Made by a program: the position numbers and the translations under genes. DNA of 64,000 bases from an uncultured delta proteobacterium (GTDB lineage Bacteria; Myxococcota; Myxococcia; Myxococcales; Anaeromyxobacteraceae): assembly GCA_963828255.1 (NCBI GenBank), contig CAWHDZ010000027.1:128001-192000 (forward strand), in the 5' to 3' direction. The notes under the pieces are model-generated. The model saw nothing but the letters and a program-made list of their open reading frames with translations. It ran no database searches and was not told the origin of the DNA. Shown in pieces: positions 1 through 64,000 of the stretch (its first letter is position 1; each line of letters opens with the position of its first letter).

Positions 1-497
1 CGCGAGGTGGGCTCGGCCCGCTTCACCAGCGCGTCGAGCGGGAACCCCACCCAGGGCACCACCATCGACCAGGCCTCGACGCAGCGGAAGCGGTAGATCC
101 GCTCCTCCAGCGGGGAGAGCTTGAGGATCTCCTCGATGCCCAGGGTGAGCGGCCTCTTCACCTCGCCGTCCACGGCGAGCGTCCAGGGGCGGGTGCGCAG
201 GCCGCCGGCACGCTGGGCCGGATCGGCCTTGTCGGTGCCGAACTCGTAGAAGTTGTTGTACGTCGTGACCGACTTCCAGGGCGTGGGCTTCTCGCCGCCG
301 GCCATGTCGGCCTTCCTCGCCACGGGGAGGACCTCGCCGGACGGGTCTTCGGGGCCCGCCAGCGCCGGGATCGGAAAGGCAGAAGTGGCCGCGCCGATGG
401 CCCCGGCCGCCCCCAGCCTCAGGAAGTCCCTGCGGCGCAGGTAGATCCTCTCGGGGGTGGCTTCGCTCTCTCGAAGGTCGGGCTTGAAGCGGGGCAT
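1..497 (-). CDS. msrP: Protein-methionine-sulfoxide reductase catalytic subunit MsrP (3' end outside window)
   Basis: Manual translation from ATG 497: [26 protein letters not shown] (Tat motif)...[17 protein letters not shown]...[24 protein letters not shown], the YedY/MsrP signatures. Confidence 0.93.
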
Positions 498-559
498 GGT
501 GGTTCTCCGTCCGGCAACGTCTGCTTAACCCCGCCGGGGCCTGGCGCCATTCCCGCGTC

Positions 560-1921
560 CTAGAACCGGTAGGCGATGGCGTAGAGCAGCGACACCGTCA
601 GGATGGAGAGGCGCGTGGTGACGGCCCCCGTTCCCGGGGTGCCGAGCAGGAAGTCGTCCGAGTTCCCCCAGGAGGCGCCCAGCCCCAGCGAGCCCGAGAG
701 GTTCTCGCCCTTCAGCTTGGCGCCGGCGGTGAGCCCGTAGAGATTCACGCTCCGGAAGACTCCGGAGGTGCCGGGGGCGCTCGGCGCGGCGTCGGTGTAG
801 AACCCGCCGTGGAGGCTCCACGACTCGTCGAGCGTGTAGCGCCCCCCGACGGCGAAGTTCCACACCGTGGTCGCCCCGTAGGTCAGCCCCGCGAAGGGCG
901 CCTGGGTCCGCGACTGCGTGCCGTCCGGGTAGGTGGCGATCTTCTCCACCATCTGGCTCGAGGCGAGCAGCAGGTACTCGGAGATGGACGAGTGGTACCG
1001 CACGTCGATCTCCACGTCGAAGCGCGGCTCCCGCCAGGCCAGGCCGAAGTTCACGGTGAGCGGAAGGTGGTAGCTGAAGGTGGCGTTCGGGTCGGCGAAG
1101 TAGGACTGGTAGGTCGCCGGGCCGGAGGCCGAGTTGACCGTCTCCATGTCCTGGAAGGAGAGGGACCCGGTGCGGAGGATGGTGAAGGTCGGCGTGCGCA
1201 GGCAGGCCCCGGCCACGAGGCGATCGGTCACGTCCCACTGGACGCCGAACGTGCCTTGCCCGCCCCACGTCGTGCCCTTCCCGTCGGCCGTGCGCAGGAT
1301 GGCGGAGTCCACGATCTGTGGATCGGAGCGCATCGAGAGGATCTGGGTCTGGGAGATGCTCGTGATGGCCACCCCGAAGCCGGCCCCGAGCCGGAGCGAC
1401 GGCAGCACCGCCCAGGCGGCGGAGACGGCCGGGACGAGCGTGGAGATGCTCACGCTCGACGAGTAGTTGACCTTGTTGCCGTCGAGGGTGGCCCCGTTCA
1501 GCGCCGCCGACCAGGAGGTGGGCTTGGTGGCCGAGAAGCCGATGCGCCAGCGATCGGAGGAGATGACGTCCCCGCCCAGCACGGCGCCGAAGTAGCCGGG
1601 GAGCTGGGCCAGCGAGACCTTTCCGCTGCCGGCCTGGACCTGGCCGAGGTCGATCATCTCGAGCTCGTAGCCGGTGGCGCTGGCGCCGATGACGCTGCGC
1701 CGGACCAGCGCCAGGCCGGCCGGGTTGTACCAGCCCGCCGTGGAGTCGGCCACGCGGGCCACGAAGGCGCCCCCCTCGAGCGCCTCCTCCTGCCCGATGA
1801 GGACCCGGTCGTAGTTGGTGAGGACGGCGCTGGGGGGCAGGAAGAAGGTGGACTGGGCCCGGGCCGGGGGTGCGACGAGGACCACGGCGAGGGCGATGAG
1901 GAGGCGGCGTGCGCGAGGCAT
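560..1921 (-). CDS. Outer-membrane beta-barrel, FadL/OmpP1-like transporter
   Basis: Signal peptide, [12 protein letters not shown] (NPA) motif, amphipathic beta strands, C-terminal YRF. Confidence 0.7.
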
Positions 1922-2011
1922 GGCGGGAGGACGCTAGCACGTCCGGGACCGCTCGCCCCCCGCTCCGAGTCCCGCTATGCTCCCCCGCGGGACCGGCCCG
2001 GGGAGGACGCG

Positions 2012-2470
2012 ATGATCACACTGCTTGTGAACGGAACGGCGCGATCGGTGGAGGTCTCGCCGGACACCCCGCTGCTCTGGGCGCTCCGCGACACGCTTGC
2101 GCTCACCGGGACCAAGTTCGGCTGCGGGATCGGCTCGTGCGGATCCTGCACGGTCCTTCTCGACGGGGCCCCGGTCCGGAGCTGCCAGGTCACCGTCGCC
2201 GAGGTGAAGAATCGCAAGGTGACCACCATCGAGGGGCTCTCCCCGGACGGAAACCACCCGGTCCAGCGCGCCTGGATCGCCGACGAGGTCCCCCAGTGCG
2301 GCTACTGCCAGTCCGGCCAGATCGTGGCCGCGGCGGCCCTGCTGGCCCGGAAGCCCCGCCCCACCGACGCCGACATCGACGACGCCATGGACGGCATCCT
2401 CTGCCGCTGCGGGACCTACGAGCGGATCCGCCGCGCCATCCACCGGGCGGCGAAGGAGGGCGCGCGATGA
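2012..2470 (+). CDS. iorA: (2Fe-2S)-binding small subunit, isoquinoline 1-oxidoreductase/aldehyde oxidase family
   Basis: [16 protein letters not shown] and QCGYCQSG...CRCGTY motifs; GGAGG RBS before ATG 2012. Confidence 0.9.
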
Positions 2471-4563
2471 CCGGCTCGGAGATGGGACGCCGCACCTTCC
2501 TCGAGATCGCCGCCGGCACAGGCCTGTGGCTGGCGGCGAGCCCCCTGCGCGTCGCCGCCGCGGGGCCGGAAGCCGTGCCGGCCGCGGGCTTCCAGCCCAG
2601 CGTCTGGCTCAACGTGAGTCCGAAGGGGCTGGTCACGGTCTGGCTGGGGCGCTCCGAGATGGGGCAGGGCACCTACACCGGGATGGCCGTGCTCGTGGCC
2701 GAGGAGCTCGACGCCGACTGGAAGAGCGTGCGCGTCGTGCAGGCCGACGCCGACCCGAAGTACGGCCGGATGAGCACGGGCGGGTCGTCCTCCGTCCGCC
2801 AGTCCTGGGAACCGCTCCGCAAGGCCGGCGCCGCGGCGAGGGAGATGCTGGTCTCCGCGGCGGCCGCCGGATGGAGCCTCGACCCGGCCTCCTGCCGCAC
2901 CGAGAGCGGAACCGTGATCCATGCCGCCTCCGGGCGCCGCATCGGATACGGAGAGGTCGCCGCCGCCGCGGCCAGGCTCCCGGTCCCGGAGAAGCCCCGC
3001 CTGAAGGACCCGAAGGACTTCACACTCATCGGCAAGCCGGTCCCGCGCCTCGACACCCCGCAGAAGACCCGCGGCGCTGCGGTGTTCGGCATCGACGTGC
3101 GGGTGCCCGGGATGCTCCACGCCGTGGTGGCCCGGCCACCGGCGCTGGGCGGGAAGGTGATCCGCTTCGACGCCGCCAGGGCGATGGCCATGCCCGGCGT
3201 CCGCAAGGTGGTCGAGGTCCCGTCCGGAGTCGCCGTCCTCGCCGACACCACCTGGGCTGCGTTCCGGGGGCGCGACGCGCTCTCCGCCACCTTCGACGGA
3301 GGCCCCAACGGCGCGCTCGACTCGGCGGCCATCGCCCGCCTGGTCGACTCGGCGCAGCCCGAGCCGACCCCGGCGCGCAGCGAGGGAGACCTCGAGAAGG
3401 CGCTCGCCGGAGCGGCGAAGAAGCTCCAGGCGACCTACACCCTCCCCTTCCTGGCCCACGCCCCCATGGAGCCCATGAACTGCGCCGCTCGCGTGGACGG
3501 GAACGGCGCGGAGCTCTGGGTGCCCACCCAGGCTCCCCTCTGGGCCCGCGGCGACGTGGCCAAGGCGCTGGGACTCCCCGACGACAAGGTCACCGTCCAC
3601 ACCACCTTCCTGGGCGGCGGGTTCGGACGTCGCTCCTTCCCCGACTTCCCGGTCGAGGCGGCGCTGGTCGCGAAGGCGGCGGGTGTCCCGGTCCAGGTCA
3701 CCTGGAGCCGCGAGGACGACTTCCTGGGCGACTACTTCCGCCCCTGTGGCAAGAACGAGCTCCGCGCCGGGCTCGACGCGAAGGGCAACCTGGTCGGATG
3801 GCACCACCTGGTGCGCAGCCCGTCCATCTCGCGCCAGAACTTCGGCGGGAGGCCGGGCAGCCCCGACATCCTGGAGGGGGCCATCGCCTTCCCGTACCGG
3901 TCCGGCTCCGTCCGGATCGAGGCGGCCATCCCCACGGTGGGCGTGCGCCTCGGCTGGTGGCGCTCGGTCTACGCGTCGCAGAACGCCTTCCCGGAGGAGT
4001 GCTTCGTCGACGAGCTGGCCCACGCGGCGGGCAAGGACCCGCTGGCCTTCCGGCAGGGGCTCCTGCCCCCCGCGCACCCGCTCCAGGTGGTGCTGGCGCT
4101 GGCCGGCGAGAAGTCGGGCTGGGGAAAGAAGCTCCCCAAGGGCGTCGCCCGGGGGATCGCCTGCCACTCCTCCTTCGGAAGCCACGTTGCCCAGGTGGCC
4201 GAGGTGTCGGTGACGAAGGGGGCCATCCGCGTCCATCGCGTCGTGGTGGCGGTCTCCTGCGGAACGGCACTCAATCCGGACAGCGTGGCCCACCAGATGG
4301 AGGGGTCGGTGGTCTACGGCCTCTCGGCCGCGCTCCGCGGCGCCATCACCTTCGCGAAGGGGGCCGCCCAGCAGACCAACTTCCCCGACCAGGATCCCCT
4401 CCACATCTCCGAGATGCCGCGGGTGGAGACCCACATCGTGCCGAGCACCGCTGCGCCCGGCGGCATCGGGGAGCCGGGCCTTCCCCCCATCGCCCCGGCG
4501 GTGGCGAACGCCCTCTTCGCCCTGACCGGGAAGCGGCAGCGCAGCCTGCCCCTCGAGGCCTGA
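2467..4563 (+). CDS. iorB: Molybdopterin-binding large subunit, IorB/xanthine dehydrogenase family, Tat-exported
   Basis: RRTFL Tat motif, EMGQG, GGGFGRR, WRSV, GIGEPG motifs; ATGA overlap with the small subunit. Confidence 0.9.
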
Positions 4564-4569
4564 GCGTCC

Positions 4570-4971
4570 CTACGGCGGCGGCAGCGGGTCGTCCTTCCGG
4601 AAGGCCGTCCCGGTGAAGAGGGCGACGAGCGTCCCCGCCTCGTCGGTGACCCGCACGGTGCAGGTGGAGAGGCGGCGCGAGCCTCCCTCCTCCCGCGCCT
4701 CGGCGGTGAGGACGCCGGTCCGGACGGGGCGCAGGAAGGTGACGTGGGCCTCGATGGCGAGCGCCACGTTTCCCCGGGAGTTGGAGGCCACCGCGAAGGC
4801 GAAGTCGGCCAGCGTGAAGACGGCCCCGCCCTGCACCACGCCGGCCGCGTTCATGTGCTGGGGGCCCACCGCCATCCGGGCCACGGCGCGCCCCTCGGCC
4901 ACCTCCAGAAGCTCGACCCCGATGCCAGTGGCGAAGCGGTCCCTGTCGAAGATCCTGGCGAGTTCGGACAT
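4570..4971 (-). CDS. PaaI-family hotdog thioesterase
   Basis: [27 protein letters not shown] motif. Confidence 0.88.
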
Positions 4972-5073
4972 GGGTCCATCGTAGCCGTTCCGGTCGATCG
5001 CCGGTTGCGACGCGCGCGCGGCAGGCTATGGAAACGCCGCACGGCCCGCGGGGGCCGGAAAGCGAGGGATCCC

Positions 5074-5616
5074 ATGGCCAAGAAGAAGGTCGCGAAGAAG
5101 AAGCCCGCTCGGAAGGCGGTCCGCAAGCCCACCCGGAAGAAGGTGGAGGCGGTCCCGAAGGCGTACGGGTCGGTCACACCCGCCCTCGCCATCCGCGGCG
5201 CCACCGACGCCATCGCCTTCTACGTGAAGGCGTTCGGCGCGAAGGAGCTGTCGCGCATGCCCGGGCCGGACGGGAAGCTCATGCACGCCGAGATCCGGAT
5301 CGGGGACAGCATCGTCATGCTGGGCGAGGAGGCCCCGGAGATGGGAGCCCCCTCCCCGCAGACCCTGAACGGTTCACCGGTCGGGCTCATGTTCTACACG
5401 AAGGACGTGGACGCGATGTTCGCGCGGGCGGTGGCCGCGGGCGCGAAGCCGGTCATGCCTCCCGCCGACATGTTCTGGGGGGACCGGTACGGGTCGGTCA
5501 CCGACCCGTTCGGCCACCGCTGGTCCATCGCCACCCACAAGGCCGACCTCACGCCGAAGCAGATGAAGAAGGGCATGGAGGAGTGGATGGCATCGATGGG
5601 CGGCCAACCGGGATGA
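5074..5616 (+). CDS. VOC/glyoxalase family protein (PhnB-like) with Lys-rich N-terminal tail
   Basis: AIAFYVKAFGA, MHAEIRIGDS, DMFWGDRYGSVTDPFGHRW. Confidence 0.88.
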   Translation: MAKKKVAKKKPARKAVRKPTRKKVEAVPKAYGSVTPALAIRGATDAIAFYVKAFGAKELSRMPGPDGKLMHAEIRIGDSIVMLGEEAPEMGAPSPQTLNGSPVGLMFYTKDVDAMFARAVAAGAKPVMPPADMFWGDRYGSVTDPFGHRWSIATHKADLTPKQMKKGMEEWMASMGGQPG

Positions 5617-5629
5617 CGGGCCGGGCGAA

Positions 5630-6409
5630 GTGAATCGCACCGACGCCGAGGCCCTCGCGCGCGCGCGGGCGGTCCTCGAGAAGCCGGGCATCGCCATCCG
5701 CCTCACCGACCTCCTGGGCAGGCCGGTGGAGATGGCGGTGGCGGCCCTGCCCGCCTCGGCCTCGCGCCTCATCCACCGCGCCACCGGCGCCGCACTCGAT
5801 CGGGCGCTCTCGGTGGCGCTGCGCACCATGGACGCCGACCCCGATCCTCCCTCCGACTGGGTCCACCGGCTGGCGGCGGGGGCCGCCGGCGCGGGGGGCG
5901 GCGCCTTCGGCCTGGCAGGGCTTGCGGTGGAACTCCCCGTCTCCACCACCCTCATGCTGCGGGCCATCGCCGACCACGCCCGGGCCCAGGGGGAGGACCT
6001 CTCCCGCCCCGAGCCGCGCCTGCAGTGCCTGGCGGTCTTCGCCTACGGGTCGCCGCGCGCCGCCGACGACGCCGCCGACGCCGGCTACTTCGCCGTCCGC
6101 GCGGCCCTGGCCCGCTCCATCTCCGAGGCCGCCGAGTGGCTGGCCACCAAGGGTGCCTCCCGCGCCGCCGCCGACCGGAGCGCGCCGGCGCTGGCCCGGC
6201 TGCTCGCCGCGGTGGCCCGCCGCTTCGGGATGGCGGTCTCGGAGAAGGCCGCCGCCCAGCTCGTGCCGCTGCTCGGGGCTGCCGGGGGCGTGGCGATCAA
6301 CCTGACCTTCATGAACCACTACCAGCGAACCGCCTGGGCCCACTTCACGGTGAGGCGACTGGAGCGGGCCCACGGCGAGGCCGCCGTCCGGGCCGCCTGG
6401 GGCCCGTAG
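5630..6409 (+). CDS. EcsC family protein
   Basis: GLAGLAVELPVSTTLMLRAIAD and QLVPLLGAAGGVAIN...HFTVRRLER patterns. Confidence 0.8.
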   Translation: MNRTDAEALARARAVLEKPGIAIRLTDLLGRPVEMAVAALPASASRLIHRATGAALDRALSVALRTMDADPDPPSDWVHRLAAGAAGAGGGAFGLAGLAVELPVSTTLMLRAIADHARAQGEDLSRPEPRLQCLAVFAYGSPRAADDAADAGYFAVRAALARSISEAAEWLATKGASRAAADRSAPALARLLAAVARRFGMAVSEKAAAQLVPLLGAAGGVAINLTFMNHYQRTAWAHFTVRRLERAHGEAAVRAAWGP

Positions 6410-6467
6410 AGGGGGGCCTCCTTTCCGGGCCTTGCGCGCCGGGGCCCGATCTCCCTACCGTGGCGGG

Positions 6468-7367
6468 ATGAAGGAGACGACCTCTCGCAAGATCTCGCGC
6501 TTCCTCGACCCATACCGGATCACCAGCGGGAAGGACTTCCGGCTGAAGGACCACGACCCCGGCGACACCGGCGGCCTCGACTCCGAGGACAAGCCGGAGG
6601 CGAAGAGGATGCTGGCCAGCGGCGTGGAGCGGATGGCCGAGCTTCAAGAGAGGCTCTACGCCAGCGACCAGTGGGGGATGCTTCTGGTCTTCCAGGCCAT
6701 GGACGCGGCCGGCAAGGACGGCACCATCAAGCACGTCCTCTCCGGCGTGAACCCGCAAGGCTGCCAGGTCCACTCCTTCAAGCAGCCCTCCACCGAGGAG
6801 CTCGACCACGACTTCCTCTGGCGCACCCAGCGGGCCGCCCCCGAGCGCGGACGCATCGGAATCTTCAACCGCTCCTACTACGAGGAGGTCCTGGTGGTGC
6901 GGGTCCACCCGCAGATCCTGGCCGGCCAGCGCCTCCCGGCGCGGTTCGTGGGGAAGAAGGTCTGGGACGAGCGGCTCGAGGACATCGCCGGCTACGAGCG
7001 GTACCTGGCCCGCAACGGCTTCGCCATCCTCAAGTTCTTCCTGAACGTCTCGAAGAAGGAGCAGAAGCGCCGCTTCCTGGAGCGGCTCGACGAGCCGGAG
7101 AAGCACTGGAAGTTCTCCCCCTCCGACGTGCGGGAACGGGCCCACTGGAAGGGCTACATGGAGGCCTACGAGGAGGCCATCCGCGGCACCGCCACCGAGC
7201 ACGCCCCCTGGTTCGTGGTCCCGGCGGACGAGAAGTGGTTCACCCGGCTCGTGGTCGCGGCGGCCATCGTGGAGACGCTGGAGGGGCTCGACCTGGCCTT
7301 CCCCAAGGTGCCCGACTCCAAGCGGGAGGAGCTCGCGCTGGCGCGGGCGCAGCTCGAGAAGGAGTAG
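6468..7367 (+). CDS. ppk2: Polyphosphate kinase 2 family protein
   Basis: QAMDAAGKDGTIKH Walker A, FKQPS, IFNRSYYEEVL, WKFSPSD. Confidence 0.93.
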   Translation: MKETTSRKISRFLDPYRITSGKDFRLKDHDPGDTGGLDSEDKPEAKRMLASGVERMAELQERLYASDQWGMLLVFQAMDAAGKDGTIKHVLSGVNPQGCQVHSFKQPSTEELDHDFLWRTQRAAPERGRIGIFNRSYYEEVLVVRVHPQILAGQRLPARFVGKKVWDERLEDIAGYERYLARNGFAILKFFLNVSKKEQKRRFLERLDEPEKHWKFSPSDVRERAHWKGYMEAYEEAIRGTATEHAPWFVVPADEKWFTRLVVAAAIVETLEGLDLAFPKVPDSKREELALARAQLEKE

Positions 7368-7435
7368 CACCGGGGTCGGCGCCCGGCCGCCCGTCTGGTA
7401 ACATCCGCCCCTTCCTTCACCCGAAAGGCCCCCAC

Positions 7436-8809
7436 ATGTCCCTCACGCTCGATGACGTCAGCCACGCGGTCCGGGAGACCCAGTACGCGGTCCGCGGCGC
7501 CATCGTGGCTCGCGCCGCCGAGCTGGAGCGCCAGGGCCAGCCGATCATCTACTGCAACATCGGCAACCCCCAGTCGCTCGGGCAGAGGCCGCTCACCTTC
7601 GTGCGCCAGGTGCTGGCGCTGGCCGAGTACCCCGAACTGCTCGACGGGCCCGCGGCGGCGGCCTTCCCGGAGGACGCGCGGGCGGCGGCGCTCCTCGCCC
7701 TGAAGAAGAGCCCGCACGGCCTGGGCGCCTACACCGAGAGCAAGGGCTACCTCTTCGTCCGGCAGGCGGTGGCCGACTTCATCCACCAGCGGGACGGCAT
7801 CTCCACCGACCCGGAGCACGTCTTCCTCACCGACGGCGCCAGCAAGGGGGTCCAGTCGGTGCTGCGCCTCCTCGTGGACGGACCGAAGGACGGGGTGATG
7901 ATCCCCATCCCGCAGTACCCGCTCTACTCGGCCTCCATCACGCTGCTCGGCGGCACCCAGGTCTCCTACTTCCTCGACGAGAAGAGGGACTGGAGCCTAT
8001 CGCTGGCGGCGCTCGAGACCGCCCACGCCGAGGCCACGGCCCGGGGCATCCGGGTGCGCGCCATCGCCGTCATCAACCCGGGCAATCCCACCGGCGCGGT
8101 GCTCGACCCGTCCAACGTCGAGATGGTTCTCGCCTTCGCCCGGCGCCATTCCCTCTCGGTGCTCGCCGACGAGGTCTACCAGGAGAACGTCTACCGGCCG
8201 GAGGACCGCTTCGTCTCCTTCGCCTCGGTGCTCGTGCGCCTCGGGCTCACCGACGTCCCGCTCTGGAGCTTCCACTCCGTGTCAAAGGGCTACCTGGGCG
8301 AGTGCGGCCACCGGGGCGGCTACCTGGAATGCCGGAACGTGCCGGCCGACGTCATGGCCGAGGTGGAGAAGATCCAGTCGGTGGCGCTCTGCGCCAACTC
8401 GGCGGGGCAGTTCGTCACCTGGATCATGGTCCGGCCTCCCCGGGCCGGCGACCCGTCGTTTCCCCTCTTCGACCGGGAGCGGCGCGAGGTGCTCGACTCG
8501 CTCCGGCGTCGCGCGGCGCTTCTGGAGAAGGGGTTGAACGGGATCCCGGGGATCCAGTGCAACGCGCTCACCGGCGCCATGTACGCCTTCCCGCGCATCA
8601 CGCTGCCGCCGGGGACCACCGACGCGCAGTACTGCCTGGCGCTCCTCGAGGAGACGGGAATCTGCGTCGTGCCGGGGTCGGGCTTCGGACAGATTCCGGG
8701 GACCTGGCACTTCCGCACCACCATCCTGCCCCCCGAGGACCAGATCGCCACCGTGGTGCAGAGGCTGGGCGAGTTCCACGCCGCCTTCACGAAGGCGCGG
8801 GGCGGCTGA
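7436..8809 (+). CDS. PLP-dependent alanine aminotransferase (class I, GPT/AlaAT-like)
   Basis: YAVRGAIV, NIGNPQSLGQRPLTFVRQVLAL, INPGNPTG, DEVYQEN, SVSKGYLGECGHRGGY. Confidence 0.88.
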   Translation: MSLTLDDVSHAVRETQYAVRGAIVARAAELERQGQPIIYCNIGNPQSLGQRPLTFVRQVLALAEYPELLDGPAAAAFPEDARAAALLALKKSPHGLGAYTESKGYLFVRQAVADFIHQRDGISTDPEHVFLTDGASKGVQSVLRLLVDGPKDGVMIPIPQYPLYSASITLLGGTQVSYFLDEKRDWSLSLAALETAHAEATARGIRVRAIAVINPGNPTGAVLDPSNVEMVLAFARRHSLSVLADEVYQENVYRPEDRFVSFASVLVRLGLTDVPLWSFHSVSKGYLGECGHRGGYLECRNVPADVMAEVEKIQSVALCANSAGQFVTWIMVRPPRAGDPSFPLFDRERREVLDSLRRRAALLEKGLNGIPGIQCNALTGAMYAFPRITLPPGTTDAQYCLALLEETGICVVPGSGFGQIPGTWHFRTTILPPEDQIATVVQRLGEFHAAFTKARGG

Positions 8810-8822
8810 ACGCGCCGCCCGC

Positions 8823-9863
8823 ATGATCGCCCTCTACCTCTCCGGCCACGGCTTCGGCCACATGACCCGCGCCTGCGAGGTGCTGGCCGAGGTGCGGCGG
8901 CGGGCGCCGGGCGTCCCGCTCGCGGTGGCGGGCTCCGTCCCGGAGGCGCTGGTCCGGCGCGCCATCCCGGGGGACCTGCTCTTCCGGCGGACCGCCTGCG
9001 ACGTCGGGCTCGTGCAGCGGGATGCACTGCACATCGACGAGGGGGCGACCGCCACGGCCTGCGCCGCCTTCGAGGCCACCTGGGACGGGCGGGCCGACGC
9101 GGAGGCCGACTTCCTCCGGGAGTCCGGGGTCCGGCTCGTCCTGGCCGACATCCCGCCGCTGGCCTTCGAGGCCGCCCACCGGGCCGGAATCCCCTCGGTC
9201 GGGCTGGGCAACTTCTCCTGGGACTGGATCTACCGGCACCTCGCTGCACGACAGCCCTCCCTGGCCGCCTCGGCCGGGCGGGCCGCCGCGGCCCACGCCC
9301 GCGCCGCGCTGCTCCTCGAGCTCCCCTTCGCCGGCGACCTCTCCTCATTCACCCATCGTGAACAGATCGGCCTGGTGGCCCGGCGACCCCGCCTGGCCCG
9401 GGAGGAGGCACGCCGGAGGCTGGGCCTCGACGGGCGCCCGGCGGTGCTGCTCTCCTTCGGAGGCGCGGGGACCCCGGATCTCTCGGCCCCCGCCTCGGCG
9501 GAGTTCCGCTGGCTCCTTCCCTCCGACGTGGACGGCCGCCTCGTCGAGCTCGGGCTCACCTACCCGGACGTCGTCCATGCCGTGGACGTGGTGGTCTCGA
9601 AGCCCGGGTACGGCATCGTCACCGACGCCATCGCCGCCGGGACGCGGCTCGTCTACACCGAGCGCGGCGACTTCCCGGAGTACCCGATCCTGGTCCGGGA
9701 GATGGCGCCATTGCTCGCCAGCGAGCACGTGCCGAACGCCGATCTGCTGGCGGGCCGCATCGAGGGACCGGTTCGAAGGGTCCTGGCCCGGCCGGTGCCT
9801 CCCCCTCCCGACCTGGAGGGCGCGTCGCGGGGTGCGGCACGGATCCTCCAGTTCCTCGCCTGA
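8823..9863 (+). CDS. GT-B fold glycosyltransferase-like protein (resembles the N-terminal domain of L-arabinokinase)
   Basis: SGHGFGHMTR, NFSWDWIY, VSKPGYGIV, RGDFPEY. Confidence 0.7.
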   Translation: MIALYLSGHGFGHMTRACEVLAEVRRRAPGVPLAVAGSVPEALVRRAIPGDLLFRRTACDVGLVQRDALHIDEGATATACAAFEATWDGRADAEADFLRESGVRLVLADIPPLAFEAAHRAGIPSVGLGNFSWDWIYRHLAARQPSLAASAGRAAAAHARAALLLELPFAGDLSSFTHREQIGLVARRPRLAREEARRRLGLDGRPAVLLSFGGAGTPDLSAPASAEFRWLLPSDVDGRLVELGLTYPDVVHAVDVVVSKPGYGIVTDAIAAGTRLVYTERGDFPEYPILVREMAPLLASEHVPNADLLAGRIEGPVRRVLARPVPPPPDLEGASRGAARILQFLA

Positions 9864-9911
9864 AGCGAACCCCGGCGTGGCGCCGAGCCCCTGGCGCGGC
9901 TAGACCCGGGC

Positions 9912-10247
9912 ATGCCCGTCATCCTGGCCGTCCGCGACCTCGTCTTCCGCTCCAAGATCCTGGCCGCCGCCGAGCGGCTCGGCACGCCCGTGAAGATCGC
10001 GGCGCGCTTCACCCCGCTCGACCAGGCCGCCCGCGACCACGGTCCCGGGACGCTCATCGTGGACCTCGGCGAGCCGGGTGTCGTGGATCAGATCCCCGCG
10101 GCCAAGGGGGCTGGCGCCACCCGGGTGGTGGGCTTCCTGGGGCACCTCCAGGAGGACCTCATGGACGCGGCGCGGCGGGCCGGCGTGGACGAGGTGCTGA
10201 CCCGCGGCCAGTTCGTGCAGCGGCTCGACGACCTCCTGCGCGGATAG
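9912..10247 (+). CDS. Single-domain response-regulator receiver-like protein (atypical)
   Basis: LIVDL, ARRAGVDEVL pattern; conserved Lys appears replaced by Arg. Confidence 0.6.
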   Translation: MPVILAVRDLVFRSKILAAAERLGTPVKIAARFTPLDQAARDHGPGTLIVDLGEPGVVDQIPAAKGAGATRVVGFLGHLQEDLMDAARRAGVDEVLTRGQFVQRLDDLLRG

Positions 10248-10265
10248 CCGCGGCGGACGGCGCCA

Positions 10266-10883
10266 TCAGGGCGGATTCACCTCGATCGCCTCGACCCAGA
10301 GCTGCTCGCAGGCCCCCGAGCCGACGTCGCTGCGGGAGAGGCTGGTGCGGGAGCGGAACCTGCTCGCGCCGCTGCGGTCGAGGATCTCGACGTCCACGAG
10401 CTTTCCACGCAGGGTGACCAGGTCCCCCTGGCGGACCCGCTTCATCTCCTTCGCCACGTCGTCGCCGGCCGGGACGAGGTGGTGGTTCGCCACGTGGGCC
10501 TGGATGACCTGGGGCGAGAGGGAGCCGTCCTCGAACCACCAGCTCACGTAGCGGCCGGAGAGGTGGAACTTCATCTTCTTCAGGACCGCCGGGTCGGCGA
10601 CCGGCCCCCAGACGAGCGCCAGGTCCATGGGCACGGCGAAGTCCCACTCGTCGAGGAGCGTGCGGCTGGTGTCCACGGCGTAGGCGGTGATCCGGTAGCT
10701 GGCGCGGGGCGTGAGCCTGACCTCGTGCCCCTTGGCCTCGAAGGAGATGACCGGCTCGTCCACCAGGGCGACCTGCTCGGGCTCGGCGGTGGCGCGGGCG
10801 GGATCGACCCGGGAGCGCCAGTCATTACAGGAGCAGGTTGCGAGAAGCGCAGCGACCGCAACCTGCGACAGGAACCTCCTCAC
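10266..10883 (-). CDS. Conserved hypothetical, probable lipoprotein
   Basis: GC-typical codon use, signal with Cys (LLATCSC), PMDLALVWG...ANHHLVPA...GACE. Confidence 0.7.
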   Translation of the reverse strand: MRRFLSQVAVAALLATCSCNDWRSRVDPARATAEPEQVALVDEPVISFEAKGHEVRLTPRASYRITAYAVDTSRTLLDEWDFAVPMDLALVWGPVADPAVLKKMKFHLSGRYVSWWFEDGSLSPQVIQAHVANHHLVPAGDDVAKEMKRVRQGDLVTLRGKLVDVEILDRSGASRFRSRTSLSRSDVGSGACEQLWVEAIEVNPP

Positions 10884-10893
10884 GAATCCCTCC

Positions 10894-10932
10894 CCTTCAC
10901 CGAACCCTCACCAAACCTTCACCGAACCCTCA
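10894..10932. repeat. 11-bp-period direct repeat (17-bp perfect duplication CCTTCACCGAACCCTCA)
   Basis: ccttcaccgaa-ccctcaccaaa-ccttcaccgaa-ccctca read directly. Confidence 0.8.
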
Positions 10933-11368
10933 TCCTCATGCACGCCGCGCTGGCCGGGCACTGCCCCTTGAACTGGCTCCCCTCGCGAATGGCCGCAGGG
11001 ACGCTCCCCCGCTCCACGTCCTCGAAGCCGTCGCGCAGCGCCCGCTCCCTCACGGTCGTGGTCAGGATGTACAGGTCCCGGATCCCGAGCCCCCGGGCCA
11101 GCGCCACGGCCGCGTCGTGCAGCGTGGCCCCGACGCCTCGTCGCCGGAACGCGGGGGCCACCGCGAACGACCGGAGCAACCCTGCCTCCCCGTGCACCTC
11201 GAGCCCGATGCATCCCGCAAGGTCCCCGCCCTCGCGGGCGACCAGGAGCCGCTGGGATCCCGTTCCGTCCACGTCGTCGGGGGAGAGGGCGCAGCCCCGG
11301 AGGAGATCGCGAATCGCCGGAAGGTCGCCGGCCGCCGCCGGTCCGATGTCCATGCCCGACCATACCAT
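10919..11368 (-). CDS. GNAT N-acetyltransferase (ArsN2/ArgA-like)
   Basis: GLLRSFAVAPAFRRRGVG, LYILTTT, QFKGQCPASAACM. Confidence 0.8.
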   Translation of the reverse strand: MVWSGMDIGPAAAGDLPAIRDLLRGCALSPDDVDGTGSQRLLVAREGGDLAGCIGLEVHGEAGLLRSFAVAPAFRRRGVGATLHDAAVALARGLGIRDLYILTTTVRERALRDGFEDVERGSVPAAIREGSQFKGQCPASAACMRMRVR

Positions 11369-11627
11369 CGTCCCTTCCGATGACCGTCCGTTCCGCGGAC
11401 CTTCGGGAAGTTGGGGCGTGCATGAACGCCCCTATTGACAGTGATTCCGTGAGATTCGCCCCCCGTGAAGCGGTGGCCGAAGGAAGGCTCCTGTCGCTGC
11501 GCAGGAGCCTCGTCCGCGGGACTTCGCCGCGCCTGGCGGGGTTCGAGATCTCCCGGTGATTGGACGTGGGGGCGACGATCCTCGTGCGTCTCAGGAGGGC
11601 CGAAAATCGCGTGAGACACTGCCTTTC

Positions 11628-13040
11628 ATGAACGACGACACACTTCTCGAGGCACGCTCCTTCCACTCCCGACTCATCGATCTTCTCCGGTCCGAGTTCG
11701 TCTCCCTGGGGGCTTTCCTCGAGGCCCTGGCGGAGTTCGACCGTCGAAAGCTCTTCCGCACCCTCGGCCACGCGGACCTCTTCGCGTATCTCCACAAGGG
11801 GCTGAAGCTCTCCCGCGCGGCGGCTCATCACCGACGCGCCGCCGCCTGGCTGGTCCAGCGATTCCCCGAGGTGCTGGAACCGATCCGCGAGGGGAAGCTG
11901 TGCTTCACAACCGCGGCGGTCCTTGCCTCGGTGGCGACGGAGGAGAACCTGGCCGAGGTGCTTCCGCGATTCCACGGCCTGTCCAAGCAGGAGGCGCTGG
12001 AACTGGCGGCGGAGTTGAAGCCCCGGACGGTGGTGCCGACGCGGACGGTGGTGACCCGGGTGGAACGGACGGTTCCGGAAATTCGCCCAGGCGAACTTTG
12101 GGCGCCCCGGTCGGAGGTGGAGCGGCCCGTCGTGGAGCGGACGGTCGTGGAGCCGATGACCGCGACGTCGAGCCGCATGCACATCTCGGTTTCCCGGGAG
12201 TTCCTGGCGCTCCTGAAGAAGGCAAGGGCGGGGCAGTCGCACGTGCAGCCAGGAGCAACCGACGAGCAGGTCCTCACCGCTGCGCTCGAGTTGCTCATCG
12301 AGAAGCAGGCGAAGCGGAAGGCCTGCGTGCCGGCCAGGGTGAAGCGCGAGGTCGTGAAGCGAGACGAGGGGAAGTGCCAGTGGAAACTCGCCGACGGTGG
12401 GGTCTGCGGAGCGACCGCGAGGCTGGAGATCGACCACGTTCAGCCACGGGGGAAGGGGGGACCATCAACGGTCGAGAACTGCCGCGTCCTTTGCCGGTCC
12501 CATAACCTCGAAGCCGCCCGCCAGACCTACGGCGACGCGCACATGGACCTGTTCACCCGCTCATCCCCGGGCGACGCCCCGCTGGCGCGGGAGGAAGTGG
12601 CGCCATACGGGGAGCGCGGCGAGACGGGCCGGACCGTCCCACCGACCCGGGGACGGTGTTACCCTGCCCCCCCGTGCGCCTCGACTCATACGGCTGGCTC
12701 GTCGTCCTGCAGATCGCCCTCGCGATCCCCACCCTCCTCTCGCTCATCTTCGTCGCGGCCCCCTACGGGCGGCATGCGCGGGACGGATGGGGGCCCACCA
12801 TCCCGGCACGCATCGGCTGGATCGTCATGGAGTCGCCGTCGGTCTGGTTCTTCGCCTGGGTCTACTTCCTCGGCCCGAATGCGATGCAGCCGGTGCCGCT
12901 CTGCTTCCTGGCGATGTGGCAGCTCCACTACCTCTACCGCTCCCTCATCTTCCCGTTCCTCATCCGGGCCGAGGGGCGCCGCATGCCGATCACCATCCCG
13001 GCCATGGCAATCGCCTTCAACCTGCTCAACGACTGGGTGA
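11628..13040 (+). CDS. HNH endonuclease (DUF222-like N-terminus), copy 1; conserved part ends ~12608 and the frame runs on over the next gene
   Basis: RDEGKCQW...C...LEIDHVQPRGKGGPSTVENCRVLCRSHN HNH motif; paralogue at 19775-21019. Confidence 0.8.
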   Translation: MNDDTLLEARSFHSRLIDLLRSEFVSLGAFLEALAEFDRRKLFRTLGHADLFAYLHKGLKLSRAAAHHRRAAAWLVQRFPEVLEPIREGKLCFTTAAVLASVATEENLAEVLPRFHGLSKQEALELAAELKPRTVVPTRTVVTRVERTVPEIRPGELWAPRSEVERPVVERTVVEPMTATSSRMHISVSREFLALLKKARAGQSHVQPGATDEQVLTAALELLIEKQAKRKACVPARVKREVVKRDEGKCQWKLADGGVCGATARLEIDHVQPRGKGGPSTVENCRVLCRSHNLEAARQTYGDAHMDLFTRSSPGDAPLAREEVAPYGERGETGRTVPPTRGRCYPAPPCASTHTAGSSSCRSPSRSPPSSRSSSSRPPTGGMRGTDGGPPSRHASAGSSWSRRRSGSSPGSTSSARMRCSRCRSASWRCGSSTTSTAPSSSRSSSGPRGAACRSPSRPWQSPSTCSTTG

Positions 13041-13429
13041 ACGCGCGCTGGATCTCGTCCGTGGGAACCTACCCGGCGGACTGGTTCCTCTCCTGGCAGT
13101 TCCTCCTCGGCTCGGCCCTCTTCCTGGGAGGCTTCGCACTCAACGTCACCTCCGACCGGACGCTGCGCAACCTGCGCGCCCCCGGCGAGACCGGCTACAA
13201 GATCCCGCGCGGCGGCGCCTTCGAGTACGTCACCGCCCCCAACTACCTGGGGGAGATCGTGGAGTGGACCGGCTGGGCCATCGCCACCTGGTCGCCGGCC
13301 GGCCTGGCCTTCGCCCTCTACACCTTCGCCAACCTCGCCCCCCGCGCCATCACCCACCACCGCTGGTACCGGGAGCGCTTCCCCGACTACCCGCGGGACC
13401 GCAAGGCGCTCCTCCCCTTCCTGCTCTAG
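12674..13429 (+). CDS. 3-oxo-5-alpha-steroid 4-dehydrogenase (steroid 5-alpha-reductase family)
   Basis: APYGRH, WIVMESP, HYLYRS, GYKIPRGGAFEYVTAPNYLGEIVEW, NLAPRAITHHRWY match the SRD5A/DET2 family. Confidence 0.92.
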   Translation: MRLDSYGWLVVLQIALAIPTLLSLIFVAAPYGRHARDGWGPTIPARIGWIVMESPSVWFFAWVYFLGPNAMQPVPLCFLAMWQLHYLYRSLIFPFLIRAEGRRMPITIPAMAIAFNLLNDWVNARWISSVGTYPADWFLSWQFLLGSALFLGGFALNVTSDRTLRNLRAPGETGYKIPRGGAFEYVTAPNYLGEIVEWTGWAIATWSPAGLAFALYTFANLAPRAITHHRWYRERFPDYPRDRKALLPFLL

Positions 13430-13440
13430 GTGCACGAACA

Positions 13441-14394
13441 GTGAAACTCTTGCTCACCGGCCCGTTCGGAAACATCGGCTCCCACGCCATCCCCGAGCTG
13501 CTCCGCGAGGGGCACCAGGTCCGCGCCTTCGACCTCGACAACCCGGCCACCCGGAAGGTGGCGAGGGACCTCGGCAAGAAGGTCGAGCCGGTCTGGGGCG
13601 ACGTCCGCGACGTCCGCGCCGTGGCCCGCGCCGTGGAGGGGATGGACGCCGTCCTGCACCTCGCCGCGATCATCCCCCCGGGCTCGGACGAGGATCCGGC
13701 CGCCACGCGCGCGGTGAACGTCGAGGGCACCCGCAACGTGGTGAAGGCCTGCCAGGAGCGCTCGCGCAAGCCCAGGCTGCTGCTCGCCTCCACCTTCGAC
13801 GTGCACGGCCACACCCAGTCGAAGCCCCCGCCGCGCCGGGTCGAGGACCCGGTGGTGGGGACCGATCCGTACACCGAGAGCAAGATCGACGCCGAGGCCC
13901 TGGTCCGCGACTCCGGCCTGGAGTGGTGCATCTTCCGCTTCGTCGACGTGCCCATCATCGGCCTGCGCGACCCGCACCCCATCATGTTCGAGATCGGGCT
14001 GCAGAACCGCATCGAGTCGATCCACGCGGACGACGCCGCCACCGCGCTGGCCCGGGCGCTTCGCACGGCGGAGGTCTGGGGACGGACACTCTTCGTGGGC
14101 GGGGGCCCGTCCTGCCAGCTCACCTACCGCGAGTTCCTGACGCGGATGCTCGGCGCCATGGGCATGGAGATGCTGCCCGACGAGGCCTTCAGCGACGCGG
14201 AGTACGCCACCGACTGGGTGGACAGCGCGGAGTCGCAGCGGCTGCTCCGCTACCAGCGGCGCAGCTTCGACGACATCACCGGCGACGTCGCGAAGTGCCT
14301 GGGCTGGAAGAAGGCCTTCGTGCCCATGGCCACGCCCATCGTGCGCCGGAAGATGCTCGAGATGTCGCCCTACTGGAAGCAGCGGCAGAAGTAA
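13441..14394 (+). CDS. Extended SDR, NAD-dependent epimerase/dehydratase (3-beta-HSD-like)
   Basis: TGPFGNIG, HLAA, VNVEGT, YTESK (YxxxK). Confidence 0.82.
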   Translation: MKLLLTGPFGNIGSHAIPELLREGHQVRAFDLDNPATRKVARDLGKKVEPVWGDVRDVRAVARAVEGMDAVLHLAAIIPPGSDEDPAATRAVNVEGTRNVVKACQERSRKPRLLLASTFDVHGHTQSKPPPRRVEDPVVGTDPYTESKIDAEALVRDSGLEWCIFRFVDVPIIGLRDPHPIMFEIGLQNRIESIHADDAATALARALRTAEVWGRTLFVGGGPSCQLTYREFLTRMLGAMGMEMLPDEAFSDAEYATDWVDSAESQRLLRYQRRSFDDITGDVAKCLGWKKAFVPMATPIVRRKMLEMSPYWKQRQK

Positions 14395-14421
14395 GGCGCG
14401 GCCACCAGGGCCTCGCCTCGC

Positions 14422-15189
14422 CTACTCGCCGCCGGCGCTGCGACGGCCGGCCGCGGGGGCGATGTGGGGCCGTCCGTGGCGCCCGGGGAGCACCTTGGCC
14501 GGACGCGCGGAGGGGCCGGCCGGGATGGCGTCGTCGGGCGGGTTGGTCGCGAAGACCCGGTTCACCAGCGGCGCCATGAGCCCGAGGCTGGTGGCCGCCA
14601 GCTTGCGCAGGGGGTTGCGGGAGATCTCGCCGTTGGGGAGCGGCTGGCTCCAGGCCTTGCCCAGGAGGTCCATGTACATCCCCACGGTCTGCCCCGCGGT
14701 GGCGAAGTCGAGCGTGGAGAGGATCTCGTCGGCGAGGCCGAACGGCATGGAGGTCATGATGGGGCCGCGCATGTACTCGGTGGCCCAGACACCGTCGGTG
14801 AAGTTCATGGCGCGGGCCTGCCCCGGGCCCACCCAGACGCGGTCGCCCGGCTTGTAGATCCGCTTCTCGAACTGCCCCTCGCCGAAGTAGTGCATCTCGC
14901 CGTCGATGACGGTGTCCCAGAAGCCGACGGCGTGGCGCCCCGAGTGCCCCTCCGATCCGATGGGGGTGCCCCAGATCATGAGGTATTCCATGGACGACGC
15001 GAAGTAGAGCTTCATCTGGATCATCGCGCCGCCGGCGATGCTGTACATCCACGGCTGCGAGCGGTCGATCCGGCCCGGGTAGGCATCCTCCCAGGCGTCC
15101 GCGATGGCGTCGAACATCTCCGGCTTGGGCTTGCCGATGCCCTGCATCGAGCACTCGTGGATGACGTCCGGGTCGAAGATGTAGTCCAT
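14422..15189 (-). CDS. ERG2/sigma-1 receptor family protein (C-8 sterol isomerase-like)
   Basis: WMYSIAGGAM...ASSMEYLMIWGTPIGSEGHSGRH...WDTVIDG...YKPGD...WATEYMRG...PFGLADEILSTLDF aligns motif by motif with sigma-1/ERG2. Confidence 0.88.
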   Translation of the reverse strand: MDYIFDPDVIHECSMQGIGKPKPEMFDAIADAWEDAYPGRIDRSQPWMYSIAGGAMIQMKLYFASSMEYLMIWGTPIGSEGHSGRHAVGFWDTVIDGEMHYFGEGQFEKRIYKPGDRVWVGPGQARAMNFTDGVWATEYMRGPIMTSMPFGLADEILSTLDFATAGQTVGMYMDLLGKAWSQPLPNGEISRNPLRKLAATSLGLMAPLVNRVFATNPPDDAIPAGPSARPAKVLPGRHGRPHIAPAAGRRSAGGE

Positions 15190-15236
15190 GTCCTTGGGGC
15201 TCCGGTGGGGTGGGAGGGTGGGAGACGATCCCGACT

Positions 15237-16289
15237 TTACAACGTCTCGACGCGCTGCGCCCGCCCGGGGCGGCTGGGCGGGATGGTTCGGTTCCTCGGG
15301 CTGTCCGGGTCGTTCATCATCCAGGCCCATGCGTCCCGCAGCGACTGCTCCACGGGGCGCGGGGCGTGGCCGAGCTCGTCGCGCGCCTTCCGGTCCCGGA
15401 TCTCGAAGTCGACACCGAGCGTGTGCACCGCGTAGGGGGTGAGGAGGGAGCGTCGCCCGGTGACCTTCTCGAAGATCGGCGCGAAGGCGGCCAGCCCGGC
15501 GGCGATCCCGAGCGGGATGAAGACCCGGGGCGGCCTCCGACCGGCCAGCCTGGCCAGGATGCGCATCATCTCCCGGACGGTCATGCGCTCCCCGGAGAGG
15601 AGGTAGCTCTCGCCCTTGCGCCCTTTCTCGGCGGCCATCACGTGGCCGGTGGCGATGTCGCGGACGTCGATGAAGTCGTAGCACCCGTCCATCCCGGCCG
15701 GCACCGGGAAGCGGGAGAACAGGACGATGACCTCCCCGATCTCCGAGAGCCGGTAGTCGTACGGGCCGAGCACGTAGACCGGGTTCACGATCACCGCGTC
15801 CAGCCCCTCCCGCACCGCTTCGAGGACGATCCGGGACGCCGCCGCCTTGGCCTTCCCGTAGTCGCCGGGGGCGCGCTCCGGGTCGTAACCGGCCTCCTCG
15901 GTGAGCACCCCGCCCGGAGCCGGCTCGGTGAGGGCGTGGACGGAGCTTGTGTAGACCAGCCGCCGCACACCGGCCCGGCGCGCAGCCTCCACCACGTTGC
16001 GCGTCCCGTCCACGTTCACGGTCCGTACGATCTCGATGTCGAGCGAGCTGATGCTCACCACGCCGGCGAGGTGGAAGACCACGTCCACCCCCTCGAGGGC
16101 GGAGGGAAGCGTCTCGGGCCGGAGCACGTTGCCGCGGACCACCTCGACGTCGAGGCCGCGCAGCGCCCGGGCCTCGTCGCCCGGCTCCAGCAGCGCCCGC
16201 ACCTTCTTCCCGCGCCGCAGGAGTTCGCGCACCAGCACGTTGCCGAGGTGGCCGGTGGCGCCGGTGACGGTGGCGGTCTGGAAGTCCAT
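15237..16289 (-). CDS. Extended SDR (HpnA/dihydroflavonol reductase/3-beta-HSD-like)
   Basis: TGATGHLG, FHLAG, VNVDGT, YTSSV, YGKAK. Confidence 0.85.
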   Translation of the reverse strand: MDFQTATVTGATGHLGNVLVRELLRRGKKVRALLEPGDEARALRGLDVEVVRGNVLRPETLPSALEGVDVVFHLAGVVSISSLDIEIVRTVNVDGTRNVVEAARRAGVRRLVYTSSVHALTEPAPGGVLTEEAGYDPERAPGDYGKAKAAASRIVLEAVREGLDAVIVNPVYVLGPYDYRLSEIGEVIVLFSRFPVPAGMDGCYDFIDVRDIATGHVMAAEKGRKGESYLLSGERMTVREMMRILARLAGRRPPRVFIPLGIAAGLAAFAPIFEKVTGRRSLLTPYAVHTLGVDFEIRDRKARDELGHAPRPVEQSLRDAWAWMMNDPDSPRNRTIPPSRPGRAQRVETL

Positions 16290-16305
16290 GTTCCCGGGGT
16301 TCCTT

Positions 16306-16812
16306 TCAGGAGGAGGCGAGGAGCGCCTCGAGGGTCGCCTGCCGGTGGGCGAAGGTACGTGCCATCCGGGGGCCGACGAACGATCGCTCCGCCAGCTCCC
16401 CGAGCACGCCCATCCCCACATCGTATTCGAGAACGTCCCGGACCAACGTGCCGTCCCGCCCACCCCCCTCGCGGGCCTCGAACTCGTGGCGGTGCTCCCA
16501 GCCCCGGAACGGCCCCCGATCCTGGACGTCGGCGAAGTGCCGGAGCCGCTCGAACTCCACGATCCGCGCCACCCACGGGGTGCGGAACGGCAGGGGCGGG
16601 AAGAGCTTCACCGAGACCTCGATGACGGTGCCCACCCCCGCCTCGGGGCTGCCGGGAGCCGCGCCGGGCGGGGAGACCCGATCCACCCGGACGAGCTCCG
16701 CGCCCAGTTCCCGCGGCATGATCCGGGGCAGGTTGAGCGGGTCGGAGAAGAAGGCGAAGACCCGCGGGAGCGGAACGGGGACCCACTGCTCGAAGCGGAG
16801 TCGCTGGCTCAT
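16306..16812 (-). CDS. SRPBCC (START-like) family protein
   Basis: VFAFFSDPLNLPRIMP, FADVQDRGPFRGWEHRHEF, F-x-HR C-terminal motif. Confidence 0.82.
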   Translation of the reverse strand: MSQRLRFEQWVPVPLPRVFAFFSDPLNLPRIMPRELGAELVRVDRVSPPGAAPGSPEAGVGTVIEVSVKLFPPLPFRTPWVARIVEFERLRHFADVQDRGPFRGWEHRHEFEAREGGGRDGTLVRDVLEYDVGMGVLGELAERSFVGPRMARTFAHRQATLEALLASS

Positions 16813-16829
16813 CGGGCGTGGTCCCTCAC

Positions 16830-18515
16830 CTACCGCATGAGCGCCACGACCACCGGCCCCCAGGCCGTGAGCAGGATGTTGCCCACCGCGTAGGGCACCG
16901 TGTACCCGAGGACCGGGAGCTTGCTTCCGGCCGCGTCCTGCACGGCCCGGAGCGCGGCCGTGGTGGTGCCCGAGCCGGCCTCGGCGCCCAGCAGGATGAC
17001 CGGGTTCAGCTTGAGCACGAACCGGCCGAAGAGGAGCCCGATGGTGTGGGGGACGATGGACACGACCAGCGCCGCCCCGACCAGCCCCACCCCGGTCTCG
17101 CGCACGCCGGAGATGAACTGCGGCCCGGCGTCCAGCCCCACGATGCCGATGAAGGCCGCCAGCCCCACCGTGTCGAAGATCCAGAGGGCCGGCTCCGGGA
17201 TGCGCCCGAAGGTGGGCCGGGTGGAGCGGAGCCAGCCGAAGACCAGGCCGCTGATGAGGGCTCCTCCACTGGAGGTGAGGGTGATGGAGACCCCGCCGAC
17301 GGTGACGGCGAGGAGGCCGAAGAGCCCTCCCAGGAAGATCCCCATCCCCACGAAGACCATGTCGGTGGCGGGCGAGGGGCGGTCGGCGTAGCCGATGTCC
17401 CGGGCCACCCGCTCCACGTCGGGAAGATCTCCCTCCAGGGAGAGCAGGTCGCCGCGCTCGACGCGCGTGTTCCCGTCGAAGGGGACGTCCTGCCCGGCCC
17501 GGACCAGCCGCTGGAGCACGATCCCGTGCCCCTTCTCCTGGGCCAGCTGGCCCAGCGTCTGGCCGGCCACCTCCTTGCGGGTCACCACCACGTCGAGGTG
17601 GGCGTAGGGGAAGTCGAGGAGCCCGCGGTCGTCCACCTCCTGGCCCAGCCGGGCGAGATGCTCCACCAGCACGGTGCGGCGCGCGGTGACGGCGAGAACG
17701 TCCCCGGCCTGCACGCGGGTCTCCGGGTCGGGGTCGCTCACGATGCCCTCCCGCCGCATCCGCTCGACGAAGATGCGCCGCTCGGGAACCGAGCCCTCGA
17801 TCTCGCGGAGGGTCTTCCCGGCTGCGGCCGCAGAGACGACGATGGCCCGGGTGTCCCACTCCCCGTAAGCGGACGAGACGCCGGGCTCTGCGGCCTCCTT
17901 TCCGGCCAGCTTCAGCTCGAGGTCGCGGGCCTCCTTGCGGAGGTCGATCCCCATGAGGCGGGGCGCGAGCGAGGAGAGGTACCAGACCAGCGTGGTGGTG
18001 CCGACGAGGTAGGTCACCGCGTAGGCGACCGGGACCTGGTTCACCATGCGGAGCCGCTCCGCCTCGGGGAGCGGCAGGGCGCGGATGGCCTCGCTGGCCG
18101 TCCCGATGATGGTGGACTCGGTGAAGGCGCCCGCCAGCAGGCCGGCGGCCGTCCCGGCGTCGTAGCCGAGGAACTTCGAGACCACCACCGCCACGAGGAG
18201 GCAGCTGACCGCGACCACCACGGCGAGGAGGAGGTGCGGGAGCGCGTCCCGGCGCAGCCCGCGGAAGAACTGCGGCCCGACCTTGTAGCCGGTGCCGAAG
18301 AGGAAGAGGTCGAAGAAGACCACCTTCACGGTGGGATCCACCACCACGCCGAGCTGCCCGACCGCCACGCCGGCCAGCAGGCACCCCAGCACGTTTCCGA
18401 CGGTGAAGTTTCCTACGCGCAGCTTGCCGAGCTGGAAGCCGACGGCGAGCGTCAGGAAGATCGCGAGTTCGGGATGGGCGCGGAGGACGTGGGCGAGACC
18501 CTGGAGTGGGGCCAT
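16830..18515 (-). CDS. aspT: Aspartate:alanine antiporter (AAE family, two TrkA-C domains)
   Basis: PELAIFLTLAVG, FLFGTGYKVGPQFF, GAFTESTIIG, LGYTVPYAVGNILLTAWGPV. Confidence 0.85.
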   Translation of the reverse strand: MAPLQGLAHVLRAHPELAIFLTLAVGFQLGKLRVGNFTVGNVLGCLLAGVAVGQLGVVVDPTVKVVFFDLFLFGTGYKVGPQFFRGLRRDALPHLLLAVVVAVSCLLVAVVVSKFLGYDAGTAAGLLAGAFTESTIIGTASEAIRALPLPEAERLRMVNQVPVAYAVTYLVGTTTLVWYLSSLAPRLMGIDLRKEARDLELKLAGKEAAEPGVSSAYGEWDTRAIVVSAAAAGKTLREIEGSVPERRIFVERMRREGIVSDPDPETRVQAGDVLAVTARRTVLVEHLARLGQEVDDRGLLDFPYAHLDVVVTRKEVAGQTLGQLAQEKGHGIVLQRLVRAGQDVPFDGNTRVERGDLLSLEGDLPDVERVARDIGYADRPSPATDMVFVGMGIFLGGLFGLLAVTVGGVSITLTSSGGALISGLVFGWLRSTRPTFGRIPEPALWIFDTVGLAAFIGIVGLDAGPQFISGVRETGVGLVGAALVVSIVPHTIGLLFGRFVLKLNPVILLGAEAGSGTTTAALRAVQDAAGSKLPVLGYTVPYAVGNILLTAWGPVVVALMR

Positions 18516-18524
18516 CCCCGCATG

Positions 18525-19580
18525 CTACCCGCCCTTGCGCAGGCTGGCGATGTCGATGACGAAGCGGTAGCGGACGTCGGACTTGACGGTTCGCTCGTAG
18601 GCCTCGTTCACCTTCTCGACCGGAATGACCTCGACGTCGGAGGTGATGCCGTGCTTGCCGCAGAAGTCGAGCATCTCCTGGGTCTCGGCGATGCCGCCGA
18701 TGAGCGACCCGGCCAGGGTCTTGCGCCCGAAGATGAAGGACATGGCGTGGACCTTGGCCGGCTCGGGAGGGACGCCCACCAGGACCAGCGCACCGTCCAG
18801 CGCGAGCAGCCCCATGTAGGCCTCCACGTCGTGGTTCGCGGAGATGGTGTCGAGGATGAAGTCGAACCTTCCCGCCAGCTTCTTGAACGTGGCCTTGTCG
18901 GTGGTGAGGGCGAAGCCGGTGGCCCCCAGGCGGCGTGCGTCGGCCTCCTTGGCCTTCGAGGTGGAGAGCATGGTCACCTCTGCTCCCATGGCCACGGCGA
19001 GCTTCACCCCCATGTGGCCGAGCCCGCCCAGGCCGACCACCGCCACCTTGTCCCCCTTCTTCACCTTCCAGTGGCGCAGCGGGGAGTAGGTGGTGATCCC
19101 GGCGCAGAGCAGCGGGGCCGCACCGGCCGGGTCGAGGCCGGCGGGGATGGAGAGGACGAACTTCTCGTCCACCACCACGTCGGTGGAGTATCCGCCGTAG
19201 GTGGGGGTCTTCCGGTCCATCTCGGTGCCGTTGTAGGTGAAGGCCGAGCCCTTCTGGCAGAACTGCTCCAGGTCCTTCTGGCAGGACGGGCAGGTGCGGC
19301 AGGAGTCCACCATGCAGCCCACGCCGACGCGGTCGCCGGCCTTGAACCTCTTCACCTCGGCCCCGACGCGGGTGACCTTTCCGACGATCTCGTGGCCGGG
19401 GACCATGGGGAAGATGGAGTTGCCCCACTCGTCGCGGGCCTGGTGGATGTCGGAGTGGCAGATGCCGCAGAACTCGATGTCGATGGCCACGTCGCGGGGG
19501 CCGACGGCGCGGCGGTCGATCTCGAACGGGGCGAGCGGGCTCTTCGGGGTCTGGGCGGCGTAGGCGCGGGTGCGGGGCAT
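18525..19580 (-). CDS. Zn-dependent NAD(P) alcohol dehydrogenase (CAD/AdhC-like)
   Basis: CGICHSD, GHEIVG, structural Zn cysteines, GLGGLGH, DVRYRFVID. Confidence 0.93.
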   Translation of the reverse strand: MPRTRAYAAQTPKSPLAPFEIDRRAVGPRDVAIDIEFCGICHSDIHQARDEWGNSIFPMVPGHEIVGKVTRVGAEVKRFKAGDRVGVGCMVDSCRTCPSCQKDLEQFCQKGSAFTYNGTEMDRKTPTYGGYSTDVVVDEKFVLSIPAGLDPAGAAPLLCAGITTYSPLRHWKVKKGDKVAVVGLGGLGHMGVKLAVAMGAEVTMLSTSKAKEADARRLGATGFALTTDKATFKKLAGRFDFILDTISANHDVEAYMGLLALDGALVLVGVPPEPAKVHAMSFIFGRKTLAGSLIGGIAETQEMLDFCGKHGITSDVEVIPVEKVNEAYERTVKSDVRYRFVIDIASLRKGG

Positions 19581-19774
19581 CGTGTCCTCCTGGGGTTCGG
19601 GGGGTAGACCTATGGAGGAGGTCGCGGTCGCGCAAGGTATTGGGGAGCGGAAGGGGTGGCGATCGAAGGTCCGCGGCGCGGACCATCGGCCAGATGGGGC
19701 GTTCACTGTCAGTCGCTTGACGCGTTTTCGACGGAATCGCGCTGAGCGGGCGGGACGTCGCGAGAACATGGCTG

Positions 19775-21019
19775 GGCATCTACCGGCAGCTCGGGTTCCC
19801 GAACCTCTTCGCGTACCTGCTCCGGGAGGTCGGGCTGTCCCGGGGTTCGGCCTTCTACCGACAGGTCGCGACCCGGCTCCTGCAGGACTTTCCGGAAATC
19901 GCGGAGCCACTGCGAGACGGACGGCTTTGCATCTCGAACGTCCCGCAGCTCGCCAAGGTGATGACCGAGCAGAACCGGGCCACGGTGATGCAGAAATTCT
20001 TCCACTGCTCGAAGCAGGAGGCGAAGCAGGTGGTGGCGGAGATGCTTCCAGCGGAGGTGGTGCCTCGGAGGACGGTCGTCACGGAGGTCCCGTTCGTGGC
20101 GACAGCCCGCGTTCAACCGGTTGAACGCGATCTGACCCACCCCGAAGGCGTGAGGCCCGTCACCGAGGTGCGGAGGACCGTGGTCGAGCCGCTCACCCGG
20201 GACGAGACCCGGATGCACGTGACGGTGTCGCCGGCATTCATGGCCTTGCTGAAGAAGGCCAGGGCGGGGCAGTCGCACGTGCAGCCGCGCGCGACCGACG
20301 AGCAGGTGCTCCCGGCGGCGCTGGAACTGCTCATCGAGAAGCAGGGGAAGCGGAAGGCTTCCGTGCCGGCGAAGGTGAAGCGAGAGGTCCGCAAGCGGGA
20401 TGAGGGCAAGTGCCAGTGGAAGCTCGATTCGGGCGGCGTGTGCGGTTCGGAGGTGAGGACGGAGATCGACCACGTGGTGCCGCGCGGGAAGGGCGGGCCA
20501 TCGACGGTTGAGAACTGCAGGGTCCTCTGCAAGGTCCACAACATCGAGGCCGCGCGCCAGGCTTACGGCGACGCGCACATGGATCTGTTCACTCCACGTG
20601 CACCGAGCGCGCGCGAGGAGGTCGCACCCTACCTGACCGCATCCGCCATCCCGCCGTTGTCCGGCCTGGCCCAGCTCGTCGGCAGCCGCCCGTCGAACTG
20701 CTCGGGCACGAGCACGTCCGCGCCCAGCGCCGGGGCGCCGGCGGCCCGGGCGGCGAACCCACCGGCGGCGATGCAGGAGTGGGGCGCCGCGTGGCGCACC
20801 ATCTCGATGGCCTCGCGCGCCGGCGGCAGGTGGTCGATGGTGGAGACGGCGATCCCCACCAGCGCAGGCTTCCGCTCCACGCAGGCCACGGCGAGCTGGA
20901 CCGCCGGCGTGTCGGCGCCCAGCACCTCCACCGCGTACCCCTCCAGCTCGAGCAGGTTCGCGGCGATGAGCAGTCCCACGGTGTGGTACTCGCCGGGGGC
21001 CGAGGCGAGCACGGCCTGA
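19775..21019 (+). pseudogene. HNH endonuclease copy 2, 5'-truncated; conserved part ends ~20632 and the frame runs on antisense over the next gene
   Basis: In-frame GIYRQLGFPNLFAYLLREVGLSRGSAFYRQ...PLRDGRLC upstream of GTG 19958 aligns to copy 1; TGA at 19718-19720 and no ATG for the first ~40 aa; HNH motif intact. Confidence 0.7.
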
Positions 21020-21666
21020 CCGCGGTGGCGCGGATCGGGGGATCCCCAGGTCTCGGGAGCGAGCATGGCCAGCCCGAGCGAGGCCAGCGCCGTGGCCCGG
21101 TGCTCCTCCACGACGGTGGCCTGGTGACGCATCCAGGCCTCGCCGACCTGGCGCTGCACCTCGGCGATCCCGAGCAGCGCCACCCGGACGCCCCGCTCCG
21201 AACGCCAGGCTTCCACGGCCGCAAGGTAGGCGGTCCGGTTCCCACGGAGCGCCGCCGAGGTCGCGTCCCACCGTTCGATGGGCGCGTCGTCCGCCTGCTC
21301 CGTCGCGGCCGCGATCCCCGCCGCGAGGGACTCCGCGAGGCAACGCCGCCACTCCTCCGGCAACTGCATTCGCTCCACCCGGACGGCGAGAGCCCGCAGG
21401 CTCCCGCAGACGGTCTCGTGCGGCAGGCCGGCGGCGTCGTGGACCCGTGCCGCCCAGGCCGCGTGCGCCCGGAAGACCGCAGGGCACCGGAGGTCAACGG
21501 CGGCGGCGAGGGCGAGGGCGTGCGCCGTGAACTCGGCCTCGCAGGCGTGCCGCTCCCCTTCCTTTCGCGCGCGCAGGGATGCCGTGCCGGCGAGGACCTC
21601 CTCCGCGACGGGTCCGGCCTCCGCGAGGATCACCGAGGCCACGTGGGCATCGACACGCGGGCGCAT
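20629..21666 (-). CDS. Cobalamin (B12)-binding domain protein with N-terminal helical domain
   Basis: GEAWMRHQATVVEEH (Wx9EH) and PGEYHTVG (ExHxxG) motifs, LGADTP. Confidence 0.8.
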   Translation of the reverse strand: MRPRVDAHVASVILAEAGPVAEEVLAGTASLRARKEGERHACEAEFTAHALALAAAVDLRCPAVFRAHAAWAARVHDAAGLPHETVCGSLRALAVRVERMQLPEEWRRCLAESLAAGIAAATEQADDAPIERWDATSAALRGNRTAYLAAVEAWRSERGVRVALLGIAEVQRQVGEAWMRHQATVVEEHRATALASLGLAMLAPETWGSPDPRHRGQAVLASAPGEYHTVGLLIAANLLELEGYAVEVLGADTPAVQLAVACVERKPALVGIAVSTIDHLPPAREAIEMVRHAAPHSCIAAGGFAARAAGAPALGADVLVPEQFDGRLPTSWARPDNGGMADAVR

Positions 21667-21684
21667 GGGGCACCTTCCTCGACC

Positions 21685-22806
21685 CTAGACCCCTGCGATG
21701 AAGATCGCCACCCGCCTCCAGGCCTGCTCGAACCCGGCCTGGTCGAAGCCCGTTCCGGAGGACATCCAGTCGAAGTGGGGCGGCACGTGGGTGGGCTGGT
21801 CGTAGTGCCCCAGGATGTCGTGGTGGTCGGCCCAGGCCGCCGCCAGCAATTCCCCGTGGATCTGCGAGAGGGTGGGCACGATCCCGTCGTTCGCGCCGGC
21901 GTCGGGGATCCGCCCGTAGGCGCGCCGGAGGACCCCGGCGTGCTCCCGGTTGATGGGCGGCATGACCCCATTCGGGGTGGTGGCCGACATCCGGTAGAGC
22001 GCCACGAAGAGGGCGTGGGTGACCTGGTGTGACGGGTCGAGGCCGGCACCCCAGAGGGACCGGAGGCCCGGCGCACGCGCCCGGGTGACCACCGAGCCGT
22101 AGCGCAGCCCGGGCCGGTCCTGCGTGGAGGCGTTGAAGACCTCCATGCCCGCCGGCGAGATCTGCGAGACGAGTCCCTGGTCGCTTCGGACGCCCTCCAG
22201 GAACTGCTCGACGGCACGCCGCCGCTCCCCCTCGAAGTCGCCGAGCAGCTCGAGGAAGATCTGGTCCACCGCCCCGATGGGGCGGGAGCGCGGGTTGCGC
22301 AGCAGGCGGGCCAGCTTGAGGCCCACGGTGATGGGGAGCCTGCCCGTACGCAGCGTGTAGATCGACACCAGCGAGAGGAGCCGCAGGAACTGCTGGCCGA
22401 TCATCCCGCCGAAGAACTGGGCCAGCGGCGTGCCCCGGTGCGGCGTCGAGACGGTGACCACGGAGCGGATGGCGCGGGTGCAGCGCACCACGTCGGCGGG
22501 CGTGGGGAGGACGGCGCCGGGCGTCACGAGCAGGCGGGCGTCCAGGCCACCGCTGGAATGGCCCACCAGGCTCACGTGGCCGGGGGACTCGTCGAGGAGC
22601 GTGGAGAGGGCCTCGCAGATGAGCGCGGCGCGCCGGGTGAGCGAGGCGGTGGGCTCGGTGCGGGCCACCCGGACCTCGCCGTCGATCCCCAGCGACGGCC
22701 CCTCCTCGGCGAGGAAGTTCCGGACGTGGCCGAAGTAGGTGAAGTCGCCGAGGTTGGCGAATCCAAAAAATCCGGGAACGAGGAGGATGTGGTGCGGCTG
22801 GCCCAA
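21685..22806 (-). CDS. Alpha/beta-hydrolase, triacylglycerol lipase-like
   Basis: LVPGFFGF, GHSSGG nucleophile elbow, STPHRGT, NDGIVP, ADHHD; TTG start. Confidence 0.82.
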   Translation of the reverse strand: MGQPHHILLVPGFFGFANLGDFTYFGHVRNFLAEEGPSLGIDGEVRVARTEPTASLTRRAALICEALSTLLDESPGHVSLVGHSSGGLDARLLVTPGAVLPTPADVVRCTRAIRSVVTVSTPHRGTPLAQFFGGMIGQQFLRLLSLVSIYTLRTGRLPITVGLKLARLLRNPRSRPIGAVDQIFLELLGDFEGERRRAVEQFLEGVRSDQGLVSQISPAGMEVFNASTQDRPGLRYGSVVTRARAPGLRSLWGAGLDPSHQVTHALFVALYRMSATTPNGVMPPINREHAGVLRRAYGRIPDAGANDGIVPTLSQIHGELLAAAWADHHDILGHYDQPTHVPPHFDWMSSGTGFDQAGFEQAWRRVAIFIAGV

Positions 22807-22950
22807 GGGGCCAATCTATCCCGTCGGGGGCCGGTCCGATCGGGTTGCATCCAACGGACGAGGCCCGGACGAGACGACAGGACTTGCTCCCGGTCACGGC
22901 GGGGAAGAACGGCTTGGCTATGGTCGCCGGATACCCTTGGAGGGGTGCGG

Positions 22951-24255
22951 ATGGGATCTTGGTCGAGGAAGGGCTGGGTGGTCACGCTGGCCGGAATCGG
23001 GCTGAACCTCGCCCTCGGCATCCTCTATGCCTGGTCGATCTTCTCGAAGCAGCTCACCGAGCCCCTGGCGCGCGGGGGGTTCGGCTGGACGCGGACCCAG
23101 GCCACGATGCCGTACACCATCGCCATCGCCTGCTTCGCCTTCATGATGGTCCCGGCCGGCCGGCTGCAGGACCGGCTCGGGCCGCGGGTCATCGCCACCA
23201 CCGGGGCCGTGCTCACCGGCATCGGGCTCCTGGTCGCGAGCTTCGCCTCCCCTTCGGCATCCTGGCCGGCGGTGATCGGGTTCGGGCTCCTGGCCGGGAC
23301 CGGTTTCGGCCTGGGCTACGCGGCGGCGACGCCGGCCGCCGTGAAGTGGTTCCCGCCGCAGCGGAAGGGGCTCGTCACCGGCCTCGTGGTGGCCGGGTTC
23401 GGGCTCGCCCCGGTCTACATCGCGCCGCTCTCGAAGTGGCTGCTCGCCACACATGGCGTGGCCTTCTCCTTCCGCGTCCTGGGCATCGCGTTCCTGGCCG
23501 TGACGCTGATCCTCTCCCAGTTCATCGTTAACCCCGAGAAACCGCTCAACGTGGCCGCCCCGGGCTCGGCGGCCGCGAAGGCGGCGGGGGCCGACGTCAC
23601 CTGGCGGGAGATGATCCGCACCGCCGACTTCTGGCTGCTCTGGCTCCAGTACGCCTTCGGCGCCACCGCCGGCCTCATGATCATCGGCCACCTGGCCAAG
23701 ATCGTGGCCGCCCAGTCGAACAACGCCATCCAGAGCGGGTTCGTCTTCGTGGCGCTGCTCGCCGTCTTCAACGCGGCCGGGCGCATCGTGGCCGGAGTGG
23801 TCTCCGACCGGATCGGACGCACCGTGACGCTGGTCTCGGTGTTCCTGCTCCAGGCCTCGAACATGGTCTTCTTCTCGGGCTTCTCGACCTTCACCGGCTT
23901 CGTGACCGGCTCGGCGGTGGTGGGCTTCAGCTACGGCGCCTGCCTCTCGCTCTTCCCGGCCACCGCTGCGGACCGCTGGGGAACGAAGAACCTGGGGCTC
24001 AACTACGGCATCCTCTTCACCGCCTGGGGAGTGGGCGGGGTCTTCGGCCCGATCCTGGCCGGGCGCATCGCCGACGCGACCGGGTCCTACCAGCTCGCCT
24101 ACCAGATCGCGGCCGGGCTGCTCATGCTGGCCACGCTGCTCGCCATGCTCTCCTACGTGGGCGTGTCGGTGAACCTCCCGGAGCGGGAGGTCACCATCCG
24201 GGTGGGCAAGAGGAAGGCGCCGGTCCGCACCGGCTCGAAGGCGGAGCCGGCCTGA
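22951..24255 (+). CDS. MFS transporter, oxalate/formate antiporter (OFA) family
   Basis: [53 protein letters not shown]. Confidence 0.9.
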
Positions 24256-24268
24256 CCGGCCGGCCGCC

Positions 24269-25843
24269 TCATCGGGCCGAGAGGTCCGCCGTGGGCCGGT
24301 AGGCAGGGGGGCGTCGCGCCCGGGTGGCCTGCTCGAAGGCGTGGGCGAGTTCGAGCAGCCTCCCCTCGCTCCAGGGCCTTCCGATGAAGCTCACCCCGAC
24401 CGGCAGGCCGAAGGCCAGGCCGGCCGGGACCGTGACGGAGGGGTAGCCGGCCACCGCCGCGGGCGTCGAGCTGCTCTGCACGAAGTGGTCGCCGGTCACG
24501 AGGTCGATGGTCCAGGCCGGACCCCCGGTGGGAGCCACGAGCGCGTCGAGCCGGTGCTTCGCGAACACGGGGTCGAGCCCCTTCTCGCGGGCGAGGCGGC
24601 GGCACCGCGCCAGCGCCTTCCGGTAGGCGGCATCGGTGAGCGGCCCCTTCGCCTGCGCCTTCAGGAAGAGCTCCTGCCCGAAGTAGGGCATCTCCTCGGC
24701 GGCGTGGGCCTCGTTGAAGGCGATGACGTCGGCCAGGCTCCGGACCTTCGCGCCGGGCGCCCATTCGGGCAGGAAGGCGTCGAGCCCGGCCTTGAGCTCG
24801 TAGAGCAGCACCTCGAGCTCGGCGTCGTCGTACGCGCCGAGGTGCGGGATGTCGGCCGGGTCCACGATCACGGCGCCGCGGCGGCGCATCTCGGCGACCG
24901 CCTCGTCGAAGATCCGGTCGGCCGGCGGCGAGGCCCCGTAGACGCCCTTGCGGACGACGCCGATCCGGGCTCCGCGGAGCCCCTCCGGGTCGAGGAAGCG
25001 CCCGTAGTCCGGCGCCGCCTTTCCGGCCGACCTTGGCGACGCAGGGTCGGCCGGGTCCACGCCGACGAGCGCTCCGAGCAGCGCGGCCGCGTCGGCGACG
25101 GTCCGGGCCATGGGACCGGCGGTGTCCTGGGTCGCGGAGATGGGAACGATCCCGCTGCGGCTCACCAGGCCCACCGTGGGCTTCAGCCCGACGAGCCCCG
25201 TGGCTGCGGACGGGCACACGATCGACCCGTCGGTCTCGGTGCCCACGCCCACCGTGGCGAGGCTCGCCGCCACGGCCGCCGCGGTGCCGGACGAGGAACC
25301 GCACGGGCTCCTGTCCAGCGCGTACGGGTTGCGGGTCTGCCCGCCCCGCGCGCTCCAGCCCGAGGAGGAGTGGGTGCTGCGGATGTTGGCCCACTCCGAG
25401 AGGTTCGTCTTCCCGAGGATCACCGCGCCGGCGGCGCGGAGGCGCTCGACCAGGAAGGCGTCGCGGGGCGCCTGGCTTCCGGCGAGCGCCAGCGAGCCCG
25501 CGGTCGTCTCCATCCGGTCGCCGGTGGAGACGTTGTCCTTGAGGAGGATCGGGATCCCGTGGAGCGGACCGCGCACTCTTCCCTGGGCGCGCTCCCGGTC
25601 CAGCCCCTCGGCGATCGAGAGCGCGTCCGGGTTCAGCGCCAGGATCGAGCGCAGCGGCGGGTCGATCCGGGCGATCCGGTCGAGGTAGGCCTGCACGATG
25701 GCGCGCGAGGTGGTCCGTCCCGCGACCATCGCCTCCCGGAGGTCCGCCACGGTGGTTTCCTCGACCTCGACGGGCGGAGCACCCTCCCCGCGCGCGGGCG
25801 AGGGGGGCGAGAGGACCAGCAGTGCGAGCGCGACGGGAATCAT
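24269..25843 (-). CDS. Amidase signature family enzyme, secreted (start could be 25876)
   Basis: [41 protein letters not shown]-terminal signal. Confidence 0.9.
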
Positions 25844-26026
25844 CCGGGACAGGGGCACGGGGATCCTCCAGGGCATGACCCTAGCCGCAGGCCGGCTCGC
25901 CTTCATTGTTTTTGCTCGACAATTGCCTGGCGGAGGGCTAGAAAACTCGTTCCGATCCCTCTCTGGGGTGGAGCCGCCCGGCACTTTCTGTCGGACGGAT
26001 TTCGGAGAAGAAACGAGCAAGAAGCG

Positions 26027-26230
26027 ATGGGTACCGGCACCGTGAAGTGGTTCAACGACGCGAAGGGCTTCGGGTTCATCACGCAGGACGGCGGCGGCGA
26101 GGACGTTTTCGTCCACCACACCGCGATCCAGGCCGATGGGTTCCGCACCCTCGCCGAGGGCCAGAAGGTGGAGTTCGACGTGAACAAGGGGCCGAAGGGG
26201 CTCCAGGCTGCAAACGTCCGCCCCGTCTAG
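26027..26230 (+). CDS. cspA: Cold-shock protein
   Basis: [34 protein letters not shown]. Confidence 0.95.
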
Positions 26231-26257
26231 ATCCACTTCACGACACCTGAAGTGGCG

Positions 26258-26288
26258 AGAGCCCAGCCCGGCGGCTGGGCTCTTTCGC
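26258..26288 (+). terminator. Intrinsic terminator after the cold-shock gene (possibly bidirectional)
   Basis: agagcccagcc-cggc-ggctgggctct hairpin followed by tt, between convergent genes. Confidence 0.7.
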
Positions 26289-26290
26289 GT

Positions 26291-27640
26291 TCAGAAGTTC
26301 TCGTTGATGTTGAGGTAGATGCCGTAGGAGCCGTCGAGCCCCACGCCCACCTCGACGAGCCCGTTGGTGCGGGTGGGCTTGTTCACGAGCACGCGGATTC
26401 CCGCGGTGGCCGCCGGGTACCAGTACTGGTAGAGGGGCGCGTTCTGCGGCTCTCCCGCCACGCGCTGCTGGCTGGCCGAGTGGACGTTCAGTCCCACCAC
26501 CCCCCCCACGAAGTCCCAGATCCGGAAGCGGTACTCGGCCTCGGCGTAGAGCAGCGACTTGCCGATGTGGCGCCCCTCGATGTAGCCGCGCCCGGACCGG
26601 GCGTCGGGGTCGGAGCCGATGGAGGGCAGGTCGAGGTAGGGCGTGTTCCCGAACGAGAACCAGCCGTAGGCCCAGAGGGCGAGCACGCTGTGGCGCGACA
26701 CCGGGAAGTAGGCGCGCCCGGTCACGTAGAGTGACTGCCAGTCGAAGTCGCTGCCCATGAAGCGCGGGAAGGCCCGGTAGGTCGCGGTGGCGTAGTAGCC
26801 GTGCGTGGCGTTGACGGGATTGTCCCGGCTCTCCCAGAGCAGGTCGGCGGAGATCCCCACGTTGTTGTACGGCCCGCTCGTGCCGTAGGCATAGGCCGTG
26901 AACGGGTTCACCACGCCCGGCTCCGCGCCGCGGTCGCTCACCGAGTAGTAGCGGTCGAAGTAGAGGCCGGCGCCGACGTAGAGATCGGAGAAGACCCTGC
27001 GGTAGGCCGTCTCCCACAGGCGCAGGAGGCTCTTGTCGACGATGACCTCGTTTCCGGGGGGCGTGTTTCCCCCCAGGCCCCAGGTGGGCGCCGGGAAGAT
27101 CTGCCAGTTGGCGTAGCCGACGAGGCTCCAGTTGCCGCTGCCGAAGAAGATGCTGGTCCGGAGCGGGATGGAGACCTGGTTCTTCACCGTGTAGAGGACG
27201 TTGGTGGCGAACTTGGAGAGCTTGGCCACGTCGTCGTCGAAGCGGAAGACGCCGGCCCCGGCCACTCCGAAGCCGAATCCGATGAGGGGGCTGGTGAGGA
27301 TGAAGGGGACGGCGTTCCAGTGGAACTGCTTCTTCCGCTCCTCGGCCAGCTGCTCGGGGGTCTTCTCCTCGTGAAGCCCGAGGCCGCGCATGATGGCCTC
27401 GGGGAGGTCCATCGAGGCCTCGGCGGGGTCGATGTCGGGGGGCTCCTCCACCGGACCGGGGCGGGCCGCCGGCGGGAAGGCGGTCTCGAGGTCGGGCGCC
27501 TTCTCGTGACCGGGGGGAGGCGGGGTGTCCGGGGCCGCCGCGACGCCGGGTTCGGGCGCGGATGCAAACGCCGGCGCCGCTCCGAGGAGGGCGCCGGCGA
27601 GGAGTGCGGCAACGAGTGAGGAAGGGAGCCGGCGCGCCAC
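26291..27640 (-). CDS. BamA/TamA (Omp85-like) outer-membrane protein
   Basis: Signal peptide, ESRDNPVNATHG, GRGYIEGRH, AEYRF, C-terminal NENF. Confidence 0.75.
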   Translation of the reverse strand: MARRLPSSLVAALLAGALLGAAPAFASAPEPGVAAAPDTPPPPGHEKAPDLETAFPPAARPGPVEEPPDIDPAEASMDLPEAIMRGLGLHEEKTPEQLAEERKKQFHWNAVPFILTSPLIGFGFGVAGAGVFRFDDDVAKLSKFATNVLYTVKNQVSIPLRTSIFFGSGNWSLVGYANWQIFPAPTWGLGGNTPPGNEVIVDKSLLRLWETAYRRVFSDLYVGAGLYFDRYYSVSDRGAEPGVVNPFTAYAYGTSGPYNNVGISADLLWESRDNPVNATHGYYATATYRAFPRFMGSDFDWQSLYVTGRAYFPVSRHSVLALWAYGWFSFGNTPYLDLPSIGSDPDARSGRGYIEGRHIGKSLLYAEAEYRFRIWDFVGGVVGLNVHSASQQRVAGEPQNAPLYQYWYPAATAGIRVLVNKPTRTNGLVEVGVGLDGSYGIYLNINENF

Positions 27641-27675
27641 GCGCGCAAGATACAGCGAAGGGGCTACTTCGCGCT

Positions 27676-28293
27676 CTACTTCTTGGCCTTCTTGGCGGGA
27701 GCCGGCTCGACGGCGATGCCGACGGACTCGGTGTACTCGGCCATGACCTTGTCTCCGACCTTCAGCTTGTCGATCTGGACGTCCTTGGCGGCCTTCACCT
27801 TGAAGGCGCGCCCCTCGGGGCCGGTCATCGTGACCATGCGGGTCTTCATGTCGATCTTGGTGACCGTGACCGTGCCCTTGATGCCGACCTTGACGTCGCC
27901 GGCCGGCCTGGCGCCGATGGGGGCGGCTTGGCCGGAGGCGGTGACGGTGGGCTCGACGGGCTTGGCGCCGGGCGCCTGGAGCGAGAGGACCACGCCCTGG
28001 CTGACGGTGACCCTGACGACGTCGCCGACCTTGATCTGGTCGAAGTTCTTCACCTCGGGACCCATCTTGATGGTGTCGGTCTCCTTCTTGCCCTTCAGCG
28101 TCACGAGCCGGTTGGCGGCGTCGACGGCCGTGACGGTGGCGGTGACCTGCTCGACGCGGCCGCCGGAGACCATGCCCTTCTGGGTGGACTTTTCGACGGT
28201 GAGGGGCTTCGCGGCCTCGTCGGCGGCGAGGATGACGGCGGGGGACAGCGCCAAGCCGAGGGCGGCCAGGGAGAGGAAGAGCTTGCGGTTCAT
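27676..28293 (-). CDS. Periplasmic hypothetical protein with two OB-fold-like repeats
   Basis: Signal peptide; internal repeat ATVTAVDAANRLVTLKG...IKVGD / GTVTVTKIDMKTRMVTMTG...LKVGD. Confidence 0.75.
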   Translation of the reverse strand: MNRKLFLSLAALGLALSPAVILAADEAAKPLTVEKSTQKGMVSGGRVEQVTATVTAVDAANRLVTLKGKKETDTIKMGPEVKNFDQIKVGDVVRVTVSQGVVLSLQAPGAKPVEPTVTASGQAAPIGARPAGDVKVGIKGTVTVTKIDMKTRMVTMTGPEGRAFKVKAAKDVQIDKLKVGDKVMAEYTESVGIAVEPAPAKKAKK

Positions 28294-28370
28294 CGTGCCT
28301 CCAGGGGCGGTTGAGTGGGGGGAGAGCATAGCCGGACGGGCCGGGCCGGGCTGTTACTTTTCGGGTTGCG

Positions 28371-29456
28371 TCAGCTGGGGGGGTAGCGGGCCCAGGATCC
28401 GCACTGCCCGCCGTCGCAGGGGAGGCTGCCCGCGCCGTAGTGGCGGTGCAGGTCGTCGGCCACCTGCTCGATCACGTCGCGCAGCTCGAGCCGCTCCAGC
28501 CAGCGGCGCGGGATGGAGAGCTCGCCCAGCGCCACGCCGAGAAGGCTCCCGGCGATGGAGCCGGTGGAGTCGCTGTCGCCGCCGTGGTTCACCGCGAGGA
28601 GAACCCCGTGCTCGAAGCTCTCGGCGGCCAGCGCCGCGTAGAGTCCGATGGCCAGCGCCTCCTCGGCCACCCAGCCCTCCCCCAGCGACTCGACGTCGGC
28701 GGCCGAGCCGCGCGGCGCCCGCGAGAGCCAGAGCGCCCTCTCCACCGCGCTGGCCGTCTCCTCGTGGCCGGGGTGGCGGCGCAGCACGTCGAGGGCGCGC
28801 ACCGCCCCCTCGTCGAGGCTGGCGCCGTCGGCCACGTCGTGGACGAGCTGCGCCAGGTAGCCGGCCGAGAGCCACCCGGTCGGGTGACCGTGGGTGATGG
28901 CGGCGAGCTCGCAGCCGACCCGGAAGGGCTGGCCGGGGGCGAAGCCCACCGGGGCGATGCGCATCACGCCGCCGCAGCCCTTGCTGTCGTTGATGGCGAC
29001 CTCGGGCGTTCCCATGCGCCCCTTGCGCAGCGCCGAGAGGCAGGTCTCGCCAGGCCCCCTCACGGCGTGCAGGTCGCGCATGCGGACCAGCCAGCCCTCC
29101 TCGTCGGGGATGCCGCGGCGCTGGACCACGTCGCCCTGGGTCTCCAGCCAGCGCAGGTAGGCGTGCCAGGCCACCTCCCCGACCTTGGCCTCCGGGATGC
29201 GGTGGCGGAGGTGCTCGGCCCGCAGGAGGGCCTCGGCGGTGAAGAGGGTCATCTGGGTGTCGTCGGTGACCGCGCCCAGGCGCCTGTAGGCCATGCCGTA
29301 GTCGCGCAGCCCGGCCGGCCCGAACTCGGCCCGGATCTCGGCGAGGGTCTTGAACTCGATGGAGGCGCCCAGCGCGTCGCCGACCGCGCCGCCGAGCAGG
29401 CAACCGCGGAAGCTGGCCCGCGTCCTTGCGCCCCGGATCTTCCTCGCGTCGCTCAC
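28371..29456 (-). CDS. ADP-ribosylglycohydrolase family protein (start approximate)
   Basis: GGAVGDALG, TDDTQMT, SKGCGGVMRIAP, THGHP, GDSDSTG. Confidence 0.9.
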   Translation of the reverse strand: MSDARKIRGARTRASFRGCLLGGAVGDALGASIEFKTLAEIRAEFGPAGLRDYGMAYRRLGAVTDDTQMTLFTAEALLRAEHLRHRIPEAKVGEVAWHAYLRWLETQGDVVQRRGIPDEEGWLVRMRDLHAVRGPGETCLSALRKGRMGTPEVAINDSKGCGGVMRIAPVGFAPGQPFRVGCELAAITHGHPTGWLSAGYLAQLVHDVADGASLDEGAVRALDVLRRHPGHEETASAVERALWLSRAPRGSAADVESLGEGWVAEEALAIGLYAALAAESFEHGVLLAVNHGGDSDSTGSIAGSLLGVALGELSIPRRWLERLELRDVIEQVADDLHRHYGAGSLPCDGGQCGSWARYPPS

Positions 29457-29627
29457 GTCGCCCGTGACCTCCCCTTCCGGCGCGCCCGGCCGCGTGGATT
29501 CTGGCACAGAAAGCGTCCGATCCGGTGGAGGGACCTGCTGGCGGCGCGGGTGCACCTGGCGATCGCTTTCACGCCCCAGGATGGGAGCAGGGATGCTAGG
29601 ATTCCCACCCCAGTCGAGATTCGAGAC

Positions 29628-31502
29628 ATGACGAGCGGCAAGGCCATCCAGATCCTGGCGGCAGCGGTGCTGGCGCTATCCTTCCTCCCCTCCTGCAAGC
29701 GGACGGAGCCGGAGAAGGCGTCCGTCCCCCGGCCTCCGGCGTCCGTTCCCGGTCCGGAGGCGACCAGTCCACAGGAGCCCGATCGACTCCCTGCGCCACC
29801 CTCGCTCCCGGCCCCGCCCTCCGCCGATCCCGGGCGTCCGGAAGTCCGCACCGCGCGCCCCGTCACCCCGAGGGGCATCGTCGCCAGGTCCGGCCCCGGC
29901 CCCACCGAGGTCGAGCTGTCCTGGAAGCCCGCCCCCGAGAACGACGGCGTGACCCGATATGAGGTGACCGCGGACGGCGCCGTGGTCGCCCTCGGGCCTG
30001 CTGCCAGCGCCCGCGTCGGAGGGCTCCCCTCGGGGCGCGAGCACTGCTTCACCGTCAGTGCACTGGACGCTGCCGGCAACCGCTCCCTTCCGTCGGCACC
30101 GGCCTGCGCGGCCGTGCCGGACGTCACGCCGCCCACGGCGCCGACCGAGCTGGTGGCCGAGGCGAACGCAGCTCGGGTCGATCTCCACTGGTCCGCCGCC
30201 ACCGACGACGTCGGCGTGGCCGGATACGAGGTGCTCCGTGGAGGTGCCCTGGTCACCGCCACCCAGGCGACCGCTGCGACCGAGTCCGATCTGAAGGCCG
30301 CCGTGGCCCATTGCTACGTCGTCGTCGCCCTCGACGCGGCGGGAAACCGCTCGGCGCCGTCGGCCCCTGCCTGTGCCACGCTCCCCGACTTGACGCCGCC
30401 ATCCGCGCCGGGCGCCCTCCGGGCCACGTCGCCGTCCGAGACCGACGTGGTGCTGTCGTGGGGAGCGGCCACGGACGACGTGGGCGTGACCGGATACGAA
30501 GTGGCCCGGGGCGACGCGGTCGCGATCCGGGCGCCCGGCACGAGCGCCGGCGACACCGGCCTCGCGGCAGGGACCACCCACTGCTATCGCGTGCGGGCGC
30601 TCGACGCCGCCGGCAACCGGGGCCCCTTTTCCCCCGAGGCCTGCGTCACCACGCTCGACCTCGCCCCTCCCTCGATGCCCGGGTCGGTCGTCGCGGCGGA
30701 GGGGGCCCGCTCGGAGGTGCGCGTCCGCTGGGGGGCATCCACCGACAACGTCGGCGTGGCGCGCTACGAGGTGCGGCGCGAGGGCAAGCTGGTTGAAACC
30801 ACGGACGGGCTGACGATCGCCGAAGCTGGTCTCCCCGAGGGAACCTTCCTCTGCTACACGGTCAAGGCCTTCGACAGGGCCGGCAACGCCTCCGCCGTGA
30901 CCCTTCCCGCTTGCACCACGCTTCCGGACCGGACCCCACCCAGCGTGCCCACCGGCGTCCGGTCCGTGGCCGTCTCCGGAAACCAAGTCTTCGTCACCTG
31001 GATCCCGTCCAGGGACAACGTGGCGGTGGAGGGCTACGAGGTCCTGCGGGACGGGGCGGTGGTGGCACGGGACGGCAGGCCTCGGGTCACGGTGGCGCCC
31101 CTCTCCCCCGAGACGCGGCACTGCTTCACCGTCCGCGCAGTAGACGTGGCCGGAAACCGTTCCGGCGAGAGCCCCGAGGCCTGCTCCAGGACCGCCGAGG
31201 CCGGCGCGATCGTCGCGCCGACCAACCTCCAGGCGAGAGCGGAGGGGGACGACGAGATCGTGTTCACGTGGGACCCGTCGCCGGAGAAGGGGGTCGTCTA
31301 CGTGGTGTTCTGGGAGGGGGACGAGAAGGGGGGCGGTGCCTCGCCGAAGGGACCGATCGGACGAAGGATCGCGACCACGCCGCACGCCACCATCCGGCTT
31401 TCCAAGAACTTCACCAAGGCCGACCGCTGCTTCCGCGTGGCTGCGCAGGGCATGGACCTGAGGTTCTCCCCTCAGACGTTGCCCGCCTGCGCGGGGAAGT
31501 GA
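29628..31502 (+). CDS. Lipoprotein with six fibronectin type III repeats
   Basis: Lipobox-like FLPSC, Pro-rich linker, repeats W...DDVGVxGYEV...HCYxVxALDAAGNxS...AC. Confidence 0.85.
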   Translation: MTSGKAIQILAAAVLALSFLPSCKRTEPEKASVPRPPASVPGPEATSPQEPDRLPAPPSLPAPPSADPGRPEVRTARPVTPRGIVARSGPGPTEVELSWKPAPENDGVTRYEVTADGAVVALGPAASARVGGLPSGREHCFTVSALDAAGNRSLPSAPACAAVPDVTPPTAPTELVAEANAARVDLHWSAATDDVGVAGYEVLRGGALVTATQATAATESDLKAAVAHCYVVVALDAAGNRSAPSAPACATLPDLTPPSAPGALRATSPSETDVVLSWGAATDDVGVTGYEVARGDAVAIRAPGTSAGDTGLAAGTTHCYRVRALDAAGNRGPFSPEACVTTLDLAPPSMPGSVVAAEGARSEVRVRWGASTDNVGVARYEVRREGKLVETTDGLTIAEAGLPEGTFLCYTVKAFDRAGNASAVTLPACTTLPDRTPPSVPTGVRSVAVSGNQVFVTWIPSRDNVAVEGYEVLRDGAVVARDGRPRVTVAPLSPETRHCFTVRAVDVAGNRSGESPEACSRTAEAGAIVAPTNLQARAEGDDEIVFTWDPSPEKGVVYVVFWEGDEKGGGASPKGPIGRRIATTPHATIRLSKNFTKADRCFRVAAQGMDLRFSPQTLPACAGK

Positions 31503-31590
31503 AAACGGGAGAGAGCCCCGGCCGTCCACCGGAACTCCCTCCCACTGCGACCGGCGCGCCCTGGGGGGACGAAACCGGCACTGCGAGATT

Positions 31591-31719
31591 TCAGGCCCTT
31601 CGTAGCAGCTGGCGCACGGGGCGCCGCACCGGCACCGGGGACGCCGCCCGGATCGCCTGCGCAGCCCGGAGGGTCGCCGCCAGGGCGATGATGCCGATGA
31701 CCATGATCAGGGTCGTCAC
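31591..31719 (-). CDS. Small membrane peptide (42 aa)
   Basis: GTG 31719 with GAGG RBS; MTTLIMVIGIIALAATLRAAQ... single hydrophobic helix and basic tail. Confidence 0.4.
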   Translation of the reverse strand: MTTLIMVIGIIALAATLRAAQAIRAASPVPVRRPVRQLLRRA

Positions 31720-31760
31720 GGCTCGTTCCTCCTGCTCCAGCGTGTTGCGTGGGCCTCGTC

Positions 31761-32353
31761 CTACTGGTTCGGGTAGATGTCGGGGTGGCAGACCTCGCAC
31801 CCGTTCCAGACGGCGTGCTTCCTGTCGGAGAAGATCACGTTCGACGCCCGCCCCATCGACTTGATGGTGACGTCCATGTCCATGGCGAGGGGCTTGCGCG
31901 GGATGGACATGCCGGGCAGTTCGTCCACCGGACGGACGAGCCTCGCTGCCTCGGCCGCATCCCAGTCGATCTCGCCGGTCTGCTCGCCCCGGGGCATCTT
32001 TCCGGCGAAGGCCTCGAAGTCCTGCCGTCGCGTCACGGGATCGCCCAGGTCGTGGCAGGCGCCGCAGTGGTAGCCGGCCGCGTTGTCGGCGGCCCGGATG
32101 CCGGTACCGTTCGCCGTCATGGCGAACCCGATGTCCACGTGGCAGAGGCGGCAGGTGTACCGGGAGCGGTGACGCCAGTGGTCGAACACCACCGGGCCAG
32201 CCCCGCCTTCTCCGACCGCCGGTCCAGCACCACACGCCCGAACTCGGGCGGAAGGGGCCGGCGCTTCCTTCCCGGCGTGGTTTCCGGGAATGCCGCGCCC
32301 GGGAGGCATGCCGCGAGCGCCACGAGCCCTGCGACGAGACCGATGCGCGTCAT
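31761..32353 (-). pseudogene. Degenerate c(7)-type triheme-repeat cytochrome c
   Basis: Signal and PPEFGRVVLDRRSEKAGL in one frame; PVVFDHWRHR...CRLCH...CGACH...CEVCH in another (frameshift ~32195); early stop. Confidence 0.75.
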
Positions 32354-32522
32354 GTGCCCCCCCCGGAGATGGGAATCCACTCTACAGAGGCGCCGACGAT
32401 CGGCCTCGACCCCGCTCACTCCCGGCCGGGTGCCCTTCACCATGCCGGCTCCCATGCCCCCAGGATGTGGTACTTTTTCCGGCCCGGCCGCGTGGGTCGG
32501 GCGTCACGATTCCGGAGAGAAC

Positions 32523-33611
32523 ATGAGCACGAAGAAGTTCCGCGTCGGCGTCCTGGGCGCCACCGGCATGGTCGGTCAGCGCTTCCTGTCCCTTCTCGAG
32601 GACCACCCCTGGTACGAGGTCTCCGTCCTCGCCGCCAGCGCCAACTCGGCCGGCCAGAAGTACGCCGACGCCGTGAAGGGGCGCTGGGCGCTCGCCAGGC
32701 CAGCGCCGGCGAGGTACGCGGGCCTCACGGTCCACAACGCCTCCGACGTGGCCAAGATCGCCGACCAGGTCGACTTCGTCTTCTGCGCCGTCGACATGAC
32801 GAAGGAGGAGACGGCGAAGCTCGAGGAGGACTACGCCCGCGCCGAGACCCCGGTGGTGTCCAACAACTCGGCCCACCGGGCCACGCCCGACGTCCCCATG
32901 ATGGTCCCCGAGGTGAACCCGGAGCACGCCACGGTGATCGACGCGCAGCGCAGGCGGCTCGGGACGAAGCGCGGCTTCGTGGCCGTGAAGCCCAACTGCT
33001 CGCTGCAGAGCTACGTGCCGGCCATCCACCCGCTCATGAAGTTCGGGCCGAAGCGCATCGCGGTGTGCACCTACCAGGCCATCAGCGGCGCCGGAAAGAC
33101 CTTCGAGACCTGGCCGGAGATGGTCGACAACCTCATCCCGTTCATCAAGGGGGAGGAGGAGAAGTCGGAGAAGGAGCCCATGAAGATCTGGGGCTCCCAG
33201 AAGGACGGCAAGATCGTCGCGGCGACCGAGCCGGTCATCTCCGCACAGTGCATCCGCGTCCCTGCCTCCGACGGCCACATGGCCGCGGTCTTCCTCCAGC
33301 TCGAGAAGAAGGCCTCGAAGGAGGAGATCGTCGACCTCTGGCGCACCTTCGAGGGCAAGCCGCAGACGCTCGGCCTCCCCAGCGCGCCGAAGCCGTTCCT
33401 CACCTACTTCGAGGAGGAGAACCGGCCCCAGACCCGGCTCGACCGGGATGCCGGCGGAGGCATGGGCGTGACCATCGGCCGGCTGCGCCCGGACGTGCTC
33501 TTCGACTGGCGCTTCGTCGCTCTCTCCCACAACACCGTCCGCGGCGCCGCAGGCGGTGCAGTGCTCACTGCCGAGCTCCTGACGAAGGATGGGTACATCG
33601 AGCGGAAGTGA
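32523..33611 (+). CDS. asd: Aspartate-semialdehyde dehydrogenase
   Basis: GVLGATGMVGQ, VPEVN, KPNC, TYQAISGAG, SHNTVRGAAGG. Confidence 0.95.
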   Translation: MSTKKFRVGVLGATGMVGQRFLSLLEDHPWYEVSVLAASANSAGQKYADAVKGRWALARPAPARYAGLTVHNASDVAKIADQVDFVFCAVDMTKEETAKLEEDYARAETPVVSNNSAHRATPDVPMMVPEVNPEHATVIDAQRRRLGTKRGFVAVKPNCSLQSYVPAIHPLMKFGPKRIAVCTYQAISGAGKTFETWPEMVDNLIPFIKGEEEKSEKEPMKIWGSQKDGKIVAATEPVISAQCIRVPASDGHMAAVFLQLEKKASKEEIVDLWRTFEGKPQTLGLPSAPKPFLTYFEEENRPQTRLDRDAGGGMGVTIGRLRPDVLFDWRFVALSHNTVRGAAGGAVLTAELLTKDGYIERK

Positions 33612-33641
33612 GCCCGGGCGCGAGCGCGGACAGGAGACCGG

Positions 33642-34082
33642 ATGACTTCCGTTCCACCCAGAACCGTGCGTCGGGTTGGCGCGATGGCCGTCGCCGTGGC
33701 CGGGGCCGCCTGGATCCAGGTCGGGCCGCAGAGTCCGCGGGCGCCCGACACCATCACGCCCGTGCTGGATGCCATGGCGCCGCTGCGTGCGCACCTTTCC
33801 TCCCACGCCCGGGTGGGATTCGTCGTGGGAGTCGACCCCGCCGCTTCCTACGACGACCTCGTAGATCGGATGCTGGCCCAGTACGCCCTGGCCCCGGCAC
33901 GGGTCGAGGCCGTCGTGTTCGACCAGTGCCGATCAGGCCCCGCGTGCGACCCGGGCAGGTTTGACGTGCTGGTCGTGAACGCCGCTCTCCCTGGCGCCGC
34001 AGCGCACCTCGCTCGCACCCTGGACGCGACCTTCGTCGCCGAGTCGCGAGGGTTCGTCCTCCTCCGGCTGGGTGGACGATGA
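33642..34082 (+). CDS. Hypothetical exported/membrane-anchored protein
   Basis: N-terminal hydrophobic segment, AQYALAP motif, ATGA coupling to the next gene. Confidence 0.55.
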   Translation: MTSVPPRTVRRVGAMAVAVAGAAWIQVGPQSPRAPDTITPVLDAMAPLRAHLSSHARVGFVVGVDPAASYDDLVDRMLAQYALAPARVEAVVFDQCRSGPACDPGRFDVLVVNAALPGAAAHLARTLDATFVAESRGFVLLRLGGR

Positions 34083-35431
34083 TCCCGGAGATCGCCGGCC
34101 TGGCATTGCCTTGCGCAGCTGCCTGGCGCGTCATCGATCGCTGGGATCCCCCGGGGCACCGGGGGCTCTTCTGGTTTCTCGGACACGCCGCTTCAGCGCT
34201 CATCGTCGGGATCGGCGTCGCGTCCGTCTGGACCTTCCTCTGGCTGCTCCTCGGCGGGGTGTTTGGCCCCTGGTTCCTCGCCGCCGACGTCGTGCTCTGG
34301 CTCGGAATCGCGCTCGCCGTTCGAGGCCGGGGCTCGCGCGTTCCGAGAAGCAAACCGGGAGAGGGCCTTCCCTTCGCCCTGCTGGTCCTCGGGCTCGTCG
34401 CCCTGTCGTGGAACTTCCATCGCATCACCGGAGCGAGCCCCCATGGCGACTGGGACGCCTGGGGCATCTGGAACGTCCGGGCTGCCTTCCTGTTCCGTTC
34501 CGGTGCGGACTGGAAGTCCACCTTCGTCACCGGCAGCTTCGCACTTCACCATCCCGAATATCCGCTCCTCCTTCCGCTTTCCGTCGCCCGGCTCTGGGCC
34601 TACGGGAGCGAGGGACCGCTCGCTCCCGCGCTGATCGCCTCGAGCTTCGGGCTGGCCCTGCCGGCCCTCGCGGCCTGGCACGGCCGGCGGGTGGCCGGCC
34701 CGACGGCCGGAGCGCTGGTCGGCCTCCTCGTGATCGGGACCCCGCGCATGGCTTACGTCTCGGCCTTCCAGCTCGCCGACGTCCCGCTGGCTGCGTACCT
34801 GGTCGCGGGGTGCGGCGCCCTCCTCGGCGTGCCGTCGCGCCGGGTCGTCGTGGCGGGGCTCTGTCTCGGGTTCGCTGGCTGGACGAAGAACGAGGGAGTC
34901 GTCGCCGCCGTGGTCGCGGCGTGCACGTTCTGGCTGGTCATGCGTCGGTCGGATCCGGGCGCCGCCCGGAGCTGGGCCTCCCGCGTCCTCCTCGGCGGAG
35001 CCCTTCCCGCGGGAGCCTGGATCGCCTTCCACCTCTTCGTGACGCCACACGTCATCCTCGACTTCGAGCCGGCGGCAAACCTGGGGACCCTGGACAAGCT
35101 CATCGACCCAGGGCGCTGGCGGGAGGTCGTACTGGGAGTCGGGAGATTGTTCCCCGGCATCTCGACCTGGTACCCGGCCGTCGCCCTGATCGCGGTGGCC
35201 TTGCACGGGCTCACACCACGAGCGCTCCTGCGGTCCGTCCCCTTCCTGCTCTCCGTCGCCATGTCCGCCGTCTACTTCCTCGCCTTCCTGATCACGCCGA
35301 GGGACCTGGGCTGGCACCTGGACACCGCGGCCCCACGTCTGTGGCTGCAGCTCTGGCCGCTCGCCCTGCTCGGCCTGGTCACGGCGGTCGAACGGGACGA
35401 GCTGGCGCAAACGGCGGCTGGCCTCCGCTAG
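34079..35431 (+). CDS. Polytopic membrane protein, GT-C (ArnT/PMT-like) glycosyltransferase
   Basis: About 12 TM segments; WDAWGIWNVRA, HPEYPLLLP, ADVP, WTKNEG motifs. Confidence 0.65.
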   Translation: MIPEIAGLALPCAAAWRVIDRWDPPGHRGLFWFLGHAASALIVGIGVASVWTFLWLLLGGVFGPWFLAADVVLWLGIALAVRGRGSRVPRSKPGEGLPFALLVLGLVALSWNFHRITGASPHGDWDAWGIWNVRAAFLFRSGADWKSTFVTGSFALHHPEYPLLLPLSVARLWAYGSEGPLAPALIASSFGLALPALAAWHGRRVAGPTAGALVGLLVIGTPRMAYVSAFQLADVPLAAYLVAGCGALLGVPSRRVVVAGLCLGFAGWTKNEGVVAAVVAACTFWLVMRRSDPGAARSWASRVLLGGALPAGAWIAFHLFVTPHVILDFEPAANLGTLDKLIDPGRWREVVLGVGRLFPGISTWYPAVALIAVALHGLTPRALLRSVPFLLSVAMSAVYFLAFLITPRDLGWHLDTAAPRLWLQLWPLALLGLVTAVERDELAQTAAGLR

Positions 35432-35439
35432 ACACGGTC

Positions 35440-37332
35440 TCATTCCCCGATCACGCCGCAGCGGAGCCGCCCTCGGCGGACATCGGATTCCTGGCGTCCG
35501 CCGCCTCCGGGCAGCTGCCCGTAGCGCCGCCAGGTCGCGCAGGCCTCCCGCTGCATCCCGAGAAGTTCCTGCGCCTGCGCCACGTTGTAGAGCGGCGTCG
35601 GGTCGTCGGGGCTGGCGACCGAGGCCTGCCGGAAGGCCGAGAGGGCTCCCGGGAGGTCGCCCCGGCGCGCCAGGATCTGGCCGAGCGTCGTGTAGCCATT
35701 CGGCTGGTCGGCGTCGAGCTGGATGGATCGCCGGGCCCGGCGCTCGGCCTCGTCCAGCAGTCCCTGGGCCTCGAAGCAGATGGCGAGGTTGTTCTGCACG
35801 CCCGCGTCCCGCGGCAGGAGCTTCTCGGCCTCCACCAGCACGGCGGTCGCGCGGCCCAGCTGTCCTAGGTCGATGAGGTTCGCTCCCATGTTGCGGAGCA
35901 CCTCGGCGCGATCCTCGGGCCGGCTGGCCAGGGCGAGGGCGCGCTCCCGGAGTTGCAGGGCTCGCTGGAAGTCGCCGCGGCTGGCGACCACCTGGGCCTG
36001 GTTCTGGTAGGCCCTCCAGTTCCCGGGCGCCTTCGCCGCCGCGTCGGCCCAGACGGTTCCGGGGTCGGCCCACACGGCATTGCGCCGGTGGAGCGCGACG
36101 CCCAGGACCGCGCAGACGAGGAGCGTCAGCAAGAGGCCCGCCATCGCCGCCCGGGCCGGAGGGTGGACCCTTCGCTCCAGCGCCACCGATGCCAGCGCGA
36201 CGGCGGCCAGCACCAGGCCCCAGGACGCGAGGTAGACCCGGTGCTCGAACATGAGGTCCACCAGGGGGACGATGCTGGAGGTCGGTGAGACGACGATGAA
36301 GAACCAGGCGACCCCGAACGCCGCCAGCCGCGACGCCCGCGCCAACCCCGGGTTCCGGCCCGGCCGGCTCGCCCACCAGGCCAGTGCTCCGACCCCGGCG
36401 CAGAGTCCCAGGAGCAAGGCGCCCGACGCCAGGACCCCGGGCTCCAGGAGGGAGTGGCTGGGCGCCACGTCGTGGTCGAGGTTGAGCCCTGCGGGCCACG
36501 CCAGAAGTCGCAGGTACCGCACCAGCACTCCCGGCTGGCTGAGAGCGTAGTCCCAGGGCGTGAGCCCAGGGATGTCGAAGCCGGCGTCGCCGCTGCCCTC
36601 CACCGAACGAACCGTCCGGAGGCCGATGCGCGCGGCCAGGAGCGCGAAGGGCGCGGCCATCCCGAGGCGGACGACCCAGGCCCGGCCGCGCGGCCCCCCG
36701 GGAAGGTGGACCAGCACCAGCGCGGCCACGATCGTCGCGGGGAGCGTCACCACGATCGGCTTGGAGTCGAAACCGGCCAGGGCCGCTCCGAGCGCCCCGA
36801 GGTAGGCGGCCACGCCCGCCCCGGTCCGCCCACGCTCCGCGGCGACCAGCACGAGCAGCAGCGCCAGCAGGTAGAACAGCGAAGCCATCACCTCGGACCG
36901 CTGGACGACGTAGTTCACCGCCTGGCTGTTGAGCGGGTGGAGCGCCCAGATCGCCGCGGCAGCCAGCGCCGGGCCCCGGGGCTCGGGCCAGCCGACGCCC
37001 GCGAGCAGCCTGCGCCCGAGGAAGTAGGTCCCCAGGACCGCGAGGAGGTGGAACGCCAGGCTGGTCAGGTGGAAGGCGCGCGGATCGAGCCCGGACCACG
37101 CGTAGTTCGCCGCGAAGGTCAGGTCGGGGAGGACCCGGGTACCGGTGCCGAGCCTCTCGCCCAGCTCCTTCCCCGCGAATCCGGCCAGGTCCTTGACCGC
37201 CCGGTTCTGCGAGATCTGCGCGACGTCGTCGAAGAGGAGCCCGCCGTCGAGCGAGCTCGAGTACGCGATCCCCGTGACGATCAGGAGGGCGGCGAGCAGC
37301 GCCGCCGCTCTCGCTCCGGTCGTGGTCACCAT
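35440..37332 (-). CDS. TMTC-like GT-C glycosyltransferase with C-terminal TPR repeats
   Basis: LFDD acidic loop after TM1, ALHPLNSQAVNYVVQRSE, P-x-GLNLDHD, FEHRVYL, RNAVWAD, TPRs. Confidence 0.8.
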   Translation of the reverse strand: MVTTTGARAAALLAALLIVTGIAYSSSLDGGLLFDDVAQISQNRAVKDLAGFAGKELGERLGTGTRVLPDLTFAANYAWSGLDPRAFHLTSLAFHLLAVLGTYFLGRRLLAGVGWPEPRGPALAAAAIWALHPLNSQAVNYVVQRSEVMASLFYLLALLLVLVAAERGRTGAGVAAYLGALGAALAGFDSKPIVVTLPATIVAALVLVHLPGGPRGRAWVVRLGMAAPFALLAARIGLRTVRSVEGSGDAGFDIPGLTPWDYALSQPGVLVRYLRLLAWPAGLNLDHDVAPSHSLLEPGVLASGALLLGLCAGVGALAWWASRPGRNPGLARASRLAAFGVAWFFIVVSPTSSIVPLVDLMFEHRVYLASWGLVLAAVALASVALERRVHPPARAAMAGLLLTLLVCAVLGVALHRRNAVWADPGTVWADAAAKAPGNWRAYQNQAQVVASRGDFQRALQLRERALALASRPEDRAEVLRNMGANLIDLGQLGRATAVLVEAEKLLPRDAGVQNNLAICFEAQGLLDEAERRARRSIQLDADQPNGYTTLGQILARRGDLPGALSAFRQASVASPDDPTPLYNVAQAQELLGMQREACATWRRYGQLPGGGGRQESDVRRGRLRCGVIGE

Positions 37333-37338
37333 CCCCGG

Positions 37339-39108
37339 TCAGGGCTTGGGGGGCGCGGGAGCGGCCGGCGGCGGTCCTGCTGCGCCACCGTGACCGGCCG
37401 GGGGCGAACCACCGTGCCCGCCCATTCCACCTCCGGCACCTCCGTGCCCCCCCGGTGCGTCGCCGGACCCCTCCATCACCGGCGCTGGCTTCACGACGGG
37501 AAGGGGGTTGTCCCGCAGGTACTTCCGGATGGCCGCGTCGCTCACCTCGATGTCGGCGTGGCTCCGCAATTCCCCGAGGAACCGCCTGAACCGTTCCATG
37601 CGGCGCTTCGTGAGCAGCTCGTCCTTGATCTCCTTCTCGGCCTCGGGGCGCTCGATCGGCTTCGCAGGCCGGATGTCGAGGACCTTGATCACGTGGATGC
37701 CGTCAGGAGCGGTGAGGGGGTCCAGCACCTCGCCCGTCCGGGCAGTGAACACCGGCCCGAAGCTCTCGGGGACGTCCTTCCTCTCCGTCCAGCCGACCAT
37801 CCCGCCCTGCCTTCGCTGCGACTCGTTCTTCGAGGTGTCCGACGCAACCGCCTCGAAGCTCTCCCCGGCTGCCAGCCTTCGCTGCACTTCGGCGAGGGCC
37901 TCGGGATCGCCCACGATGGTCTGGGCCAGGAGGCGCGACTCCGGGACGACGAACTCGGCCTTTCGCGCCTCGTACTGCTCGTCGATCTCCTCGTCGGAGA
38001 CCGTCACCTCCTGGGTGACATACCGCTCGAGGTACAGATCGACGAGCATGTTCTCTTCCTGCGACAGGAGGGCTTCCACGATCGAAGGGTCCTCCCCGAG
38101 GCCGCGAGCCGTGGCCTCCGCCAGGAGAAGCCGCTCGGCGATGACGTCGCCCACCCCGACCTGGATCTCCGCGTCCTGGCGAACGGCGGGGACGGCCCGC
38201 AGGCGGTCCAGCTTCACCCGCGACGCCAGGTCGGATAGCGTGAAGCTACCTCCCGTCCAGGTGGCGCAGATAGTCTCGTCCTTGCTCGACCGGGCCTTCT
38301 CCAGGGAGGCGAGCGACAGGTCGCACGGAAGCATCTCGACCGCGTACTTGGCGCGCAGCCGCGCGATGAACTCCCTGTCCAGGGCCTCGACCTTGCGCCG
38401 CTCGATGACCCCCCGAAGACGCATGGAAACCTTGGCGAGCGGCGGCCGCTCGACCGGCTTGCGTTCCTCCAGCTTCAGGACGGTCCATCCCACGTTCGTC
38501 TCGAAGACGGGGCTGATGTCACCGGCCTGGAGGGCGAAGCCGGCCTCCTCGCGCACCTGCTGGAGATCCCCCCACCGGAGCACGAACAGCCCGCCGTTCA
38601 GCCGGCTGGGCGCGATCGACCGTTCCCTTGCAAGCGTCTCGACGTCCTCACCGACGAGCGCCCGGGTCCGCACCTCCTCCGCCTCGGCCCGGGTGACGGT
38701 CACCACCTCCCGGGCCAGGCCCGCCTCCCCGATCTTCTCGTAGGCCGCCTGCATCTCCTGTTCGGTCGCCTTGGACGGCTCATCGATCTCGCGCTTCACC
38801 AGGAGCTCGATCATCTTCCGCTCGCGCAGCTCCCTGAGTTCCTCGCGCAGGGCCGGATCGTCCTGGATCCCCGCTTGACGGGCCTCCTGGAGGAAGAGCT
38901 TCCGGTCGATGATGGCGTCCAGCACCATCCGTACCTCGGTCTCGGCGGCGAGGTACTTCTCGAACGAGCGGTGGCGCCGCCCGAACTCACGCTTGAGGTC
39001 CTGACCGGTGATCTCCTCCTCGTTGACCCTGGCCAGGTATCGAGGAGCGGCGCAGCCGGCGGAGGCGGTGGCGGAGATGAGGACGGCGGCGAGCAGCGAG
39101 TGTTTCAT
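37339..39108 (-). CDS. Parvulin-type peptidyl-prolyl isomerase/SurA-PrsA-like chaperone, lipoprotein, two PpiC domains
   Basis: Lipobox SAGC, LARVNEEEIT, LARERSIAPSRLNGG, GESFEAVASDTS...GGMVGW, GIHVIKV. Confidence 0.85.
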   Translation of the reverse strand: MKHSLLAAVLISATASAGCAAPRYLARVNEEEITGQDLKREFGRRHRSFEKYLAAETEVRMVLDAIIDRKLFLQEARQAGIQDDPALREELRELRERKMIELLVKREIDEPSKATEQEMQAAYEKIGEAGLAREVVTVTRAEAEEVRTRALVGEDVETLARERSIAPSRLNGGLFVLRWGDLQQVREEAGFALQAGDISPVFETNVGWTVLKLEERKPVERPPLAKVSMRLRGVIERRKVEALDREFIARLRAKYAVEMLPCDLSLASLEKARSSKDETICATWTGGSFTLSDLASRVKLDRLRAVPAVRQDAEIQVGVGDVIAERLLLAEATARGLGEDPSIVEALLSQEENMLVDLYLERYVTQEVTVSDEEIDEQYEARKAEFVVPESRLLAQTIVGDPEALAEVQRRLAAGESFEAVASDTSKNESQRRQGGMVGWTERKDVPESFGPVFTARTGEVLDPLTAPDGIHVIKVLDIRPAKPIERPEAEKEIKDELLTKRRMERFRRFLGELRSHADIEVSDAAIRKYLRDNPLPVVKPAPVMEGSGDAPGGHGGAGGGMGGHGGSPPAGHGGAAGPPPAAPAPPKP

Positions 39109-39137
39109 CGGGGAGTCACTCCAGGCGCACGGGCGCC

Positions 39138-40190
39138 TCAGTTTGCGCAAAGTTCCTTGACCAGATCCTGCACGACCCGCTCGCCCACCTCGAACTGGCC
39201 GGTTAGTGCGCCCAGCAGGAGCAATCCCTCGTACTGCTGGCCGCGGCGGAGTCGCCGCGCCGACCAGACGAGGCGACCGGTCGTGGCCTTGGTCAGGCTC
39301 GCGTGAACCTCGACCCTGGGTGTCTTGCCTGCCACCTGATCGGGGATCTCCTCGTAGGACAATATGTCACCCTGCAGGAAGAGACAGCCCCCGACCCGCG
39401 CCTCGAGACGGCTCATCTGGTCCCGGGAAAGCAGACGCGGACTCCAGATCCCCTCGTCGAGGAAGGCGCGCCGCAACTCGGCCGGCTCCACCACCTCGAA
39501 CTCGGGCCGCTCGCCCAGGGCCCGGGCGAAGAGGACTTCCACAGCCCGGGCCGCGTCGGGCGCAGGACTGTGGTTGGTGAACGGGAGGAGACAGACGCGC
39601 TGTGGCCGGCGCTCGAGGTCGGGCGCTCCGGCGGCCTTCGGCAATACGCACCGGCCGCCCGGCTGGACCCGGATCGGCCGGGGCCTCTCTGGGTCCGGGA
39701 AGCCGGAGAGGATCTCGAGAGCGGCCTTCCGGGCCAGTTCCCCTGGTGCGGCCGGTACGGGAGGTCCTTGCGTCGACCGACGCTCCGGACCCTTGGCCGC
39801 GGTCGCGGTCCAGCCCAGGCTGCCATCCGCCTCGACCAGCCGGACTGCGAGCCCCGCTCCCGGTTCCCGCTCGTCGCCCGCGGCGAGGAAGGATCCCATG
39901 ACCAGTCCCTCGACACCCAGTTCCTTGGCGAGGTCACCGACCTGCGCGACCGTCATGGAGTCCAGGTAGCGGACCCGGTGCTCTTCCAGGAACGGCTCGA
40001 TCCGGTCTCCGGTGACGACCTCGTAGCCCTTTCGGGCTAGTTCGAGCTCCATCGCCGTCATCACGGCGGAGCGGGCGTCCGGGCCCACCTTCCCGTTGAA
40101 CGGAAGGAGGCCCAGGCGTCGGACGCCGCCCGCGACGTCGTCCGGGAGAGCCACGAGAATCGCCAGAGTCACCGCTGCCCAGATGCTCAC
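39138..40190 (-). CDS. Exported protein with two CsgG/PelC/GNA1162-like domains
   Basis: LGLLPFNG...RLVEADGSLGW and VCLLPFTN...G.ILSYE...TTGRLVWS duplicated domain. Confidence 0.6.
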   Translation of the reverse strand: MSIWAAVTLAILVALPDDVAGGVRRLGLLPFNGKVGPDARSAVMTAMELELARKGYEVVTGDRIEPFLEEHRVRYLDSMTVAQVGDLAKELGVEGLVMGSFLAAGDEREPGAGLAVRLVEADGSLGWTATAAKGPERRSTQGPPVPAAPGELARKAALEILSGFPDPERPRPIRVQPGGRCVLPKAAGAPDLERRPQRVCLLPFTNHSPAPDAARAVEVLFARALGERPEFEVVEPAELRRAFLDEGIWSPRLLSRDQMSRLEARVGGCLFLQGDILSYEEIPDQVAGKTPRVEVHASLTKATTGRLVWSARRLRRGQQYEGLLLLGALTGQFEVGERVVQDLVKELCAN

Positions 40191-40193
40191 GGG

Positions 40194-40757
40194 TCACCGG
40201 ACGAGGAGTTCCAGCTCCTCGCGAATGAGGGCCTGCGCGACCTCGGCGGCGGTGCGCGACCCCATCCCGAAGAGCCGGCCGCTGACGGTCGAGCCGCTTC
40301 CGGACCGGGACGTGGACCAGACCGTCTTGCCCGACTCCACGTCCAGGAGCCGCAGGTGGAGCGTGACCTGCGCGCCCTGCGAACCGCGCCCCTCCTCGTA
40401 CTCGACGAGCGTCCCCACGAAGATTCCCTGCACCTTCAGTTCCTTGCCGATCTTCTGGATGTCCTCCGGGGTGAGCGAGCTTGGTTCCACTCGCTGGGTC
40501 CTCATGGCGCGGAGCACCTGGCCCGGCTCGACCGGATCGAACACCCCCAGGGCGAGGAGTTCGGTCAGGAAGATTCGCTGGACGCGCTCGCCACCGAGCT
40601 TGTCCCCTGCCACGTCGTCGAAGGGCAGGACCGCAACCTCGCGGATGGTCGAGAGGTCGGCGCTGGCGTGGACGAACTGCCTCGAGCTCGAGCAGGCGGA
40701 GACCGAGAGCATGAGCGCGCCCAGGAGCAGTGCACGGAGGGAAGGGAAGTGGTTCAT
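40194..40757 (-). CDS. Lipoprotein, CsgG/PelC/GNA1162 (DUF799)-like
   Basis: Lipobox VSAC; VAVLPF, GTLVEY, LRLLDVESGKTVWS. Confidence 0.72.
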   Translation of the reverse strand: MNHFPSLRALLLGALMLSVSACSSSRQFVHASADLSTIREVAVLPFDDVAGDKLGGERVQRIFLTELLALGVFDPVEPGQVLRAMRTQRVEPSSLTPEDIQKIGKELKVQGIFVGTLVEYEEGRGSQGAQVTLHLRLLDVESGKTVWSTSRSGSGSTVSGRLFGMGSRTAAEVAQALIREELELLVR

Positions 40758-40788
40758 GTTCGACGCCGCGGGCAAAGAAGTATTGCTA

Positions 40789-42963
40789 TCACAGGTAGAA
40801 GGAGAGGGTAACAAGGTACGTCTCCAGCGCGATGCTCTGCGGACCGGTGCCCCACTGGCGGAAGAGCGTCGCCCCGAGCGCGGCGTGGCGGCTGATGACC
40901 CACCTCGGGATCACGCTCAGCCGGCTCTGCATCGAACTCCCGAGGGGCTGCACGTCCTGCTGGAAGTTCACCGAGAGGGTGAACGCTCCGCTCAGGAAGG
41001 GGTTCCAGTACAGCCGGTAGTTCTGGACCAGTCCGCTGATCGTCTGGCTCACCGTGTAGCCGAGCTGGGCGCTGACGTCGAGCTGGGGGCTGGGCCGCCA
41101 CCAGATCCTCGCGAAGTAGTTGCTCTGGAGGAAGGTCGGCGCGATGGGCACTCCCTCGGGGACCAGGTTCTGCCCGGAGATCGTCCGCTGGGCGTTGGCG
41201 CCGAGCCAGAGCTCGAGATCACGGAGGAGCTTGGCGATGGCGTTTCCTCCCGTACTCAGCACCGTCTGCTCCAGCCCGGTCCCGAGGCTGATCGACTTCG
41301 ACAGGGACCCGAAGACGCCGAAGCTCAGGACCTCCGGGAGGGGGCGCACACCCGCGGAGACCGTCGCCGACCCGGTCCGGAGCTGGAGGTCCCCGTAGTC
41401 CTGGAGGAGGAGCGATCCGCTCAGGCTGGCCGAGAAGACCAGGCTCGGGTTGTAGGAGAGTCCCAGGGACGCGGTGTCGACCCTGAGCTCCGGGCTGCCT
41501 GTCTGGCTCATGTTCTGACGGGAAAAGGACCCGTTCAGGGTCACGTCGGCCCAGGGGCCCGCGGAGATGCTGGCCACGCCGAAGCCGAGGAGGGATGTCC
41601 GTTCGGGCTCGCTGGAACGCTGGGTCTGCGTGGCGCCAACGCTTCCGGAGAAGCTCAGCGAGAGCTTCGGGGCGATCTGCGCCGTGGCGTTCACCCCTCC
41701 CATCTGATTGGAGTTGGTCGACAGGCGCGTCTGGTCGGGCAAGAAGGTCCGGTGCTCGTAGATCGTCAGCTCGGTCACCAGGGTGGGAAGGACGTTCACG
41801 CCGAAGTTGACCACCTTGAAGTAGCGGTAGCTGCTCGGCTGGAAGGAGATGGACCAGGCGCCGATCCCGGCGTCGTAGAAGAAGGAGGTGATCGGGACCA
41901 GGATCCAGCTCACCCCGTCGGTGCTGACGAAGACCGACCAGCTGATCGGTCCGCCCCACGCGATGAGATTCCCGAGGGCGTCCCGGACGAAGACGCGCAT
42001 CTCGTCCAGCGTCTCGATGCGCCCCATGTCGAGCGCCAGGTTCTGGTTGGAGAGACCGTCGGGCCCGAGCGAGATGCCGGTGCTGGCGGTGAAGTTGCGG
42101 TCGATCAGCGCCGGGATCGGGGTCGAGGGCGTGGTGCTCGTGTCGTTGGGAGTGGAGGTGACGACGTAGTACGCGGACTGCGCCATGATCTCGCGCGGCT
42201 CGATCACCGGCGTGGACGACCGGAGCGTCTCCTCGATGCGGTTGTGGGCCGCGGCGCCGTACACCCCGAAGGAAAGCGCCGAGCCGAACGCGGTCCCGAT
42301 GTAGTCGACCCGACCGTAGGGCGTGAGCGTGAGCCGCTCGTATCCGGTGGTCGCGTTCTCGTAGTACTCCATCCCGGGACCTGCCGTGAGGCTGAGCCCT
42401 CCCAGCTTGTAGAGGGCGGTGAGGGTGGCCCGGTACTGGTTGGTCTCGAGCTCCGGCTGGGGCGGCGGCTGGCCCACCCGCTGGCCCACCCACTCCGCCC
42501 AGGCCGAGAGGTCGAGCCCGGTGACGGGCGTGAGGGTGAGCGCGAGCGCGGCCCGGTGGGACATCGAGTCGCTCGAACCCCCGTCCCGGACCCACCGATC
42601 CAGCCACTGGAACTCGTACAGGCCCTCCGCGACGAAGCCGGGCTGCGTGTAGACGAGCCGGAATCCGGGCTGTGCGGACCTCTGGCCGCTGCGCAAACCC
42701 TGGGTGAACACGTTCAGGGTGTCGTCCAGGTACAGGAACTTGAGCAGGTACTGGATCGGGCTCGTGACCGTGTGGCCGTAGGAGAGAAAGTAGCGCTGGC
42801 CGAGGATGTCCGAGGAAAGCGCCGGGTTCTCGACCCGGTTGTAGGAGAGCTCGGCCAGTCCGCGCCAGTCCCCCTCGCCCCGCGCCTGGGCGGGTCCCGC
42901 CACCAGCGCCAACAGGGCCAGGAACCAGAGGGCGCGCTTGCAGGTGGTTCTCTGGTCGCGCAC
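40789..42963 (-). CDS. Large outer-membrane beta-barrel with an inserted F5/8 (discoidin)-like domain
   Basis: Signal peptide, many amphipathic strands, C-terminal YLVTLSFYL; central LALDMG...SVFVSTDGVSW...YRYFKV...TELTIY. Confidence 0.7.
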   Translation of the reverse strand: MRDQRTTCKRALWFLALLALVAGPAQARGEGDWRGLAELSYNRVENPALSSDILGQRYFLSYGHTVTSPIQYLLKFLYLDDTLNVFTQGLRSGQRSAQPGFRLVYTQPGFVAEGLYEFQWLDRWVRDGGSSDSMSHRAALALTLTPVTGLDLSAWAEWVGQRVGQPPPQPELETNQYRATLTALYKLGGLSLTAGPGMEYYENATTGYERLTLTPYGRVDYIGTAFGSALSFGVYGAAAHNRIEETLRSSTPVIEPREIMAQSAYYVVTSTPNDTSTTPSTPIPALIDRNFTASTGISLGPDGLSNQNLALDMGRIETLDEMRVFVRDALGNLIAWGGPISWSVFVSTDGVSWILVPITSFFYDAGIGAWSISFQPSSYRYFKVVNFGVNVLPTLVTELTIYEHRTFLPDQTRLSTNSNQMGGVNATAQIAPKLSLSFSGSVGATQTQRSSEPERTSLLGFGVASISAGPWADVTLNGSFSRQNMSQTGSPELRVDTASLGLSYNPSLVFSASLSGSLLLQDYGDLQLRTGSATVSAGVRPLPEVLSFGVFGSLSKSISLGTGLEQTVLSTGGNAIAKLLRDLELWLGANAQRTISGQNLVPEGVPIAPTFLQSNYFARIWWRPSPQLDVSAQLGYTVSQTISGLVQNYRLYWNPFLSGAFTLSVNFQQDVQPLGSSMQSRLSVIPRWVISRHAALGATLFRQWGTGPQSIALETYLVTLSFYL

Positions 42964-42973
42964 AGGGGGAAAC

Positions 42974-44356
42974 CTAGCGGGGGTAGACGAGGCGGTATTC
43001 TGAGACGGGCGGGGTCCGGGTATGGCAGCTCACCGTGCAGCTTCCTCCGCCCACGTCGCGCCGGTAGGAGACGAGCCCGGGTGTCCGGAGCACGAGCAGC
43101 GCGGGCTGGGTGGAGCTTCCATGTGGATCATGGCACGCGTGGCACGAGACCCCGCGGGCGGAGTGCAGGGCGTGCCCGGCGTAGCGGGTCCCCCGCGCGG
43201 ACGGTCCCGCACCGACGCTCCCGTATGCACCCCAGGCGTGGCAGTCGAAGCAGAGGTCCGTTTCCTCCACCCGGCCGGGAGCGGCCGACGCCAGGTAGCG
43301 CTTTCGGAGCATGGAGGGAAGGCTCGAGCCGTGCGGACCCCGGGTCTGGCCCCCGACGGAGCCGTGGCAATCGCTGCACGTGACCAGTCGATCGGCGCGC
43401 CAACCCGGTGCGAAGGCGGCCAGGTCGATGCCGGTGTCGCGGCCCGGGGCCTCGACCGGGTGGTACGACGGGTTGGCGGGGTTGAAGGCGGACGCGACCT
43501 GGCTCCGCGCGACCGCGCCCGACGCCACCGACACCGCCGTGCCTGCAGGCCCGTCGGGCGTCCCCGCGTGGCAGCGGAAGCACACCTCGTACTCCCGGGT
43601 CGGGGTGCGGTCCTCCGGGCCAACCGCTGCGAGCCGGGGAATGGAGCCCGGTGCGCCGTTGACCGGGCGCACACGGCGGACGCCGTCGAGCAGTCCGGAG
43701 ACGCCACTCATCGAAAGGCTGGGCTCGCGCCGCGCCAGGTGTGGATTGTGGCAATCGGTGCACCCGGGTCCGGGCATGGCCCCCACCACCTCGACGCCCC
43801 CCGGCCTGGGATGGCGGCTCACCTTGGTGACCTCGGTCGCGATGTCCTGTCCGCCCCCGGCCGCGCGGTGGCAGGCGAGACAGAGGTCGTCGCCGCGGAG
43901 GAGGAGCATCCCGGGGATGGGGCCCTTCGCGTCCTTCGTCCCGTGCGGGTCGTGGCAGTTCACGCAGCGTCCGGCGTCGGCCCGGCGCCGGGCCTTGGGC
44001 TTCGGACCCGGCCAGACCACCTGTGACGACTCGCCGTGGGTCGACCGGCTCAGGCGCGAGCGCTCGGGAAAGAGCCCCAGCGGCGTCTTGTGGCAGGACA
44101 GGCAGAGTCCGTCGTCGTTCGCGGCGAAGAGCGCCATCGCGTTGGACGGACCGCGCCCGGCCGTGCTCTCCAGGGTTCCGTGGCACTGGAGGCAGGTCCC
44201 GGGACGGTACTTCTGGTCGCGGAAGGCGCCGGAGGTCGGGTTGCCGTGCTTCGAGGTCCTGAACGCATCGAGTTCCGGGTGGGCCGGCCCCGGCACGGCC
44301 GCGAGGAGGGCAGCGGTCAGCGGGAAGAGGAGCCGTCGGGCGAGGAGCGGGGTCAT
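42974..44356 (-). CDS. Multiheme cytochrome c (~10 hemes)
   Basis: Signal peptide; 9 CxxCH plus 1 CxxxCH by hand count. Confidence 0.9.
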   Translation of the reverse strand: MTPLLARRLLFPLTAALLAAVPGPAHPELDAFRTSKHGNPTSGAFRDQKYRPGTCLQCHGTLESTAGRGPSNAMALFAANDDGLCLSCHKTPLGLFPERSRLSRSTHGESSQVVWPGPKPKARRRADAGRCVNCHDPHGTKDAKGPIPGMLLLRGDDLCLACHRAAGGGQDIATEVTKVSRHPRPGGVEVVGAMPGPGCTDCHNPHLARREPSLSMSGVSGLLDGVRRVRPVNGAPGSIPRLAAVGPEDRTPTREYEVCFRCHAGTPDGPAGTAVSVASGAVARSQVASAFNPANPSYHPVEAPGRDTGIDLAAFAPGWRADRLVTCSDCHGSVGGQTRGPHGSSLPSMLRKRYLASAAPGRVEETDLCFDCHAWGAYGSVGAGPSARGTRYAGHALHSARGVSCHACHDPHGSSTQPALLVLRTPGLVSYRRDVGGGSCTVSCHTRTPPVSEYRLVYPR

Positions 44357-45282
44357 GGCTGGGTGGCCGCGGGCGCCATGTGGCACCGGGCACAGAGGGA
44401 GCTCGAATCGGTGGGGTCGGGGTAGACGACCCCGTGTGGCATGGCTCCGCCGTGGGCCTTGTGGCAGGAGAGGCAGAAGATCTGGTTGGTGGCGTCGGGG
44501 ACGGTCTCGACGAGTGGTGTCTGGACTCGCGGGCGTGGGAGAGGATTGCCCGATGCGGAGAGGGCATTGGCGGCGTAGTTCACGTAGTACTCGGGGCGGC
44601 GCTCGAAGGTGACGTCCACATGGTAGTGGCTGTACTGGTCGTGGCAGTCCTGGCACCACTGCGTGAAGCCGGACAGGTAGCGCACGTTCGAGGAGGCGTA
44701 GACGGTCTCCGGGGAGCCTGCTCCCGCCAGGACTCGTTCGGTCACGAGTGGCGACGCGGTGCTGCCACGGCCCGACGGGCCGGGGCGGAGGTTCCGGTAA
44801 TGGCCATTCCCGTGCTGGTCGTGGCAGCTCAGGCAGCCGAGCGTCATGGCCGACGACGCCAGGTAGGTCGCCGGCGCATCGACCGGTGCGACCCCGATCA
44901 GGTGTCCCAGGCCGGCCACGGGCTGGCCTGCGCTGCTCGACTGGGTGAAGAAGCCGGCCGCGGAGTCGTGGGGAGGCACCGCGCCCTCGACCTGGGCCAC
45001 ACCGGGTGCACCGGAGGCGGGCACCGGACCGTGACAGTGGAGGCAGAGGGAGTCGGCACTTCCGCTTCTCAGGAGATGGGGGGCAGGCAGGCCGTCCAGG
45101 TCGTAGCGCATCGCCTGACCGCCGGCGCTGTTGTGCATGGTGTGGCAGTCGCTGCACACCAGCCGGTCGTACTGGTGCCAGGTACCTCCGACGAGGAGGG
45201 GTGCGGCCAGGACGACCGTCAGGACCAGCAGCCACCCGGCCCGGGGCTCGCCTGAAAACCTGGAGGGCACCCTGGGTCGCAC
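44353..45282 (-). CDS. Hexaheme cytochrome c, compact OmcS/OmcT-like paralogue
   Basis: WH...CSDCHTMHNS...LL...CLHCH...GH...CLSCHDQH..YRNL...FTQWCQDCH...CLSCHKAH...LCARCH; same motif order as OmcS. Confidence 0.85.
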   Translation of the reverse strand: MRPRVPSRFSGEPRAGWLLVLTVVLAAPLLVGGTWHQYDRLVCSDCHTMHNSAGGQAMRYDLDGLPAPHLLRSGSADSLCLHCHGPVPASGAPGVAQVEGAVPPHDSAAGFFTQSSSAGQPVAGLGHLIGVAPVDAPATYLASSAMTLGCLSCHDQHGNGHYRNLRPGPSGRGSTASPLVTERVLAGAGSPETVYASSNVRYLSGFTQWCQDCHDQYSHYHVDVTFERRPEYYVNYAANALSASGNPLPRPRVQTPLVETVPDATNQIFCLSCHKAHGGAMPHGVVYPDPTDSSSLCARCHMAPAATQP

Positions 45283-45311
45283 ATCTCCTCCAATACCTCA
45301 AAAATGAAGAA

Positions 45312-45342
45312 GCGTGGGGAGGGATTCTTCCCCTCCCCACGC
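45312..45342 (-). terminator. Intrinsic terminator after the OmcS-like gene
   Basis: 12-bp stem gcgtggggaggg/ccctccccacgc followed on the minus strand by ttcttcattttt. Confidence 0.8.
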
Positions 45343-45365
45343 CGCTCACTCAACTCGCCAGATTC

Positions 45366-46541
45366 CTACTGGAAGCGGGCGCCCGTGCCGGTCAGGTTGC
45401 TGTTGGTGCGGCCCTGGCCGTGGCAGGTGTTGCAGAGGTTCCGGATGGTGGTGCCGTTGCCCTCTTCCTTGTTCGCGTCGGCATTGTGGATCAGCGTCGG
45501 GAGCTGGCCTTCGTTCTGGGAGACGTAGTTCCCCGGGAGGAACAGGCCGAACGAGTTCTTGTTGCCGTGCCCCTTGTGGCAGGTCATGCAGCCGACGGTC
45601 ATCTCCGTGTCAACACCGGGGTTGACGTTGCCGGCCTCGGTGCCCCACTGCCAGGCGGCGCCGGCGATGTAGGTCACCTTGATGCTGACGTTGGTGGGGA
45701 CGCTGGTGATCGCGCCGGTGGTCGCGTTCACGGTGCCCTCACCGGTGAAGAGCTGGCGCCGCGTGAAGGACACCTGGTCGGTCGGGTGGCGCTTGAAGAA
45801 CGTCGCCGAGGAACCCACGTCGTCGTGGAAGTTGCCGTGGCACATGCCGCAGAAGGCGGTCATCTTGTTCGTGCCAGAAGCGGCGCCGACGGCCGCCGTG
45901 TAGACGATGTTGTTGGCGTTGTACCCGTCGCCGCCGGTGAAGATGTTGACGTCGAAGCCGAAGTTCGGCGTGGTGCCCGCGTTGATGACGTAGCTCGGCT
46001 CGCGGACGACCGCATCGGCGCCGCGGTCGCGGAGGTTGCGGTAGGTGCTCCGGCCGTGGACGCTGTGGCACCGGTTGCACTCCATGTCCGCCGGGTAGGA
46101 CGGGTAGACGGTCGGGTTCAGGCCGGGGGGAAGAGCGGTCGACCCGAGGGAGTGGCCCATGTAGGACCCGTAGCCGCCCTCGTTCGGGACGGCCGTGTAG
46201 GTGTCGGCGCTGTTGAGGGCGCCGCCAGCGCGGGCGAGACCGTTCGTGGAGCCCTGGTTCGTGCCGAAGACGTCGGGAGCGCCGCGGCCACCGTCGTGGC
46301 ACACCATGCAGGTCCGGTTCACGTCGGCGGCGAGGAGCAGGAACTCGTGGCCGCCCGTGTCTCCGGAGCCAAAGACGAAGGCGTCGGCCGAGTTCTGGGT
46401 GTTCTGGCCGAAGCTGTGCTGGCGGCTGGCGTGCATCGTGTGGCAGTCGCTGCAGACCAGCGTCGTGTACACGTGGTACTCGCCGGCGAGCGCCGTGGTG
46501 GCGAAGGCGGTCATCGCGAGGAACAGGATCTTCTTCATCAT
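45366..46541 (-). CDS. omcS: Hexaheme cytochrome c, OmcS-like nanowire subunit candidate
   Basis: Sec signal; YH...CSDCHTMH, CMVCH, MGHSL, CNRCHSVH..YRNL, MTAFCGMCHGNFH...RHP, CMTCHKGH, RNLCNTCH parallel Geobacter OmcS motifs recalled from memory. Confidence 0.8.
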   Translation of the reverse strand: MMKKILFLAMTAFATTALAGEYHVYTTLVCSDCHTMHASRQHSFGQNTQNSADAFVFGSGDTGGHEFLLLAADVNRTCMVCHDGGRGAPDVFGTNQGSTNGLARAGGALNSADTYTAVPNEGGYGSYMGHSLGSTALPPGLNPTVYPSYPADMECNRCHSVHGRSTYRNLRDRGADAVVREPSYVINAGTTPNFGFDVNIFTGGDGYNANNIVYTAAVGAASGTNKMTAFCGMCHGNFHDDVGSSATFFKRHPTDQVSFTRRQLFTGEGTVNATTGAITSVPTNVSIKVTYIAGAAWQWGTEAGNVNPGVDTEMTVGCMTCHKGHGNKNSFGLFLPGNYVSQNEGQLPTLIHNADANKEEGNGTTIRNLCNTCHGQGRTNSNLTGTGARFQ

Positions 46542-46628
46542 GGGGTGTATCTCCCTCCGTGCTTGGGAACTTCGGTGGTGGCTTCTCGGAACATCCGACC
46601 TGAAAGCGGCTGGGCTGGCGTGGCGTAA

Positions 46629-46645
46629 AGCACGGGGAATGCCAA
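46629..46645 (-). promoter_or_regulatory. Sigma54 (-24/-12) promoter of the OmcS-like gene
   Basis: Minus strand TTGGCATTCCCCGTGCT: GG-N10-GC, ~90 nt upstream of the ATG. Confidence 0.7.
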
Positions 46646-46766
46646 GATGACCCCCTAGATCTTGCGGGGGGTTACCCATATCCCGGGTGGTGGCGTTGGG
46701 TCCTTTGCCCCACCCCTGCGCGGGTTCCCCCACCCAGGTCGGTCCCCGCGGGGGGCCAGGCCGCCG

Positions 46767-47735
46767 CTAGTCGAGCTTCCCCGCCGGCCTGGCGGGTTCA
46801 CGCGGCTTCAGGATCTGGACCCGGTTGTTGCCGCGGTCGGCGACGCAGAGCCGACCCTGACCGTCGAACGACACGTCCGCCGGGTAGAGCACTTCCCCGG
46901 GGCCATTTCCGGCGCCGCCGAACTGCCCGATGAGCTTCCCATCGGGCTTGTAGAGCTTGATCTCGTGGCGCAACGAGTCTGCGAGCGCGATCCGGCCCTT
47001 GACGTCCACCGCCACGCCATGGGGGAAGGACACGTTCTCCCTTCCCGCCTCGTGACGGCCCCACGCACGCACGTATCGCCCGCGACGGTCGAACACCTGG
47101 ATGCCGAGCCCCACGCTGTCGGAGACGTAGATGGCGTCACGGGTCGGAGCGATGCCCATGATGGAGGAGAACTCGCCCTTTCCCGCGCCCTTGTTCCCGA
47201 AACGAAACTTGAGCCGGCCCCTGGCGTCGAAGACCAGCACCTCTCCGTTGCCCGAGTCGCCGAGGTAGAGGTTGTCGTCGTCGTCGAGGGCGAAGGCAGT
47301 GAAGAACGTACCCGGCTGGGTCTCCATGCCCTCCAGCGGCAGGAAGTCGATGAAGTCCCCCCGGTAGCTGTAGCGCCGGATCTGCAGCCGGTCGTTGGAG
47401 TCGAGGACGAGGATGCGCCCCTTGGAGTCGGGCACGGCCTTGATGGGAGCACCGATGCGGCCCGGGTCTCCGAACGAGAAGATCGGCGCCCCGCGCGCGT
47501 CGAAGATGCCGATCAGCCCGCGCCCGGTATCCGCGACGTACATCTCGCCGCTCCGTGCGTCGCACGTCACCCCCGACACGCCCTGGAAGCGCCCCTCGTA
47601 GAAGTGGCCGTAGGTGACCACGACCGGCTCGAGCTCCTCGACGGCGAGCGCGCTGGGGTCGTCGGCGGCCCGGACTGGGCCCGCCGATGCGCCGGCCAGC
47701 GCGAAGGCGCAGGCGAGGAGCGGGGCGAGCCGCAT
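46767..47735 (-). CDS. NHL-repeat beta-propeller protein, exported
   Basis: Signal; repeats MYVADTG, LYLGDSGN, FPHGVAVD, YPADVSFD...VADRGNNRVQI. Confidence 0.88.
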   Translation of the reverse strand: MRLAPLLACAFALAGASAGPVRAADDPSALAVEELEPVVVTYGHFYEGRFQGVSGVTCDARSGEMYVADTGRGLIGIFDARGAPIFSFGDPGRIGAPIKAVPDSKGRILVLDSNDRLQIRRYSYRGDFIDFLPLEGMETQPGTFFTAFALDDDDNLYLGDSGNGEVLVFDARGRLKFRFGNKGAGKGEFSSIMGIAPTRDAIYVSDSVGLGIQVFDRRGRYVRAWGRHEAGRENVSFPHGVAVDVKGRIALADSLRHEIKLYKPDGKLIGQFGGAGNGPGEVLYPADVSFDGQGRLCVADRGNNRVQILKPREPARPAGKLD

Positions 47736-50700
47736 CTAGGTGCCCTTGCGCTCGGGCTTGCGGAGCTCCCTCGGGTTCTCGCCGCCCTCGTGGCAGCGGA
47801 TGCAGAGTCCGCGGGCCGGGTTGCCGAGGAGGGTCTTCTCGTGGCCGGTGCCGTGCGCCCCGTGGCAGGAGAGGCAGGTCATGTTTCCCCCGGTGTTGGG
47901 GTCGGTGACGCCCTTGCCGATGGGGTGGCTGAACTGGGTGTGGGTCTTGTGGCATCCCAGGCACAGGTCGTCCTTCGGCTGTGTGAGAAGGGCCGGCTGC
48001 GCCGAGGAGTGGGGCTGATGGCAGGCCGTGCAGCGGCCGCCCGAGGCCTTGAGCGGGTGGATGGACTTGGACCTGGCGAGCGTGTCCTTCACGGCGTCGT
48101 GACACCCGAGGCAGACGGCGCGCTCGTTGTTGCCTTTCACCAGCCCCTTCTCGTCGGAGGCGTGCGGGGTGTGGCAGTCGGTGCAGTCGCCCTGTGCCGC
48201 GGCGTGGACCCCCGTCTTCGCCGAGACCTCGGTCTTCTTGTCGCCGTGGCAGCGGAAGCAGAGCGAAGGGCTCTTCGCCAGGAGGGCCTGCGGCTTCGCG
48301 CCGGTTCCGGCGTGGCAGCGCGCGCACGCGCCGAAGACCTTGTGCGTGTTGGAGCGGATGAGATGGGGCTGGTCGGAGCCGTGCGGGTTGTGGCAGGAGG
48401 CGCAATCGACCCCGGCCAGCGGGAACCGCTGGTGGGCCGTCTGCATCGCCGGCTTCCGCGTGTCGTGGCACTTCAGGCAGAGCTTCTCCCGCGGCGCGAC
48501 CAGCATGGCCTGGTTCGCCGAGCCGTGCGGGTCGTGACAGTCGGTGCAGGACCCCCTCTGCACGACGGCGTGAACGTGCTTCGATCCGATCTGCTTCTTC
48601 TGCTTCTCGTGGCAGCCCAGGCACAGGTCGTTGCCGGCGCGAACCAGGTTGCCCTTCGTGTCGGAGGCGTGCGGATCGTGGCACTTCAGGCAGTCGCCCG
48701 CCTTCACCGGGGCGTGCGTCTCCTTGCTCGCGAAGGCCTTCGGGTCGTGGCACCCGAAGCAGAGGGCCCCGCCCGTCCGGACGAGCAGCTTGTCGGCCGT
48801 GGAGGCGTGCGGGGCGTGACAGCCCCCGCAGCGCTCCTGCTTGACGGCGGTGTGGACGTGCTTCTTCGCGAAGGTCTGGCGGGTGTCGCCGTGGCAGGTC
48901 TCGCACAGCGCCCGCCCCTTCGTCATGGTCTTCGGCTGGTTGGCGCCAGGCTTGGGCGCCACGTGGCAGGAGGTGCAGTCCCGGTTGATGAAGGGGGCGT
49001 GGCCCACGCGGCGGACGAGGTCCTTCTTGTCGCCGAAGTGCGGGTCGTGGCAGCCGAGGCAGGCGCTGCCCTCGATGGCGAACCCGGAGTGGCTCTTGAC
49101 GATGGCCGCGTCCTTGGCGTCGTGGCAGTCGAGGCACAGCTCGCGCCCGGCCTTGAGGAGCAGCGAGGGCTCCTTGGAAGCGTGGCCCGCGTGGCAGGCA
49201 TCGCACGATCCCTGCTTCGCCGGCATGTGGCTCGGGGCGGTGGCGCGGGCCAGCCTCTTCGTCAATGCGCCGTGGCAGTCGCCGCAGAGCTCGATCCGGT
49301 CCTTCTTCAGGAACGCACTGTCCTTGGAGCCGTGCGGCTCGTGGCAGGCGGTGCACTCGCGGTTGCGGACCGGGGCGTGGCTGGAGCGGACTCCCTTGGC
49401 ATCGAGCGCCGTCGGGACGCCGGCGTGGCACCCGATGCAGAGCGCACCCACCGGGCCGTCGAGGAGCTTCGGCGCGGTGGAGGCGTGCGCGGCGTGGCAG
49501 GTGGCGCAATCGCCGCTCGCCACGGGCGCGTGGAGCTTGGCCTTCTCGTACTTCTTCTTGAAGCCGTGGCACTTCTCGCAGAGCTGGCCCGCCGGAACGG
49601 TGAGGAGCTTGGCCTGGGCGGAGCCGTGCGGCTGGTGACACTCCGCGCAGCGTCCCTCGCGGACCGGGCGGTGCACGTTCTCCCCGCTGAAGGCCTTCTT
49701 CTCCCTCTCGTGGCAACCGTAGCAGAGCGTGGCCGCGTCCTTGACCAGCAGGCGTGGCTCGGCCGAGCCGTGCGGGTCGTGGCACCCCGCGCAGTCGCCC
49801 GAGCTGGCCGGCGCGTGGACGGTCTTGGCCTTCAGCCAGTCGGTAACGGCCGGGTGACACTGGACGCAGAGCGCCGGCGCGGCGGCCTTGAGGAGCTTCT
49901 TGTTGTCGGAGCCGTGCGGCGCGTGGCAGGAGGCGCAGTGCCCCTCACCGGCCGGCTTGTGGGCCTTCTTCGCCAGCTTCGCCTCGACGTCCGCATGGCA
50001 GGCGGCACAGGTCTCCCGTTCGGTCTGGACGAGGAGCTTGGCCCCCTTGCCCGAATGGGGCGAATGGCAGTCCGTGCATCCCTCGGCCGGAGGGTGGACG
50101 ACCTTCCTCTTGAGGTCGGCGGCCTGGTCTCCGTGGCAGTCGAGGCAGAGCCCGGGAACCGCCTTGGCGACGGCGAAGGGCTTGCCCTGCACCGAGCCGG
50201 CAGGGGCATGGCAACCCGAGCAGTCGGCGCCCACGGGGTGGACGCTCGCGAGGAGCCCCTTGGCGTCGGCGGACGAGTGCGGCGAGTGGCACTTGACGCA
50301 CCTTTGGCCTTCGACCGGGTAGCCGCCGTGGGCCGCCTTCAGCTTGGCGCCTCCGGCGTCGTGGCACTTTCCGCAGAGCGCCTTCTCGTCGCTCACCAGC
50401 AGGCTCTTGTGCGGGCTGGAGTGGGAGGCATGGCATTCGCTGCAGTCCTTGGCAGCCGGCGCGTGGACCTTGACTCCCTGGGTCTGCGCGTTCTTGTGAC
50501 AGGTGGCGCACGCCTTGTTGGTGGCCACCCGCATCAGGGCGGGGAAGTCGGACGAGTGGGCAGCGTGGCAGACGGTGCACTTGCCCTTGCCCGACCCCTG
50601 GATCGCCTTGTGGACGACCCCCTCGGCGAAGGACCGCTTCTCCTTCTCGTGGCAGGAGAAGCACAGGTCCGGCTCCTCCTTCTGCAGGACGTTCACGCCG

Positions 50701-50996
50701 ACGATGCCGTGGCGGCGGTGGCAGACCTCGCACTGGTCCGAGTCGCGGAAGGGCTTGTGGACGACCTTGCGGCTCTCCTGCTTGAGCACCTTCTCGTGGC
50801 AGGCGATGCAGGGCTTGGCCGGGGCGGTCTTCCTCGCGGCCTTGGGAGCGGGGCGAACGTCTGCCCCGTATGCATTGCCCGCCACGACCAGCGCGAGGGC
50901 GGCGAGCGCCCCCAGGTAGGGCAGCGTGGTCCTGCGGCTGCCACGTGCGGCGCCCCCGTGGCCAGGATGAAGGTTCGCGCGAGAGAAGTCGTTCAT
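47736..50996 (-). CDS. Giant periplasmic multiheme cytochrome c (42 CxxCH; paired-CxxCH repeats)
   Basis: 42 CxxCH by hand count in H..CxxCHxxH..L..CxxCH repeats; signal-like segment; Lys-rich. Confidence 0.92.
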   Translation of the reverse strand: MNDFSRANLHPGHGGAARGSRRTTLPYLGALAALALVVAGNAYGADVRPAPKAARKTAPAKPCIACHEKVLKQESRKVVHKPFRDSDQCEVCHRRHGIVGVNVLQKEEPDLCFSCHEKEKRSFAEGVVHKAIQGSGKGKCTVCHAAHSSDFPALMRVATNKACATCHKNAQTQGVKVHAPAAKDCSECHASHSSPHKSLLVSDEKALCGKCHDAGGAKLKAAHGGYPVEGQRCVKCHSPHSSADAKGLLASVHPVGADCSGCHAPAGSVQGKPFAVAKAVPGLCLDCHGDQAADLKRKVVHPPAEGCTDCHSPHSGKGAKLLVQTERETCAACHADVEAKLAKKAHKPAGEGHCASCHAPHGSDNKKLLKAAAPALCVQCHPAVTDWLKAKTVHAPASSGDCAGCHDPHGSAEPRLLVKDAATLCYGCHEREKKAFSGENVHRPVREGRCAECHQPHGSAQAKLLTVPAGQLCEKCHGFKKKYEKAKLHAPVASGDCATCHAAHASTAPKLLDGPVGALCIGCHAGVPTALDAKGVRSSHAPVRNRECTACHEPHGSKDSAFLKKDRIELCGDCHGALTKRLARATAPSHMPAKQGSCDACHAGHASKEPSLLLKAGRELCLDCHDAKDAAIVKSHSGFAIEGSACLGCHDPHFGDKKDLVRRVGHAPFINRDCTSCHVAPKPGANQPKTMTKGRALCETCHGDTRQTFAKKHVHTAVKQERCGGCHAPHASTADKLLVRTGGALCFGCHDPKAFASKETHAPVKAGDCLKCHDPHASDTKGNLVRAGNDLCLGCHEKQKKQIGSKHVHAVVQRGSCTDCHDPHGSANQAMLVAPREKLCLKCHDTRKPAMQTAHQRFPLAGVDCASCHNPHGSDQPHLIRSNTHKVFGACARCHAGTGAKPQALLAKSPSLCFRCHGDKKTEVSAKTGVHAAAQGDCTDCHTPHASDEKGLVKGNNERAVCLGCHDAVKDTLARSKSIHPLKASGGRCTACHQPHSSAQPALLTQPKDDLCLGCHKTHTQFSHPIGKGVTDPNTGGNMTCLSCHGAHGTGHEKTLLGNPARGLCIRCHEGGENPRELRKPERKGT

Positions 50997-51046
50997 GGGG
51001 GCCTCGAGGTCAATCTCCTGAAGCTGACGCACCGCACACCGTTGGA

Positions 51047-52645
51047 TCACTTCGCGGCCCGGGACAGCGCCGCGAGCGCGGCTTCGTCGACCTGCACCTT
51101 GGCCCCGGCCCGCAGCGCGTCGGCCTTGTGGCGGAGCGCCCCGGCGCCGCGCTCGGCCTTGAGTTCCATGGAGAGACGGTGGCGAACCTGATCGAGCGTG
51201 GCGCCCTTCTCGGCCACGTGGGCCTCGCATCGGATGACCCGGTAGCCGGCCTGGGTCTTGATCGGTGCGCTCAGCTCGCCGGGCGGAACGCTCGCCACGA
51301 CCGCGGCCAGCGCCGGGTCGCCGTCGGGCTGCCTGACCCGCTCCAGCTCCGCGTCGGTCACGAACCCGATGAGGCCGCCCTGCCTGGCGGTTCGCTGGTC
51401 CGTGCTCTCGCGCGCGACTTGGGCGAAGTCCTCCCCGGACGCGACGCGAGCCGCCAGCTTGCGCGCGCCCTCCTCGGTGGCAGCCACGAGCTGGAAGCAC
51501 CGCCGGCCGCCTGGCGTCATGAATTCGCCCTTGCGGGCCTGGTACCTTCCCTCCACTTCCGCGCTGGAGGGCTCCGGAGCCTCCATGCGGAGCCGGTCGG
51601 CGTAGGCCGCCGCCACCGCCGCCCTCTCGGCCTTGGCCGCCGCACGCGCGACCGCCGGGTCCTTCGAGAAGCGCTTCCAGGCCGCCTCGTCCAGAAGCGC
51701 CTTGCCCAGCAGGTCGAGCGCGAGCGTCGTCTTGACCTCCGGAGAGGCGCGCGGAGGTCCCTGGCGGGCACCACCGTGGCCGCCGCCCAGTTCCCTGACC
51801 ACCTGGGCGTAGGTGACCTGGACCTTCCCGGCCTTGGCCACGACCTTCGCCCCGCGCTTCCCCGAGACATCGAGGGAGTCGCCGGTCGCCGCGATGGCCT
51901 TCTCGTCCACGCCCCCCTTCCGCTCCTTGACGAGCCCGGCGACGTGCGTCTCGGTCGCCGCCGAACGCGCGTTCAGCTCGAGGTCCCGCCGGAGCTGGTC
52001 GTTGACCACGGCGTAGGCCGCCTCGTCCGGAAGCCGACGGTCCTGGACCAGGAAGACGGCGAAGCCGCCGTCCACGGACACGGGCCCGAGCGGCCTTTTG
52101 AGCGGCGCCTGGAAGACCTCCTTCGTCAGCGCCGGAGCCAGCGCCGAGCGCATCATCCAGCCCAGGTCGCCACCCTTCGCCTTCGAGGCCGGGTCAGTCG
52201 AGGTCTTGGCCTCCTCCGCGAAGCTGCTCCCCTTGAGGATCCGGTCGAGCGTCGCCCGGGCCTCGGCCTCGGTCGCGCGCGCGACGAGCAGGAGCCGCAC
52301 CTGATCCCCGCGCTGGTGGAACCGCTCCCGGACTTCGGCCTCCGGGACCTGGATGCCCGGATAAACGACGACCTCCAGGTACCTCTGGACCGCGGCACGC
52401 CGGCGGGCAGCCTCGATGGCGGGCCGTGCCGCGGCGGGGGGCTTGATGCCCAGCTTCTTCGCCTCGCCGGCGAGCACGATCTCCGCGATGAGATCGTCGA
52501 GCGCCACCTGTGGCGTGGCACGACCGCTCACGGCGCGTGCCTTCACTTCGGTGGCGGTGATGACTTCGTCTCCGACCCGGGCGACGATGGGATCGACGGG
52601 CGCGGCGGCGAGCAGGACGGCACAGACACTCCAGAGCATGGGCAT
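51047..52645 (-). CDS. Parvulin-type PPIase/SurA-like chaperone, two PpiC domains
   Basis: IVARVGDEVIT, GSSFAEEAKTS.DPASKAKGGDLGW, GEDFAQVARES..GGLIGF, PIKTQAGYRVI. Confidence 0.88.
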   Translation of the reverse strand: MPMLWSVCAVLLAAAPVDPIVARVGDEVITATEVKARAVSGRATPQVALDDLIAEIVLAGEAKKLGIKPPAAARPAIEAARRRAAVQRYLEVVVYPGIQVPEAEVRERFHQRGDQVRLLLVARATEAEARATLDRILKGSSFAEEAKTSTDPASKAKGGDLGWMMRSALAPALTKEVFQAPLKRPLGPVSVDGGFAVFLVQDRRLPDEAAYAVVNDQLRRDLELNARSAATETHVAGLVKERKGGVDEKAIAATGDSLDVSGKRGAKVVAKAGKVQVTYAQVVRELGGGHGGARQGPPRASPEVKTTLALDLLGKALLDEAAWKRFSKDPAVARAAAKAERAAVAAAYADRLRMEAPEPSSAEVEGRYQARKGEFMTPGGRRCFQLVAATEEGARKLAARVASGEDFAQVARESTDQRTARQGGLIGFVTDAELERVRQPDGDPALAAVVASVPPGELSAPIKTQAGYRVIRCEAHVAEKGATLDQVRHRLSMELKAERGAGALRHKADALRAGAKVQVDEAALAALSRAAK

Positions 52646-52670
52646 TCCTCAGGGACGAGGCCTTCGGCCA

Positions 52671-52713
52671 TGCATGCAGCATACCGCCTTGCCTGCCGCA
52701 CAACCGATTGATC
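52671..52713 (-). promoter_or_regulatory. Putative sigma54 promoter with upstream IHF-like site for the PPIase/cytochrome operon
   Basis: Minus strand CGGTATGCTGCATGCA (GG-N10-GC) at 52671-52686; GATCAATCGGTTG (WATCAAN4TTR-like) at 52701-52713. Confidence 0.45.
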
Positions 52714-52879
52714 TCCCGAGAGTTACAAGCGTTCGAAGGGGATCGCATGCACCTCTTGCGCGATCGGTTGCGATGGACGCAAAGTTCGTCCCCCCGTCGC
52801 GGACGACCGTGCCGGAGCGGTCCCGTGCCAGGACGGGACCCACGCCGGAGGAACGAGCTCCGGGTGATCGGTCCTCAGC

Positions 52880-53338
52880 TCAGCGCCGAGCGACCGGCCT
52901 GTCCTCGTCGCCCACCGCGTGACAAGTCTTGCACAGCGAGGTGGCGTCCGTTGCGGCGCCAGGAATGACCAGGTGCATGTGGTTGCCGGAGCCCGCATCG
53001 TGGCAAGTCAGGCACGTCACCTTCCCCCCGGCGAGCTTCAGACCGCTCCTCGTCACGCTGGCGACATCCTTGAGAGGCGACCTGGCGTCGCCCGGGAGGG
53101 ATCTCGCTGAGACCCGCCTCGCCCTCGCATCGCCGTAGTCCACGTCCACCGGGTGCGTGCGGTGCGAGCCGGCTTCGTGGCAGGCGATGCAGTCCCGGTC
53201 GGTGACCCGTGCGCCCTCGCCGCCCTCGAGGCCACAATGCCTCCGTGTCGCTTGCCTGTCCGACGGGTTCACTTCCGGATCGACGACGGGAGCGGCGACC
53301 AGCACGGCGGCGATCATGGAGGCGGAAAGCGAGAGCAT
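52880..53338 (-). CDS. Small triheme cytochrome c
   Basis: Signal; CIACH, THPV, CLTCH, CKTCH. Confidence 0.85.
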   Translation of the reverse strand: MLSLSASMIAAVLVAAPVVDPEVNPSDRQATRRHCGLEGGEGARVTDRDCIACHEAGSHRTHPVDVDYGDARARRVSARSLPGDARSPLKDVASVTRSGLKLAGGKVTCLTCHDAGSGNHMHLVIPGAATDATSLCKTCHAVGDEDRPVARR

Positions 53339-53504
53339 GGTAGTTGCTGATAGTGTATGCCGTGCACCAGGACGACGCCAGGATGGCGCTCATCTTTCGG
53401 GCGCGTGCGTGGATGTAGGCTCGCTGGTGACATGACCCTGATCGACAACCCCGGGCTGGAAGCGTTATGACTTGCCTGCGGGTCCACGTCTGGACCCTTG
53501 CACC

Positions 53505-55292
53505 ATGCCATCCATGACCGCGTCGTCCCAGGCCTGGTGGGCCCGGCGCCCGGCACCGCGCTGGCGCGCGCTCTTCCTCGTCCTGGCCGTCTTCGCCTCC
53601 TACGCGCCGGCGGTCCGGGGTGAGTTCGTCTTCGACGACCACGCGCTCGTCGACCAAGCCGAGACCGTTCGCGTACCGCTCTCGGATCTCTGGACGACTG
53701 CCAGATCCTCCGACTACTGGCCGCTCAGCTACACGGTCCTGTGGCTCCAGTGGCGGGCCTGGGGAGACCGGCCCCTCGGCTACCACGTCGTCAACGTGGC
53801 CCTTCACGCCGTCAATGCCCTGCTCGTCTGGCACGTGCTCGCCCTCCTCGGTCTCCCCGGCGCGTGGCTCGGAGGATTGCTCTTCGGCCTCCACCCGGTT
53901 GCCGTGGAGTCGGTCGCGTGGATATCCGAGCTGAAGAACGTGCTCTCGGGGCTCCTCTTCCTGTCCACGAGCGCTGCCTGGATCCGCCACCGCCTGCACG
54001 GCGGAAGAAGATGGTACGTCTTGGCGCTCGCCTCGTTCCTCCTCGCGCTGCTCGCGAAGACCTCCACGGTGATGCTGCCCGTCGTCCTCCTGGGGTGGGA
54101 CGTGCTCCGGAGGCGCGGCCCACCCCGGCGGCGCGAGCTGGCCGGGCTGGCCCCGTTCTTCGCCCTCTCCCTCCTGCTCGGCGCGGTCACCCTCTGGTTC
54201 CAGTGGAACCGGGCGATGTCGGGGACGTCCGACGCGAGGTCGATCTTCGAGCGGGTCTTCGCACCGGCATGGGCCTTCTGCGCGTACGTCTGGACGGCCT
54301 ACGTCCCGGTCGGCCTCGCCTTCCTCTACCCGCCGTGGCCAGTGTCGCCGACGTCTCCGTGGTTTGCGCTACCCGCGGCCGCCCTTGCGCTGGGCGCCGT
54401 CATTCTCTGGAGGTACAGGCGGAGCGCGGGCGGCCCGATCCTCCTCGCGCTCGGGTACCAGGGGGTGATGCTCCTTCCCGTCCTGGGGCTCGTGGGCATC
54501 GCCTTCTTCATGTGGAGCCCGGTCGCGAATCACCTGCAGTACTTGGCCCTGCCCGGCCCGGTCGCGCTCGTCGCCTTCGCGCTGGCGCGACCGCCCGGGA
54601 GCCGCTGGCGGGCGTTCGCCACCGGGGCCTCGGTCGTGATCGTCCTCGGCCTGGGCGCCACGACGTTCGCCCGGGCGCACGCCTTCGCCGACGACTTCAC
54701 GCTGTGGGAGACGGCCGAGCGCGATGCGCCCGGGAGCCTCCACGCCGCCTGGATGCACAGCGTCGAGCTGAAGAAGCGCGGACGGCCCGCCGAGGCGAAC
54801 GCCGCGCTCGCCGCCCTGGCGGAGCGGGCCGGCGATCCGGCCACGCGCCACGCCGCGCGCTGCCTCTGGCTGCTGGGGACCGGTCGCCACGCCGAGGCGC
54901 TTCCCGAGGCCTTGGCGTCGGACCGGCTTCGCCACGACCACATCCTCCAGATCGACGTGGGAATCGCGCTCCTCCGCGCCGGGCGGCCTGTGGAGTCGCT
55001 CGGCGTCCTGGCCCCGCTCTCGAGGCGGAACCCCTCCGACGCGGAGTCGCGCCACTGGCTGCGCACCGCCCTCGACGGAGCCCTCGTCGATCGCGACGCG
55101 ATCCGGGCGCTCGCGGCGTCCTGCCGGAGGGATCCGGGGGACGGCTGGAGCTGCCGCACCTTCGCCCTGCTGGCGATCGCAGCCGACCGTCCCGAGCCAG
55201 CGCGCGCGGCCGTGGCCGCCCTGCTCGGCCTGGGGGATCACGACCCCCGGGTGACCGCCGAGCTGGCGGCCCTGGAATCCTTGGCCCGCTGA
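53505..55292 (+). CDS. TMTC-like GT-C glycosyltransferase with TPR-like C-terminus
   Basis: EFVFDD, YWPL, YHVVNVALHAVN, LHPVAVESVAWISELKN, LLAKTS. Confidence 0.82.
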   Translation: MPSMTASSQAWWARRPAPRWRALFLVLAVFASYAPAVRGEFVFDDHALVDQAETVRVPLSDLWTTARSSDYWPLSYTVLWLQWRAWGDRPLGYHVVNVALHAVNALLVWHVLALLGLPGAWLGGLLFGLHPVAVESVAWISELKNVLSGLLFLSTSAAWIRHRLHGGRRWYVLALASFLLALLAKTSTVMLPVVLLGWDVLRRRGPPRRRELAGLAPFFALSLLLGAVTLWFQWNRAMSGTSDARSIFERVFAPAWAFCAYVWTAYVPVGLAFLYPPWPVSPTSPWFALPAAALALGAVILWRYRRSAGGPILLALGYQGVMLLPVLGLVGIAFFMWSPVANHLQYLALPGPVALVAFALARPPGSRWRAFATGASVVIVLGLGATTFARAHAFADDFTLWETAERDAPGSLHAAWMHSVELKKRGRPAEANAALAALAERAGDPATRHAARCLWLLGTGRHAEALPEALASDRLRHDHILQIDVGIALLRAGRPVESLGVLAPLSRRNPSDAESRHWLRTALDGALVDRDAIRALAASCRRDPGDGWSCRTFALLAIAADRPEPARAAVAALLGLGDHDPRVTAELAALESLAR

Positions 55293-55318
55293 AGGGGGGC
55301 CGCCCCTCCGGAAGTTCT

Positions 55319-57397
55319 TCAGTGGCAGTCGCTGGCGCAGCTCGCGGGACTCACCACGTCGATGACGCCGTTCACGTGCTTCGCGGTGCTCGTGAAGGCC
55401 GTTCCCAGCGCGTCCACACCCGGGTGACAAACGTTGCAGTCGTTGCGCGAGGCCCGGGTCGATCCTCCGTGGCGGCCACCGTGCCAGACGCCCGCCAGGA
55501 GCGCCCGGGACGTCTCGTGGCAGGAAGTGCAGGTCAGCTGCGCCCCTGTCCACGTGGGGCTCGCGTTCTTGCCGGCGTACAACGTCGGCGCGAGGGGATA
55601 GCCAGTCAGCGGGTCGATCGCATTGTAGGTCCCCGAGTACCCGCCGTGGCAGTGGGTGCTGGAGCAGGTGAGCGTGGTCGCGTTCCAGGACGGAGTGAGC
55701 CCACCTGCGGACGCCACACCGCTCCACGTCACCGTCGCCCTCGACCCGTCCAGGTGGCCGGCCGAGAGCGCGCTCGCGGGGTTGACATGGCAGGCCGAGC
55801 AGGCAAACGCCGGCGCGACCGCTCCCGCGACCACGTGCTTCGTGTGCGCCCCGATGCGGTTCGCGTCGGTGCGGAATCCCCAGGTTCCCTGGGGCGGCGC
55901 GCCGGTCGCGTTGGCCGTGCCGCCGTGGCAGCCCGTGCAGCTCGTCTTCCACGTCGCGCCGTGGCAGGTCGCGCACGAGGTCGTGGCCGTTCCGCCCACG
56001 CCGTCGAGGTTCACACCGTGGCAGCCCTGGCAGGAGGAGATGCCGTTGTTCGCCGAGTAGGCATGGAAGGCCGGGCTCGCGGTATCGGTCCAGCCCGCCG
56101 GGTGAATTCCTCCCGAGGCCTGGACGGCGCCGTCGAGGTGCATGCCGCCGGAGGCGATCGCGATGAGCTGGCCGGACGCGTTCATGGTCTGGGGGTGGCA
56201 GGAGGAGCAGCCGGTCAGGGCCGCTGACACCACCGGGTGGGAACCGCCGGGAGGCAGGCCGTGGCAGGTGCCGCAGGCCGCCTTGCCGGTGCCCACCTGG
56301 GTCCAGACGAGCGCATTCGCGATGTTCCCGTTGGTGAACTGGCCGTGGCAGTAGGTGTTGGAGCAGGTGGCGGTGCCGCGGGTCCAGGTGGGGGCCGCTC
56401 CGCGGGCGACGGCGAGGCCGCTCCAGGTCACCTCGGCGGTGGGGGTGGCGTCGATGTGCCCGGCGGCGAGCGCATCGGCCGGGTTCACGTGGCAGACGTT
56501 GCAGGTGACGGCGGGCGCGGTGGCGGTTCCGGTGACGTGGGTGGCATGGGCGCCGACGCGGGTGGTGTCGGCCAAGTTGCCCCAGGTGGCCTTGGGTGGC
56601 GCGCCGGTCTGGTTGCCGCTGCCTCCGTGGCACATCACGCAGTTCACCTTCCAGCTGGCGACGCCCGAGGGTAGGGCCGCGTCGTGGCACTGGCCGCAGG
56701 AGACGGCGGTGGAGAGGCCGGTGAGCGCGGTCCCATGGCAGCCCTGGCACGTCGCGAGACCCTTGTTGGCCTCGTAGGCGTGGAAGCCGGGGCTGGTCCT
56801 GTCCGACCAGGCCGGGACGTGGCCGACCAGCGTGGTCGTCCCGCCGGTGTGGTTGGTGGTGCTGGTGTGGCAGCCGGTGCAGTCCGCGCTGGTCGGGTTC
56901 GGGTTCCCGATGACCACGTGGGTGGGAGGCAGCACCGATGTCACGTGGCAGTCGGTGCAGCCCCGCGGGCCCGCGGTCCAGGCGACGGGCTTCAGGGGCG
57001 CGCCCATCGGGCTGTGGCAGGCCACGGTGCAGGTCGTCGGATTGCCGTTGACGGCCCGGACGAACGTGCCTCCCGCGGTGGTGGTGCCCTTCGGATAGGT
57101 GTACGGAACGTCGAAGCCGAACTCCGCTCCGCAGGGGTGGCAGGTCGCACAGCCCACCCCTTCGTTGACGTGCCTGGTGTGGACGTCGACTCCGCCGCAC
57201 ATCGGGCCATTCGCGACCGTGCGCGTGGAGCCAGCCGGCCGCGCGCGCAGCGCCCCGGCCGCGGGCGCCTGGACGGCGGCCTCCTGGACCGGCTCGTTCC
57301 CCTGCGCGCCGCACCCGAGCGCTCCGACGAGCAGGACCGTCGTGGCCAGCGCGACCGCGCCCCTCGTGCTTCGAACACCGCTGGTGATTGCGCTCAT
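55319..57397 (-). CDS. CxxxxCH/CxxCH-domain multiheme lipoprotein cytochrome (~19 hemes)
   Basis: Lipobox ALGC; 15 CxxCH + 2 Cx3CH + 2 Cx4CH by hand count; Thr/Gly/Ala-rich. Confidence 0.9.
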   Translation of the reverse strand: MSAITSGVRSTRGAVALATTVLLVGALGCGAQGNEPVQEAAVQAPAAGALRARPAGSTRTVANGPMCGGVDVHTRHVNEGVGCATCHPCGAEFGFDVPYTYPKGTTTAGGTFVRAVNGNPTTCTVACHSPMGAPLKPVAWTAGPRGCTDCHVTSVLPPTHVVIGNPNPTSADCTGCHTSTTNHTGGTTTLVGHVPAWSDRTSPGFHAYEANKGLATCQGCHGTALTGLSTAVSCGQCHDAALPSGVASWKVNCVMCHGGSGNQTGAPPKATWGNLADTTRVGAHATHVTGTATAPAVTCNVCHVNPADALAAGHIDATPTAEVTWSGLAVARGAAPTWTRGTATCSNTYCHGQFTNGNIANALVWTQVGTGKAACGTCHGLPPGGSHPVVSAALTGCSSCHPQTMNASGQLIAIASGGMHLDGAVQASGGIHPAGWTDTASPAFHAYSANNGISSCQGCHGVNLDGVGGTATTSCATCHGATWKTSCTGCHGGTANATGAPPQGTWGFRTDANRIGAHTKHVVAGAVAPAFACSACHVNPASALSAGHLDGSRATVTWSGVASAGGLTPSWNATTLTCSSTHCHGGYSGTYNAIDPLTGYPLAPTLYAGKNASPTWTGAQLTCTSCHETSRALLAGVWHGGRHGGSTRASRNDCNVCHPGVDALGTAFTSTAKHVNGVIDVVSPASCASDCH

Positions 57398-57456
57398 GGC
57401 CTTCCCCCGAAAATCCAGCTGGCTGGTGACGTTCACGTTCTCGGTGGTCATGGCGG

Positions 57457-60400
57457 TCACCAGGAGAGGGACGAGTGGTTCTTGCTGTGGCAGGTGCCGT
57501 TGCAGCGGCGCGACGTGCCGACGCCGGTGGACGTGAAGGTGAGGTTGGGCGCGAAGACCACGTTGACCGCGCCGTTCACGTGCAGCGTGGGACCGGTGAC
57601 GGCGGCATTCGTGGCGCTCGTCCCCGTCGCGATGCCGCTGTGGCACTCCGAGCAGTTGAAGCTGTTGCTGAAGTGCTTCGAGTGCCGCCCGGTCCTGGTG
57701 GTGGGCATGCTGTGGCAGTTGTTGCAGGTCACCACGGCGGTCGAGTTCCAGACCGGATCCGGTCTCGCCGTGGTCGCGGTGGTCCTCCCGTTCGTGAAGT
57801 TGCCGTGGCAATAGGTGGCCGAGCAGCCCGCGGTGGTGGCGTTGAAGGCCGGGGTCTTGCCGCCGGTCTTCGCGAGCGTGCCGAAGGTCACGTTCTTCGT
57901 GCCGTTCTGGTGGTTGGTCGCCGTCGGGACGGTGTGGCACTCGGTACAGGCGAAGTTGCTCGACCGGGTGGCGGTGGTGAGGTGCTTCATGTGGGCGCCG
58001 ACCGCGCGGCTCGTGGAGCTCCCGGTGGTGTCGACCGGAGGGGCGGCGGCGAGCTGCGGATTCAGGGCCGTGGCCGCGCGGCTCGCCGTGCCGTGGCAGG
58101 AGGTGCAGGTCATGCCGGTCGCGTCCTTGGTTCCGTTCATGTGGGTCGCGGGGTTGACCGTCGTCGCGGTGTAGCCAGCGTGGCAGCCCGCACAGGCGGT
58201 GCTGGTGGAGTGCGGAGCCGGGGGCGGTGCGCCGTGGCAGGCCGTGCAGCCCGAGGCCTGCGAGGCGCCTCCGGTCCACGACGGCGCAGCGACGGTGCGG
58301 CCGGTCAGGGTCGAGCCGTGGCAGTAGGTCGTGCAGGTCGCACCGTTCCAGGTGGAGGCTGCGCCGGCCAGGGTGCCCCAGGCCAGCTCGACCGTGGCGT
58401 TCGAGTGCGCGTTGCTCGCCGGTACCGCGTGGCACTCGCCGCAGGTGATGGCCGCCGTGCGCAGCCGGGTCCCGGTCAGGTGGGCCTGGTGCGCGCCCAC
58501 CGCTCGCGTCGTCGCGAGGGTCTCGCCCTTGCTGCCGCGGGGCGGCGCGGCGTAGAGCGGGGCAGCCTGCGTCGCCGTCTGCCCGGAGGTTCCGTGGCAG
58601 GAGGTGCAGGTCATCCCGGTCACCTCGAGGGCGCCGTTGAGGTGGGCCGTGGCGCTGACGGTGGTGGTGGAGTAGCCGGCGCCGTGGCAGGTCGCGCAGG
58701 CGCTCGCATTGGTGGGGTGGGTCCCGCCCGGAGGCAGGCCGTGGCAGCTGCCGCAGGCGGCGGCCGTCGCGCCGGCGGTCCAGCTCACCGCCGCGTTCGC
58801 CCCGTCCTTGAAGTTGCCGTGGCAGTAGGTGTTGGAGCAGGTTCCAGCGGCCGTTCCGGTCGTGGCCGTGTTGCTGCCGGTGTAGGAGGCGTTGGCGATC
58901 GCGCCGGTTGTCGCCAGCGTGCCGAAGGTCACGGTGGCGCGAGCGCCGTTCGTCCCGGCGCCGGTGGCATGGGCGACGTCCGCAGCGGCCGGAATCACGT
59001 GACACTCGGCGCAGGCCATCGCGGTCGCGCGCCAGCGGGTTCCGGAGAGGTGGGCGGCGTGGGCGCCCACGCCCGGGGCCGACGAGGCGGTCGCGCCGGT
59101 GGTGTCGGCGGCGGCGCCGTTCACGCCCGGGGCGGCGAGGTTGCTGGCCGGGAGGACTCCGGTTTGGGTCAGGTCGCCGTGGCAGAGCGTGCAACCGGCG
59201 CGGCTCACGTTCACCTGGCCGTCGACGTGGGTGGCCTGGACCACGCCCGTCGCCGAGTAGCCGGCGCCGTGGCAGGAGCCGCAGGCGGTGTTCCGCGGGT
59301 GGTGCGAGGCGGCCGAGAGGGCGGGCGGCGCGCCGTGGCAGGAGGTGCAACCGAGCGTGCCGGCCGCGGTCCAGGCCGGCGAGGCGACCACGCCGCTGCC
59401 GCCGGCGAAGTTGCCGTGGCAGTAGGTCGAGGAGCACGACCCGCCCGTGCCGACGGTGTAGCTCGCGCTGGATCCGGCGATGGGGGCGAAGGCGACCGTC
59501 ACGACGCCGTCGGCGTGGGCGTAGAAGCCGTTCATGAACGACGCCCAGGGGTGGCAGTCGGTGCAGAGCATGTTCCGGGAGCGCGTGCCGTTGGTGTGGG
59601 CCACGTGGGCGCCGACGCCGCGGGCGGTGGAGGAGGTGTTGAGCGAGGTGTCGCGCGGCGGCGCCGCCTCGACCTCGTCGGTGAAGGAGGTCGGGCTGGG
59701 AACGCGTCCCGGCGTGCCGTGGCAGCTCGCGCAGGTCACGTTCGCGCTGAGGTCGGCGACGCCGTTCCGGTGCTTCCCGCCAACGACGATGGCACCAGCG
59801 GCATTGACGGTGTCGGCATGGCACTCCACGCAGGTGGTGATGCCGCCCACAACCGTCTTGTGGCGCGGGTTGGCGGGCGGGGCGCCGTGGCAGGAATCGC
59901 AGGCGGTCGTCGACACGTCGACCGTCCCGTTGACGTGGACGGCGGCGTTGACGGTCGTCGCGGTGTAGCCGTCGTGGCAGCCACCGCACGCGGTGGAGGT
60001 GGAATGCGGTGCCGGCGGCGGGGCGCCGTGGCAGGAGCCGCAGGCGCGCTGGGAGCCGTCGGTGGTGGTCCAGATGGGCGTCTTGGCGTTGCCGCCGCCG
60101 AGGCTGGCGCCGTGGCAGTATGTGTTCGAGCAGGTTCCGGAGGCGCGGTCCCAGGCCGGGACGAAGCTCGGGTTGGCCGAGGCGAGCCCGGAGAAGGTCA
60201 CGGTGGCGATGCCGCCACCGGCGACGTGGCCGGCGGCCAGTGCGTCGGCCGGCACGACGTGGCACACGGAGCAGGCGACGGGCTGCGCGAGCCCATGGGT
60301 CGCGCCGAGGTGGGAGGCGTGGGTCCCGACACGAACGGTTTCTCCGGACTTGCCCCATGTGGCCTTGGGCGGGGCGCCCGTCTGGCTGCCGGTTCCGCCA

Positions 60401-60837
60401 TGGCACATCACGCAGTTGGTCTTCCAGGCGGCGCCGTGGCAGTCGGCGCAGGACACCGTGGTGGTCCCGCCCACGCCGTCGAGGGCCGTTCCGTGGCAGC
60501 CACGGCACGACCCGAGACCGAGGTTCGCGGTGTAGGCGTGGAAGCCGACGCTGGCCTGGTCCATCCAGAGGACGTCGTGCCCGGTGGCCTTCGCGCCGCA
60601 CGGGTGGCACGACTCGCAGCTCTGCGCCGCGTACTGGTCGTGGCCGAGGCGCGGCGTGCAGGTCAGGCTCGCAGCGGTCGAGCGAACCACCGGGACGCGA
60701 GCCGCCGGAGCCGCTGCGGGCGGTGCTTCCGGCGTGGTCGGTTCCGGCGGCTGGGAGGCGCCGCAGCCCGTGAGGGCCATGGCGGTGGCGAGGCACACGA
60801 CGATCGAGACCGAGCCGCTGCGTCCCTGCTGCATCAC
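57457..60837 (-). CDS. CxxxxCH/CxxCH-domain multiheme lipoprotein cytochrome (~31 hemes)
   Basis: Lipobox LTGC; 25 CxxCH + 4 Cx4CH + 2 Cx3CH by hand count; repeated VGAHxxH...CSNTYCHG modules. Confidence 0.92.
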   Translation of the reverse strand: MMQQGRSGSVSIVVCLATAMALTGCGASQPPEPTTPEAPPAAAPAARVPVVRSTAASLTCTPRLGHDQYAAQSCESCHPCGAKATGHDVLWMDQASVGFHAYTANLGLGSCRGCHGTALDGVGGTTTVSCADCHGAAWKTNCVMCHGGTGSQTGAPPKATWGKSGETVRVGTHASHLGATHGLAQPVACSVCHVVPADALAAGHVAGGGIATVTFSGLASANPSFVPAWDRASGTCSNTYCHGASLGGGNAKTPIWTTTDGSQRACGSCHGAPPPAPHSTSTACGGCHDGYTATTVNAAVHVNGTVDVSTTACDSCHGAPPANPRHKTVVGGITTCVECHADTVNAAGAIVVGGKHRNGVADLSANVTCASCHGTPGRVPSPTSFTDEVEAAPPRDTSLNTSSTARGVGAHVAHTNGTRSRNMLCTDCHPWASFMNGFYAHADGVVTVAFAPIAGSSASYTVGTGGSCSSTYCHGNFAGGSGVVASPAWTAAGTLGCTSCHGAPPALSAASHHPRNTACGSCHGAGYSATGVVQATHVDGQVNVSRAGCTLCHGDLTQTGVLPASNLAAPGVNGAAADTTGATASSAPGVGAHAAHLSGTRWRATAMACAECHVIPAAADVAHATGAGTNGARATVTFGTLATTGAIANASYTGSNTATTGTAAGTCSNTYCHGNFKDGANAAVSWTAGATAAACGSCHGLPPGGTHPTNASACATCHGAGYSTTTVSATAHLNGALEVTGMTCTSCHGTSGQTATQAAPLYAAPPRGSKGETLATTRAVGAHQAHLTGTRLRTAAITCGECHAVPASNAHSNATVELAWGTLAGAASTWNGATCTTYCHGSTLTGRTVAAPSWTGGASQASGCTACHGAPPPAPHSTSTACAGCHAGYTATTVNPATHMNGTKDATGMTCTSCHGTASRAATALNPQLAAAPPVDTTGSSTSRAVGAHMKHLTTATRSSNFACTECHTVPTATNHQNGTKNVTFGTLAKTGGKTPAFNATTAGCSATYCHGNFTNGRTTATTARPDPVWNSTAVVTCNNCHSMPTTRTGRHSKHFSNSFNCSECHSGIATGTSATNAAVTGPTLHVNGAVNVVFAPNLTFTSTGVGTSRRCNGTCHSKNHSSLSW

Positions 60838-60902
60838 TGTTTCCCCTCTCCAGAGCGATTCGAAATCGCTCCCTCCCAGGGGTCGACCCTGGATGGCGGG
60901 GG

Positions 60903-60944
60903 AAACTAGAGAAATTCCTCAGGCGTTTCGTTGATGCACGTCAA
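60903..60944 (-). promoter_or_regulatory. Fnr/Crp-type box with class II promoter geometry
   Basis: TTGATgcacGTCAA at 60931-60944; minus-strand -10 TAGTTT at 60908-60903; box centre ~41.5 nt from a predicted start near 60896; AT-rich intergenic region. Confidence 0.65.
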
Positions 60945-61150
60945 TTACGATAATTGCTCGACTTCATTGATGATTAGAACGCCATCATCATCTTAACAAA
61001 ATGCAATCCATGCGCTGTCCCGCTATCGCGGGGCATTGAGGAATTCCGACAATTCCCCACTTAGGGGCCAGGGTAGTGCCCGTTGATTCTGGCGGAGCGC
61101 GCAAAATCGTCGCATCCCAGAAAACGAATACGCCCCATCAGGGACTTCAA

Positions 61151-61606
61151 TTATTCCGCAGGCCCCTCCGCCGCGGGGTCGCGCGGAGCCATGCCGCAAA
61201 GCACCGCGAACTGGTTCGAGAGGTGCGCCTTCACCTTCGCCGCTTCCTCTCCCGCGGGCCCGGGCACGACCTTCTCGTCCTCGTAGATCTCGACGGTGAG
61301 GATCGACCCGTTCACGACCGACTGGTGCCTGGCCCGCACCACCACCGTCGCGGCGAAGCCGTCTCGCCCCTCGAATCCGCGGACCTGCACGGTGACGGTG
61401 TCGGAGGCCCCGGGATCCACGCGGAAGCCGCACTTCCCCAGGTCCTCCCCGGCCTGCATGACGAGGGCCTTGGTCTCGATCCCGTGCCGGGCCGCGACGG
61501 GGTTGACCGTGACGTCCAAGCGGAGCCGGGCGCCGTCCTTCACGTAAAGCGAAAGGGGACCCAGCATCGACAAGGCGAGCGCCATCGTGATGGATAGAAC
61601 GGTCAT
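61151..61606 (-). CDS. Hypothetical exported protein
   Basis: N-terminal hydrophobic segment, GGAGG RBS, plausible codon usage. Confidence 0.55.
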   Translation of the reverse strand: MTVLSITMALALSMLGPLSLYVKDGARLRLDVTVNPVAARHGIETKALVMQAGEDLGKCGFRVDPGASDTVTVQVRGFEGRDGFAATVVVRARHQSVVNGSILTVEIYEDEKVVPGPAGEEAAKVKAHLSNQFAVLCGMAPRDPAAEGPAE

Positions 61607-62102
61607 CTCATGCCTCCGGCAGACAGACTACGCCGGGCCGGCCTCCTGGTGGGCGCCCCTACAGGGGACCGGCCCACCCAGACCCGGCCGTGACCCAAGA
61701 ATCGTTCGACCTTCGGGCCCTCGATCAGCGAAAGCTCTTCGCTGCCAGCAGGTTGTTCCGTTTGCGTTCCTGGCGGAATGAGGACCTAGCACTCTCCCGG
61801 GCTCATCCGGAAGCGAGGGTCGGAAGCGATCATCTATTCCACCTCCAGTCAAGTCAAGCCAACGGAGGAGGCGGCACACATGTGCACGTCCAGTCCCACG
61901 ACGCTATCGGCACTCGCCGCGGCCGCACTCGGCCTCGCGGCGTGCTCGGGCAACTGCTCAATCCCGGCCTCAAGCTGACGGACGCCCACGGCCAGAGCTG
62001 GGTTGCCCGCCGTGTTCCCGGACGGCCATCAGACGCAGATCGACTTCGCCGCGCCGTGGGGATAGGGAAGGCGGAGCCGCCCCCGGCGCCCCCGCCCTCC
62101 CG

Positions 62103-62801
62103 TCAGTTCCGCCGCCCGCCGAACAGGTTCAGGAGCGACAGGAACAGGTTGATGAAATTCAGGTAGAGCGACAGCGCGCCGCTCACCGGCAGCGCGGCCA
62201 CCCCGGAACCCGCCACCGCCATGCGGCGAAGCCGCTGGGTGTCGTAGGCGATGAGCCCGGTGAAGACCACCACCGCGGCCGCCGACACCACGAACTGCAG
62301 CATGCTGTTCTTCATGAAGATGTTCACGACGCTGGCGATGACGACGCCGATGAGCCCCATGAAGAGGAACGTGGACCATCCGGCCAGGTCGCGCTTCGTC
62401 ACCGTCGCGTAGATGCTCATGGTGAAGAACGTTCCCGCCGTGACCGCGAACGCAGTCGCCACGGAGGTCCCGGTGTAGGCGATCAGGACCACCGAGATCG
62501 TGGCCCCGGTGAGGGCCGAGTAGAGCAGGAAGAGGGCGCCGGCCGTCCCGGCCGAGAGCTTGTTCACCGCCGCCGAGAGGGCGATGACCAGGCCGAACTG
62601 GGCGATGATGAGCCCCCAGAAGACGATCCGGTTGCCGAAGATCACCTCGAGGGCCGCGGGCGTGGACGCCACGTAGTAAGCGACACCCGCGGTGACGAGC
62701 AGTCCGAAGGTCATCCAGCGGTACACGGCGGCCATGAAGCGGCGCTCCACGTCGGAGGCGCCGCGGGTCACGACCTGGTAGTTCTCGTATGCTTTTGCCA
62801 T
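62103..62801 (-). CDS. Bax inhibitor-1/YccA/YbhL family membrane protein
   Basis: FMAAVYRWM, FTGLIAYDTQRL, GALSLYLNFINLFL. Confidence 0.92.
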   Translation of the reverse strand: MAKAYENYQVVTRGASDVERRFMAAVYRWMTFGLLVTAGVAYYVASTPAALEVIFGNRIVFWGLIIAQFGLVIALSAAVNKLSAGTAGALFLLYSALTGATISVVLIAYTGTSVATAFAVTAGTFFTMSIYATVTKRDLAGWSTFLFMGLIGVVIASVVNIFMKNSMLQFVVSAAAVVVFTGLIAYDTQRLRRMAVAGSGVAALPVSGALSLYLNFINLFLSLLNLFGGRRN

Positions 62802-62876
62802 CCCGGGATTGTAACCACGGCGGGGCGGTTCGCCAGCGCCGGGAGGGAGGATCTCGATCCCAGGAGTTACGGGGGC

Positions 62877-63524
62877 TTACGTCAGCCCTTCCAGCGCCGG
62901 AAGCACGTCCCCCACCCGTTCCGCCCACGCCGTGGGCCGGGCCTTCGCCAGATCCTCCCGGCTGAATGGCCCCCAGAGCGCGGCCACGGTCGCCACCCCC
63001 GCGGCGTTCCCGGCGACCACGTCGTGCGGCGAGTCCCCCACGAACGAGGCCTCCTCCGCCCGGGCCCCGAGCCGCCCGAGCGCGTACCGCACCGGCGCGG
63101 GATCGGGCTTGTGCTTCTCCGTGGCCTCGAGCCCGACCACGCACGCGAAGTGACGCGTGAGCCCGAGGAAGTCGAGGGACCGCAGCGCCGAGGGCTCTAG
63201 CTTGGAGGTGACGACCGCCATCCGCACGCCGCGCGCGGTGAGCGCGTCCAGCATCTCCGGGACACCCGGGAAGGCCCGCACCATGGCGTCGTGGTGCGCC
63301 CACTGGTGAACCTTGTACCGCTCCTTCACCCGCTCGACGTCGGCCTCGTCGCCCGCCCAGCGCCGGATCATGCCGTCGAGCGGCGTGCCGATGAGGGCCA
63401 CCCACTCGGCCACCCCGGGTGCGTTGGGGTGGCCCTCGAAGGCGTGCTTCATCGACGACAGGATGAGCGGGATCGAGTCGATGAGCGTCCCGTCGAGGTC
63501 GAAGAGGACCGCGCGGGGGAGCAT
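62877..63524 (-). CDS. HAD-superfamily hydrolase (PpaX/Gph-like)
   Basis: FDLDGTLIDS, VVTSK, KPDP, VGDSPHD. Confidence 0.9.
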   Translation of the reverse strand: MLPRAVLFDLDGTLIDSIPLILSSMKHAFEGHPNAPGVAEWVALIGTPLDGMIRRWAGDEADVERVKERYKVHQWAHHDAMVRAFPGVPEMLDALTARGVRMAVVTSKLEPSALRSLDFLGLTRHFACVVGLEATEKHKPDPAPVRYALGRLGARAEEASFVGDSPHDVVAGNAAGVATVAALWGPFSREDLAKARPTAWAERVGDVLPALEGLT

Positions 63525-63544
63525 CGACCGGAACCCGGGACCGG

Positions 63545-64000
63545 CTACAGCATCCCCGGCTTGCCCGCCTTGAAGCGGTTGTACTCGGTGGTGAGGATGT
63601 CCACGTGCTCCCGCTCCTCGGCGGCCAGCTCCTTGTAGAGCTGCTGCTCCATGGAACCCGGCGCGCAGCCGGCGCCCTTCTCCGAGAAGTACTTCACCGC
63701 CCGCTGCTCGAACGCGATGGCGATGCGGAAGAGGTTGGCCGGGTCCTGCGGGTCGTTGGGGATGCCCGCGTAGACGGCCGCACGCTCGGTCTTGAACCCC
63801 TCCGAGGCCTCGCTCACGTCCACGTGGTAGCGGCCGGAGAGGGTCTCCATGTGCTCCTTCTCCATCTCCGCGAACTTGCCGAAGAGGGTCCGGAGGTCCG
63901 GGTCCTTGGCCTCGGTGGCGGCCCGCTTGTAGAAGGCCATGCCGCCCAGCTCGATCTCGAAGGCGATGCGGACGGCCTCGAGCGCCTTGGCGTCGGCGAT
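63545..64000 (-). CDS. Ferritin-like/rubrerythrin-domain protein (5' end outside window)
   Basis: IAFEIELGGMAFY...EMEKEH...IAIAFEQRAVKYF...EEREH diiron ExxH motifs. Confidence 0.78.
   Translation of the reverse strand: MADAKALEAVRIAFEIELGGMAFYKRAATEAKDPDLRTLFGKFAEMEKEHMETLSGRYHVDVSEASEGFKTERAAVYAGIPNDPQDPANLFRIAIAFEQRAVKYFSEKGAGCAPGSMEQQLYKELAAEEREHVDILTTEYNRFKAGKPGML

Follow-up and report, generated by a model that had tools for sequence, protein, structure and literature searches.

The locus analysed here is a variant of the osc cluster of G. sulfurreducens (GSU2504–GSU2493; Shen et al., 2025, Cell Chem Biol 32:239, as relayed in the available parts of PMC13194489 and PMC12977616), and not the new machine that the initial annotation had seen in it. 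It lies in the window, as we call the whole 64,000-nucleotide stretch of DNA under analysis. Its real differences from osc are the loss of OscD, a ten-haem cytochrome and an ancient hexaheme subfamily (hex2) in the place of OscD, a permuted gene order, and a promoter-like site and hairpin that bracket the main hexaheme (hex1). We favour, with moderate confidence, an OscD-less, rearranged osc variant that would build an OmcS-type filament of hex1, wired to the periplasm by a fused 42-haem cytochrome. Our literature search found no description of a 42-haem or fused OscI-J protein or of this Anaeromyxobacter variant, though the paper defining osc and its supplements may contain one.

All twelve ORFs were confirmed on the minus strand in the order first described, and the host, initially called Anaeromyxobacter-like, indeed belongs to the Anaeromyxobacteraceae. 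The features of the locus are the following.

52880..53338, minus strand: small exported trihaem cytochrome, 234 bp upstream of the rest (three CxxCH; Paired_CXXCH_1)
51047..52645, minus strand: second OscH-like two-parvulin PPIase/chaperone (two Rotamase matches)
47736..50996, minus strand: 42-haem periplasmic cytochrome, haems 1–26 OscI-type and haems 27–42 OscJ-type (matches and spacing)
46767..47735, minus strand: NHL beta-propeller in the position of OscK, directly following the OscJ half (NHL, E 2e-23)
46629..46645, minus strand: sigma-54 (-24/-12)-like site, some 100 bp upstream of hex1 (strict motif match)
45366..46541, minus strand: hex1, divergent OmcS-family hexaheme (family profile, predicted fold, haem histidines)
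45311..45343, minus strand: 14-pair hairpin with a weak T tail directly after hex1, terminator- or attenuator-like (top-ranked of 10 sites in 19 kb)
44353..45282, minus strand: hex2, a shorter hexaheme of the OmcS family, from a separate and ancient subfamily (phmmer, hhalign, tree)
42974..44356, minus strand: ten-haem cytochrome at the OscD position (nine CxxCH and one CxxxCH; conserved family)
40789..42963, minus strand: OscE-type outer-membrane protein, predicted beta-barrel with an inserted F5/8-type-C (CBM32-like) domain (profile)
40194..40757, minus strand: OscF-type CsgG-like lipoprotein (CsgG above cut-off; visible lipobox)
39138..40190, minus strand: OscG-type tandem CsgG-like protein (GNA1162-like match)
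37339..39108, minus strand: OscH-type lipoprotein PPIase/chaperone, in the same position after G (SurA_N and two Rotamase matches)
35440..37332, minus strand: TMTC-like GT-C glycosyltransferase with TPRs (Atlas and TPR matches)

CxxCH motifs number three in the triheme protein, 42 in the fused wire, six in each hexaheme and nine, plus the CxxxCH, in the ten-haem protein; the other family matches at the locus are two Rotamase/SurA_N-type PPIases, NHL, CsgG (E 6e-5), a GNA1162-like match and TPR. GC3 of the ORFs that were measured whole ranges from 0.83 to 0.94. From triheme to glycosyltransferase, the eleven junctions measure 234, ~50, 0, 225, 83, -4, 10, 31, 3, 29 and 6 bp. The early remark that most of them are a few bases long or overlapping fits eight (50 bp or less) and fails for three (234, 225 and 83 bp), two of which flank hex1 and contain the sigma-54-like site and the strong hairpin. 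The locus carries no quinol oxidase or ATPase gene and the haem-attachment genes sit on other contigs of the genome, so that the term 'self-contained' is not supported.

Our osc reference proteins come from canonical clusters near P0110 (near a Geotalea homologue), which stand in for G. sulfurreducens itself. Canonical hexahemes repeatedly have as neighbours genes in the order D-E-F-G-H-26 haem-16 haem-NHL, which equals the GSU2500–2493 block given in the available part of PMC12977616. The barrel, CsgG-like proteins, PPIase and NHL protein of the window match this eight-gene block, in agreement with their proposed homology to omcS companions. The OscE-type protein is a full-length member (610 bits) of a profile common to canonical E proteins; F5_F8 matches occur in 9 of the 24 members of that profile, with CBM32 at E 3e-7, and the nearest named Atlas clusters are outer-membrane barrels (0.75–0.76, a lead only). 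The OscF-type, OscG-type and OscH-type proteins align with their canonical counterparts at E 1e-24 (31% identity), 6e-11 (26% identity) and 6e-13, respectively. OscE, OscF and OscG, the secretion genes, stand in canonical order, and two chaperone copies have the H architecture. Companion genes are conserved across genomes, as initially expected: at least one is present in 75 of 80 related loci and at least two classes are present in 69, far above chance.

As far as the available description of the G. sulfurreducens cluster goes, the window shares with it OmcS-family hexahemes, E, F, G and H in that order, a 26+16 haem wire and an NHL protein. In contrast, I and J are here fused (42 haems) and, together with the NHL gene, have been relocated to the upstream side of the hexaheme, the ten-haem and hex2 genes lie between hexaheme and barrel where no OscD is found, and there is a second PPIase. 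OmcS homologues have been noted in A. dehalogenans (PMC10954620). Canonical Anaeromyxobacter omcS/osc clusters come from the same host family and contain the same companion families as the window; unlike it, they have a canonical OmcS, OscD and split 26+16 genes, and the window's companion proteins are only 22–40% identical to theirs.

The 42-haem cytochrome, initially listed as an extra part, is a collinear fusion of OscI and OscJ, both present in one ORF whose start we corrected to 50996. Residues ~24–680 match best the 26-haem protein (369 vs 265 bits) and residues ~698–1071 the 16-haem protein (231 vs 197 bits); motif spacing is collinear with the 26- and 16-haem genes, and the junction falls near 48977–48905. 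A 16-haem gene is also seen in canonical loci, and we take GSU2494 to encode 16 haems. For GSU2495, the available part of PMC12977616 gives 26 haems. The NHL gene recurs in 69 of the 80 related loci; the NHL tree does not separate the OscK and pre-omcS NHL alternatives for the window's protein.

Neither tblastn nor profile search found a match to the OscD beta-propeller in the genome, which is 99% complete. We therefore file the locus as a variant and not as a canonical osc member, and it is not 'complete' as had been stated. OscD occurs in all 15 loci with a split 26-haem gene and is lacking in 31 of the 32 genomes whose wire is fused, the one exception holding it in a separate canonical cluster; against this link, it rests on about two changes on the tree and on incomplete genomes. 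Two genomes (G383 and G405) carry both canonical and variant clusters, and that of the window the variant only. The hex1 subfamily is found in more than ten phyla. OscD is reported, in the available part of the osc literature, to shape the wire, and its absence here weighs against our preferred reading.

Both hexahemes belong to the OmcS family, as first claimed. The hex1 family profile matches OmcS (6EF8) end to end (residues 1–406 of 407, E 8e-21), whereas single-sequence phmmer of hex1 against the PDB gave no OmcS match; surveys by BLAST or single-sequence search thus miss this subfamily, and nanowire-type electron export may be under-counted in Anaeromyxobacteraceae, Acidobacteriota, Planctomycetota, Zixibacteria, Eisenbacteria, Armatimonadota, Ignavibacteriota and others. 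Foldseek of the hex1 model (pLDDT 74) returned 6EF8 as its sole match (E 1.9e-6, TM 0.41), and VIA comparison with 6EF8 gave Z 13.8 and rmsd 4.5 with 263 aligned. Like OmcS (6EF8/6NEF), hex1 has six CxxCH and six distal histidines in the same places and register, keeping all 12 haem histidines in the same predicted fold. It differs in its low identity (17–20%), its separate clade and a subfamily core about 90 residues shorter (median 328 vs 422), and an extra histidine (His42) occurs in 96% of the subfamily, unlike OmcS; OmcS is a known filament former, hex1 a putative one. His37 of hex1 stands at the position of OmcS His16, which we take to be the ligand donated by the neighbour, and is conserved in 80/80 divergent and 60/60 canonical sequences. 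In OmcS, one of the twelve haem ligands is donated by the neighbouring subunit, to haem 5 (PMC6584659). We regard hex1 as the likely major subunit and infer that it polymerises. Against polymerisation count the identity given above, the low model confidence of the segment with His37 (pLDDT 47–65) and the retention of the same histidines by OmcT and OscC-type proteins; a complex prediction with two hex1 copies and four haems scored 0.01, which is evidence neither way.

The sites flanking hex1 bear on the same question. Scanned with what we take to be the sigma-54 consensus, the 4.3-Mb genome holds 23 strict matches, including the putative promoter of hex1, and it encodes RpoN and 18 GAFTGA proteins; no sigma-70-like site was found when looked for. 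A loose motif precedes 11 of 106 related genes against 2.6 expected, an excess, although presence in only 11 relatives counts against our preferred reading. A stem of at least nine pairs follows 59 of 104 hex1-class genes, compared with 1/25 hex2, 1/34 ten-haem-class and 3/82 NHL genes. A sigma-54-like site of its own and a 3' hairpin are as expected of a major subunit.

A large barrel adjoining multihaem genes is also the usual layout of a porin-cytochrome conduit, and the window's barrel gene likewise lies beside genes for multihaem periplasmic and surface cytochromes, as in MtrCAB and OmbB-OmaB-OmcB. It has no MtrB/PioB-family match in Pfam or NCBIfam, and its surroundings include features that belong to osc, namely CsgG-like rings, a PPIase and subunits with the OmcS fold. 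In such a conduit without a long filament, a wire made of the 42-haem and ten-haem proteins would run through the barrel or lie against it, whereas hex1 and hex2 would be surface monomers or short oligomers. We consider this rather unlikely here. The missing OscD and the hexaheme-adaptor fusions described below, which indicate fixed complexes, speak for it, as does the fact that three of the four G. sulfurreducens paralogues have no known filament, only OmcS being known as a wire former in the available part of PMC12977616, where the authors also caution that, outside the genus, true wires cannot be recognised from sequence. However, hex1 is marked out for excess synthesis by a hairpin and a promoter-like site of its own; the histidine lent to the neighbour does not vary; and the canonical osc block is reported, in the available part of the literature, to secrete OmcS wires.

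The second hexaheme matches 6EF8 by phmmer (E 5e-7) and the hex1 family by hhalign (100%). Eleven of its distal and haem histidines align in register; the HP histidine is replaced, with two histidines nearby, and its lack counts against our preferred reading. An origin of hex2 as an OmcT-like recent duplicate was rejected, as it forms its own clade; it is likely a minor subunit. The ten-haem gene overlaps hex2 by 4 bp and belongs to a conserved family with a C-terminal Y[PA]R. Its AlphaFold2 model (pLDDT 48) gave meaningless fold matches (Z ≤3.4), and its profile found only motif-level matches in the PDB. The idea that this cytochrome lacks one distal histidine and accepts that of a neighbour was rejected, ten candidate histidines being conserved. 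Homologues (hhalign 99.9%) are fused to an OmcS-type domain at four loci in three genomes (L090, L108, L127 and L137), and we predict the ten-haem cytochrome to be an adaptor.

Alternatively, hex1 could polymerise while hex2 and the ten-haem protein decorated its tip or sides, or worked at the surface as independent cytochromes, and did not form a basal adaptor replacing OscD. A docking-like histidine (CxxCH-x-x-H) is present in 13 of 18 members of the ten-haem family and absent from the window's protein (Leu62) and its four closest relatives, which counts against the adaptor; hex2 is lacking at three loci (L083, L101 and L135); and two others (L087 and L107) hold OscD and the ten-haem gene together, so that replacement is not strict. 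Decoration nevertheless seems to us improbable, given the translational coupling of hex2, ten-haem and barrel genes, the natural fusions and the joint move of these three genes to one strand in G398; there and in G192, hex2 shares a strand with the barrel side, and hex1 is on the other strand together with the 42-haem/NHL side.

According to our preferred model of a hex1 filament, all subunits would be exported by Sec and loaded with haem by genes elsewhere, and synthesis of hex1 from a sigma-54-type promoter of its own, ending at the hairpin, would yield an excess of this subunit. The OscH-type PPIase(s) would fold it, and it would cross the outer membrane by way of the OscE barrel with OscF/OscG rings, the route proposed for Geobacter. 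It would then stack head to tail, lending His37 to haem 5 of its neighbour. Read-through would supply hex2 and the ten-haem cytochrome at low level, as an adaptor at one filament end in place of OscD, and the 42-haem protein would carry electrons across the periplasm to the filament base.

It is tempting, if on balance doubtful, to see here a second class of OmcS-type nanowire, distinct in structure, in more than ten mostly uncultured phyla. This would be a heteropolymer with a built-in cytochrome base, in which a single 42-haem chain would span the periplasm. The ten-haem adaptor and minor OmcS-type subunit would, in the absence of OscD, fasten the filament to the OscE barrel, so that the haems would form a continuous path from the periplasm into the filament. 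If true, this would explain the anchoring and charging of cytochrome nanowires. The natural variants hint at filament anchoring and electron feeding, a question for OmcS too, and the I-J fusion, OscD loss, hexaheme-adaptor fusion and clusters without a PPIase in view show which parts of osc are dispensable.

The triheme protein, second PPIase and glycosyltransferase, initially taken as core parts, are patchy add-ons. A triheme homologue occupies the same place in one other cluster of such layout (G188). The second PPIase is collinear with canonical H proteins in a clade of its own and is lineage-restricted, occurring in only four of the 80 loci (L067–L069 and L072); a recent tandem duplication is unsupported, the protein being a deep paralogue. 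The TMTC-like enzyme combines a multi-pass GT-C domain (N-terminal part: Atlas PMT_2 0.98, TMTC_DUF1736 0.92) with TPRs, has at least seven paralogues in the genome and may glycosylate surface cytochromes; such genes occur in 6 of the 80 loci and next to several canonical clusters as well. Many Anaeromyxobacteraceae clusters, the window's included, have CxxxxCH cytochromes and TMTC genes at their flanks, and the block might mainly export and modify these giant cytochromes, with the hexahemes as passengers. We find this very improbable, since among the 80 loci most of those from other phyla show no neighbour of this kind and the hexahemes are the constant partner.

In the window, the giant CxxxxCH cytochromes adjoin the locus at 55319–60837.

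The initial annotation had listed twelve minus-strand genes at 35440..53338, and our ORF calls in the window recovered all of them in the claimed order: triheme cytochrome, PPIase, 42-haem cytochrome, NHL protein, two hexahemes (hex1, hex2), ten-haem cytochrome, barrel candidate, F, G, H (the lipoprotein PPIase) and TMTC-like gene. The cytochromes carry 3, 42, 6, 6, and 9 CxxCH plus one CxxxCH motifs, and the intergenic gaps along the cluster are 234, about 50, 0, 225, 83, -4, 10, 31, 3, 29 and 6 bp. Pfam and NCBIfam assign both PPIases to Rotamase/SurA_N, with further matches to NHL, CsgG, GNA1162-like and TPR families, and none for the 724-aa barrel candidate. The genes central to the comparison are:

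45366..46541, minus strand: hex1, main hexaheme
44353..45282, minus strand: hex2, second hexaheme
42974..44356, minus strand: ten-haem cytochrome
40789..42963, minus strand: barrel, OscE-type

As a single sequence, hex1 gave no OmcS match in the PDB. A family profile built from 81 relatives matched the OmcS structure 6EF8 over residues 1-406 (E 8e-21), followed by OmcE chains (E 9e-6 and 9e-4). For the AlphaFold2 model of hex1 (pLDDT 74, without haems), 6EF8 was the sole Foldseek match at E <0.001 (TM 0.41, 17% identity) and the top VIA match (Z 13.8, rmsd 4.5, 263 aligned; runner-up Z 5.2). When 60 canonical (OmcS-like) and 80 divergent (hex1-type) hexahemes were aligned, the six CxxCH and six further histidine columns were kept at 97-100%; His37 of hex1, the histidine of CxxCH-x-M-H, is invariant, and His42 is an extra histidine found in 96% of the divergent set. 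The ligand that OmcS lends to its neighbour is presumably His16. OmcS has 12 histidine ligands, one of them reaching haem 5 from the neighbouring subunit (PMC6584659; PMC9473688). The second hexaheme matches 6EF8 directly (E 5e-7) and is alignable with hex1; the window's copy is without the HP histidine. Canonical (100), hex1 (97) and hex2 (94) sequences form three clades in a quickly built tree of 62 chosen rows; hex2 thus counts as an old subfamily, which excludes an OmcT-like duplicate.

In Geobacter sulfurreducens, the osc operon is reported to encode OscH for folding, OscE, OscF and OscG for secretion and OscD for morphology, and GSU2501, GSU2495 and GSU2494 are labelled oscC, oscI and oscJ (PMC13194489). 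GSU2500-2493 is described as an eight-gene block in which GSU2495 has 26 haems, with the authors' caution that OmcS alone among four paralogues is known to make a wire (PMC12977616). OmcS homologues of A. dehalogenans are already on record (PMC10954620), and a hexaheme of G060, a genome of the window's family, has the same sequence as an A. dehalogenans protein. In place of the G. sulfurreducens block itself, loci next to canonical hexahemes were used: a search with a Geotalea homologue (P0110; E 1.7e-140 against 6EF8) yielded 78 metagenome loci, of which the 27 exceeding 7 kb were mapped. Mapped loci with enough flank share the order hexaheme, beta-propeller D, E, F, G, H, 26 haem, 16 haem, NHL, which is found likewise in genomes of the window's family; the letters D-H and K were given from position in this order. 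OscG-like genes are lengthened in two canonical clusters (L182:15637-18642, 1001 aa; L190:15887-20638, 1583 aa).

The barrel in the window matches the E profile over its full length (610 bits), and its F, G and H match their canonical counterparts at E 1e-24, 6e-11 and 6e-13. Alternating strands and weak Atlas neighbours point to a barrel fold for the E family, which holds an inserted F5/8-type-C domain (9/24 members; CBM32 E 3e-7). The 42-haem protein is OscI and OscJ in one ORF: residues about 24-680 are closest to the 26-haem protein and 698-1071 to the 16-haem protein, and haem-motif spacing is collinear with 26+16, as are the 25-28 and 29/30-24 signatures at the ends. Unlike the canonical cluster, the window has a ten-haem cytochrome, from a conserved family (18 rows), instead of OscD between hexahemes and barrel. 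Neither OscD nor canonical omcS was found in the window's genome (4.3 Mb, 99% complete, 6.6% contamination). Judged from sequence, the locus, with most defining parts there and OscD lacking, would operate like the osc system; because OscD is absent, we class it as an osc variant and not among the canonical clusters. That it forms a filament seems reasonably probable. Our literature search, with the defining osc paper and its supplements outside its scope, returned no description of the 42-haem fusion or an OscD-less form.

Single ORFs with at least 30 haems, mostly exactly 42, occur at 35 loci (32 genomes), and a 25-26 haem gene at 15. OscD, full or shortened, accompanies 15/15 split loci versus 1/32 fused genomes, most genomes behind these counts being incomplete. 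In that one fused genome (G405), and in G383, OscD sits in a separate canonical cluster; these two genomes carry canonical and variant clusters together (L225-L228). Two changes between fused and split suffice on the OscI-part tree, and the counts therefore stand for roughly two events and not for 47 independent cases.

The hex2 and ten-haem genes share 4 bp, and a gap of 10 bp separates the latter from the barrel gene. L090, L108, L127 and L137 encode an OmcS-type domain joined N-terminally to a six-haem protein whose family aligns to that of the ten-haem cytochrome (hhalign 99.9%, E 2e-33). Such fusions suggest end-to-end docking. However, the CxxCH-x-x-H histidine occurs in 13/18 ten-haem family members and not in the window's copy, three Acidobacteriota loci are without hex2, and L087 and L107 contain both OscD and the ten-haem gene. 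The adaptor model is a tentative proposal, weaker than filament formation. At L079, L097, L098 and L106, 12-haem proteins after hex2 combine a six-haem adaptor-family domain with another six-haem part.

With five candidates scored per genome, matches at E <=1e-15 were present in 26/401 genomes of the phylum; the nine with E <1e-70 all belong to the window's family. The layout 42 haem, NHL, hex1, hex2, ten haem, E, F, G, H is repeated in G324, G327, G188 and G383, partial in G249, and divided over two strands in G398 and G192. In the latter two hex2 lies on the opposite strand, with the barrel module alongside it in G398, and a CxxxxCH-type cytochrome directly follows hex1 at G398:C6, G192:C97 and G373:C328. 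A GTDB scan gave 295 stretches with genes for relatives; among these, the best 80 span Myxococcota, Acidobacteriota, Planctomycetota, Zixibacteria, Eisenbacteria, Armatimonadota, Gemmatimonadota, Ignavibacteriota, Krumholzibacteriota, Latescibacterota, Fibrobacterota, Bacteroidota and Glassbacteria. Within 10 kb, in these best 80 of 295 and with flanks often incomplete, neighbours include NHL (69/80), a cytochrome with at least 16 haems (61/80), F/G (59/80), barrel (23/80 strong, 36/80 with weak matches), PPIase (22/80), hex2 (21/80), ten-haem family (18/80) and TMTC-like genes (6/80). A third layout (L075-L080, L086, L093, L096, L099, L110, L111, L115, L129, L140, L146) runs NHL, hex1, a six-haem cytochrome, a barrel-like gene of reduced length (~550 aa), two F/G genes with one domain each and finally the 42-haem gene; no PPIase is in view at these loci.

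The other PPIase, encoded upstream of the 42-haem gene, is a deep-branching paralogue of H, found among the best 80 of 295 loci in L067-L069 and L072 only. L067, L068 and L069 are three near-identical cluster copies on different contigs of one genome, with many frameshifts, possibly a strain mixture or read errors. The last gene of the cluster encodes a TMTC-like GT-C protein, of which the genome holds at least seven further paralogues. Because TMTC-like genes adjoin canonical clusters too, and glycosylation of OmcS and OmcE has been described (PMC9473688), a role for this gene is plausible. The flanks contain:

53472-55292, plus strand: second TMTC-like gene
55319-60837, minus strand: two Thr-rich CxxxxCH/CxxCH cytochromes, 15 and 25 CxxCH
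34079-35431, plus strand: multi-pass membrane protein of 450 aa, transcribed towards the end of the cluster, without a Pfam/NCBIfam match
31761-32309, minus strand: cytochrome c7-like ORF, 3 CxxCH, ends apparently frameshifted or truncated

TMTC-like and CxxxxCH cytochrome neighbours also adjoin many canonical Anaeromyxobacteraceae clusters. The Thr-rich cytochromes may be substrates of the glycosyltransferase, and by eye the 450-aa protein looks like another lipid-linked glycosyltransferase.

A 14-pair hairpin lies directly 3' of hex1. Stems of at least 9 pairs follow 59/104 hex1-class genes and 21/38 canonical hexahemes, and 1/25 hex2, 1/34 ten-haem-class and 3/82 NHL genes. About 100 bp upstream of hex1 is a strict -24/-12 match, one of 23 in a genome that encodes RpoN and 18 activator-motif proteins. 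The motif is not general among relatives, since its loose form precedes 11/106 of them (2.6 expected). As sequence patterns, both signs would fit hex1 being made in excess.

The window's genome has 48 ORFs with at least 3 haem motifs, 529 motifs in total. Two equal-length ORFs with 12 haem motifs each (G000:C2:14280-16769 and C3:7645-10134) are a possible duplication or assembly artefact. Elsewhere (G000:C7:208485-244673) lies an array of giant CxxxxCH cytochrome ORFs, with up to 49 CxxCH each and a haem-attachment-motif gene within.
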